This document shows positions 1-24,729 of a stretch of DNA of 24,729 nt, in pieces (within the stretch, counting starts at the first letter, position 1; each line of letters begins with the position of its first letter). This DNA is from Hominicoprocola fusiformis. GTDB lineage: Bacteria > Bacillota > Clostridia > Oscillospirales > Oscillospiraceae. Made by a program: the position numbers and the translations under genes. Below the pieces are notes generated by a model. The model searched no databases. It worked only from the letters and a program-made list of their open reading frames with translations, and was not told where the DNA came from. The stretch covers positions 1 to 24,729 of the forward strand of contig JBBNGO010000039.1 in the NCBI GenBank assembly GCA_040095065.1. The letters run 5' to 3'.

Positions 1-50
1 TTCTCTCACGTGAGAGAATGGCCCCCTTTAAATCCCCCAAGAGAACGCAC
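1..50. repeat. Copy A (reverse orientation, probably cut by the window edge) of a ~45-60 nt hairpin-bearing element. It contains the perfect 18-nt palindrome TTCTCTCACGTGAGAGAA followed by GGCCCCCTTTAAATCCCCCAAGAGAA.
   Basis: The reverse complement of 1-45 (TTCTCTTGGGGGATTTAAAGGGGGCCATTCTCTCACGTGAGAGAA) aligns with 438-490 on the + strand (TTCTCTGGGAGGGTTTAAGGGAGGGGTATCTCTTTTTGAAAAGAGATA). I noticed it because two spurious ORFs (6..242 minus, 305..655 plus) both translate SLGGFKGG. Confidence 0.4.
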
Positions 51-437
51 GGGGCCTTGCCCCTTGACCCCGCACATTGGCAGCTTTGGGCTTGAATGAC
101 TGCATGCGCTGCGCAATGTAAGTGCGGTGTACATGGCTTCGCCATGAATCCCTGCGTTTCGTTGCATGTTGCAACCGCGCCTTACTACCGTGAGGCGCGA
201 GTGACGATTGCTTGGCGGCAGACTGCGTGCCGAATGCGGCATTGCTGCGCTCGCCGCATTGAGTAGTACCCCGTTAGACGGAAATTAGGCTGTACTTCTA
301 CAAGATGGGCAGAGCGGTAGCGGATAGTAGGAGTAAGCCAAATCGTATAGCAAAATCAGACGCGGCAACGCCGCGCACTTGGCAGTGCAATCGGCAAGCA
401 TTGCAGCTCTTCGAGCTGCTCGCTTGCAATGTAAAAT

Positions 438-500
438 TTTCTCTGGGAGGGTTTAAGGGAGGGGTATCTCTTTTTGAAAAGAGATACCCCTCCCTTTTTT
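438..500 (+). repeat. Copy B of the same element. Its hairpin forms the terminator listed next.
   Basis: Same alignment as above. It contains the direct repeat GGGAGGG-TTTAA-GGGAGGGG ahead of the hairpin. Confidence 0.4.
457..500 (+). terminator. Rho-independent terminator
   Basis: An ~18-bp perfect stem, GGGAGGGGTATCTCTTTT (457-474) paired with AAAAGAGATACCCCTCCC (477-494), with a tight loop, followed by TTTTTT (495-500). Confidence 0.8.
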
Positions 501-503
501 ACT

Positions 504-528
504 GCCGCGCGGTGCGCGGCATTTTTTT
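504..528 (+). terminator. Second tandem rho-independent terminator
   Basis: Stem GCCGCGC (504-510), loop GGT, stem GCGCGGC (514-520), then A and TTTTTTT (522-528). Confidence 0.6.
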
Positions 529-548
529 GCGCGCAAAATTTTGCGCGC
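529..548. promoter_or_regulatory. Perfect 20-bp palindrome GCGCGCAAAATTTTGCGCGC. Candidate operator for a dimeric regulator, or an RNA hairpin, about 75 nt upstream of the first structural gene.
   Basis: The sequence equals its own reverse complement. It lies between the tandem terminators and the terS-like start codon. Confidence 0.35.
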
Positions 549-621
549 GTGCATACGACTGTGCAACAAAACGGGTGCGGCGGGGTTCGGGTGAAAAGAG
601 AAAACAAAATGGGGGGACACG

Positions 622-936
622 ATGGAGAAAAAGGAGCTGGGGCGCGAGGATGTGATCGAGGCGCTCAAGAAGATCGCGTTCGGACGGGTGAACCGGGGCG
701 TGGAGCTGACATATCTGAGCGAGCCGACGGCGGAGCTCATCCGAAAAATGGACTTGTCGGCGGTGGCGGAATTCAAGAGAAACGCCAACGGGACGGTGGA
801 GGTCAAGTTCGTCGACCGGGTGAAGGCGCTGAGCGCGCTTTACGAGATGCTGGGGGCGGGGGACGCGAACGAGGCGGCGGAGTTCTTGGAGGCGCTGGAG
901 CAGGCGGGAGAGGAGAGAGATGATTGGCGGCCGTGA
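622..936 (+). CDS. Small terminase-like protein (Terminase_2/P27-type C-terminal region only, 104 aa)
   Basis: Segment VIEALKKIAFGRV...VEVKFVDRVKALSALYEMLG resembles the post-HTH oligomerisation part of P27-type TerS (..ELAKIAF....KL.DKLKALELLGKHLG). An in-frame TGA at 592-594 with no alternative start before 622 rules out a longer N-terminus. RBS GGGGGGA at 611-617. Positioned directly before TerL. Confidence 0.65.
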   Translation: MEKKELGREDVIEALKKIAFGRVNRGVELTYLSEPTAELIRKMDLSAVAEFKRNANGTVEVKFVDRVKALSALYEMLGAGDANEAAEFLEALEQAGEERDDWRP

Positions 937-2186
937 AGCAGTTTTCCACCAAGCAGAAGACGGCGATGACCTGGTGGGCGAACCCCAAGTACAAAGAGTA
1001 CGACGCGATCATCTGCGACGGGGCGGTGCGAAGCGGGAAGACGCTGTCGATGGGGATGGGCTTTTTCCTGTGGGCGATGCGGCGCTTTAGCGGCGAGCAA
1101 TTTGCACTGTGCGGGAAGACGATCGTGTCGCTGCGGCGAAATGTGCTGCACGAGATCTTGCCGAAGGTGACGGCGCTGGGCTTTCACTGCGAGGAGAAGC
1201 GGAGCGAGAATTTAGTGATCGTGCGAAGCGGAGGGCGGGAGAACCGCTTTTACCTCTTCGGCGGATACGACGAGGGGAGCGCGGCGCTCATCCAGGGCGT
1301 GACGCTGGCGGGGGTGCTGTTCGACGAGGCGGCGCTGATGCCGCGGTCATTTGTGGAGCAGGCGAGCGCGCGATGCAGCATATCGGGCAGCAAGCTGTGG
1401 TTCAACTGCAACCCCGAGGGGCCAATGCACTGGTTCTACCGCGAGTGGATCCTGCGCGCGGAGGAGCGCGGGGCGCTGTATCTGCACTTTACGATGGACG
1501 ACAATCCGTCGCTCTCGCCGCGCATTCGGGCGCGGTACGAAAAGGCATACAGCGGGACATTTTACCGGCGGTTCATCCTGGGCGAGTGGACGGCGGCGAA
1601 GGGGCTCATCTATGACTTCTTTACGCCGCAGGAGTATTGCGCTCGTGTGCCGGAAAAGCCGTGGGAGCGGGCGAGGATCTCCATCGACTATGGGACGGTG
1701 AATCCGACGAGTTTTGGCCTGTGGGCGCTCAAGGACGGCGTGTGGTACCGGGCGAGGGAGTATTACTTCGATTCGCGCAGAGAGGGGCAGCAGAAGACAG
1801 ACGCGGAGTATGTGGCGGACCTTAAAAAGTTCGCAGCGGGGGAGACGGTGGAAAAGGTAATCGTCGACCCGTCGGCGGCGAGCTTTATCGAGGCGCTGCG
1901 GCGCGAGGGCTTCCCCGTGAGCAAGGCGGACAACGATGTGGCGGACGGCATCCGCGTGACGGCGAACCTATTGAAGCAGCGAAAGATCGTGATCTGCGAG
2001 GGCTGCGAGAGCTGCCTTGCCGAGATCGCGGCGTACTGCTGGGAGGATGGCGGAACGGGAAGAGACCGGCCGAAAAAGGAGAGAGATCACGCGATGGATG
2101 AGATGCGGTATTTTGCCGTGTCGATCGCGAAAAAGGAACGCGGAGGCGGCATTGCGATGCGCGCGGTGGAGCGCGCGGCGCGATGA
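924..2186 (+). CDS. Large terminase subunit (PBSX/XtmB-type)
   Basis: Walker A GAVRSGKT, Walker B VLFDEAA, and nuclease-domain acidic motifs ISIDYG, VIVDPSAASF and HAMDEMRY. The ORF track uses a TTG start at 924 (RBS GGAGAGGAGAG at 907-917); ATG at 966 is the alternative. Overlaps terS by 13 nt. Confidence 0.9.
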   Translation: MAAVKQFSTKQKTAMTWWANPKYKEYDAIICDGAVRSGKTLSMGMGFFLWAMRRFSGEQFALCGKTIVSLRRNVLHEILPKVTALGFHCEEKRSENLVIVRSGGRENRFYLFGGYDEGSAALIQGVTLAGVLFDEAALMPRSFVEQASARCSISGSKLWFNCNPEGPMHWFYREWILRAEERGALYLHFTMDDNPSLSPRIRARYEKAYSGTFYRRFILGEWTAAKGLIYDFFTPQEYCARVPEKPWERARISIDYGTVNPTSFGLWALKDGVWYRAREYYFDSRREGQQKTDAEYVADLKKFAAGETVEKVIVDPSAASFIEALRREGFPVSKADNDVADGIRVTANLLKQRKIVICEGCESCLAEIAAYCWEDGGTGRDRPKKERDHAMDEMRYFAVSIAKKERGGGIAMRAVERAAR

Positions 2187-2211
2187 ACAAAACGGAAAAG
2201 GAGAGAACAGG

Positions 2212-3378
2212 ATGAAAGTACCCTGGCAGAAGGAGAGAAGCACGGGCGGCGAGACCGCCGTGCAGCTGCGCGGCGGCGGACGCAGTACATTCGGACGGCT
2301 TGAGAGCTATGTGCCGCTGCTGGATGGGGAGACAGCGCTTTACCGCGAGGTGCGCGAGGCGGTGCCGGTGGTGGACGCGGCCATCTGCAAGCTGATCCGG
2401 CTGACGGGCGGCGTGCGCGTGGCATGCGGCAACGAGCGGGCGGAGCAGGGCTTGCAGCGCTTTTTGCGCGAGGTGCCGGTGGGCAGAGGGCAGAGGGGCA
2501 TCAACGCCTTTTTGGACTGTTACCTCGATTCGCTTTTGACCTGCGGGCGCGCGGTGGGCGAGATCGTACCGGACGCGGAGGGGCGCGAGATCGCGGCGGT
2601 GCTGTGCGCGGACGTTTCGCAGGTGGAGGTGCGCGAGGGGGACAATCCGCTCGAATTCTGCCTGTGCGGTGTGGATGGCGGCGGGCGCAGCGTGCCGCTC
2701 GAGTATCAGGACCTACTGCTCTTTACACCGCTCAACCCCGAAGCGGGGCACCCTTACGGCGTTTCGATGCTGCGCTCGATGCCGTACTTAACGGGGCTGC
2801 TGCTGAAAATTTACGACGCGATGGGAAAGAATTGGGATCGCTGCGGCAATGTGCGCTTCGCGGTGACGTATAGGCCGCAGGACGGCGAGCTCGACCGCGG
2901 GGCGGCACAGGAGCGCGCCGAGCAGATCGCCGAGGAATGGTCGCGGGCGATGCAGGAGGGCAGAAACGGCAGCGTGCGCGACTTTGTATCGGTGGGCGAT
3001 GTATCGATCAAGGCCATCGGCGCGGACAACCAGATCTTGGACAGCGAGACGCCGGTACGGCAGATCTTAGAGCAGCTGGTGGCGAAGACGGGGCTGCCGC
3101 CGTTTATGCTGGGGCTGAGCTGGTCGTCGACCGAGCGGATGAGCTCGCAGCAGGCGGATATGCTGACAAGCGAGATCACGGCGCTGCGGCGCACGCTCGA
3201 ACCGGTCATCGACCGCATCTGCACGCTGTGGCTTAGGATGCACGGCTACGGCTGCCGTGCGGTGGTGGACTGGGAGGACATCAACCTGCAGGATGAGGTG
3301 GAGGAGGCCAAAGCGGCACTCTACTTGCAGCAGGCGCGAAAGCTCAGGCAGGAAAATGATGAAGCGGAGGGGAAATGA
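2212..3378 (+). CDS. Portal protein (388 aa)
   Basis: Positioned after TerL, with the size of an HK97/XkdE-type portal. ATG at 2212 is preceded by AAAGGAGAG. The 2017 start in the ORF track overlaps terL and is rejected. Confidence 0.8.
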   Translation: MKVPWQKERSTGGETAVQLRGGGRSTFGRLESYVPLLDGETALYREVREAVPVVDAAICKLIRLTGGVRVACGNERAEQGLQRFLREVPVGRGQRGINAFLDCYLDSLLTCGRAVGEIVPDAEGREIAAVLCADVSQVEVREGDNPLEFCLCGVDGGGRSVPLEYQDLLLFTPLNPEAGHPYGVSMLRSMPYLTGLLLKIYDAMGKNWDRCGNVRFAVTYRPQDGELDRGAAQERAEQIAEEWSRAMQEGRNGSVRDFVSVGDVSIKAIGADNQILDSETPVRQILEQLVAKTGLPPFMLGLSWSSTERMSSQQADMLTSEITALRRTLEPVIDRICTLWLRMHGYGCRAVVDWEDINLQDEVEEAKAALYLQQARKLRQENDEAEGK

Positions 3379-4313
3379 GCATGGAAGTGAGAAAAGAGAG
3401 CAATGGGCTCAAAAACAGCATGGTGACGCGCGAGGAACTGGCAATCATCAATCAGTTCACGAAGCGCGCGCTCAAAGAGGACGAGGTCTACACCTTTGCC
3501 GTGCGGCTGTGCGACAACGAGGTGGACCGGGACGGCGAGCGCTTTCCGCGCGCGACGCTCGAAGAGCTCGCGGAGCTGTTTGTGGGCAAAAGCGGCATCT
3601 TTGACCACGAGTGGACGGCGAAGGGGCAGGCGGCGCGCATCTACCGCACGGAGATCGTGGAGGAAGAGGGCGTTTGCTCGCAGGGCGAGGGGCGCTGCTA
3701 TCTCAAGGGCTATGCGTATATGCTGCGCGGCGGCGAGAATGATGCGCTGATCGCGCAGATCGAGGGCGGTATCAAAAAGGAAGTGAGCGTGGGGTGCAGC
3801 GTGGAAAGGTGCGTGTGCTCCATCTGTGGTGAGGACATCAACACCTGCGCGCACAAAAAGGGCGAAGTGTACGGCGGCAAGGTGTGCTGCGCGGAGCTTG
3901 TGAACGCGCAGGACGCGTATGAGTGGAGCTTTGTAGCGGTGCCGGCGCAGCCGAGAGCGGGCGTTTTAAAGCGCTGCGGCGGAGAGGACGCGGGCACGCT
4001 CAAGACGTTCGTCAAGCGGCGCGGGTCGAGAGCGAACCAGAGGGAGCTTGAAAGCCTTGAAAAGCAGGCGGAGGTCGGTAAGCGCTACTTGAGTGAGCTG
4101 CGCGGCGAGGTGAAGCGGCTGATGCTCGTGTGCGAGCAGGAGGCGGATGGCGAGGCCATTGAAAAGCTCGCGGAAAAGCTCGACGAGAGCGAGCTCAAGG
4201 AGATGGAGAAGCTGTATCGCGGGAAGATGGCGAAAAAGCTGGGGCTGCGCACGCAGCTCACTTACGGCGAGAAGACGAAAGCGGCGGAGGACGAGAGCGA
4301 CTTTCGCGTGTGA
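3375..4313 (+). CDS. Prohead serine protease (S78-like) fused to a C-terminal coiled-coil scaffold-like domain
   Basis: GIFDHEW and IEGGIKKEVSVGCS resemble the His and Ser motifs of HK97-family prohead proteases. There is a Cys cluster, CSVERCVCSICGEDINTCAH..GKVCC. The K/E/L-rich C-terminal half is typical of scaffolds. ATGA overlap with the portal stop. Confidence 0.7.
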   Translation: MSMEVRKESNGLKNSMVTREELAIINQFTKRALKEDEVYTFAVRLCDNEVDRDGERFPRATLEELAELFVGKSGIFDHEWTAKGQAARIYRTEIVEEEGVCSQGEGRCYLKGYAYMLRGGENDALIAQIEGGIKKEVSVGCSVERCVCSICGEDINTCAHKKGEVYGGKVCCAELVNAQDAYEWSFVAVPAQPRAGVLKRCGGEDAGTLKTFVKRRGSRANQRELESLEKQAEVGKRYLSELRGEVKRLMLVCEQEADGEAIEKLAEKLDESELKEMEKLYRGKMAKKLGLRTQLTYGEKTKAAEDESDFRV

Positions 4314-4371
4314 AAAGGAACAAAAAGCAGCGGCGCTTTTTGGATAGAACAACAGATCAAGGAGGAACGGT

Positions 4372-4725
4372 ATGAGCATTTCTTATGAGGGCATCGGCGA
4401 GTGGTGTGCAACGTTTGTTTGCGGCGCGGTCAGCGAGGGCGACATTGTGAAGGTGAGCGCGAACGGCACGGTGGGCAAGTGCACGGCGGGCGACGGCTTC
4501 TGCGGCGTGGTGCGCGCCGTCGCGCATGACGGCAAGGCCTGCACGGTGCAGCTCGGCGGCCTTGCGAGCGTGAAGTACAGCGGCACGGCGCCTGCGGTAG
4601 GCTTTAGCGAGCTGGTGGCGGACGGCTCGGGCGGCGTGAGCAAGCCGGGCGAGAACCAGAACGGCAGCAGCTATCTTGTGCTGAGCGTGGACAGCGCGGC
4701 GAACAAGGCTGTCATCAAGCTTTAA
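4372..4725 (+). CDS. Small Gly/Val-rich beta protein. Possible DUF2190-like head decoration or cement protein.
   Basis: 117 aa with RBS AAGGAGGA, located between the scaffold and the major capsid gene. The pattern of G..V..G repeats recalls DUF2190. Confidence 0.45.
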   Translation: MSISYEGIGEWCATFVCGAVSEGDIVKVSANGTVGKCTAGDGFCGVVRAVAHDGKACTVQLGGLASVKYSGTAPAVGFSELVADGSGGVSKPGENQNGSSYLVLSVDSAANKAVIKL

Positions 4726-4740
4726 GGAGGAGAAGGACAA

Positions 4741-5772
4741 ATGGCTTATCAGTATGAAAATGTGAAGCTCGAAAAGGGCATGTACGGTCAAAGCGGCAAG
4801 AGCTTTCTGAAGGTGCTCGAATCGCTCGACCCGAGCGAGAACTACAAGGGCACGGCGCTCGAGGGACTCGACGCCTTCCAGCGCCAGCTCAAGCGCTTTG
4901 ATATCCACGTTAAGGGCGCGGGCAGCGACATGGTGGAAAAGTTTTTCCACACGAGCGAATCGTCCGTGCTGTTCCCGGAGTTCGTCTCCCGCGTGGTGCG
5001 CCAGGGCATGGAAAGCGACATCCTGCCCGACATCACTGCGACCGTGACGAATTTTGACGGCATGGACTACCGCTCTATCGCGTCCGTTCCGACGGACGAC
5101 GACAAGGAGCTCAAGCGCGTGGAGGAGGGCGCGGGCATCCCGACGACCAGCATCCGCACGCAGGAAAACCTTGTGAAGCTCCACAAGCGCGGCAGAATGC
5201 TGGTCGCGTCCTATGAGGCGATCCGCTTCCAGCGACTGGACCTCTTCTCTGTGACGCTGCGCCAGATCGGCGCGTACATCGCGCGCATGCACTTAAAGGA
5301 CGCCATCGACGTTTTGATGAACGGCGACGGCAACAACAATGCGGCAACAAGCTATACCATCGGCGATGACGGCATCGGCGGCACGAAGGGCACGCTGAGC
5401 TATGACGCGCTGCTGGGCTTCTGGTCGCAGTTTGACCCCTATACGATGAACACGATGCTGATGGGCAGCGACATGATGCTCGCGATGCTCAAGCTCTCGG
5501 AGTTCCAGAACCCGCTGACGGGCCTCAACTTCCAGGGCACGGGTACGCTCGCCACCCCGCTGGGTGCGAAGCTCCTGCGCACGAGCGCAATGCCCGCGGG
5601 CAAGATCATCGGCCTTGATAAGAACTATGCGCTCGAGCGCATCTGTGGCAGCGAGGTGCTGGTCGAGTACGACAAGCTCATCGACCGCCAGCTGGAGCGC
5701 GCGGCCATCACGAGCATTTCCGGCTTTGCAAAGCCGTATCAGGAGGCCTCGAAGGTGCTGTCCTTACAGTAA
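4741..5772 (+). CDS. Major capsid protein (HK97-fold, XkdG-like)
   Basis: 343 aa with a strong RBS (AAGGAGGAGAAGG) in the canonical position after protease and scaffold. Confidence 0.8.
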   Translation: MAYQYENVKLEKGMYGQSGKSFLKVLESLDPSENYKGTALEGLDAFQRQLKRFDIHVKGAGSDMVEKFFHTSESSVLFPEFVSRVVRQGMESDILPDITATVTNFDGMDYRSIASVPTDDDKELKRVEEGAGIPTTSIRTQENLVKLHKRGRMLVASYEAIRFQRLDLFSVTLRQIGAYIARMHLKDAIDVLMNGDGNNNAATSYTIGDDGIGGTKGTLSYDALLGFWSQFDPYTMNTMLMGSDMMLAMLKLSEFQNPLTGLNFQGTGTLATPLGAKLLRTSAMPAGKIIGLDKNYALERICGSEVLVEYDKLIDRQLERAAITSISGFAKPYQEASKVLSLQ

Positions 5773-5792
5773 AAAGTAAGGAGGAAGAGCGA

Positions 5793-6173
5793 ATGGCGGA
5801 GAGCATGAGCGAGCAGATCTTTTCGATCGCGTGTGCGCTGAGCAAGGCGGACGAGAGCGAGAAGAGCATGCTCCGAATGATCTGCACGGCGCAGGAGGAG
5901 AGCCTTGTGCGCGCGCTGAAAGAGGGCGTCGCCAAGGAGGACTGCGAGAGCGCGTTTATCTGCGCGGCGTCGTGGTTGGCGGCGGCCGCGCTGGAGAGCG
6001 CGAGAGCGGGCGGGGAGGAGTTCTCCTCCCTGCGCGCGGGAGATCTCACGGTGACGAAACGTTCGTCCGATGAGGGGAGCAAAAGGCTGTCGCTGCTGCG
6101 TGAGCAGGCGTGGGCGCTGATGCGTCCGTATACGACGGACGGCGGGTTCTGCTTCCGCGGGGTGGAAGCATGA
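5793..6173 (+). CDS. Head-tail connector or adaptor protein (XkdH position)
   Basis: 126 aa with RBS AAGGAGGAAG, first of three small coupled ORFs between capsid and sheath. Confidence 0.55.
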   Translation: MAESMSEQIFSIACALSKADESEKSMLRMICTAQEESLVRALKEGVAKEDCESAFICAASWLAAAALESARAGGEEFSSLRAGDLTVTKRSSDEGSKRLSLLREQAWALMRPYTTDGGFCFRGVEA

Positions 6174-6493
6174 ATCGGGCACTGAGTGAGGCGTTCGCGC
6201 GCTATGGCATGAGCGTTTTGGTGCTGCACGGCGGAGAGACGGCGGAGACGAAGGCGTTTTTGCAGCTTGTGAAGAAGGAGAACGGCGAGGAGCCGTTCTC
6301 TGTGACGGCGCTGGGAGCGGTCGACGAGCAGTGTTGGCGGTATCTGGGCCCGGCGGACGTTGCGGTCGCAATGGGCGACTTTGTGCAGTGCGGAGAGAAG
6401 CGGTATGTCGTGCGCGCGGCGGGGCCGTTTTACGTGGGCGAGGAGATCGCCTACTACTGGGCGATGCTGCATCCGAAGGAGGAAGAGGCATGA
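6170..6493 (+). CDS. Head closure or connector protein (XkdI position)
   Basis: ATGA overlap with the previous gene at 6170-6173. The 6110 start in the ORF track is rejected. Confidence 0.55.
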   Translation: MNRALSEAFARYGMSVLVLHGGETAETKAFLQLVKKENGEEPFSVTALGAVDEQCWRYLGPADVAVAMGDFVQCGEKRYVVRAAGPFYVGEEIAYYWAMLHPKEEEA

Positions 6494-6999
6494 CGGCGGT
6501 CGGACAGGTGAAGCGCGCGGTGGCCGCGGCGATCGAGGCGGCGGGCTGCGCGGCGATCGAGAGTTACAGCGAAGAACAGCTCAAGCGGTATGCGACCGCG
6601 GTGGCGGCGGTCGGCACGAAGGAGACGGTGATCGAGGAGAGCGGCGCGATCGAATATCTGGGAGAAAAGGTCGACGAGGCGACGCAGGAGACGGTATCTG
6701 TCTACGGGAGAAAAATGCTGCTGACGCTGCTGACCGAGGTGTATGCGCCGAGGACGATGGGTGCGGCGGGCTGCGAGGAAGCGGCGGAGACGATCACACA
6801 GGCGATGATGACGGCGCTGCCGGAGGGGCTGAAGCTCAGAACATTGCAGTGGGGCAAGACCGGCTGGGACAAGACGACGGGCATGTTCCGGCTGGACGCG
6901 AGCGCGAAATATGCGGCGTACTTTGTCGCGGAGGCGGCGGAGGATGGGACGGTGTTTACCGATTTTGTATTGAAAGGCACGGTGAAAGAACGTGAATAG
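6490..6999 (+). CDS. Tail completion or terminator-type connector protein (XkdJ position)
   Basis: ATGA overlap at 6490-6493. 169 aa, directly before the sheath gene. Confidence 0.5.
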   Translation: MTAVGQVKRAVAAAIEAAGCAAIESYSEEQLKRYATAVAAVGTKETVIEESGAIEYLGEKVDEATQETVSVYGRKMLLTLLTEVYAPRTMGAAGCEEAAETITQAMMTALPEGLKLRTLQWGKTGWDKTTGMFRLDASAKYAAYFVAEAAEDGTVFTDFVLKGTVKERE

Positions 7000-8065
7000 T
7001 ACGATCCATGAGCGGCCGGGCGTGTATTCGTCCTACGACGCATCGAGCGTGGTGAGCGCGAGCGCTGCGGCGAAGACGATCGGCGCGGCAGCGGTGGCGA
7101 CGAAGGGGACGGCCAATAAGGTGGAGCTCATCACCTCGTATGAAGAGGGAAAGAGTGTATTCGGGGAGGATGCGAGCGGCGTGTATGGCATGAGCACGCT
7201 GCTCAAATTCCTCTTCGCCAACGGCGCGGGTGCAGTGAAGGCTGTGGCCGTGGGCAAGGACGAGAGTGAAGAGAAGGACTACGCGAGCGCGTTTGCGGCG
7301 CTCTCTGATGAGGAAGATGTCGGCGTGATGGTGTGCGACAGCGCGGCGCAGAGCGTGCATCTGCTCCTCAAAACGGCGGCAGAGGATGCCTCGGCGGCGA
7401 GACGCGAGCGCATCGCGGTCATCGGTGGTTCGGAAGAGACGGTCGCGCAGATGGTGAACCGCGCGAAGGCTGTCAACAGCGAGCGCGTAGTGCTGGTGGG
7501 ACCGGATATCGCATCGGACGACGGCGGTACGATGAGCGCGGTGTTTGCCGCGGCGGCGGTGGCGGCGGTGATCGCGGGAAACACCGACCCGTCCGTGCCT
7601 ATCAACGGCGCGGAGCTGACGCTTTTCGGCGCGGCGGGCAAGAGACTGAGTGACAATGAGATCGACCAGCTGGTGCGCGGCGGCGTGACGCCGATCGAGA
7701 CGGTGGGCGGCGTTTCCTCGCCGGTGCGAGGTATCACGACAAGGACTTCGAGCGGCGGGGCGGCGGACACGACGTGGCGCGAGCTGACGACCATTTTGAT
7801 CGTGGATGAGGTCATCCCGACGATCCGCAGCGCGCTGCGTACGCGCTTTGCCAGAAGCAAGAACACCGCGCAGAGCCGCGGGGCCATCCGCTCGCAGGTG
7901 GTGCTGGAGCTCGAGGGGATGAAGAGCCGCGAGATCGTGGACAGCTACGGCGAGGTGCTGGTGAGTGCGCTCAAGAGCGACCCGACGGTGTGCCTGGTGG
8001 AATTCAGCTTTACGGTGGCGCACGGGCTGAACCGCATCTATCTGACGGCGCACATCACGGTGTAA
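6992..8065 (+). CDS. Contractile tail sheath protein (XkdK-like, compact at 357 aa)
   Basis: The N-terminal HERPGVY motif is typical of sheath proteins, and the gene is followed by a tube gene. GTG start overlaps the upstream gene by 8 nt. Confidence 0.8.
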   Translation: MNSTIHERPGVYSSYDASSVVSASAAAKTIGAAAVATKGTANKVELITSYEEGKSVFGEDASGVYGMSTLLKFLFANGAGAVKAVAVGKDESEEKDYASAFAALSDEEDVGVMVCDSAAQSVHLLLKTAAEDASAARRERIAVIGGSEETVAQMVNRAKAVNSERVVLVGPDIASDDGGTMSAVFAAAAVAAVIAGNTDPSVPINGAELTLFGAAGKRLSDNEIDQLVRGGVTPIETVGGVSSPVRGITTRTSSGGAADTTWRELTTILIVDEVIPTIRSALRTRFARSKNTAQSRGAIRSQVVLELEGMKSREIVDSYGEVLVSALKSDPTVCLVEFSFTVAHGLNRIYLTAHITV

Positions 8066-8076
8066 GGAGGAAAAAT

Positions 8077-8466
8077 ATGGCGAATACGGTATTGCCGCTG
8101 AGCAGCGACATCTATCTCGAAGTCGACGGCAAAAAGGTGGCGGTGGTGCAGAGCTACACGACGAGAGCGACGCGCACGAGCCGCGAGATCGAGGCCTTTG
8201 GCGAAAACGAGCCGGTGGCGACGATCGCGGGCGCGAACAAGTACACGCTGGAGTTGAGCCGCCTGTACGCGACGGATGAGGCCATCAGCGACGGCATCAA
8301 CTTCTATGATCTGAACGACTTTTCGCTTGTGATCTGCAAGCCGGACAAGCGCATCATCTACTCGCAGTGCCGCTGGAGCAGCATTGAAGAGGCGGGCAAG
8401 CTCGGCGACCCGGCGGCGGAGAAGGTGACGATCATCGCGCGTAAGCGCATGGAGATCGCAAGCTGA
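8077..8466 (+). CDS. Tail tube protein (XkdM-like)
   Basis: 129 aa with a perfect RBS, AAGGAGG at 8064-8070, positioned after the sheath gene. Confidence 0.75.
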   Translation: MANTVLPLSSDIYLEVDGKKVAVVQSYTTRATRTSREIEAFGENEPVATIAGANKYTLELSRLYATDEAISDGINFYDLNDFSLVICKPDKRIIYSQCRWSSIEEAGKLGDPAAEKVTIIARKRMEIAS

Positions 8467-8849
8467 TGGACGAGCTTCTGCTGAACTTTTTGGGGCGCGA
8501 GCGGGAGAAGACGGTGCGCATCGGGGAGAGAACGTGCGCGATGCGGCTGCTTTCGGCCCGCGAGACGCTCTCGCTGCGGCGCGAGATCGCGCAGCTTGAC
8601 TGCGCCGACGAAGAAGAGCGTGCGTTGCGCGCGAACGCGGCGCTGCTCAAAAGAAGCCTGACGGAGGGCGGAGAGGCGGCCTTTGCAAGCGCGGAGGACG
8701 TTGAAAATGCACTGAGCGTCGGCGAGATCAACGAGCTGGTGCGGTGCTACGCGCTGCTTGACGGGGCGGAGAACCCGTCGAGCGAGGACGGGCGCGAGAA
8801 GGTGGAAGCGCTAAAAAAAGCATGGAGCACGCGCCCTACGAACGGCTGA
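8466..8849 (+). CDS. Tail assembly chaperone, short (G-like, XkdN position)
   Basis: 127 aa with a TGATG junction to the tube gene. The slippery site lies near its 3' end. Confidence 0.75.
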   Translation: MDELLLNFLGREREKTVRIGERTCAMRLLSARETLSLRREIAQLDCADEEERALRANAALLKRSLTEGGEAAFASAEDVENALSVGEINELVRCYALLDGAENPSSEDGREKVEALKKAWSTRPTNG

Positions 8850-9115
8850 AATGGCGCGTGCTCCGATATGCCGGCGCGCTGCCGAGCGAAAAGCGCGCGC
8901 AGGAGATGACGGACGCGGACTACCTCTATTGCCTTGTGCACGAGATGCTCGACCGCGAGGAGGCGATGGAGCGGCTGTGCCCCGAGTGCAGGACGCGCGC
9001 GGAGGAGGCACGGTGCAGCATTTGCGGCGCAAAGCTCGGCGAAACCGCAGGCGGCGGCAACGCGAGCTTTGATATGGCGCGCTTTATCCGCATGAAGGAG
9101 GGGCGAAAACCTTGA
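8466..9115 (+). CDS. Tail assembly chaperone, -1 frameshift fusion (GT-like). The frame changes at 8813-8819.
   Basis: The zero frame reads CTA AAA AAA GCA. A slip on A_AAA_AAA continues in the -1 frame as AGC ATG GAG... through ORF 8822..9115. That frame is open for at least 10 codons (back to 8786) before the site. Confidence 0.65.
8813..8864 (+). promoter_or_regulatory. Programmed -1 ribosomal frameshift signal (slippery heptamer plus stimulatory hairpin)
   Basis: A7 run at 8813-8819 in the A_AAA_AAA register. After a 4-nt spacer comes a perfect 12-bp GC-rich stem, GGAGCACGCGCC (8824-8835) paired with GGCGCGTGCTCC (8853-8864), with a 17-nt loop. Confidence 0.7.
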
Positions 9116-9663
9116 ATTACATCGAATGGGCGCTGCAAAGAGGCGCAGAGCTGTGGCGCGCGCGGGAAGAGGCGCTGAAAAAGCGCCTCTCCCTTGTGCC
9201 GGAGGGGACGGCGCAGAAAAAGGCGGCGGAGGCGCAGCTTTCGGAAGAGGAAGCCGCGGCGCAGGATGCGGAGATGAGCGGCGGCGCGGAAACTGTGGCA
9301 GAAGCAGCGGATGATCCGGTGGAGACGGCGGCGGTGCGGCTTGGGCAAAAGCTCGGGCTGGGTGCGACGCAAGAAGATGATGGCTCGGAGAGGGAGACGA
9401 CGTTTTCTGCCGATCTGGCGAGCACTGCGGCGGCGAACGCTGCGCTTCTGCGCGCGAGGGAGGCCGAGAGCGCGGACAATGCGTCCGACTGGATAAGAAA
9501 GCTCCTGAGCGCGGACGGCCGCGACGGGGCGAGCGCGGCGGCAGCGCGAGGGAAAAATGACTTTTCACTCGCGCAGGAGCAGGAGGTGCGCGAGACGGAG
9601 TCGTTTTCGCTGAGCTTAGAGCGCGACGCACGCCGATACGACGGCGGATTTTTATTTTACTGA
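9112..9663 (+). CDS. Protein in the tape-measure position (183 aa, Ala/Glu-rich, low complexity). Putative minimal tape measure.
   Basis: TTG start coupled to the upstream stop (TTGA at 9112-9115) with RBS GAAGGAGGGG. It lies between the chaperone pair and the LysM/XkdP-like gene, which is the XkdO slot. Confidence 0.45.
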   Translation: MNYIEWALQRGAELWRAREEALKKRLSLVPEGTAQKKAAEAQLSEEEAAAQDAEMSGGAETVAEAADDPVETAAVRLGQKLGLGATQEDDGSERETTFSADLASTAAANAALLRAREAESADNASDWIRKLLSADGRDGASAAAARGKNDFSLAQEQEVRETESFSLSLERDARRYDGGFLFY

Positions 9664-9678
9664 GAAAGGGGCGGGAGG

Positions 9679-10242
9679 ATGAACCTTGCACCGATGCGAT
9701 ACAAGGATTATGTCTGGCCGCACAACCCGGAGACCTACACCATCTCGTTCAAGCGGCAGGTGGCAGTGGCGAAGGTGCCGTTCGGGCGCTACGGGATGCA
9801 GGATCTCGGAATGAGCTACCGCGTGATGGAGGGCGAAGGCGTTTTTGCGGGGAAGGGCGCCTACGACGAGTTCAAAAAGCTGGCATCGGTCTTCTATCAG
9901 GGCGGGCCGGGGCTGCTGATCCATCCGGTGTGGCAGGCGTCGCAGGCGTACTTTGTGTTGCTGGAACTGGCGCAGCAGCCGCTTGAAAACTACGTGCGCT
10001 ACCGCTTTGCCTTCTGGGAGACGAGCCCACTCGATACGTCGCTCATCCGCGTGAGCGGCGGGAGCGGCAATGCGGGCACGGGGACGAAAACGGCGAGCTC
10101 GTACTACACGGTCAAGCGCGGCGACACGCTGTGGGGCATCGCGAACACGTATGGCGTGACGCTGACGGCGCTTTTGAACGTGAATCCGCAGATCAAAAAT
10201 CCCAACAGGATCGCCGTGGGAGAGCGGGTGACGCTGCCGTGA
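9679..10242 (+). CDS. LysM-domain tail or baseplate protein (XkdP-like)
   Basis: The C-terminal segment YYTVKRGDTLWGIANTYGVTLTALLNVNPQIKNPNRIAVGERVTLP is a canonical LysM motif. Confidence 0.85.
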   Translation: MNLAPMRYKDYVWPHNPETYTISFKRQVAVAKVPFGRYGMQDLGMSYRVMEGEGVFAGKGAYDEFKKLASVFYQGGPGLLIHPVWQASQAYFVLLELAQQPLENYVRYRFAFWETSPLDTSLIRVSGGSGNAGTGTKTASSYYTVKRGDTLWGIANTYGVTLTALLNVNPQIKNPNRIAVGERVTLP

Positions 10243-11180
10243 TGAAGGGGTATCTGACGACGTGCGACGGTGCGCAGTTTGAGCTGCCGACGCTGCTGAA
10301 GTGGGAATTTTCCTACACGGGAAGCGTGCCGTGCGACAGCTTTACGCTCAAGTGCGCGTATGAGCCCGCGATGGCGGAGGTGCTGCGGCGGGCGGTGCGC
10401 TTCACGGCGAGAGAGGACGGCACGGTCGAATTTGCGGGCGTTGTGGACGAGTGCGGCGTGACATGCGATGAAAAGGGCTTGCAGCTTGAGGTGAGCGGAC
10501 GCGGCATGGCGGCGCTGCTGCTCGACAATGAGGCAGAGAGCGTGAGCTATCAGTGGGCGACGATGGAGGAGATCCTCAAAAACCATGTGACGCCGTACGG
10601 CATCGTGTGCACGGGCTATGACGCGGTGACGGCTGCGGCACGGTACCGCGTGGCGAACGGGTCGAGCCAGTGGAAGGCGCTGAACGATTTTGCAGCGCTG
10701 CACGGAGGGATCGCACCGTATTTCGACAAGACGGGCGCGCTGGAGGTGAAGAAAAACCGCAAAGCCGCGCGCGTGAGCATTGACGCGAAAACGCCGGTGA
10801 CGGCGCTTTCCTACTGCGATAAGCGCTACGGCGTGATCGCCGAGGCACTGGTGGTGGACAGCAAGGCGGGCGTGAAGCAGAGCGTGAAAAACGAGGCGTT
10901 CTGTGCTCGCGGCGGCACGAGCAGGCGCGTATTTTACGTGCCGGCGCGCAGCGGCACGCAGGCAATGCGCTACACGGGGGAGTATCAGATCGCAAAGTCG
11001 AAGGAGGGCGCGGAGACGCTGCGCGTGACGATCGCGGGGCGGTTCACCGCCGCGCCGGGGGATATCGCGGCGGTGAGCGGGACGAAGATCGGCATCGCAG
11101 GCCATTTCCGCGTGATCGAGTGCGTGAGGCGCTTTGGCGAGAGCGGAGAGGCGTGTGAAGTGACGATGCAGAGGGAGTGA
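10242..11180 (+). CDS. Baseplate hub or late-control-D-like protein (XkdQ-like)
   Basis: 312 aa with a TGATG junction at 10240-10244. Size and synteny match XkdQ. The 10131 start in the ORF track is rejected. Confidence 0.6.
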   Translation: MKGYLTTCDGAQFELPTLLKWEFSYTGSVPCDSFTLKCAYEPAMAEVLRRAVRFTAREDGTVEFAGVVDECGVTCDEKGLQLEVSGRGMAALLLDNEAESVSYQWATMEEILKNHVTPYGIVCTGYDAVTAAARYRVANGSSQWKALNDFAALHGGIAPYFDKTGALEVKKNRKAARVSIDAKTPVTALSYCDKRYGVIAEALVVDSKAGVKQSVKNEAFCARGGTSRRVFYVPARSGTQAMRYTGEYQIAKSKEGAETLRVTIAGRFTAAPGDIAAVSGTKIGIAGHFRVIECVRRFGESGEACEVTMQRE

Positions 11181-11186
11181 GAGACG

Positions 11187-11567
11187 ATGTGGCTATCGAG
11201 AAAGCTAAGCCAGTATGAGATGCAGGACGTGGCCTCGGCACAGGACGGAACGGTGACGGTCGAGGGCGGTGAGCTGGCGGTATTCAGCAGCGGGGAAAAG
11301 CGCGAGGTGAAGACCGCCGCGCCCGGCGGCTATGAGTGGCAGCCGAAAAAGGGCGAGGATGTGCTGGTGGTGCGCGGCGGGACCTTTGGCGAGGAGGCCT
11401 ACGCCGTGGGCGCGGTGGGGCAGAGCGCGGACGACCTGGCACCCGGCGAGGTGCGCATTCGCTCCGCCGCAGCGGGGACGGAGATCGTGCTGCGCAACAA
11501 CGGGCGCATCGACATCAACGGGCTCCTTTTCATCAACGGGATGCCGTATCTGGGAATGGGAGGCTGA
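11187..11567 (+). CDS. Baseplate spike or plug protein (XkdR/gpV-like)
   Basis: 126 aa in the syntenic position. Confidence 0.5.
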   Translation: MWLSRKLSQYEMQDVASAQDGTVTVEGGELAVFSSGEKREVKTAAPGGYEWQPKKGEDVLVVRGGTFGEEAYAVGAVGQSADDLAPGEVRIRSAAAGTEIVLRNNGRIDINGLLFINGMPYLGMGG

Positions 11568-11569
11568 GG

Positions 11570-11923
11570 ATGGAGCTGAAGATCAAAGACCGCGATTATG
11601 TGGCCGACGGCGCGGGCGGGCTCGTGTGCGTGAGCGGCTGGGACGAGCTGCTCGAACGCGTGCTCTTTAAGCTGAGTGTGCGGCGCGGAAGCTTTGCGCT
11701 CGCACCGGAGCTTGGCAGCAAGCTGCACCTTTTATGGCGGGAAAAGGGCGAGAGCCGCGCGACGGCGGCAAAGCAATACGTGGCCGAGGCACTGGCGGAT
11801 GAAAAGGGTCTGAGCGTGACGGGCATGGAGCTTGCGGAAAAGAATGGATTTTTGGAGCTGCGCGTGCTGCTGCGCTATGAGAACGAAACGGGCGAGGCGG
11901 TCGTGACGATAGGGGGAGAGTGA
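11570..11923 (+). CDS. Baseplate wedge protein (XkdS/gp25/gpW-like)
   Basis: 117 aa, ATG at 11570 with RBS GGGAGG, directly before the baseplate J gene. Confidence 0.55.
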   Translation: MELKIKDRDYVADGAGGLVCVSGWDELLERVLFKLSVRRGSFALAPELGSKLHLLWREKGESRATAAKQYVAEALADEKGLSVTGMELAEKNGFLELRVLLRYENETGEAVVTIGGE

Positions 11924-11926
11924 AGA

Positions 11927-12994
11927 ATGGAAGAGCTGAACGCGATCTACGAGCGGATGCGCGCGATCTTTGCCGAGGAGGCGGGCTTTGTGCCGAACGA
12001 CGGCTGCGACGCGATGGTGCGCCTCTATGCGCTGGCGAGCGAGGTACAGTCGCTTCTGGCGCAGGCGGACTGGGTGCTGGATCAGAGCTTTCCGCAGACG
12101 GCGGTGGGGCAGTATCTCGACTATCACGCCGAGACGCGGGCGCTGACGCGCCTTCCCGCGGCGAAGGCGGCGGGTGTGCTGCGCTTTTCCGCGCCGTCGG
12201 CGGCGGTGACGGATTATGAGATCGACGCGGGAAGTGTGGCGATGACGAGCGGCGGCGTGCGCTTTGAGACGACGGAGAAGGCGACGCTTGCAAAGGGCGA
12301 AACGTATGTGGATGTGCCGGCGAGCGCCGTGGAGGCGGGGGCGAGCGGCAACGCCATCGCGGGCGCGATCCATCTGATGTCCGTGTATCCGGTGGGCATC
12401 ACGCAGTGCACAAATCCTGAGGCGTTTTCCGGCGGCAGCGACGAGGAGAGCGACGAAAAGCTGCGCGAGCGCGTACTAGCAAGCTACAAGCGCCTGCCGA
12501 ACGGTGCGAACGCGGCGTTTTACGAGCAGGAGGCGATGAGCTTTCCGAACGTGGCGGCGGCGAAAGCGGTCGGCCGCGCCCGCGGCATCGGCACGGTGGA
12601 TGTGTATGTTTCGACGCACGCGGGCGCGCCGGATGAGAAGCTGCTCGGCGAGATCGAGGCGGTCTTGCAGAAAAAGCGCGAGATCGCGGTGGATGTGGAG
12701 GTCAAGGCGCCGACAGAGAAGACCGTCAACATGAGCGCGGAGCTGACGGCGGAGCAGGGCTGGACGATACAGGAGATCACCGATGCGGCGACGGCGGCGC
12801 TGCAGGCGTACTTTACCGGTGAACGGCTGGGCGAGGCGGTGTATACGGCGAAGCTCGCGAGCATCCTCTACGGTGTGGAGGGCGTGAAGAACTGTCACCT
12901 GCTCACGCCGGACGAGGATGTGAGCGTGAGCGCGACGGAGCTACCGGTGCTCGGCACGGTGACGATCACGGAGATCGGGGCGGGTGAGGCATGA
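11927..12994 (+). CDS. Baseplate J-like protein (XkdT-like)
   Basis: 355 aa. Size and position are typical of the Baseplate_J family. Confidence 0.7.
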   Translation: MEELNAIYERMRAIFAEEAGFVPNDGCDAMVRLYALASEVQSLLAQADWVLDQSFPQTAVGQYLDYHAETRALTRLPAAKAAGVLRFSAPSAAVTDYEIDAGSVAMTSGGVRFETTEKATLAKGETYVDVPASAVEAGASGNAIAGAIHLMSVYPVGITQCTNPEAFSGGSDEESDEKLRERVLASYKRLPNGANAAFYEQEAMSFPNVAAAKAVGRARGIGTVDVYVSTHAGAPDEKLLGEIEAVLQKKREIAVDVEVKAPTEKTVNMSAELTAEQGWTIQEITDAATAALQAYFTGERLGEAVYTAKLASILYGVEGVKNCHLLTPDEDVSVSATELPVLGTVTITEIGAGEA

Positions 12995-13569
12995 CATATT
13001 ATGACTATCTCTGCCGCCTTTTGGAGCCGATGCGCGTTTATCGTACCGAGCGCGGCACGCTGAGCGGCGGAGAGCTGTACGCAGCGGGCGCGGCGCTGGA
13101 TGAAGCGGACGGCGCGATGGAATACGCCGAGCAGGAGGGCCTTTTGCAGACGGCGGAGGGCGAGGGCCTTGCAAGGCGGGAGAAGCTCTTTTCCCGCTGC
13201 CCGGTCAGCGTTTCGACTGCGCTGCGGCGCGAGGCCATCGCGGCGCTCGCGCGCATCAACGCCGACAGCTTCACGCTGGATGCGATCAACTCGACGCTCA
13301 GCGGCTGCGGCATCAAGGCGCTGGCGGAGGAGACGGAGAAAAAAGGAACGGTCAAGGTCTGGTTCCCGAACACCGTGGGCGTGCCGGATGAGTTTTCGCA
13401 GGTGGAGAGCATCATCCTCGATATCATCCCGTGCCATTTGCTGGTGGAGTTCTACTTCCGGTATCTGACGTGGCTCGAGTGCGAGAGAGTGGGATTCACG
13501 TGGCAGAGTGTGGAGGACGCGCACCACACGTGGGAGAGCTTTGAAAAGGCGGTGCCGGAGGAAGAATGA
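12991..13569 (+). CDS. Baseplate or tail protein (XkdU/gpI-like)
   Basis: 192 aa, ATGA-coupled to the J-like gene in the syntenic position. Confidence 0.5.
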   Translation: MTYYDYLCRLLEPMRVYRTERGTLSGGELYAAGAALDEADGAMEYAEQEGLLQTAEGEGLARREKLFSRCPVSVSTALRREAIAALARINADSFTLDAINSTLSGCGIKALAEETEKKGTVKVWFPNTVGVPDEFSQVESIILDIIPCHLLVEFYFRYLTWLECERVGFTWQSVEDAHHTWESFEKAVPEEE

Positions 13570-13862
13570 CGGAACAGGAGATCTCGGTCAAGCTGACGGA
13601 GACCGAGCAGCGCGCCAAGTCGAACACGCACCGCATCGAAAAGCTGGAACAGCAGCAGAAGGACCTGAATAAGCTGGTAACGGCAGTGGAGGTGCTCGCC
13701 TCGCGCGAAAAGGGCGTGGAGACGGACGTCAAGGAAATCAAGGCGGACGTGAAGACCATCACGCAGAAGGGCGGAAAGCGCTGGGATGCGATGATCGACC
13801 GCGTGCTGTACGTGCTCATCGGGGCGGCAATCTCCCTGCTGATGACAGGGGGGAGCTTATGA
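13566..13862 (+). CDS. XhlA-like membrane protein of the lysis module
   Basis: N-terminal coiled coil (EQRAKSNTHRIEKLEQQQKDLNKL) plus one C-terminal transmembrane helix (VLYVLIGAAISLLMTGG). ATGA-coupled. Confidence 0.6.
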   Translation: MTEQEISVKLTETEQRAKSNTHRIEKLEQQQKDLNKLVTAVEVLASREKGVETDVKEIKADVKTITQKGGKRWDAMIDRVLYVLIGAAISLLMTGGSL

Positions 13863-14131
13863 AAAGGAAACGCACGAGCTTTTCCAAACTGTTGCTGCTG
13901 CTCGAAAGCGCGATCGTGCTCTATACGACGTATCAGGGCTTCGGGATCGCGAAGCTCGCGATCGAACTGGGCTTTATGGGCACGCTTCCGTGGATTGCGA
14001 CGATGGTGACGGCGGCGTGGGGAGCTTACGGCACGAGCGCCGCGTGCTACTATGCCAAGGCAAAGGCGGAAAATACGGCGGGCGGCGTGACGTATGAAAC
14101 GGTGTGCCGCGGGCAGGACTGCGAGGGGTGA
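13859..14131 (+). CDS. Putative holin or lysis membrane protein (two predicted TM helices)
   Basis: Basic N-terminus MKRKRTS, with hydrophobic segments LLLLLESAIVLYTTY and LPWIATMVTAAWGAYG. ATGA-coupled. Confidence 0.5.
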   Translation: MKRKRTSFSKLLLLLESAIVLYTTYQGFGIAKLAIELGFMGTLPWIATMVTAAWGAYGTSAACYYAKAKAENTAGGVTYETVCRGQDCEG

Positions 14132-14137
14132 GAGAGC

Positions 14138-14329
14138 ATGGAGCTTTTGAAAAAGAGACTGGCGAATCTTTTGAGCGTGAAGAGCATCGTGACGCTGTGC
14201 CTGACGATCACGTTCTGTGTGCTGACGGTGCAGGCAAAGGTGACGCAGGAGTTTAACACGGCGTATCTCATGGTGATCGCGTTTTATTTCGGCACGCAGA
14301 ACGGCAAAAACGCGCAGGAGGAAACGTAA
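14138..14329 (+). CDS. Putative holin (63 aa, two TM helices, charged C-terminus)
   Basis: Hydrophobic segments IVTLCLTITFCVLTV and YLMVIAFYFG with the tail NGKNAQEET. Directly abuts the endolysin start (TAAATG). Confidence 0.6.
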   Translation: MELLKKRLANLLSVKSIVTLCLTITFCVLTVQAKVTQEFNTAYLMVIAFYFGTQNGKNAQEET

Positions 14330-14980
14330 ATGCGCCACAGCAGGAGCATCAGCGACCTGCGCGCGGACGTGGCGGAGAATTGCCGGACGCTGCTTATGCT
14401 CGCTGAGCGCGAGGGGTTGAGCGTTCTGGTGACGGAGACGGTGCGCGATGCGGAGTATCAGCGGATGCTCGCCGAGAAGGGCTACGCGGCCAAAGGAGCG
14501 GTGACGCCGTCGTTCCACGCCGAGCATGCAGGATTGGCCTTTGACATTTGCAAAAATGAGGTGGGGCACGAGTATGACGATCCCGCGTTTTTTGCGCGGA
14601 TGGGGGAGATCGGAAAGCGAGTCGGATTTTCCTGGGGAGGAGACTGGGGGAGCTTTCCCGACCGGCCGCATTTTCAGTGGGACGCGGGCGGAGTGTACAC
14701 GAGCGCGATGATCCGCGCGAAGCGCTATCCGCCGCCCATGCCGCGCTATGAGGAGGAAGAGATGACGCAGCAGCAGTTTGACGCGATGATGGAAAACTAC
14801 CTGAAAAGACTGGCGCAGCAGACGCCGGCGTCCTGGAGCGCGGAGGCGCGCGCCTGGGCGGAGAAAAACGGCCTGATCGCGGGTGATGAGGCGGGGAACA
14901 AACAGTACCGCAGCTTTTTGACGCGCGAGCAGATGGCCGTGCTGATGCAGCGCTACGACGCGATGCAGCGAGGCAAATGA
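14330..14980 (+). CDS. Endolysin: peptidase M15 (VanY/L-Ala-D-Glu peptidase-type) with a C-terminal SLH-like wall-binding segment
   Basis: Zn-ligand pattern SFHAEHAGLAFD ... DRPHFQW. The C-terminal WSAEARAWAEKNGLIAGDEAGNKQYRSFLTREQMAVLMQR resembles one SLH repeat. Confidence 0.8.
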   Translation: MRHSRSISDLRADVAENCRTLLMLAEREGLSVLVTETVRDAEYQRMLAEKGYAAKGAVTPSFHAEHAGLAFDICKNEVGHEYDDPAFFARMGEIGKRVGFSWGGDWGSFPDRPHFQWDAGGVYTSAMIRAKRYPPPMPRYEEEEMTQQQFDAMMENYLKRLAQQTPASWSAEARAWAEKNGLIAGDEAGNKQYRSFLTREQMAVLMQRYDAMQRGK

Positions 14981-14997
14981 CAGAATGGCAAATGAAA

Positions 14998-15029
14998 GCG
15001 CCGGAGGGGAGCCCCTCCGGTGCTTTTTT
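14998..15029 (+). terminator. Rho-independent terminator ending the phage-like cluster
   Basis: GCGCCGGAGGGG-AG-CCCCTCCGGTGC hairpin followed by TTTTTT (15024-15029), 18 nt after the endolysin stop. Confidence 0.8.
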
Positions 15030-15047
15030 GCGCTAATGAGCTGGAAA

Positions 15048-15067
15048 CTTGCAAGAATTCTTGCAAG
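15048..15067. promoter_or_regulatory. Perfect 20-bp palindrome CTTGCAAGAATTCTTGCAAG. Candidate regulator binding site upstream of the gct promoter.
   Basis: The sequence equals its own reverse complement and contains two copies of the 8-bp palindrome CTTGCAAG. It sits about 105 bp upstream of the -35 element. Confidence 0.35.
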
Positions 15068-15170
15068 ATCTGGAGATTTTGGAGAAGAAGACAAAAATGA
15101 CTACACGGAAACGACAAAAAGCGAGAACAAAATTTGTTCAGTTTTTTTTCACTTTCCATGCGGGTTTTCA

Positions 15171-15199
15171 TTGATTTTGCGAGGAAGTTCCTCTATAAT
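15171..15199 (+). promoter_or_regulatory. Sigma-A type promoter of the hydroxyglutarate operon
   Basis: TTGATT (15171-15176), a 17-nt spacer, then TATAAT (15194-15199), in an AT-rich region. It leaves a ~105-nt leader before gctA. Confidence 0.7.
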
Positions 15200-15311
15200 T
15201 TACACTGAAGCCTGTATGAGCATCTTTCAGCGGATTTTTGACGGAATCCATGCAAGCGGAAAGAGCTCTTTGGCAATAAAAATGTTTATCAAAATCAGGG
15301 AGGGTTTTATC

Positions 15312-16409
15312 TTGAATAAGGTCATGTCACTGCACGATGCCGTTGCAAAGTACGTCGAGAATGGCGATACGCTTGCGATCGGCGGTTTCACCACCAACCG
15401 TAAGCCGTATGCCACGGTTAGTGAGATCCTGCGTCAGGGTCAGAAGGACTTCATCGTTTATGCCGGCCCCGGCGGCGGCGAAGTCGATATGCTCATCGGC
15501 GAGGGCCGCGTGGCTGCTTACATCAACTGCTACACCGCCAACTCCGGCTACACCAACGTTTCCCGCCGCTTCCGCGCTGCCATCGAGCAGGGCAAGCTCA
15601 CGTATGAGGACTATTCTCAGGACGTGCTGATGCTCATGCTCCACGCCTCTTCTCTCGGCCTTCCGTTCCTGCCGGTGCGCCTGATGCAGGGCAGCGGCCT
15701 GATGAAGTTCTGGGGCATCAGCGAGGAAAAGCGCAAGACCATGCCCAAGATCGAAAATCTCAAGTGCGCCGAGATCGAGAACCCGATGGTCCCCGGCCAG
15801 AAGGTCGTGGCCGTGCCCGTTCCCAAGATCGACACCGCGATCATCCACGTCCAGCAGGCCTCTCCGGACGGCACCTGCATCATCTGCGGCGACGAGTTCC
15901 ACGATATCGACATTGCGATCGCTGCGCGCAAGACCATCGTCACCTGCGAGGAGATCGTCTCCGACGAGTTCATCCGCCGCGACCCGACCAAGACCCGTAT
16001 CTTCGGCGAGTGCGTGCAGGCGGTTGTCAAGGCCCCCTACGGTGCATGGCCCTCTCAGTGCTATGCCTACTATGACGACGACGACGCTGGCCTGAAGGAA
16101 TACGACAAGGCCTCCAAGTATCAGGACGCCGAGGATGCCGTCAAGCAGCTCGAGAAGGCTGCCGTCAAGGCTGCCAAGGCGCTGGAGAAGGCTCCCGAGG
16201 ACGAGAAGCTCAAGCTCGCTGCCGAGAATGCACAGAAGGCCTTCGAGCTTGCCAAGAGCGGCGAGAAGATCCCCGAGACCTTCAAGGATTTCCTCGAAAA
16301 GTGGGTCTACAGCTGCGAAGATCAGTCCGCTCTGCTCGATAAGCTTGGCGGCAGCCGTCTGATGCGCCTGAAGAACGAGCCGCACCTCGGCTATTCCACT
16401 ACACATTAA
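15312..16409 (+). CDS. gctA: Glutaconate CoA-transferase subunit A
   Basis: Matches my recollection of A. fermentans GctA along its length (NKVMSLHDAVAKYV.NGD.LAIGGFTT.RKPYA; YINCYTANSG.TNVSRRF; VVAVPVP..D.AIIH.QQASPDGT; IVTCEEI.SDE.IRRDPTK). TTG start at 15312 lies 7 nt after GGGAGGG. The 14985 start in the ORF track is rejected. Confidence 0.93.
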   Translation: MNKVMSLHDAVAKYVENGDTLAIGGFTTNRKPYATVSEILRQGQKDFIVYAGPGGGEVDMLIGEGRVAAYINCYTANSGYTNVSRRFRAAIEQGKLTYEDYSQDVLMLMLHASSLGLPFLPVRLMQGSGLMKFWGISEEKRKTMPKIENLKCAEIENPMVPGQKVVAVPVPKIDTAIIHVQQASPDGTCIICGDEFHDIDIAIAARKTIVTCEEIVSDEFIRRDPTKTRIFGECVQAVVKAPYGAWPSQCYAYYDDDDAGLKEYDKASKYQDAEDAVKQLEKAAVKAAKALEKAPEDEKLKLAAENAQKAFELAKSGEKIPETFKDFLEKWVYSCEDQSALLDKLGGSRLMRLKNEPHLGYSTTH

Positions 16410-16430
16410 GGTTTGGGAGGCTAAATAGAA

Positions 16431-17237
16431 ATGTCTGATTACACGAAGTATACCAAGCAGGAAATGCAGGCGTATGCCATTGCTAAGAATATTAAGGAAA
16501 ACCAGATCGTCATCGTTGGTACGGGCCTGCCGCTGATCGGTGCGTCCCTTGCCAAGCGCGCGGTCTGCCCCAGCTGCCACCCCATCGTCGAGTCGGGTCT
16601 GATGGACTGCGACCCCGTTGAGGTTCCCCGCTCCGTCGGCGATAACCGCTTCATGGCGCACTGCGCCGTGCAGTGGCCCAACATCCGCTTCGTCGGCTTC
16701 GAGGCCAACGAGTGGCTGCACGACGAGGATCGTCTCGTCGCCTTCATCGGCGGCGCGCAGATCGACCCGTACGGCAACGTGAACTCCACCTGCATTTTCG
16801 GCAAGGGCGACTACCTGCAGCCCACCACCCGTTTCACCGGTTCCGGCGGCGCCAACGGCATTGCCACCTACTGCAACACCATCATCATGATGCAGCACCA
16901 GAAGCGCCGCTTCATGGACCACGTCGACTACATCACCTCCTGCGGCTGGATGGACGGCCCCGGAGGCCGTGAGCGCGCGGGCCTGCCCGGCAACCGCGGT
17001 CCTCAGATGGTCGTTACCGACCTCGGCATCATGAAGTTTGATGAAGAGACCAAGCGTATGTACCTCGCTTACTACTATCCGTTCTCCTCTCCCGAGATGG
17101 TTCAGGAGAACACCGGCTTCGAGATCGACGTCTCCCGCGCCGAGCTGATGGAAGGCCCCTCTCCGGAGATCATCCGCCTCATCCGTGAGGAGATCGACCC
17201 GGGTCAGGCATTCATCAAGGTTCCCAAGGATAAGTAA
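16431..17237 (+). CDS. gctB: Glutaconate CoA-transferase subunit B
   Basis: SDYTKYTKQEMQAYAIAK, GTGLPLIGAS, the IVESGLMDC segment holding the catalytic Glu, RFTGSGGANGIATY, and LIREEIDPGQAFI. Confidence 0.93.
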   Translation: MSDYTKYTKQEMQAYAIAKNIKENQIVIVGTGLPLIGASLAKRAVCPSCHPIVESGLMDCDPVEVPRSVGDNRFMAHCAVQWPNIRFVGFEANEWLHDEDRLVAFIGGAQIDPYGNVNSTCIFGKGDYLQPTTRFTGSGGANGIATYCNTIIMMQHQKRRFMDHVDYITSCGWMDGPGGRERAGLPGNRGPQMVVTDLGIMKFDEETKRMYLAYYYPFSSPEMVQENTGFEIDVSRAELMEGPSPEIIRLIREEIDPGQAFIKVPKDK

Positions 17238-17269
17238 TTTGTTATTTCGATTAAGAAGGAGAACTTAAT

Positions 17270-19039
17270 ATGAGCGAATATTCCATGCCCTCTTATTTCC
17301 AGAGCATGCCGGTCATCGGCAAGGATCTGAGCGCATTCCACGAGGACAACGCCGCTGAGATCCAGGCGGTGGAGCAGGAGATCCATGAGATCCGCGAGGC
17401 TGCTCTCGAAGCCGGTAAGAGCACCGAGGCGCTTAACGAGTCCGGCCAGTGGACGGCGATGCAGCGCATCATGGAGCTCGTTGACGAAGGCACCTGGTGC
17501 CCCCTCAACAGCCTCTACAACCCCCAGGACAACAAGAACGGCAGCGTCGGCATCGTCAAGGGTCTCGGCCGTATCGACGGCAAGTGGGCCGTCATCATCG
17601 CGAGCGACAACAAGAAGCTCGCGGGCGCCTGGGTCCCCGGCCAGGCTGACAGCCTGCTGCGCGGCAGCGACACGGCCAAGCGCCTGCGCATCCCTCTCGT
17701 TTACGTGCTGAACTGCTCCGGCGTTAAGCTCGACGAGCAGGAGAAGGTGTACCCCAACCGCCGCGGCGGCGGTACGCCGTTCTATCGCAACAGCGAGCTC
17801 AACCAGATGGGCGTGCCCGTCATCGTCGGCATCTACGGTACGAACCCCGCCGGCGGCGGCTATCACTCCATCTCCCCGACCATCCTGATCGCGCATCAGG
17901 ATGCCAACATGGCAGTCGGCGGCGCCGGTATCGTCGGCGGTATGAGCCCCAAGGGCCATGTCGACAAGGAGGCTGCTGAGGCGCTCATCAAGGCGCAGAA
18001 GAACCTCAAGAGCGACATCCCCGGCACTGTCGCCATCCACTATGGCGAGACCGGCTTCTTCCGCGAGGTCTACGCCGATGAAGAGGGCGTGCTCGCCGGT
18101 ATCCGCAAGTACATCGACATGCTGCCCGCTTACGATCCCGAGTTCTTCCGCGTCGACGATCCCAAGGAGCCCCTGTTCGACGCCAACGACCTCTACAGCA
18201 TCGTTCCGTTCAACCAGAAGCGCTCTTACGACATGGTCGAAGTTCTCGCGCGTCTGTTCGACGGCTCCGAGTTCATGGAGTACAAGCACGGCTACGGCCC
18301 TGAGATGATCACCGGTCTTGCCAAGATCGACGGTCTGCTCGTCGGCGTTGTCGCCAACTATCAGGGCATGCTGATGAACTACCCCGAGTACAAGATGGCG
18401 ACCTACGGCCAGGCGATGGGCGTTGGCGGCAAGCTGTACCGTCAGGGCCTCATCAAGATGAACGAATTTGTCACCCTCTGCGCGCGTGACCGCATCCCGA
18501 TGCTGTGGGTCCAGGATACCACCGGTATCGACGTCGGCAACGACGCTGAGCGCGCTGAGCTCCTCGGCCTCGGCCAGAGCCTGATCTACTCCATCCAGTC
18601 CAGCAAGCTGCCGATGATGGAGATCACGCTCCGCAAGGGCACCGCCGCGGCGCACTACGTCCTCGGCGGCCCGCAGGGCAACGACAACAACGCTTTCTCC
18701 ATCGGCACCGCTACCACCGAGATCTACGTCATGCACGGCGAGACCGCTGCGGCCGCCATGTATGCCCGCCGTCTCGTGAAGGAAGAGAAGGCCGGCGAGG
18801 ATCTGCAGCCCACCATCGACAAGATGAACGCGCTGATTCAGGACTACGCCAAGAAGTCCAGCCCGAAGTTCTGCGCCAAGGCAGGCCTGACCGACGAGAT
18901 CGTCGACATGAACGACATCCGTCCCTACATCCAGGCCTTCGCCAACGCCTGCTATCAGAACCCCGAGAGCATCTGCCCGGTCCATCAGATGCTGCTGCCG
19001 CGCGTCATCCGCGACTACGACGCCCTGAACGCGCAGTAA
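17270..19039 (+). CDS. gcdA: Glutaconyl-CoA decarboxylase alpha subunit (carboxyltransferase)
   Basis: 589 aa of the carboxyltransferase family. Position matches the A. fermentans gctAB-gcdA-hgdCAB operon. Confidence 0.9.
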   Translation: MSEYSMPSYFQSMPVIGKDLSAFHEDNAAEIQAVEQEIHEIREAALEAGKSTEALNESGQWTAMQRIMELVDEGTWCPLNSLYNPQDNKNGSVGIVKGLGRIDGKWAVIIASDNKKLAGAWVPGQADSLLRGSDTAKRLRIPLVYVLNCSGVKLDEQEKVYPNRRGGGTPFYRNSELNQMGVPVIVGIYGTNPAGGGYHSISPTILIAHQDANMAVGGAGIVGGMSPKGHVDKEAAEALIKAQKNLKSDIPGTVAIHYGETGFFREVYADEEGVLAGIRKYIDMLPAYDPEFFRVDDPKEPLFDANDLYSIVPFNQKRSYDMVEVLARLFDGSEFMEYKHGYGPEMITGLAKIDGLLVGVVANYQGMLMNYPEYKMATYGQAMGVGGKLYRQGLIKMNEFVTLCARDRIPMLWVQDTTGIDVGNDAERAELLGLGQSLIYSIQSSKLPMMEITLRKGTAAAHYVLGGPQGNDNNAFSIGTATTEIYVMHGETAAAAMYARRLVKEEKAGEDLQPTIDKMNALIQDYAKKSSPKFCAKAGLTDEIVDMNDIRPYIQAFANACYQNPESICPVHQMLLPRVIRDYDALNAQ

Positions 19040-19063
19040 AATATCACAACAATGCTTTTCTCG

Positions 19064-19094
19064 GCGCTGCGCGGAGGCAAGAACCGCGCAGCGC
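19064..19094 (+). other. Intercistronic hairpin between gcdA and hgdC with no U-tract
   Basis: Perfect 11-bp stem, GCGCTGCGCGG (19064-19074) paired with CCGCGCAGCGC (19084-19094), with a 9-nt loop. Confidence 0.5.
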
Positions 19095-19118
19095 ACGGGA
19101 AGGCAAACGGAGAGTACA

Positions 19119-19907
19119 ATGAGCATTTTTACCATGGGTATCGACGTCGGCTCCACCGCGTCGAAATGTGTGATTTTAAAGGATGGCAGCGAGATCGTCG
19201 CAAAGTCCCTCGTCGCTGTAGGCACGGGCACGTCGGGTCCATCCCGCGCGATCGCTCAGGTGTTGGAAAACGCGGGCATGACGCGCGAGCAGATGGACTT
19301 CGTCCTTGCCACGGGCTACGGGCGCAACAGCCTTGACGGCCTTGCCGACATGCAGATGAGCGAGCTTTCCTGCCACGCCAAGGGCGCGGCGTTCCTGTTC
19401 CCGAACGTGCGCACGGTCGTCGATATCGGCGGGCAGGACGTGAAGGTCATCGAGATCGAGAACGGCATGATGAAAAATTTCGTCATGAACGATAAGTGCG
19501 CAGCCGGTACCGGCCGCTTCCTCGATGTCATGGCCCGCGTACTTGAGGTGAAGGTCGAAGAACTGGGCGACCTTGGCGACAAGTCGACCAAGGAGGTCGG
19601 TATCAGCTCGACCTGCACGGTCTTTGCCGAGAGCGAGGTCATCTCGCAGCTCGCCATGGGCACGGACAAGTGCGACATCATCCACGGCATCCACAAGTCC
19701 GTCGCGGGCCGCGTTTCCGGCCTCTGCCACCGCATCGGTGTGCGCGACGACGTGGTGATGACCGGCGGTGTCGCACAGAACCACGGCATCGTGAAAGCCC
19801 TTCAGGAGCAGCTCGGACACGAGATCCACACCACGCCCCTCACGCAGTATAACGGTGCGCTCGGCGCCGCTCTGTTTGCCTACCAGAAGGCTTTGAAGAA
19901 CAAATAA
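19119..19907 (+). CDS. hgdC: (R)-2-hydroxyglutaryl-CoA dehydratase activator (component A, ATP-dependent [4Fe-4S] archerase)
   Basis: Matches my recollection of HgdC along most of its length (MSI.T.GIDVGSTASKC.ILKDG.EIVAKSLVAVGTGTSGP; NDKCAAGTGRFLDVMA; SSTCTVFAESEVISQL; VMTGGVAQN). Confidence 0.95.
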   Translation: MSIFTMGIDVGSTASKCVILKDGSEIVAKSLVAVGTGTSGPSRAIAQVLENAGMTREQMDFVLATGYGRNSLDGLADMQMSELSCHAKGAAFLFPNVRTVVDIGGQDVKVIEIENGMMKNFVMNDKCAAGTGRFLDVMARVLEVKVEELGDLGDKSTKEVGISSTCTVFAESEVISQLAMGTDKCDIIHGIHKSVAGRVSGLCHRIGVRDDVVMTGGVAQNHGIVKALQEQLGHEIHTTPLTQYNGALGAALFAYQKALKNK

Positions 19908-19959
19908 TCCCCATCATTCGTTATCAAATTTTTCTATATCGCATTAGGAGGAATCAATC

Positions 19960-21405
19960 ATGGCTAAACAAGTCAGTCCCGGCGTGCTTGCTCTGCGCAA
20001 GGTCGTCGATGACGTCTATGCCGACGCCCGTGAAGCGAAGAAGCAGGGTAAGCTGGTCGGTTGGTCCAGCTCCAAGTTCCCCTGTGAGCTTGCTGAGGCC
20101 TTTGACCTCAACGTGATGTATCCCGAGAACCAGGCTGCCGGTATTGCCGCCCAGCGCGACGGTGAGATCATGTGCCAGGCTGCCGAGGATCTCGGCTTCG
20201 ACAACGATATCTGCGGTTACGCACGTATCTCCCTGGCTTACGCCGCCGGTAAGCGCGCAAGCCGCAAGTTCGACCCCGAAACGCTCGAGTTCATCATCGA
20301 CCCCAACAGCGGCAAGCCCCTCAAGGACGAAAACGGCAAGGTCGTCATCGATCCTGAGACCGGCAAGCCCAAGAAAGACCCCAAGACGCAGGTCCCCTAC
20401 ACGGTTCTGGACGATATCCACGAGATCGAGGCTCTGCCCGAGACCACCGAGAAGGAGATCGCCTACAAGAACTTCCGCCGCGAGGCCATCAAGCCCTACA
20501 AGCAGATGCGCATCCCCCAGCCGGACTTTGTCCTGTGCTGCAACAACATCTGCAACTGCATGACCAAGTGGTACGAGAATATCGCCCGTATGTGCAACAT
20601 CCCCCTCATCATGGTCGATATCCCCTACAACAACACCGTGGAAGTCAGCGATTCCGCTGTCAAGTACGTCCGCGCCCAGTTCGACAACGCCATCCATGAG
20701 CTCGAAAAGCTCACCGGCAAGAAGTTCGACGAGAAGAAGTTCGAGCTTGCCTGCAAGCACGCGAACCGCACCGCACAGAACTGGCTGAAGGTCTGCGACT
20801 TCCTGCAGTACAAGCCCGCCCCGATGAGCGGCTTCGACCTCTTTAACCACATGGCCGACGTCGTCACCGCCCGCGGCAAGGAAGCTGCTGCCGACGCCTT
20901 TGAACTCCTGTCCAAGGACCTGCAGAAGAACATTGAGGAAGGCACCTCCACGCTGCCCTTCCCCGAGCAGTACCGCGTCATGTTCGAGGGCATCCCCTGC
21001 TGGCCGAAGCTCCCGAACCTCTTTAAGCCCCTCAAGGAGAATGGCATCAACGTCACCGCAGTCGTGTACGCGCCCGCGTTCGGCTTTGTTTACAACAACA
21101 TGGACGAAATGGCCCGCGCTTACTACAAGGCTCCGAACTCCGTCTGCATCGAGCAGGGCGTTGCCTGGCGTGAGGGCATCTGCCGCGACAACAAGGTCGA
21201 CGGCGTGCTCGTCCACTACAACCGCTCCTGCAAGCCCTGGTCCGGTTACATGGCTGAAATGCAGCGCCGCTTCACCGCTGACCTCGGCGTGCCCTGCGCC
21301 GGTTTCGACGGCGACCAGGCTGACCCGCGCAACTTCAACGAAGCGCAGTACACGACCCGTGTACAGGGTTTGGTCGAGGCTATGGAAGCCAACAAGAAAG
21401 ACTAA
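19960..21405 (+). CDS. hgdA: (R)-2-hydroxyglutaryl-CoA dehydratase alpha subunit
   Basis: 481 aa of the HgdA/HadB family, between hgdC and hgdB. Confidence 0.9.
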   Translation: MAKQVSPGVLALRKVVDDVYADAREAKKQGKLVGWSSSKFPCELAEAFDLNVMYPENQAAGIAAQRDGEIMCQAAEDLGFDNDICGYARISLAYAAGKRASRKFDPETLEFIIDPNSGKPLKDENGKVVIDPETGKPKKDPKTQVPYTVLDDIHEIEALPETTEKEIAYKNFRREAIKPYKQMRIPQPDFVLCCNNICNCMTKWYENIARMCNIPLIMVDIPYNNTVEVSDSAVKYVRAQFDNAIHELEKLTGKKFDEKKFELACKHANRTAQNWLKVCDFLQYKPAPMSGFDLFNHMADVVTARGKEAAADAFELLSKDLQKNIEEGTSTLPFPEQYRVMFEGIPCWPKLPNLFKPLKENGINVTAVVYAPAFGFVYNNMDEMARAYYKAPNSVCIEQGVAWREGICRDNKVDGVLVHYNRSCKPWSGYMAEMQRRFTADLGVPCAGFDGDQADPRNFNEAQYTTRVQGLVEAMEANKKD

Positions 21406-21419
21406 GGAGGCGTGCAAAA

Positions 21420-22565
21420 ATGAGTATCGAAGCTATCGTTAATGAATTTTCCGCTGTTGCCGCCAATCCCAAGGGCCAGCTCAAGGCCTATAAGGACGCA
21501 GGCAAAAAGTGCATCGGCGTGATGCCTTATTACGCCCCCGAAGAGCTGGTTTACGCCGCCGGTATGATGCCGTTCGGCATGTGGGGCAGCAACAACAAGA
21601 CCGAGCAGCGCTCCAAGGAATACTGCGCGACTTTCTATTGCACCATCGCCCAGCTCGACCTCGAGATGCTGCTTGACGGCACGATGGATCTGCTGGACGG
21701 CGTGATCACCCCGACCATCTGCGACACGCTGCGCCCCATGAGCCAGAACATCCGCGTCGCCATGAGTGAGAAGCTGCCGTGCATCTTCCTCGCCCATCCT
21801 CAGAACCGCTTTGCCGACTGGGGCAAGCAGTTCTGCCTGGATCAGTACAACAACGTCAAGGCCGGTCTTGAAAAGATCGCCGGTCACGAGATCAAGAGCG
21901 AGGACATTGCTGCGGCCATCAAGGTCTACAACAAGTCCCGCGCTGCCCGCCGTGAGTTTGTCAAGCTCGCAAGCGACCACTGCGACGTTATCGACCCGAT
22001 CATGCGCTCGGCCGTCTTAAAGGCTGCCTGGTTCATGGATAAGGCCGAGTACACCGAGAAGCTCGAGGCCCTCAACGCCGAGCTCAAGGCGCTGCCCGCT
22101 GCCAAGTGGAACGGCGTGAAGGTCGTCACCTCCGGCATCATCTGCGACAACCCGACGCTGCTCAAGATCTTCAAGGACAACAACGTCGCCATCGCGGCGG
22201 ACGATGTTGCCCACGAGTCCCGTGCCTTCCGCACCGACGCGAGCGAAGAGGGCGACCCGATGATGGCGCTCGTCGATCAGTTCACCAACATCGACTACGA
22301 CGTCCTGCTCTACGATCCGCAGTCCAACCAGAATCGCCGCGGCGAGTTCGTGGCCAACATGGTCAAGGAGTCCGGCGCGCAGGGTCTGGTGCTGTTCATG
22401 CAGCAGTTCTGCGATCCCGAGGAGATGGAGTTCCCGTACCTCAAGAAGGCGCTCGACGCCGCTGGGATCCCCTTCATCAAGCTCGGCATCGACCAGCAGA
22501 TGCGCGACTTCGGCCAGGCGGCGACCGCCATCCAGGCGTTTGCCGACGTGCTCTCCGTGCAGTAA
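21420..22565 (+). CDS. hgdB: (R)-2-hydroxyglutaryl-CoA dehydratase beta subunit
   Basis: 381 aa with RBS AAGGAGG in the syntenic position. Confidence 0.9.
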   Translation: MSIEAIVNEFSAVAANPKGQLKAYKDAGKKCIGVMPYYAPEELVYAAGMMPFGMWGSNNKTEQRSKEYCATFYCTIAQLDLEMLLDGTMDLLDGVITPTICDTLRPMSQNIRVAMSEKLPCIFLAHPQNRFADWGKQFCLDQYNNVKAGLEKIAGHEIKSEDIAAAIKVYNKSRAARREFVKLASDHCDVIDPIMRSAVLKAAWFMDKAEYTEKLEALNAELKALPAAKWNGVKVVTSGIICDNPTLLKIFKDNNVAIAADDVAHESRAFRTDASEEGDPMMALVDQFTNIDYDVLLYDPQSNQNRRGEFVANMVKESGAQGLVLFMQQFCDPEEMEFPYLKKALDAAGIPFIKLGIDQQMRDFGQAATAIQAFADVLSVQ

Positions 22566-22574
22566 GGAAAGTCT

Positions 22575-22610
22575 CTTTTCCCTCCTGCCGTGCAAGGCAG
22601 GAGGGAAAAG
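22575..22610 (+). terminator. Strong hairpin after hgdB. Terminator-like or a 3' stabiliser, with no U-tract.
   Basis: Perfect 15-bp stem, CTTTTCCCTCCTGCC (22575-22589) paired with GGCAGGAGGGAAAAG (22596-22610), with a 6-nt loop. Followed by CCGTTAAAAA. Confidence 0.5.
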
Positions 22611-22642
22611 CCGTTAAAAACGCGCAAAAAGTGCATACGCGC

Positions 22643-22672
22643 TTGCAAATTGAGCAATCGCTTTGCTATAAT
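22643..22672 (+). promoter_or_regulatory. Sigma-A promoter (extended -10) for gcdDCB
   Basis: TTGCAA (22643-22648), an 18-nt spacer, then TGCTATAAT (22664-22672). Confidence 0.65.
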
Positions 22673-22697
22673 CCAAATTGAAAGGTAAAAGGAAGAA

Positions 22698-22976
22698 ATG
22701 GAATACAGCAGCCTGTTCGTTACCCTGATGGGTATTGGCACGGTGTTCTTTGGCCTGATCTGCATCATTTTCCTCACCATGGCAATGGGTGCAGTCCTCA
22801 AGGGCAAGGAAAAGACGCCGGCCGCCGCTGCCGCCGCTCCTGCTGCCGCCCCCGCGCCGGCTCCCAAGCCGCAGGGCATGCAGCCTGAGATCGTGGCCGC
22901 GATCACTGCCGCTCTCTCGGAAGAGGTCGGTATCTCGTCCCGCAGCATGAACATCGTCAACATTAAAAAAATCTAA
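22698..22976 (+). CDS. gcdD: Glutaconyl-CoA decarboxylase delta subunit (OadG-like membrane anchor)
   Basis: 92 aa with an N-terminal TM helix (LFVTLMGIGTVFFGLICIIFL), an Ala/Pro linker and IVAAITAAL. Positioned before gcdC and gcdB. Confidence 0.8.
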   Translation: MEYSSLFVTLMGIGTVFFGLICIIFLTMAMGAVLKGKEKTPAAAAAAPAAAPAPAPKPQGMQPEIVAAITAALSEEVGISSRSMNIVNIKKI

Positions 22977-23000
22977 TTTTATTTTTAGGAGAGAACAAAC

Positions 23001-23420
23001 ATGATCAAGCAGTACAATGTCACCGTTAACGGTACCACCTACGAAGTCACCGTCGAGTCCGCCGCCGGCGGCAGCCGTATGGCTTCCGCTCCCGTCTCCC
23101 GCGCTGCCGCGGCTCCCGTTGCCCGCGCTGCCGCTCCGGCTCCCGCTGCTGCTCCGGCTCCTGCCGCCGCTCCCGCTGCTGCCCCCAAGGCTGCTGCTCC
23201 CGCCGGTGCCGGCACTGTCACCAGCCCGATGCCCGGCACCATCCTCGATGTGAAGGTCGCCGCCGGTCAGGCCGTCAAGGAAGGCGATCTGCTGTTCATC
23301 CTCGAGGCCATGAAGATGGAGAACGAGATCTTCGCTCCCTGCGCTGGCACCATCTCCTCCGTCGCAGTTGCCAAGGGCGCTGCTGTCAACCCCGGCGACG
23401 TTCTGTGCGTCATCGGCTAA
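23001..23420 (+). CDS. gcdC: Glutaconyl-CoA decarboxylase gamma subunit (biotin carrier)
   Basis: Biotinyl-lysine motif [10 protein letters not shown], preceded by a long Ala/Pro linker as I recall for A. fermentans GcdC. Confidence 0.9.
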
Positions 23421-23469
23421 ATAACAGCATCTTCCCCCTGGATTAACTGTGAAAGGAAAAGAAATATAA

Positions 23470-24729
23470 ATGACTGCTATTATCAATTTCCTGCAGCAGA
23501 CCGGCTTCTATATGTTTGGTCAGGAGGGCAACTGGAAATGCCTCATTATGATCGCCATTTCCTTTGTCCTGCTGTATCTGGCCATCGTGAAGGGCTTTGA
23601 GCCGCTGCTGCTCCTGCCCATCGCGTTCGGTATGCTGTGCACCAACCTTCCCGGTGCGGACATGTTCCACGAGATCCTGTTCGCCGGAGGACATGTCCAT
23701 TGGGACCTCTTCGGAGGAGCGCCCATCACGCAGGAATTCCTGACAGAGATGTCGGAAGCCGGCGTAGCCGATGCGGTGCTTGCCCCGTGGGCGGTCGGCA
23801 GCACCGTTAGCCTCGGCCTGCTCGACGTTCTGTACCTCGGCGTTAAGCTCGGCATCTATCCCTGCCTGATTTTCATGGGCGTCGGCACGATGACCGACTT
23901 CGGTCCCCTGATCGCGAACCCCAAGTCCCTGCTGCTCGGCGCTGCCGCTCAGCTCGGTATCTTCATGACTTATGTCGGTACCCAGTTCATGGGCTTCACT
24001 TACCAGCAGTCCGCCTCCATCGGTATCATCGGCGGCGCTGACGGTCCGACCGCGATCTTCGTCACCTCCCGTCTGGCTCCTGAGCTGCTCGGTCCTATCG
24101 CCGTTGCCGCTTATTCCTACATGGCCCTCGTCCCGGTCATTCAGCCCCCCATCATGAAGGCTCTGACCACCAAGGAAGAGCGCCGCATCGTGATGCGCCC
24201 GCTGCGTCAGGTCAGCAAACGCGAGAAGATCATCTTCCCCATCATGATCACCGTGTTCGTGGCGCTGCTCGTTCCTTCTGCCGCGCCTCTGATCGCGTGC
24301 CTGATGCTCGGTAACCTGTTCAAGGAGTCCGGCGTTGTGGAGCGTCTGCAGAAGACCGCCGGTAACGAGCTGATGAACATCGTCACCATCTTCCTCGGTT
24401 TCACTGTCGGTGCTACCGCCACCGCCACCACCTTCCTTTCCGTTCAGACCCTTGAGATCATGGCTATGGGTATCGTCGCGTTCGGTTTCGGTACCGCGGG
24501 CGGCGTGCTGCTGGCCAAGCTCATGAACCTGTTCCTGAAGGAAAAGATCAACCCGCTGATTGGTTCCGCCGGCGTTTCCGCCGTTCCTATGGCCGCCCGT
24601 GTTTCTCAGGTCGTCGGCCAGAAGGAGAACCCCTCCAACTTCCTGCTCATGCACGCCATGGGCCCGAACGTTGCAGGTGTTATCGGTTCCGCTATCGCCG
24701 CAGGCGTCCTGATGTCCCTGTTCGGCTAA
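23470..24729 (+). CDS. gcdB: Glutaconyl-CoA decarboxylase beta subunit (Na+-translocating, OadB family)
   Basis: 419-aa polytopic membrane protein with GADGPTAIF and [14 protein letters not shown] motifs typical of Na+-decarboxylase beta subunits. The TAA stop is the last codon of the window. Confidence 0.9.

Follow-up and report, generated by a model that had tools for sequence, protein, structure and literature searches.

The terminase small subunits (TerS) of all known GTAs, that of RcGTA included, lack a DNA-binding domain. Sequence-independent initiation combined with headful packaging is the proposed model for RcGTA gp1 and for GTAs generally (PMC11841831). In the gut Clostridia, FpGTA of Faecalibacterium prausnitzii forms particles containing host DNA, and its putative TerS shows no obvious DNA-binding domain (PMC12946183; Borodovich et al. 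2026). FpGTA is podovirus-like, is encoded by two loci or operons (10.5 and 5.5 kb) and has so far been reported from Faecalibacterium alone (PMC12946183). GTA-like packaging in gut Oscillospiraceae (Onthomonas and Pelethomonas) has been described from VLP long-read and transductomics data, with no gene cluster identified (PMC12946183; bioRxiv 10.64898/2026.07.08.737213). PBSX, a defective prophage of Bacillus subtilis and GTA-like phibacin, packages random host DNA (PMC7667829). A structural reference for the small subunit is G1P of SF6/SPP1 (PDB 3zqp/3zqq), a member of the family PF03592. The helix-turn-helix (HTH) domain of G1P is said to recognise pac, a finding credited to Buttner and colleagues in 2012.

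The window analysed here is the whole stretch of 24,729 nucleotides. It holds a compact cluster of 14.4 kb (positions 622-14980) consisting of head, short contractile tail and lysis genes only (Table 1), which the cultured isolate Hominicoprocola fusiformis CLA-AA-H269 carries on contig JAJEPY010000005.1. Families were assigned at the level of PHROG or Pfam, with several matches below the Pfam cut-off. The GC skew switches near 15 kb. No integrase, repressor, replication or lysogeny genes adjoin the cluster in the window or, across 10 kb on either side, in relatives.

Table 1. Features of the window and their positions (two dots mark the span of a region or module, or a start that is not fixed).
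Feature	Position	Strand	Remarks
Two tandem intrinsic terminators	455-496 and 503-521 (455..521)	+	T-run after each
Operator-like motif TGCATACGACTGTGCAACAAA	550-570	+	conserved; single copy per locus
In-frame TGA	592-594	+	closes the terS frame upstream of ATG 622
terS ribosome-binding site (Shine-Dalgarno) GGGGGGA	611-617	+	precedes ATG 622; conserved in relatives
terS, short form	622-936	+	104 aa; stop TGA 934-936; Terminase_2 core (predicted elements: helix, beta-hairpin, helix, acidic C-terminal helix); N-terminal HTH absent
terL	924..2186	+	417-420 aa; candidate starts TTG 924 and GTG 933; T4-type N-terminal ATPase
Portal protein	2017..3378	+	true start probably near 2183
phrog_16951 protein	3375-4313	+	head module (3375..5772)
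Scaffold-like protein	4372-4725	+	head module
Major head protein	4741-5772	+	head module
Small ORFs, presumed head-tail connectors	5793..6999	+	placed between head and tail genes; no family match
Tail sheath	6992-8065	+	contractile tail module (6992..9663)
Tail tube	about 8077-8466	+	contractile tail module
Two small chaperone-like ORFs	between tube and 9112	+	contractile tail module
Tape-measure-like ORF	9112-9663	+	183 aa; contractile tail module
DNA_circ_N and LysM protein	9679-10242	+	Mu/PBSX-type simple baseplate (9679..13569)
gp44-like hub	10242-11180	+	baseplate
gp46-like sheath initiator	11564-11923	+	baseplate
Baseplate J	11927-12994	+	baseplate
gp48-like protein	12991-13569	+	baseplate
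XhlA-like	13566-13862	+	lysis module (13566..14980); small ORF after
Holin-like	14138-14329	+	lysis module
Endolysin	14330-14980	+	lysis module; end of element
Host flank	14985..24729	+	glutamate-fermentation operon (gctAB, gcdA, hgdCAB, decarboxylase subunits); outside element

The first gene of the cluster is a short terS. The original prediction had placed an in-frame TGA upstream of this gene and no usable start between the two, and the sequence confirms both. The nine codons separating the TGA from the ATG (AAA GAG AAA ACA AAA TGG GGG GAC ACG) include no ATG, GTG or TTG. The product matches PF03592 (Terminase_2) with E=1.1e-5 and 26.5 bits, a marginal pass over the gathering score of 26.1, and PHROGs assigns it to phrog_51, 'terminase small subunit'. 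The name 'P27/Terminase_2-type' given at first needs one correction. Terminase_2 was matched, and no match was found to P27, which we take to be the separate TerS family Terminase_4. The gene lies directly 5' of terL and overlaps it as GTGA (933-936), and the terS-terL order is the same in 33 of 33 loci. Full-length homologues at the same gene position reach Terminase_2 scores of 38-48 bits, up to 48.5, over profile positions 2-133. The overlap with terL, these scores and the matches of the long forms to 3zqp and to predicted viral structures (see below) secure the identity as TerS despite the borderline score.

The TerS of the window lacks the N-terminal HTH domain. Residues 2-79 align to positions 58-130 of the 141 positions in the Terminase_2 profile, with positions 1-57 missing. 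Six short forms from different lineages align to 58-130 only, whereas long forms cover 2-133. In alignments with the long forms, about 52-57 residues are missing from the window TerS (..AFCRxYLxTMDPxxAAxxxGxxDGxAxL....LERMR..), and similarity resumes at ..(V)RREDVI... Profile and alignments therefore agree with the proposal that the protein resembles only the part of Terminase_2 TerS following the HTH, and neither places an HTH inside the 104 aa. The homologue search covered 5.8 billion proteins and returned 104 homologues. Close homologues of 146-168 aa (e.g. UniRef A0A8S5UL15) were considered as HTH-bearing forms and rejected as gene-call read-through. The N-termini of such calls translate terminator hairpins of the non-coding leader, or the calls run into terL. 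True full-length relatives have 144-158 aa, share about 40-54% identity, carry the N-terminal ..AFCRxYLxTMDPxxAAxxxGxxDG.. segment and are found in sister lineages (proteins P0093, P0097 and P0101; loci L021, L023, L026 and L028). Sister lineages thus retain relatives spanning profile positions 2-133, which makes the short form a domain deletion.

The nature of the missing segment is supported by structural comparisons of the long forms. A profile of long forms matches the solved SF6 TerS 3zqp over the N-terminal region (E=5e-4). In the AlphaFold model of the L021 protein, the N-terminal domain consists of four helices predicted with confidence (pLDDT 80-89), and the top matches of this model in BFVD, a collection of predicted viral structures, are all TerS. 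Against the PDB, Foldseek returned no significant match for the long-form model (E>2). The AlphaFold monomer model of the short TerS is poor (pLDDT 50.4) and unfit for a fold search, and matches of the short-form profile to PDB sequences were confined to designed armadillo repeats and are spurious. A separate HTH half encoded upstream would be an alternative to domain loss. This split-gene reading was dismissed after tblastn searches with five HTH segments, in which the best E-values were 3.5 for the window and 0.026 for the 10 kb to either side of the short form in 28 relatives, and no match was convincing. The short TerS is acidic (pI 4.8, net charge -6). Its N-terminal 26 residues retain several Lys and Arg, through which DNA contact could still be possible.

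The short form is not peculiar to the window. Orthologous clusters share it in about 28 of 33 species-representative genomes, with lengths of 91-109 aa and identities down to 40%. The nearest 150 clusters at 50% identity, drawn from 1.84 billion proteins, comprise 84 short forms without HTH and about 27 with HTH, the remainder being read-through calls, chimeras or fragments. The short form is thus predominant among the nearest relatives of the window TerS, and one 90%-identity cluster alone has 1,477 member sequences. A protein-mode search of a phage collection found this TerS core in no cultured phage and in only four faecal-VLP contigs.

The HTH appears to have been lost repeatedly. In a neighbour-joining tree of TerL and major capsid protein, the minimum number of transitions between short and long forms never falls below 3, being 3 in 59% of 200 bootstraps and 4 in 41%. 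Trees of the TerS core, whose 102 columns are too short by themselves to fix the number of loss events, require at least two transitions in 95% of replicates. Short lineages also differ in their N-terminal peptides and leader lengths. We conclude from these gene trees and sequences that HTH loss happened more than once, and the short allele may have spread horizontally by recombination in some lineages. In every lineage, the short form keeps its ribosome-binding site, start codon and terL overlap. The retention of the promoter-proximal leader, ribosome-binding site and start codon indicates that the HTH was probably removed by in-frame deletion within the open reading frame, and not by 5' truncation with a new start. 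The locus L021 keeps an HTH-bearing TerS within the same domesticated site, next to the DHFR-HAD flank described below. HTH loss therefore came after domestication and was not required for it. The long forms L023 and L028 also have host genes on the upstream side.

The cluster is embedded among host genes in a conserved manner. It is present in 33 species-level Oscillospiraceae genomes, including Oscillibacter sp. ER4. In the record MT835769.1 (95.9% identical), a HAD hydrolase gene and then a DHFR gene are found upstream of the cluster, and this DHFR-HAD flank recurs in at least 20 loci. On the other side, gctA-gctB-gcdA-hgdCAB directly follow the endolysin gene in 12 other species; the products of this operon are glutaconate CoA-transferase, glutaconyl-CoA decarboxylase and 2-hydroxyglutaryl-CoA dehydratase. 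More distant members with long and short forms occupy other sites, again beside housekeeping genes (ArgRS, a two-component system, MnmA, FtsH). Synonymous divergence of the cluster (dS 0.5-0.7) is comparable to that of the flanking host genes DHFR (0.53) and HAD (0.90). As judged from synteny and divergence, the cluster is a domesticated, vertically inherited and chromosome-fixed element derived from a phage. The restriction to particle and lysis genes, the fixed site between the same host genes and the vertical inheritance identify it as a domesticated GTA-like or PBSX-like element, a reading well supported by context.

We consider it fairly probable that the short ORF encodes a functional HTH-deleted TerS of such an element, most likely packaging any cellular DNA. 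By analogy with G1P of SF6/SPP1 and with RcGTA gp1, the retained Terminase_2 core and the acidic C-terminal helix would form an oligomeric ring that contacts and activates TerL. With no HTH to read pac, initiation would be independent of sequence and could start on any cellular DNA. Headful packaging would then fill heads with random chromosomal fragments rather than with the element itself. Particle production and non-specific packaging by this element are expected on the same analogy. The original prediction had taken the HTH-less TerS as support for a GTA or generalised packaging, and gene content, host flanks, the shared site and purifying selection on the cluster (see below) speak in favour of this view. 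Its comparison with RcGTA also agrees with the published description of a TerS lacking a DNA-binding domain (PMC11841831).

Some records bear on whether host DNA is packaged and transferred. In MT835769.1, the cluster is accompanied by its host flanks. MT836034.1 and MT835783.1 consist of ordinary bacterial chromosome with the dispersed repeat family seen at positions 1-500 of the window. All three probably originate from DNase-treated faecal VLPs (PMC8361208). The presence of the cluster and of other chromosomal DNA among VLP-derived records is a weak hint of host-DNA packaging. VLP preparations may hold contaminating bacterial DNA. Traces of DNA exchange are found in the sheath gene, in which a 1.1-kb tract is 94-99% identical at the nucleotide level between the window and the locus L012, with everything else at about 80%. 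The sister locus L008 shows 75-84% identity across the same tract. Such a tract between clusters otherwise about 80% identical points to recent DNA exchange between species, which is compatible with transfer by particles and no proof of it.

Alternatively, the cluster might encode PBSX-type killer particles, in which host DNA is packaged as a by-product and left undelivered, and the HTH-less TerS would serve to fill heads for maturation. The gene content invites this comparison. The contractile tail, the Mu/PBSX-type simple baseplate (LysM, gp44-like, gp46-like, baseplate J and gp48-like proteins) and the cassette of XhlA-like protein, holin and endolysin would suit a killer particle, and PBSX itself packages 13-kb pieces of host DNA at random and has bacteriocin-like activity (PMC7667829). 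Several features fit less well. The tape-measure-like ORF has only 183 aa, and no tail-fibre gene follows the baseplate genes in the cluster. In PBSX, the xre repressor and the xpf late sigma-like factor adjoin terS on its upstream side. No genes of the xre/xpf type were found upstream of terS here, where terminators are followed by the HAD hydrolase or other housekeeping genes instead. More broadly, neither the cluster nor its surroundings (the window, and 10 kb on either side in relatives) contain a regulator gene; a regulator, a tail fibre or a partner that recognises DNA might be encoded at another place in the genome. The exchanged sheath tract also sits less easily with undelivered DNA, given its compatibility with transfer, without settling the matter. 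The data fit a killer particle as well as they fit a true GTA, and we regard the former as a somewhat unlikely account of the element overall. It concerns the purpose of the particle and leaves the reading of TerS unchanged.

The region upstream of terS is relevant to whether packaging remains sequence-specific. The tandem terminators are predicted to insulate the cluster from upstream transcription. Downstream of them lies the operator-like motif, which in several relatives is the palindrome GTTGCAC-N6-GTGCAAC. It is located 52-83 nt 5' of the terS start in most of the loci closer to the window, whether these carry the short or the long form, and the leader and ribosome-binding site 3' of it are homologous between the two forms. 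The motif is likely a regulatory site of the cluster. No sigma-70 consensus was found in positions 1-1000. Rfam returned no known RNA in the window, and positions 1-700 gave only sub-threshold terminator-like matches.

This motif could also be taken as a packaging signal. Packaging might still be sequence-specific if pac were read by the basic N-terminal residues of the core, by TerL or by an unlinked DNA-binding protein, so that the element or its region would be preferred. SPP1-type pac sites lie in the region just upstream of terS, where the motif is strongly conserved, and gp3 of P22 is a TerS that binds DNA without an N-terminal HTH. Packaging peaks are also known from DsGTA and CcGTA, which have a TerS without DNA-binding domain or no known TerS (PMC11841831). 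However, lineages with and without the HTH conserve the motif to the same degree, and it hence does not track the TerS domain. The palindrome as a lost target (pac) of TerS was rejected on the same grounds, as HTH-less lineages keep it equally. A palindrome is, moreover, typical of the site of a dimeric transcription factor. The cluster has no replication module for self-amplification, and no HTH segment is encoded nearby. Sequence-specific packaging therefore seems improbable to us, and sequence-independent packaging by the HTH-deleted TerS is preferred.

Truncation relative to full-length relatives, together with the lack of replication, lysogeny and integration genes, might suggest a decaying prophage remnant in which the short terS is a non-functional relic. 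Selection speaks strongly against decay. The dN/dS of terS ranges from 0.17 to 0.47 in comparisons with the window, and its median across 135 pairs is 0.34, which indicates purifying selection. The other cluster genes fall between 0.09 and 0.5, with the exception of the portal gene (0.78). Across more than 30 species, every structural or lysis ORF is intact and stands in conserved synteny, and the expression signals and terL overlap of the short form persist in every lineage. Such undisrupted persistence at dS of about 0.6-1.2 is not expected of a relic, and we consider decay very improbable. Least credible of all is a capsid-forming phage satellite, or a part of an ordinary temperate phage with further modules elsewhere. 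Compact terS-terL-capsid-lysis clusters can be satellites, as raised for similar candidates (bioRxiv 10.64898/2026.07.08.737213). Here, however, a complete contractile tail is encoded within the cluster itself, which lacks an integrase, replication genes and an att-type variable insertion and occupies one fixed site with flanks diverging in step with it.

A functional HTH-deleted TerS in a domesticated element has parallels and differences among known systems. As in RcGTA and other GTAs, terS opens a cluster of structural genes that is chromosomal and passed on vertically (PMC11841831). In contrast to RcGTA, the host belongs to the Clostridia and hence to another phylum, the tail is contractile rather than siphovirus-like, and the lysis genes lie inside the cluster. 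The TerS also differs from those of RcGTA and other GTAs in its derivation from Terminase_2 (SF6/SPP1-type) and in the persistence of full-length, HTH-bearing sisters in the same family. G1P of SF6/SPP1 belongs to the same sequence family and shares the core (profile positions 58-130), but the window TerS lacks the entire HTH domain (positions 1-57).

The coexistence of both forms gives the family its wider value. As HTH-bearing and HTH-less TerS occur in otherwise homologous clusters, the family allows a clean comparison by which to examine the current hypothesis that GTA packaging becomes non-specific once the TerS DNA-binding domain is gone. If the cluster underlies the GTA-like packaging of gut Oscillospiraceae and its HTH was deleted several times independently, these natural alleles would test directly whether HTH loss converts pac-specific into promiscuous packaging. 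The cluster is suited to such work as it is highly prevalent, conserved across many species and available in a cultured isolate.

The element most like this cluster is PBSX, which is likewise chromosomal in Firmicutes and shares the head, the contractile tail, the Mu-like simple baseplate with LysM and the XhlA-like, holin and lysin genes. The similarity is at the family level only, and the cluster differs from PBSX in having no adjacent xre/xpf-type regulators, a tape-measure-like ORF of 183 aa and no tail fibre. FpGTA resembles the cluster as an element of gut Clostridia with a putative TerS lacking an obvious DNA-binding domain. The published description of FpGTA sets the two apart, as the cluster belongs to Oscillospiraceae, occupies one 14.4-kb locus and includes genes for a sheath and a tube. 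The cluster is hence a candidate for the Oscillospiraceae GTA locus. We tentatively suggest that it may provide the genetic basis of the GTA-like packaging described in this family, within a lineage of elements that preserves several independent HTH deletions after domestication and HTH-bearing and HTH-less sisters at the same locus. An HTH-less TerS is already a recognised hallmark of GTAs, and what the Oscillospiraceae cluster adds to the known systems is the recurrent domain loss and the possible link to packaging in this family.

The operator-like palindrome GTTGCAC-N6-GTGCAAC(AAA) occurs as one copy per locus, 52-83 nt 5' of the small-terminase gene terS, at most of the loci nearer to the window. 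The motif is conserved with both HTH-bearing and HTH-less forms of terS. No sigma-70 consensus was found near the copy in the window and no regulator gene within the cluster. The palindrome is probably a binding site for an unlinked regulator. A second, perfect palindrome of 20 bp (GCGCGCAAAATTTTGCGCGC) lies after the second terminator and before the conserved operator, and is restricted to close relatives of the window (L001, L003-L005).

Dispersed non-coding repeat modules make up the long spacer that precedes terS, and one of them includes a perfect hairpin with 20-bp arms. In related species, the spacing between the host gene HAD and terS is only 150-220 nt. Related genomes contain copies of the modules at several positions each or in total, and at least 13 faecal-VLP contigs have them too, at 70-86% identity. 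The repeat family has no match in Rfam and may be a MITE-like or terminator-carrying family.

Positions of the features discussed, in the window and at related loci
Feature	Window	Related loci
terS upstream spacer	1-500	
Repeat modules	~1-257 and ~308-498	L001 2548-2860 and 3440-3744; L016 3160-3402; L055 three sites; L056 15925-16454
Perfect hairpin	455-496	
Second palindrome	529-548	
Operator-like palindrome	550-570	L021 9753-9773; L023 5632-5652
Portal gene	2017-3378	
Sheath-gene tract	~6900-8000	L012 16366-17436
Tape-measure-position ORF	9112-9663	
Interval without fibre gene	12991-14140	

The GenBank 'Bacteriophage sp.' records MT836034.1 (L055), MT835783.1 (L056) and MT835769.1 (L001) are bacterial chromosomal DNA, with host genes for AlaRS, ComEC, DNA pol III delta, Glu/Gln-tRNA synthetase, an ABC transporter and a glycosyltransferase, as well as DHFR and HAD. 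The first two share the dispersed repeat family of the window and the third contains the cluster itself; all three probably derive from faecal VLPs. Public 'TerS' proteins of 146-168 aa (P0005, P0007, P0010, P0011 [UniRef A0A8S5UL15], P0016, P0018, P0038 and P0041) stem from gene calls that run through the non-coding leader in strains without the upstream in-frame stop, and could mislead domain analyses. MAG bins named Alloprevotella sp. or Alistipes onderdonkii hold the Oscillospiraceae locus together with Clostridia-type flanks (L003, L017, L051, L054), which suggests that these contigs were mis-binned.

A sheath-gene tract of ~1.1 kb shares 94-99% nucleotide identity between the window and L012, amid clusters that are otherwise ~80% identical, which points to recent recombination between species. 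The sister locus L008 has 75-84% identity across the same tract. The portal gene evolves much faster than the remaining cluster (median dN/dS 0.78 versus 0.09-0.5 across the other cluster genes; 59-71% identity where MCP has 93-99%), though saturation or alignment error may explain part of this. The ORF at the tape-measure position encodes only 183 aa and is hypervariable, at 35-52% amino-acid identity where neighbouring genes in the same species have 75-99%. Such a short and hypervariable ORF implies that the tail would be very short and that the ORF is evolving fast. Lysis genes follow the Mu gp48-like baseplate gene, with no tail-fibre or receptor-binding gene in the interval after it. The fibre gene may be located at another genomic site, as in multi-locus GTAs.

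Follow-up and report, generated by a model that had tools for sequence, protein, structure and literature searches.

The window analysed here is a stretch of 24,729 nt from Hominicoprocola fusiformis, which belongs to the "Oscillibacter sp. ER4" group, and its positions 622-14980 contain a compact set of phage-type head, contractile-tail and lysis genes. This raises the question of whether these genes are the relic of a prophage, a piece of a mobile element or, as in the original prediction, a domesticated particle-producing system similar to a gene transfer agent (GTA). The observation has been confirmed as real, and the interpretation as a domesticated particle system is supported by the sequence comparisons carried out.

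Organization and boundaries of the operon

The cluster consists of 24 genes, all located on the forward strand in one operon, and a second, independent gene caller applied to metagenome contigs gave identical gene coordinates. Re-derivation of the junctions revealed overlaps at 12 of 23 (-13, -4, -4, -4, -8, -1, -28, -4, -1, -4, -4 and -4), with all those named previously being correct, and the widest intergenic gap is 58 nt. Gene-by-gene profile searches are consistent with the structural and lysis-only gene set that had been claimed. The operon encodes a small terminase (TerS) devoid of HTH, large terminase (TerL), portal, protease-scaffold, capsid, sheath, tube, frameshifted chaperone, P2/Mu-type baseplate and XhlA/holin/endolysin proteins. 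No integrase, repressor, replication gene or moron was found within the window, also as described before, and there is no regulator gene inside the cluster. The claimed synteny with PBSX holds for gene order and generic families, but the genes are not close homologues.

Two tandem intrinsic terminators on the forward strand (hairpins at 455-496 and 503-521, each followed by a T-run) precede the operon and are predicted to shield it from transcription coming from upstream. The hairpin at 455-496 is one copy of a REP-like palindrome of 42 bp. An inverted repeat, GTGCATACGACTGTGCAAC, is located on the same strand at 549-567, about 55 nt 5' of the TerS start. Among 61 species loci, 39 carry the family consensus of this repeat, TTGCAC-N6-GTGCAAC, with up to 2 mismatches and a constant spacing to TerS, versus 1.1% of random 350-nt windows, and the repeat is presumed to serve the operon as operator or promoter. 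At the right end, the operon is closed by a forward-strand terminator hairpin, CCGGAGGGGAGCCCCTCCGG, at 15001-15020, with a T-run to 15031; its position directly after the endolysin had been anticipated, but the distance from the stop codon is 20 nt instead of 18. A sigma-70-like promoter (15171-15199, forward strand), 3' of this terminator, precedes the hydroxyglutarate-pathway operon gctA, gctB, gcdA, hgdC, hgdA, hgdB and gcdB.

Head, tail and lysis genes

The TerS gene (622-936, 104 aa) begins at the earliest possible start following a stop codon. Its product matches Pfam Terminase_2 only at profile positions 58-130 of 141, while full-length homologues span positions 6-129, and therefore it lacks the N-terminal HTH part. 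The proposed absence of a DNA-binding region is thus correct for this protein, but it is clade-specific: TerS proteins without HTH occur in the H. fusiformis clade, Pelethomonas and other clades, whereas TerS is full-length, with the HTH part, in the Oscillibacter/Dysosmobacter clade, about half of the family, so that loss of DNA recognition is not a family-wide trait. TerL (924-2186, 420 aa; phrog_2, 1e-49; PF03237) has an intact Walker A motif (GAVRSGKT) and is followed by the portal gene (2212-3378, 388 aa; phrog_30703, 1e-174; PF04860). The 312-aa product of 3375-4313 is assigned as a prohead serine protease with a C-terminal helical scaffold-like region, the protease part being the N-terminal beta-rich domain of the AF2 model (pLDDT 77); BFVD matches to prohead proteases reached an E value of 2e-18, and residues H78 and S138 are invariant. 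A small virion structural protein of the head, decoration or scaffold-like (4372-4725, 117 aa; phrog_4588, 5e-30), and the major capsid protein (4741-5772, 343 aa; phrog_3922, 6e-119; PF25209) come next, and no other gene of the cluster is as conserved as that of the capsid protein (73-99% identity in 80 species, the best 80 of 188 matches). Three genes (5793-6173, 6170-6493 and 6490-6999) probably act in head-tail connection or completion, according to their position, a weak match to the head-tail adaptor phrog_541 and a match to phrog_25177.

The tail genes begin with a contractile sheath (6992-8065, 357 aa; phrog_279, 1e-47; PF04984 and PF17482). The product of 8077-8466 (129 aa; phrog_27038 of unknown function, 4e-61) is presumably the tail tube, as suggested by its position after the sheath, its size and its conservation (64-100% in the same 80 species, the best 80 of 188 matches). 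The tail assembly chaperone pair includes a G-like gene (8466-8849) and an extension (8822-9115) in the -1 frame relative to the first, which encodes a Cys4 zinc-ribbon (weak zinc-ribbon matches). The frameshift signal described as intact is indeed a perfect -1 slippery heptamer, A_AAA_AAA at 8813-8819, placed in the analysis within the 28-nt overlap of both genes.

The tape-measure position, between the tube and the LysM gene, is occupied by a protein of only 183 aa (9112-9663), for which profile searches found no family match, and the whole interval from tube to LysM gene measures 1213 nt. This protein has a conserved helix at the N-terminus, a middle part that is variable, of low complexity and highly indel-prone, and the C-terminal motif ERDARRYDGGFLFY. 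The corresponding gap ranges from 489 to 1501 bp in 80 genomes (the best 80 of 188 matches) and from 495 to 1249 bp in the IMG/VR relatives; in none of them was a tape measure of normal length found, a protein of 116-298 aa being encoded instead. In 62 viral contigs the sequence RDARRYDGGF was found solely at the end of ORFs of 116-298 aa, and a profile search of 1.84 billion proteins did not reveal any homologue longer than 223 aa. The reported lack of a full-length tape measure extends from this locus to all the relatives searched.

The baseplate genes encode a hub-associated protein with LysM (5e-15) and Mu gp43-like DNA_circ_N (9e-7) domains (9679-10242, 187 aa), a Mu gp44/P2 gpD-like hub (10242-11180, 312 aa; phrog_177, 2e-29; weak Gp44-like_2nd), a gp25/Mu gp46-like sheath initiator (11570-11923, 117 aa; phrog_975 and phrog_43; weak PF07409 and PF10934), a Baseplate J-like wedge protein (11927-12994, 355 aa; PF04865, 5.5e-53; phrog_6, 3.5e-74) and a Mu gp48/P2 gpI-like protein (12991-13569, 192 aa; phrog_521, 1e-18; weak PF10076). 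From its position in the Mu gp45/P2 gpV slot, the 126-aa product of 11187-11567 (phrog_25991 of unknown function, 1e-21) would be the central spike. The gp48-like gene is the last conserved structural gene, and it is not followed by any fibre-size ORF, in agreement with the missing tail-fibre or receptor-binding gene, since the next four products have 98, 90, 63 and 216 aa. These are an XhlA-like protein (13566-13862; phrog_937 'hemolysin', 3e-11), a membrane protein (13859-14131) and a holin-like protein (14138-14329), all three lysis accessory, and an M15 peptidase endolysin (14330-14980; PF13539, 2e-9; phrog_6523, 2e-19), with a further match to phrog_13256 (7e-18) among the accessory genes 13566-14329. 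This adjoining lysis cassette is present in the H. fusiformis clade and absent in many species carrying the cluster.

Distribution, selection and genomic context

Relatives of the cluster gave 188 matches in species-representative genomes, and the best 80 of them, all from Oscillospiraceae, keep genes g01-g20 syntenic. The gene is intact in 63 of 66 loci for TerL, 71 of 71 for the portal, 75 of 76 for the capsid, 80 of 80 for the sheath, 77 of 77 for the tube and 66 of 66 for Baseplate J; over about 80 species, with 55-98% protein identity, the large genes as a whole are intact in more than 95% of cases. The dN/dS ratios range from 0.02 to 0.6 over the 24 genes (0.07-0.21 for TerL), each well below 1, so that the cluster is maintained and not decayed, as had been proposed. 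The cluster and the upstream host genes have similar dS values, and the codon usage of the cluster is fully ameliorated to the host (GC3 of 0.823, versus 0.833 for the host operon). For five cluster proteins, pairwise identities follow those of RecG nearly 1:1 (45 species pairs; Pearson 0.91, Spearman 0.90). The cluster proteins diverge faster than the neighbouring gct products, a behaviour also known from phage modules, which speaks against the domesticated reading.

The original prediction had warned that an unseen upstream module could alter the interpretation. The upstream 10 kb, reconstructed from contigs with identical TerS, contains housekeeping genes (HAD hydrolase, nucleoside phosphorylase, Asp/Glu racemase, thyA, folA, a small HTH pair, recG, mazE and glycosyltransferase) and is devoid of integrase, replication and fibre genes, of a repressor/antirepressor module and of an att-type boundary, which settles this caveat. 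The same flanks, from HAD to thyA upstream and gctAB downstream, were found in about a dozen related species of the ER4 clade, and the cluster also adjoins gctAB in Oscillibacter valericigenes An907, with a sheath 58% identical. It is present in 10 of 10 distinct contexts of identical gctB, with no empty site among the 34 contigs that contain this gctB. In distant species the flanks are ordinary host genes (two-component system, cstA, prfC, nrdD, uvrD, gerA and others), without integrase or fibre-size phage ORF.

Possible function of the cluster

These data are best explained by a domesticated myovirus remnant, vertically inherited, selected and host-controlled, that packages host DNA non-specifically, a whole statement to which a probability of roughly 0.55 is assigned. 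That the cluster is a domesticated particle system under selection is very likely, and its function is probably GTA-like. Non-specific packaging of host DNA is considered slightly more likely than not, and productive delivery of this DNA to recipients somewhat less likely than not; a receptor-binding gene is found neither in the cluster nor beside it, and a functional injection device is uncertain, considering the very short ruler. A GTA function would also imply a capsid that holds less than the 14.4 kb of the cluster.

Vertical inheritance of the cluster in Oscillospiraceae would date from before the separation of the present genera, with purifying selection keeping it as a host-controlled operon for particle production. 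The operon would be switched on in a subpopulation by a regulator or sigma factor that is encoded at another locus and acts at TTGCAC-N6-GTGCAAC. Proheads would be built from protease-scaffold, portal and capsid protein, and TerL together with TerS, whose DNA-recognition domain is lost in this clade, would fill them with chromosomal DNA by a headful mechanism without sequence preference. A very short contractile tail would assemble on the P2/Mu-type baseplate around the ruler-like protein of 116-298 aa, with a length of roughly 20-45 nm assuming 0.15 nm per residue, the usual value, and XhlA, holin and M15 endolysin would lyse the producer cell. As the released particles would carry random host DNA, the system would be a viriform resembling a gene transfer agent. 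Other loci would supply the receptor-binding proteins and, in many species, the lysis genes, similarly to RcGTA, whose functions are also spread.

A PBSX-type 'phibacin' or altruistic-lysis device, whose particles may hold DNA but are selected for killing competitors by the contractile tail or for programmed lysis of part of the population to set free DNA, vesicles or public goods, is considered rather unlikely. It would account for the PBSX gene order, the XhlA-type lysis cassette and the conservation of tail and baseplate genes as high as that of head genes, and PBSX itself is cited in PMC12946183 as packaging 13 kb of host DNA that it does not inject. However, it is difficult to envisage how a target would be recognized and its envelope penetrated without a fibre or receptor-binding gene and with a mini tape measure, many species lack the adjoining cassette, and terminase, portal and capsid, not needed for pure killing or lysis, show some of the strongest conservation (dN/dS 0.03-0.24).

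If the cluster were part of a still mobile element, such as a phage or satellite that is multi-locus or helper-dependent, with integration, replication and fibre functions located elsewhere or supplied by a helper, its wide distribution would reflect horizontal spread. Mosaic, phage-module-like recombination between species (L020, L015 and L026), neighbours that vary between genera, a divergent upstream context of one contig (L004) with the left junction at a repeat and virome scaffolds with related head modules joined to other tails (L012 and L013) are consistent with this. Nevertheless, it is improbable: neither end of any of the 80 loci has an integrase, an excisionase, a primase or att-like repeats, each locus set has a single copy, and the neighbours do not change within a clade. 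No autonomous phage relative was found in INPHARED or IMG/VR, and in IMG/VR no contig over 30 kb carries a relative; the tracking of RecG, the ameliorated codon usage and the missing empty site also argue against it. Mere persistence of a functionless defective-prophage relic is close to refuted: L052 and L058 have a truncated TerL and no TerS, single stop codons occur in L064 and L081, and the tape-measure centre is indel-prone, but the intact large genes, the dN/dS values and the conservation of the frameshift signal, coupled junctions and upstream operator-like element are against it.

The statement that no such system was described in high-GC Clostridia has been partly overtaken. FpGTA of Faecalibacterium was published in 2026 (PMC12946183), with a podovirus-like architecture unlike the contractile-tail cluster, and two VLP-sequencing works of 2026 have reported GTA-like packaging in Oscillospiraceae, one in Onthomonas, where the peak is near 5.9 kb (PMC12946183 and supplement), and the other in Pelethomonas (10.64898/2026.07.08.737213). 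The Oscillospiraceae gene cluster behind this packaging is named in neither work. Being a compact 14-kb head, tail and lysis set without replication or integration genes, intact in the chromosomes of at least 80 species of this major family of gut bacteria, the present cluster is the best available candidate for that machinery. In VLP-derived scaffolds of a faecal virome the cluster is accompanied by 7.5 kb of upstream host DNA and by gct genes, although these scaffolds may be bacterial contamination picked for deposition owing to the phage-like genes. Two Pelethomonas genomes (L037 and L082) also carry the cluster.

Gene content of the particle cluster

The 24 co-directional genes located at window positions 622-14980 (+) were obtained with identical coordinates when an independent gene caller was used on public contigs. 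Overlaps occur at 12 of the 23 gene junctions, and the largest gap is 58 nt. Profile searches yielded matches for the terminase subunits TerS and TerL, the portal, the major capsid protein (4741-5772, +), the sheath (6992-8065, +), a LysM/DNA_circ_N protein, a gp44/gpD-like hub, gp25/gp46-like, Baseplate_J and Mu gp48-like proteins, an XhlA-like protein, a small holin-like protein and an M15 endolysin. The XhlA-like protein reached 13 bits, below the Pfam threshold, with a phrog_937 match of 3e-11. Ten unannotated cluster proteins gave zero NCBIfam matches. The original prediction had described a head, contractile tail and lysis cluster, and gene calls and profile searches proved it right in all material points; the Pfam and PHROGs profiles revealed structural genes without replication, integration or lysogeny-control genes. 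A hairpin followed by a T-run (15001-15031, +) closes the operon, and the glutamate-fermentation operon gctAB, gcdA, hgdCAB, gcdB is located downstream of this terminator.

Family searches gave no assignment for the 312-aa gene between those of the portal and the capsid. The AlphaFold model of its product (pLDDT 77) matched predicted prohead serine proteases of the BFVD library (best E 2e-18), and residues H78 and S138 are invariant. Because the model is protease-like and its C-terminal part is helical, the product is predicted to be a protease-scaffold fusion. A Foldseek search of this model against the PDB gave no match, and when PDB sequences were searched, nothing meaningful emerged for the protease-scaffold, capsid or sheath protein. 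The chaperone pair (8466-8849 and 8822-9115) contains a perfect -1 slippery site, A_AAA_AAA, at 8813-8819.

The TerS protein (104 aa) aligns only to positions 58-130 of the 141 of Terminase_2, and no earlier start codon is present upstream of its start. The proposed lack of a DNA-binding region was thus confirmed for the ER4 clade, to which the host belongs. HTH-less TerS proteins of 90-113 aa were found in this clade, in Pelethomonas and in two further loci (L047 and L068), and the Oscillibacter/Dysosmobacter clade has a TerS of about 150-155 aa in which the N-terminal part is present (profile positions 6-129). The distance from the operator-like inverted repeat at 549-567 to the start codon is kept with both long and short TerS. 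The loss of the HTH in some clades with an unmoved presumed promoter provides a natural series for the loss of packaging specificity during domestication. In two other species, L052 and L058, TerS was undetectable and the TerL match spans 58% of the protein, with the remaining cluster intact; both could serve as natural packaging-defective controls.

The tape-measure position is occupied by an ORF of only 183 aa (9112-9663, +), the mini tape measure. Between the tube and LysM genes lie 489-1501 bp of DNA across the 80 genomes, and 495-1249 bp across the IMG/VR relatives; three arrangements were found there: a frameshifted G/GT chaperone pair followed by a protein of 160-280 aa, one unframeshifted chaperone with a protein of this same type, or a single fusion of 156-202 aa. 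All versions of the mini tape measure share the C-terminal motif (E/Q)RDARRYDGGFxL(Y/F), and a DNA-motif scan located RDARRYDGGF-type motifs in 62 IMG/VR contigs, always at the C-terminus of an ORF of 116-298 aa. Long tape-measure relatives of the 183-aa protein were absent from both searches carried out: the word-indexed search gave 218 matches, all of at most 298 aa, and the exhaustive profile search of 1.84 billion representatives gave 54, all of at most 223 aa. Among strains otherwise at least 97% identical, many independent in-frame deletions have occurred within the low-complexity centre of this protein (135-185 aa; proteins P0203-P0217), with the N- and C-termini always retained. Its AF2 model was mostly of low confidence (pLDDT 57) and was left out of the fold search.

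Tail length in phages usually follows the tape measure at 0.15 nm per residue. By this rule, the tail encoded here would be at most a few tens of nanometres long. Nowhere among the species examined is the gp48-like gene followed by a fibre gene; in many species a host gene begins 100-400 bp after it, so that even the lysis cassette can be missing from this position. Ideas on tail-length determination would be put to the test by a contractile tail that lacks fibres and has a ruler of 116-298 aa.

Chromosomal setting and putative regulatory sequences

The exact TerS protein is present in 311 blocks of public assemblies, and the upstream 10 kb are visible on ten long contigs. This region encodes a HAD hydrolase, a PNP/UDP phosphorylase, an Asp/Glu racemase, ThyA, FolA, a small divergent HTH pair, RecG, MazE and a glycosyltransferase, and no integrase, immunity, replication or fibre module was found in it on these contigs. 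A lysogeny module directly upstream is thereby excluded, and the reservation that unseen upstream DNA might hold lysogeny and replication genes is settled in favour of a structural-only element, the upstream 10 kb being housekeeping DNA.

About 680 bp of non-coding DNA precede TerS, including REP-like palindromes and two strong tandem terminators (455-496 and 503-521) that, to judge from their sequence, should block upstream read-through into the cluster. The inverted repeat TTGCAC-N6-GTGCAAC, at a fixed distance 5' of TerS, is found with at most two mismatches in 39 of 61 loci, compared with 1.1% of random windows. Second copies of this motif, located within an Xre-type HTH gene in L093 and within the cluster itself in L068 and L085, were judged likely chance matches. 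No regulator gene was found inside the cluster. The sole strong sigma-70-like promoter match in positions 1-15600 is TTGATT-17-TATAAT at 15171-15199, upstream of gctA; the particle operon lacks such a match, consistent with a need for a different sigma factor or for an activator. The Rfam search of the whole window gave no match at the gathering threshold, and in the 5' region, with E up to 1, only sub-threshold leader, sRNA and microRNA-precursor matches were obtained, all centred on the terminator hairpins, with no riboswitch. The tRNA scan of the window found none, and consequently no tRNA att site.

Several repeated elements were also observed in this region. Window positions 1-498 are a diverged copy (86% and 72%) of positions 4364-4656 and 5351-5540 of contig L001, which flank the divergent pair located 5 kb upstream of the cluster. 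This pair consists of a 64/74-aa ORF and a 76/79-aa Xre-type HTH protein. Strains differ in which of its two allelic versions they carry (L001 type or L003 type), and it may be a swappable cassette or what is left of a regulatory module. Near-perfect palindromes of about 42 bp, REP-like and terminator-shaped, recur between genes (window 455-496; L001 26-67, 4392-4431, 5498-5539 and 9368-9409), and a separate 36-bp palindrome follows hgdB at window 22575-22610. On the metagenome contig L004 the cluster is 98.4% identical, but positions 1-9344 upstream of it differ and encode an acyltransferase, MscS, an M19 peptidase, TetR and an SSF transporter. The breakpoint between L004 and L001 lies exactly at the repeated element, and L004 represents either a strain rearrangement or a chimeric assembly.

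Distribution, inheritance and selection

The window sheath is 98% identical to that of Hominicoprocola fusiformis CLA-AA-H269 ('Oscillibacter sp. ER4' group). In a distribution scan with one genome per species, 188 stretches encode a sheath relative, and the best 80 of these all belong to Oscillospiraceae, including Oscillibacter, Dysosmobacter, Flavonifractor, Pelethomonas (two genomes, L037 and L082), Pseudoscilispira and many MAGs. Cultured carriers are H. fusiformis CLA-AA-H269, Oscillibacter valericigenes, O. ruminantium and Dysosmobacter segnis. The order of the first 20 genes (g01-g20) is kept in each locus with enough DNA, with a TerL-to-gp48 span of 11.3-13.1 kb. Among assessable loci, intact genes were found for TerL in 63 of 66, portal in 71 of 71, capsid in 75 of 76, sheath in 80 of 80, tube in 77 of 77 and Baseplate J in 66 of 66. 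A contig labelled Alistipes onderdonkii (L019, CAVDWO010000018.1) also carries the cluster; it is almost certainly mis-binned, judging from its flanking genes, which are of Oscillospiraceae type (PNP 91%, racemase 92%).

Across roughly a dozen ER4-clade species, the cluster is bordered on both sides by the same host genes. In O. valericigenes An907 (sheath 58% identical) gctAB lies downstream and recG upstream, and in nine further genomes recG is found about 1-5 kb downstream of the gp48-like gene. No empty site was detected, the cluster being present in 10 of 10 distinct contexts of an identical gctB protein, and in distant genera ordinary host genes, with no integrase among them, flank the cluster. 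In pairwise comparisons with eight relatives, dN/dS was below 1 for all cluster genes (capsid 0.03-0.14, tube 0-0.11, TerL 0.07-0.21, sheath 0.12-0.28, mini tape measure 0.38-0.61). The dS of the cluster is similar to that of the upstream host genes, and GC3 is 0.82 in the cluster and 0.83 in the host operon. The mean identity of five cluster proteins follows RecG identity at about 1:1 (Pearson 0.91 over 45 species pairs, which are non-independent, with recG linked to the cluster). The proposed comparison, which asked for the same locus next to gctA and a low dN/dS, was thus borne out by shared neighbours in the ER4 clade and dN/dS below 1.

Taken together, the shared neighbours, the lack of an empty site, the dN/dS values, the GC3 match, the tracking of RecG and the integrase-free flanks argue for an old, chromosomally fixed and selected element rather than a circulating prophage. 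Lineage-wide vertical inheritance and purifying selection, as expected of a GTA, were found over 80 syntenic species loci, with RecG divergence as the chromosomal reference. A neutral relic is rejected by the intact genes and the dN/dS below 1.

Mosaic dS values were observed in some relatives. The head genes of L020 have a dS of about 0.1 and its connector and sheath genes (window 5793-8466 region) about 0.55; the sheath of L015 has a dS of 0.05 amid neighbours at 0.5, and the tube of L026 a dS of 0.04. These values point to homologous exchange of cluster segments between related species.

Relation to known particles and probable function

The gene order of the cluster is that of PBSX, the defective prophage and 'GTA-like' phibacin of Bacillus subtilis: TerS, TerL, portal, head genes, sheath, tube and chaperone, then the tape-measure slot, the LysM protein, the hub, small baseplate proteins, Baseplate_J and a gp48/XkdU-like protein, and at the end the XhlA-type, holin and endolysin genes. 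The order predicted from terminase to XhlA, holin and lysin therefore holds by function and position. Both elements are chromosomal and not self-propagating, and both have a contractile tail. PBSX is about twice as long, with its own regulators (xre, xpf), a very long tape measure (XkdO) and the fibre genes XkdV/W, whereas the cluster has no regulators, long tape measure or tail fibres. Their likeness in sequence consists of generic families (sheath, LysM, Baseplate_J) and a weak XhlA match, and neither the tube nor the chaperone has a PBSX-type Pfam or NCBIfam match.

RcGTA of Alphaproteobacteria shares with the cluster a head-tail module of about 14-15 kb without replication or integration genes, a TerS without a DNA-binding domain (for the cluster, in the ER4 clade) and vertical conservation throughout the lineage with purifying selection; a shortened tail, and regulation and accessory parts encoded elsewhere, would be further common features, here predicted for the cluster. 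It differs in being siphovirus-like, with no sheath, unrelated in sequence and with its lysis genes always located elsewhere. FpGTA of Faecalibacterium also belongs to a gut host of the order Oscillospirales, has a TerS without an obvious DNA-binding domain, is near-ubiquitous in its genus and is a candidate GTA of Gram-positive anaerobes; by its description it is a podovirus-like system of two operons (10.5 and 5.5 kb) with no sheath or tube and with a fibre/RBP in the second operon (PMC12946183). Packaging of about 4 kb and gene transfer have been shown experimentally for RcGTA. For FpGTA, particles, proteomics and roughly 9-kb DNA are documented (PMC12946183); the present cluster is a candidate predicted from sequence.

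The interpretation as a domesticated particle system is well supported by gene content, synteny, selection and co-divergence with RecG, and GTA-like packaging of DNA in particles would be the most likely function of the cluster, with a probability of roughly 0.55-0.6. The main rival is a lysis or killing role like that of PBSX, whose gene order the cluster keeps, and that no receptor-binding gene lies next to the cluster speaks against reading it with confidence as a GTA, which has to deliver DNA to recipients. R-type tailocins (pyocin R2, diffocin) and extracellular contractile injection systems would account for a chromosomal sheath and tube and for a P2/Mu-type baseplate with hub, gp25-like, J-like and I-like proteins, but they have no terminase, portal or capsid and possess long tape measures and fibres; they are ruled out by the complete and strongly conserved head and packaging module. 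An autonomous temperate myovirus is rejected, as contiguous integrase, repressor and replication genes and att boundaries are not present. A phage satellite, either a PICI or a capsid-forming PICI, is discarded by the lack of an int or rep gene and by the full tail module.

Two recent VLP-sequencing studies concluded that, in the gut of humans and mice, Oscillospiraceae stand out as GTA-like packagers of DNA, the responsible genes not being found (PMC12946183; 10.64898/2026.07.08.737213). Borodovich et al. reported such packaging in Ruminococcaceae and Oscillospiraceae; a MAG of Onthomonas (Oscillospiraceae) showed a GTA-type read-length peak at about 5.9 kb, which is not tied to the present cluster but is the sole hint at a capsid that would hold less DNA than its locus, and although this MAG was searched, a GTA operon candidate was given for a Faecalibacterium MAG only (PMC12946183). 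Pelethomonas is the genus for which the search for packaging genes failed (10.64898/2026.07.08.737213). A full-text search found no description of the present cluster in the literature.

As read from its genes, the cluster is a contractile-tailed, fibre-less relative of GTA/PBSX-type elements with a mini-ruler, conserved across a major gut family, and it constitutes a concrete family-wide candidate for the packaging genes of Oscillospiraceae that makes the open question testable. More tentatively, it may comprise the missing genes behind GTA-like packaging in gut Oscillospiraceae and the first bona fide contractile-tailed GTA, ancient and near-universal in the family, with a ruler of 116-298 aa, a stubby tail of few sheath rings and receptor-binding parts encoded elsewhere. 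Such a ruler would be unprecedentedly short. If true, this proposal concerns a family to which some of the most abundant anaerobes of the human gut belong. If the cluster is a GTA, gene flow in this dominant family would have a dedicated host-controlled vehicle, and the cluster, which viromics pipelines already deposit under 'Bacteriophage sp.' or among IMG/VR 'viral genomes', would have to be handled by them as an organelle of the host.

Among cultured phages, none is close to the cluster. The INPHARED search returned nothing beyond virome scaffolds that lack annotation and matches to Caulobacter and Achromobacter phages at about 27%, the near matches being exclusively unannotated scaffolds of a Mexican faecal VLP virome. 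One of these scaffolds covers window 1-11018 together with 7.5 kb of host DNA from upstream, and a second one the endolysin end with gctAB; scaffolds with host flanks fit host DNA in particles, or contamination. Along with the HTH-less TerS and the packaging published for the family, such flanks may be read as indirect hints at random packaging of host DNA. No autonomous relatives were found in IMG/VR, where no contig with a sheath relative exceeds 29.5 kb and each has the same minimal layout.

In viromics catalogues, an operon of the chromosome is being counted as a virus: its label in GenBank virome records is 'Bacteriophage sp.', and IMG/VR contains 'viral genomes' of about 12.5-14 kb with ends at the cluster ends (L096, L112, L137, L140, L151, L169, L177, L183 and L186). 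A related head module is present on two faecal virome scaffolds, L012 (MT835508.1, 22791-27705) and L013 (MT835952.1, 427-8293), with a TerS that includes an HTH part, TerL at 53-56%, and portal, protease and capsid at 59-62%. The sheath is absent in both, and in L013 four small ORFs follow the capsid gene and precede LysM/hub homologues; these layouts indicate that other architectures, possibly with reduced tails, also make use of this head module.

Follow-up and report, generated by a model that had tools for sequence, protein, structure and literature searches.

Can the length of a contractile tail be set by a protein of only 183 amino acids? This question is raised by the 24,729-nt stretch of Hominicoprocola fusiformis DNA analyzed here (hereafter, the window), in which a 183-aa gene lies between the tail assembly chaperones G/GT and a LysM gene, in other words, in the tape-measure slot of a contractile-tail module. 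A preliminary description of this DNA had offered two explanations: a genuinely short ruler, which would give a tail of ~27 nm, or an internal deletion that left the tail defective. On the evidence presented below, we consider it probable that the gene encodes a genuine miniaturized tape measure for a Mu-like contractile tail, within a head-tail(-lysis) cluster that Oscillospiraceae have domesticated and pass on vertically.

The ORF at 9112–9663 is a real gene and not a chance ORF in DNA of 61% GC. Its GC contents at the three codon positions (GC1/GC2/GC3 = 0.70/0.51/0.72) agree with the + frame, and a 314-aa ORF on the minus strand (8747–9691) was discounted as a gene in view of its inverse GC3 pattern and the conservation of the + frame. 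We found 218 homologues of the 183-aa protein in a set of 5.8 billion proteins, and a single cluster at 90% identity contained 4062 member sequences. The tetranucleotide TTGA at 9112–9115 combines the TTG start of the 183-aa ORF with the TGA stop of the preceding ORF, an overlap that fits termination-reinitiation coupling of T and the 183-aa ORF, and 10 nt separate the end of the GGAGG core (9101) from the start codon. A second –1 frameshift joining T to the 183-aa ORF was also considered and dropped: the ORF does lie in the –1 frame relative to T, yet no slippery heptamer occurs at 9100–9112. The encoded protein has a pI of 4.5 with 36 acidic versus 22 basic residues, its Ala content is 20.8% compared with 11.7% cluster-wide, and its sequence entropy is lowest in the middle; its N-terminus is MNYIEWALQRGAELWR and its C-terminus ERDARRYDGGFLFY. 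The preliminary description had noted an acidic, Ala-rich ORF with these two termini, intactly coupled through the TTGA overlap and a strong Shine-Dalgarno sequence, and all of these features are borne out.

The assignment of the gene to the tape-measure slot, made in the same description, is confirmed by gene order, by the A_AAA_AAA frameshift site and by collinearity with the Mu-like phage SuMu. From the sheath to gp48, the gene order is identical to that of Mu and SuMu, gene for gene, and SuMu carries a 787-aa tape measure in this slot. Mu-type Pfam domains (DNA_circ_N with LysM, Gp44-like, GP46, Baseplate_J and Gp48) were detected in the cluster, and the remaining baseplate genes (11187–13569) are collinear with SuMu gp45–gp48. 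In Mu, the corresponding LysM-containing protein, gp43, is a hexameric tube initiator (PMC11915804). The closest true phages to the sheath were the Mu-like SuMu and 3927AP2 (34% identity, in the C-terminal half only), and the tail module appears to be nearer to Mu than to PBSX within the phage collection. The AF2 model of the tube protein had a pLDDT of 73, and the top 50 PDB matches obtained with Foldseek were nearly all Hcp or tail-tube proteins; this protein was 97% identical between species whose remaining cluster proteins were 64–97% identical (most 73–91%). The window and ~35 loci of several genera carry the A_AAA_AAA heptamer in register, and in nearly all of them it leads into a –1 extension of 96–99 aa (98 aa in the window) ending in FDxxR[FY]xR[ML]KEG. 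In the window, the T extension contains a zinc-ribbon-like CxxC...CxxC motif (~8978–9025), matches Pfam double-zinc-ribbon families weakly and below threshold, and ends in NASFDMARFIRMKEG.

Table 1. Positions in the window of the head-tail cluster, its tail genes and the parts of the 183-aa gene
Feature	Position	Strand	Evidence or remarks
Phage-derived cluster, 24 genes, ~14.4 kb	622–14980	+	Pfam and PHROGs scans
Tail sheath, 357 aa, minimal size	6992–8065	+	Pfam Phage_sheath_1 and Phage_sheath_1C; phrog_279 at 1e-47
Tail tube protein, 129 aa	8077–8466	+	phrog_27038 at 4e-61; no Pfam match
Tail assembly chaperone G, 127 aa	8466–8849	+	Adjoins tube gene; holds frameshift site; kept across genera
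A_AAA_AAA –1 slippery heptamer	8813–8819	+	In register with G frame
T extension of GT product, –1 frame	8819–9115	+	Free-standing ORF 8822–9115; dN/dS 0.12
Shine-Dalgarno GGAGGGG of 183-aa gene	9097–9103	+	Read from sequence
Proposed mini tape measure gene, 183 aa	9112–9663	+	TTG start shares bases with upstream TGA
N-terminal amphipathic helix, conserved, residues 1–30, MNYIEWALQRGAELWR	9112–9201	+	AF2; dN/dS 0.36
Ala/Glu/Asp/Gly-rich low-complexity spacer, residues 31–145	9202–9546	+	28% Ala; lowest entropy; dN/dS 0.69
Segment absent from 146-aa allele, 111 bp/37 codons	9433–9543	+	Window aligned with locus L085
C-terminal motif ERDARRYDGGFLFY, residues 170–183	9619–9660	+	Conservation; dN/dS 0.28 for residues 146–183
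Tube initiator, 187 aa, Mu gp43-like	9679–10242	+	Pfam DNA_circ_N 9e-7, LysM 5e-15
Baseplate hub, 312 aa, Mu gp44/gpD-like	10242–11180	+	phrog_177 at 2e-29; Pfam Gp44-like second domain weak
Rest of simple baseplate	11187–13569	+	126 aa in gp45 spike slot; gp46/gp25-like, 117 aa; Baseplate_J, 355 aa; gp48-like, 192 aa

The 183-aa protein itself matched no family, and no described tape-measure family, in Pfam, PHROGs or NCBIfam. Searched with a profile, the PDB sequences yielded no chain at E < 0.5, the Hia adhesin at E = 0.57 being spurious. No sequence similarity to the tape measure of RcGTA was detected. We also looked for a C-terminal motif common to this protein and the SuMu tape measure; none was seen, nor was any homology between the two visible.

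We compared the length of the slot gene across relatives, using 70 species-level genomes from among the best 80 of 247 tube-gene loci (tube identity of at least 64%), which represent at least eight named Oscillospiraceae genera. In these genomes, the slot ORF encodes 136–270 aa (median 180, interquartile range 168–198), the gap between the tube and LysM genes is 552–1473 bp, and neither a long gene in the slot nor room for one was found. Consistent with this, a profile search of 1.84 billion representative proteins yielded 53 matches, of which those covering the whole profile were 156–223 aa, and no long relative. In the Oscillibacter valericigenes clade, the slot ORF carries an N-terminal fusion to a segment derived from a chaperone, and the lengths are 173–183 aa at four of seven loci and 175–257 aa at the other three; at locus L025, only ~60 residues follow the chaperone motif. 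On these data, the short slot gene is ancestral and is not the result of a recent deletion. Comparison of orthologues, which the preliminary description had proposed for telling a strain-specific deletion from a conserved trait, finds the short length conserved. Of its two readings, the genuinely short ruler is favored by these data, and we reject the internal deletion on the grounds that a long slot gene was absent from all 70 genomes compared (among the best 80 of 247 loci) and that the whole cluster is under purifying selection.

The distribution of constraint along the protein is uneven. Relative to an orthologue of 64% identity, the gene as a whole has a dN/dS of 0.41, and the values are lower at the N- and C-termini than in the middle (Table 1). 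The AF2 model comprises five helices over most of the chain and no globular domain (pLDDT 56, pTM 0.19); helix 3–28 is its sole confident part, with a pLDDT of 93–94 for residues 1–20 and 74 for residues 21–30. An extended, mainly α-helical, non-globular protein is suggested by this low-confidence model, which lends weak support to a place in the tape-measure class. An N-terminal motif of the type xDY[IL]ExxL is retained in distant genera, and the N-terminal helix may represent the head-proximal end of a ruler. At the other terminus, 70/70 loci with an assembled region (among the best 80 of 247) had D[AS]RR[YF]D. GGFxLY usually comes next, with a variable GGF in some loci; the motif was also found in every distant full-length profile match that we inspected. 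We regard it as a putative plug, by which the protein would attach to the hub, spike and tube initiator. Between these ends, the spacer is barely alignable from genus to genus and carries many indels between species, with two conserved islands (RLGxKLG at residues 76–84, and W127); AF2 models it as helical at low confidence. The middle is accordingly an almost unconstrained spacer in which indels are frequent, and constrained ends with a nearly free middle are the pattern that would be expected of a ruler.

Length variation also occurs within a species. At locus L085, a 146-aa allele is found in the same species as the 183-aa allele, in an otherwise intact cluster. The 111-bp deletion that distinguishes them, the one within-species length allele compared at the DNA level, is in-frame and bordered by GCGGCGGC repeats at 9427–9434 and 9535–9542. 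More generally, in-frame deletion alleles of 37–49 residues occur among sequences that are ~97% identical.

How such a protein could measure a tail is suggested by structures of Mu, diffocin and RcGTA. In Mu, gp42 has ~690 aa for 30 rings, and only residues 674–690 are ordered, in the hub and spike (PMC11915804). The diffocin tape measure has 817 aa for 32 layers (PMC10996793), and in both systems order is confined to the final 17–23 residues, which lie inside the hub and spike (PMC11915804, PMC10996793). The last 17 residues of the Mu tape measure, which are bound to the hub and spike, match in position the conserved C-terminal motif of the 183-aa protein. The tape measure of RcGTA, with 216 aa, has a long N-terminal helix and forms a trimer in the tube lumen of a 49-nm tail with five tube discs (PMC7296036). 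By analogy, a trimer of the 183-aa protein would be held by the G and GT chaperones, and its invariant C-terminal ~15–20 residues (ERDARRYDGGFLFY) would then lock into the complex of hub, spike and LysM tube initiator, sealing the distal channel. Tube rings, followed by sheath rings, would polymerize around a largely helical, sequence-free Ala/Glu spacer until the conserved N-terminal helix is reached, whereupon a terminator would bind and growth would end.

From the 23–26 residues per ring of Mu and diffocin, 183 aa would correspond to ~7–8 sheath rings, or ~27–30 nm, and the range across the family is predicted to be ~5–12 rings. The contractile tails used for comparison, those of Mu (30 rings) and diffocin (32 layers), are far longer than this predicted tail. 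To our knowledge, a sheath of 7–8 rings has no characterized precedent; this counts against a short ruler, since useful contraction of such a sheath can only be presumed. The mini-ruler may be part of a general miniaturization comparable to that of RcGTA: the Mu-type tape measures have ~690–787 aa (for 30 rings) compared with 183 aa here, the tube initiator has 187 aa compared with 451 aa, and the sheath has 357 aa compared with 469 aa. We infer by analogy that the 183-aa protein acts as a ruler and sets the length of the tail, and that the cluster would produce particles and package DNA.

Some observations point away from a ruler. The protein matches no known tape-measure family, its gene is the least constrained of the cluster, and the cluster has no fibre gene. 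The twofold range of lengths between species, the 146- and 183-aa alleles in one species and the ~60 residues at L025 can be set beside these, as a strict ruler might vary less.

The foremost alternative reduces the 183-aa protein to a plug of the hub or an initiator of tube assembly, left over from a tape measure of which the C-terminal anchor survives; tail length would then be set loosely or by other means, for example through tube–sheath–terminator stoichiometry or kinetics, or through a chaperone. The C-terminal motif is indeed the sole strictly conserved part, the middle is nearly neutral, 37–49 residues can be lost in-frame at ~97% identity, as in the 146-aa allele of an otherwise intact cluster, and the segment past the chaperone motif of L025 is just ~60 aa, all in a protein with no sequence similarity to known tape measures. 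If length were irrelevant, however, it is difficult to see why it stays near 180 aa despite sequence drift in at least eight named genera (interquartile range 168–198, among the best 80 of 247 loci), and why, of the seven ORFs with a fusion in the O. valericigenes clade, four again have 173–183 aa (the other three, 175–257 aa). Moreover, the N-terminal helix is likewise conserved, and the cluster has kept its G/GT frameshift chaperone, a factor known to handle tape measures. As far as we know, phage-type contractile tails with a G/GT pair use a ruler, and we counted this against the alternative as well. We therefore judge a plug without ruler function to be unlikely, while still the strongest competitor of a miniaturized tape measure.

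The cluster runs in the order terS, terL, portal, protease/scaffold, a 117-aa protein, major capsid, three neck proteins, sheath, tube, G/GT, the proposed mini tape measure, tube initiator, hub, a 126-aa protein, gp46-like, Baseplate_J, gp48-like, three small membrane proteins and an M15 lysin. One of its products, a 98-aa protein with a coiled coil and a transmembrane segment, was considered as XhlA, an identity that Pfam does not confirm. No integrase, transposase, replication, repressor/lysogeny or tail-fibre gene was found in or beside the cluster when each of the 24 ORFs was compared with at least one family library. Inspection of five loci (four other genera and O. valericigenes) showed no fibre gene after the gp48-like gene; in three of them host genes come directly next. 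No Rfam family matched the 24,729-nt window at the gathering thresholds. The flanks consist of host metabolic genes, and the site, between a HAD-hydrolase gene and glutaconate CoA-transferase (gct-gcd), is constant from Hominicoprocola to O. valericigenes (L001–L032). The same 24 genes occupy this chromosomal site in L001 and further species, all with a dN/dS of 0.05–0.41 (dS between the compared species, 0.2–0.7), with proteins down to ~40% identical between the loci compared, and the tube protein is encoded in at least 247 species-level genomes. TerS (104 aa) aligns only to positions 58–130 of the 141-position Terminase_2 profile, and a truncated TerS is described as typical of GTAs (PMC12946183).

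No true phage with the tube protein of the cluster was found in 50,697 phage records or in IMG/VR. Searching the phage records by tblastn with the 183-aa protein, tube and sheath gave only two metagenomic fragments of the element, both unannotated, and remote Mu-like sheath matches, and the IMG/VR scan gave 13 short fragments and no complete phage. The record MT835769.1, labelled 'Bacteriophage sp.', is really a fragment of host chromosome with the HAD hydrolase gene. An ordinary temperate prophage of the Mu-like or PBSX-like kind was rejected, given the missing integrase/transposase, repressor, replication and fibre genes and the fixed insertion site. Comparative data instead indicate a vertically inherited, domesticated head-tail locus of the GTA-like or PBSX-like type, free of replication and fibre genes. 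The absence of replication, integration, lysogeny and fibre genes, together with the fixed site, argues for a GTA or PBSX-like particle rather than a prophage.

The same data bear on the possibility that the cluster is a decaying defective prophage, which would make no functional tail and in which the 183-aa ORF would be what an internal deletion has left of a tape measure. The lack of integrase, replication, lysogeny and fibre genes could be read in this way, as could the shortness of the protein next to the 787-aa tape measure of SuMu, and GCG-rich repeats promote deletions. However, 24/24 genes are intact and under purifying selection (dN/dS 0.05–0.41), the same architecture with a short slot gene recurs in at least 70 species of many genera, the programmed frameshift site is conserved and the C-terminal motif is always retained in frame (70/70 loci, among the best 80 of 247); survival of a decaying element at one chromosomal site across genera is not expected, and we consider this explanation highly improbable. 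It is equally implausible that the 183-aa protein is an accessory and that a normal long tape measure is supplied from elsewhere in the genome, by a resident prophage or a second locus: known GTAs such as RcGTA do keep part of their structural genes apart from the main cluster, the present cluster has no fibre genes and the window covers 24.7 kb of the genome, but the gene sits in the tape-measure slot and is translationally coupled to its chaperone, the tape measure of RcGTA lies in its main cluster (PMC7296036), no long tape-measure-like ORF occurs within the window, and a foreign protein would have to fit the hub, a C-terminal motif of the hub-binding type being found only in short proteins among 1.84 billion representatives.

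With a miniaturized tape measure as the preferred reading, the cluster can be compared with known elements. It shares gene order with Mu and SuMu as described above and, unlike them, has no fibre, transposition or lysogeny genes. PBSX of Bacillus subtilis (XkdK–XkdU tail, XkdO, XkdP; taken here by description), a defective phage-like, GTA-like element, resembles it in having chromosomally fixed head, contractile-tail and lysis genes in Bacillota without a replication module, a LysM protein after the tape measure, and a lysis cassette after the baseplate genes. The PBSX tape measure XkdO has ~1300 aa, and the PBSX tail is ~200 nm long. In contrast to the cluster, PBSX encodes fibres (XkdV among them) together with regulators of its own. 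RcGTA is similar in its miniature ruler and in its ~15-kb, vertically inherited head-tail cluster without replication or integration genes. However, its tail is non-contractile and siphovirus-like, whereas the Oscillospiraceae cluster encodes a sheath and a Mu-type baseplate; its host is an alphaproteobacterium rather than a member of Clostridia, and its GTA activity is proven, whereas the Oscillospiraceae cluster is known from its genes alone. The FpGTA of Faecalibacterium prausnitzii (PMC12946183) is, like the cluster, a candidate GTA of gut Clostridia; it is near-ubiquitous and chromosomally fixed within its genus, with a TerS that has no evident DNA-binding domain (PMC12946183). It differs in its podovirus-like form, in which no tail is visible, in lacking a sheath, tube and tape measure, and in its gene set, a 10.5-kb operon of ten ORFs (PMC12946183).

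Two recent studies describe host DNA packaged in a GTA-like manner in Oscillospiraceae, with no gene cluster assigned to the process (PMC12946183; bioRxiv 10.64898/2026.07.08.737213), and we found no published description of the present cluster in the literature. The cluster is a good candidate for the GTA suspected in this family. It is conceivable, and we propose it tentatively as something short of an even chance, that it is the head-tail locus of an unrecognized Oscillospiraceae-wide GTA and the missing genetic basis of the GTA-like packaging seen in gut viromes, with the shortest contractile tail known (~5–12 sheath rings), set by a mini tape measure of 136–270 aa whose spacer length evolves by slippage at GCG repeats. 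If the 183-aa protein is a ruler, a contractile tail of only ~7–8 rings would test the minimum sheath length that is able to fire, and the natural series of alleles and orthologues (136–270 aa) could be used for ruler experiments. Cultured strains of Hominicoprocola, Oscillibacter, Intestinimonas, Lawsonibacter and Pseudoflavonifractor would allow this candidate to be put to the test. The cluster would represent a second, independent miniaturization of a tape measure in phage domestication after that of RcGTA, now in a contractile tail.

The ORF at the tape-measure position, between the G/GT chaperone genes and the LysM gene (hereafter the slot ORF), lies in a compact phage-type gene run on the plus strand (622–14980) of the window, whose GC content is 61%. 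GC-rich DNA yields long ORFs by chance, and a minus-strand ORF of 314 aa overlaps the slot ORF; we rejected it as a true gene because the codon-position GC pattern fits the plus frame instead. This pattern, 218 homologues of the slot protein (one homologue cluster holds 4062 member sequences), a dN/dS below 1 and an in-frame length allele together indicate that the plus frame is the real one. The protein has a pI of 4.5, with 36 acidic versus 22 basic residues, and contains 20.8% Ala compared with 11.7% cluster-wide; its entropy minimum is in its middle. ORF reading and composition thus bear out the preliminary description of an acidic, low-complexity protein whose start overlaps the upstream stop.

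The flanking tail genes are listed in the table. No Pfam family was found for the 129-aa tube protein, and Hcp or tail-tube structures accounted for almost all top 50 PDB matches of its AF2 model. In a collection of 50,697 records, the closest true phages were the Mu-like SuMu and 3927AP2 (34% identity across half of the sheath). The SuMu tail module is gene-for-gene collinear with that of the window and encodes its tape measure, of 787 aa, at this position; given this collinearity and the flanking genes, the slot had been assigned correctly. The module is of the contractile-tail type, as proposed, but among the phages compared it is nearer to Mu than to PBSX. Within the GT chaperone, the T extension (–1 frame, 8822–9115) contains a CxxC...CxxC zinc-ribbon-like motif (CPECRTRAEEARCSICG, 8978–9025). 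Certain lineages have one chaperone ORF of ~100 aa without a frameshift site in place of G/GT; the three inspected lack the CxxC motif and retain the terminal FDxxR[FY] motif.

Features of the tail module and regions of the slot protein (dN/dS by region over 12 orthologues)
Feature	Position	Strand	Remarks
Sheath	upstream of slot ORF	+	Pfam Phage_sheath_1/1C
129-aa tube protein	upstream of slot ORF	+	AF2 model pLDDT 73
127-aa chaperone	upstream of slot ORF	+	in-register A_AAA_AAA heptamer 8813–8819, then 98-aa –1 extension
GGAGGGG	9097–9103	+	ahead of slot ORF start
Slot ORF	9112–9663	+	183 aa; TTG start within TTGA overlapping stop of upstream ORF
Slot protein, N-terminus	residues 1–30		dN/dS 0.36
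Slot protein, middle	residues 31–145		dN/dS 0.69
Slot protein, C-terminus	residues 146–183		dN/dS 0.28
DNA_circ_N+LysM protein	downstream of slot ORF	+	counterpart of Mu gp43 tube initiator
gp44-like hub, then 126-aa protein in spike slot	downstream of slot ORF	+	
gp46-like protein, Baseplate_J, gp48-like protein	downstream of slot ORF	+	

Direct homologues covering the entire query were 135–191 aa long, and when 1.84 billion representative proteins were searched with a profile, 53 matched, of which those spanning the whole profile measured 156–223 aa. Independently, we searched with an alignment of the neighbouring tube protein instead of the slot protein and obtained 247 species-level genomes. 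The best 80 of these 247 loci by tube match span Hominicoprocola, Oscillibacter, Dysosmobacter, Lawsonibacter, Intestinimonas, Pseudoflavonifractor, Flavonifractor, Evtepia and others, and cluster synteny was complete in them. In all 70 of these loci with the region assembled, the ORF ending just ahead of the LysM gene was short (136–270 aa; median 180, interquartile range 168–198) and contained D[AS]RR[YF]D, usually followed by GGFxLY. The tube stop and the LysM start were 552–1473 bp apart in these loci, and there is therefore no space for a long tape measure. Long tape-measure genes in close relatives, which would have made the short slot a recent deletion, were thus looked for and absent, and we rejected that reading.

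The slot gene had the highest dN/dS in the cluster, 0.41 against a 64%-identical orthologue, which is clearly below 1. AF2 predicted a helical, non-globular chain in which the N-terminal helix was the only confident part. Same-species alleles of 136–149 aa exist; in the one of 146 aa, a single allele read at the DNA level, 111 bp are deleted in frame between GCGGCGGC repeats and the rest of the cluster is intact. The Ala-codon repeats thus make the spacer indel-prone, with selection preserving both the reading frame and the motif at the C-terminus. In the Oscillibacter valericigenes clade, a chaperone-derived segment (FDxxR[FY] motif) is joined in frame to the C-terminal part of the slot protein. 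Loci L025–L032 of this clade have no separate G/T chaperone genes straight after the tube gene; a single ORF of 173–257 aa, an apparent chaperone–ruler fusion, ends in the tape-measure C-terminal motif and has the C-terminal motif of the chaperone in its interior. Four of seven fused ORFs were 173–183 aa long.

The cluster comprises 24 genes, among them those for TerS, TerL, portal, protease/scaffold protein, major capsid protein, neck proteins and tail; a lysis cassette that includes an M15 peptidase belongs to it in this clade. It contains no integrase, transposase, repressor, replication or tail fibre gene. TerS (104 aa, 622–936) aligned only to positions 58–130 of the 141-position Terminase_2 profile; the TerS of FpGTA, the gene transfer agent (GTA) of Faecalibacterium prausnitzii, was reported to lack an evident DNA-binding domain, citing earlier GTA work. 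In five loci (L026, L049, L054, L058 and L072) no fibre or receptor-binding gene followed the gp48-like gene (12991–13569 in the window), and in three of the five host genes lay directly behind it; any fibre would have to come from another locus, unless the target is bound by the baseplate itself. The 24 genes are flanked by a HAD hydrolase gene on one side and the glutaconate CoA-transferase/gcd operon on the other, in O. valericigenes too, and cluster proteins of species sharing this site are just 45–85% identical. The window and Hominicoprocola fusiformis CLA-AA-H269 share 97% identity. No complete phage with the tube family of the cluster was found in GenBank or IMG/VR. Two records from human faeces are labelled 'UNVERIFIED: Bacteriophage sp.'. 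MT835769.1, which matches window positions 1–11018 at 97% and runs on into the host HAD hydrolase gene, was rejected as a phage genome, being a fragment of the chromosomal element; MT837832.1, which matches the sheath, the tube and the slot-protein C-terminus, is likewise taken as such a fragment, judged from cluster-gene matches only. Because of its fixed site, its lack of replication, integration and fibre genes, the purifying dN/dS of every gene (0.05–0.41) and the lack of a complete free phage, the cluster shows the typical traits of a domesticated GTA- or PBSX-type element.

Several features adjoin this run. At 455–500, ~120 nt ahead of terS, a T run follows a strong GC-rich hairpin (GGGAGGGGTATCTC...GAGATACCCCTCCCTTTTTT), and this structure probably terminates the transcript of the upstream HAD hydrolase gene; Rfam gave no match across the entire window. 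The region 13566–14329, ahead of the M15 lysin, encodes three short proteins: one of 98 aa that combines a coiled coil with a transmembrane helix at its C-terminus, and two of 90 and 63 aa that are membrane proteins. It looks like a PBSX-style xhlA/holin cassette, although Pfam did not confirm XhlA, and it is joined to the cluster solely in the Hominicoprocola/Oscillibacter clade. Host glutamate-fermentation genes follow. The 474-aa ORF at 14985–16409 is over-extended at its 5' end, as its CoA-transferase domain and conserved homologues start near 15300. From there to 24729 there appears to be a host operon for the 2-hydroxyglutarate route, with ORFs that we take to encode glutaconate CoA-transferase A and B, glutaconyl-CoA decarboxylase alpha, a dehydratase activator and subunits, and biotin carrier and membrane subunits; Pfam confirmed the first CoA-transferase only.

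Between the two possibilities raised initially, a short ruler and an internally deleted ruler with a defective tail, the comparative evidence supports the former, the tail length itself being a prediction, and we rejected the latter. We consider it fairly probable that the slot protein is a genuine mini-ruler of a domesticated element. That it is a relic serving only as a plug seems unlikely; this reading stays alive because the slot ORF varies twofold in length among loci and deletion alleles exist, whereas a steady length with a drifting sequence is the pattern that a ruler or spacer would show. A decaying prophage is very improbable, given the constraint on all cluster genes and the short slot throughout the 70 loci, and we give hardly any weight to a long tape measure encoded elsewhere.

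For a mini-ruler, tail length can be calibrated on known systems. In Mu, the tail has 30 rings and is filled by a trimer of the tape measure gp42 (~690 aa), of which only residues 674–690 are ordered, sealed into hub and spike; the tube is initiated by a hexamer of gp43, which has a LysM module (PMC11915804). The diffocin tape measure has 817 aa over 32 layers, with residues 795–817 modelled de novo (PMC10996793). These figures give 23–26 residues per ring, a ratio that predicts about 7–8 rings and a tail of roughly 27–30 nm for 183 aa, and about 5–12 rings for the family length range. A domesticated particle with a mini-ruler has a precedent in RcGTA, whose ruler of 216 aa goes with five tube discs and a tail of 49 nm (PMC7296036); that tail, unlike the sheath-bearing one predicted here, is non-contractile. 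By analogy, the slot protein would dock through its C-terminal motif in the initiator, hub and spike, its spacer would be the path along which tube and sheath extend, and the N-terminal helix would be the stop mark for tail growth, with G/GT acting as chaperones throughout assembly.

Our literature search found neither this cluster nor its mini tape measure described. FpGTA, the sole characterized gut GTA, is podovirus-like (PMC12946183). Two 2026 studies reported GTA-like packaging in Oscillospiraceae (Onthomonas and Pelethomonas) without a responsible gene cluster (PMC12946183; bioRxiv 10.64898/2026.07.08.737213). The ~14.4-kb cluster looks like a family-wide domesticated element and is a candidate for this activity; what would be new is a miniaturized ruler in the contractile tail of a domesticated phage that is GTA-like or PBSX-like.
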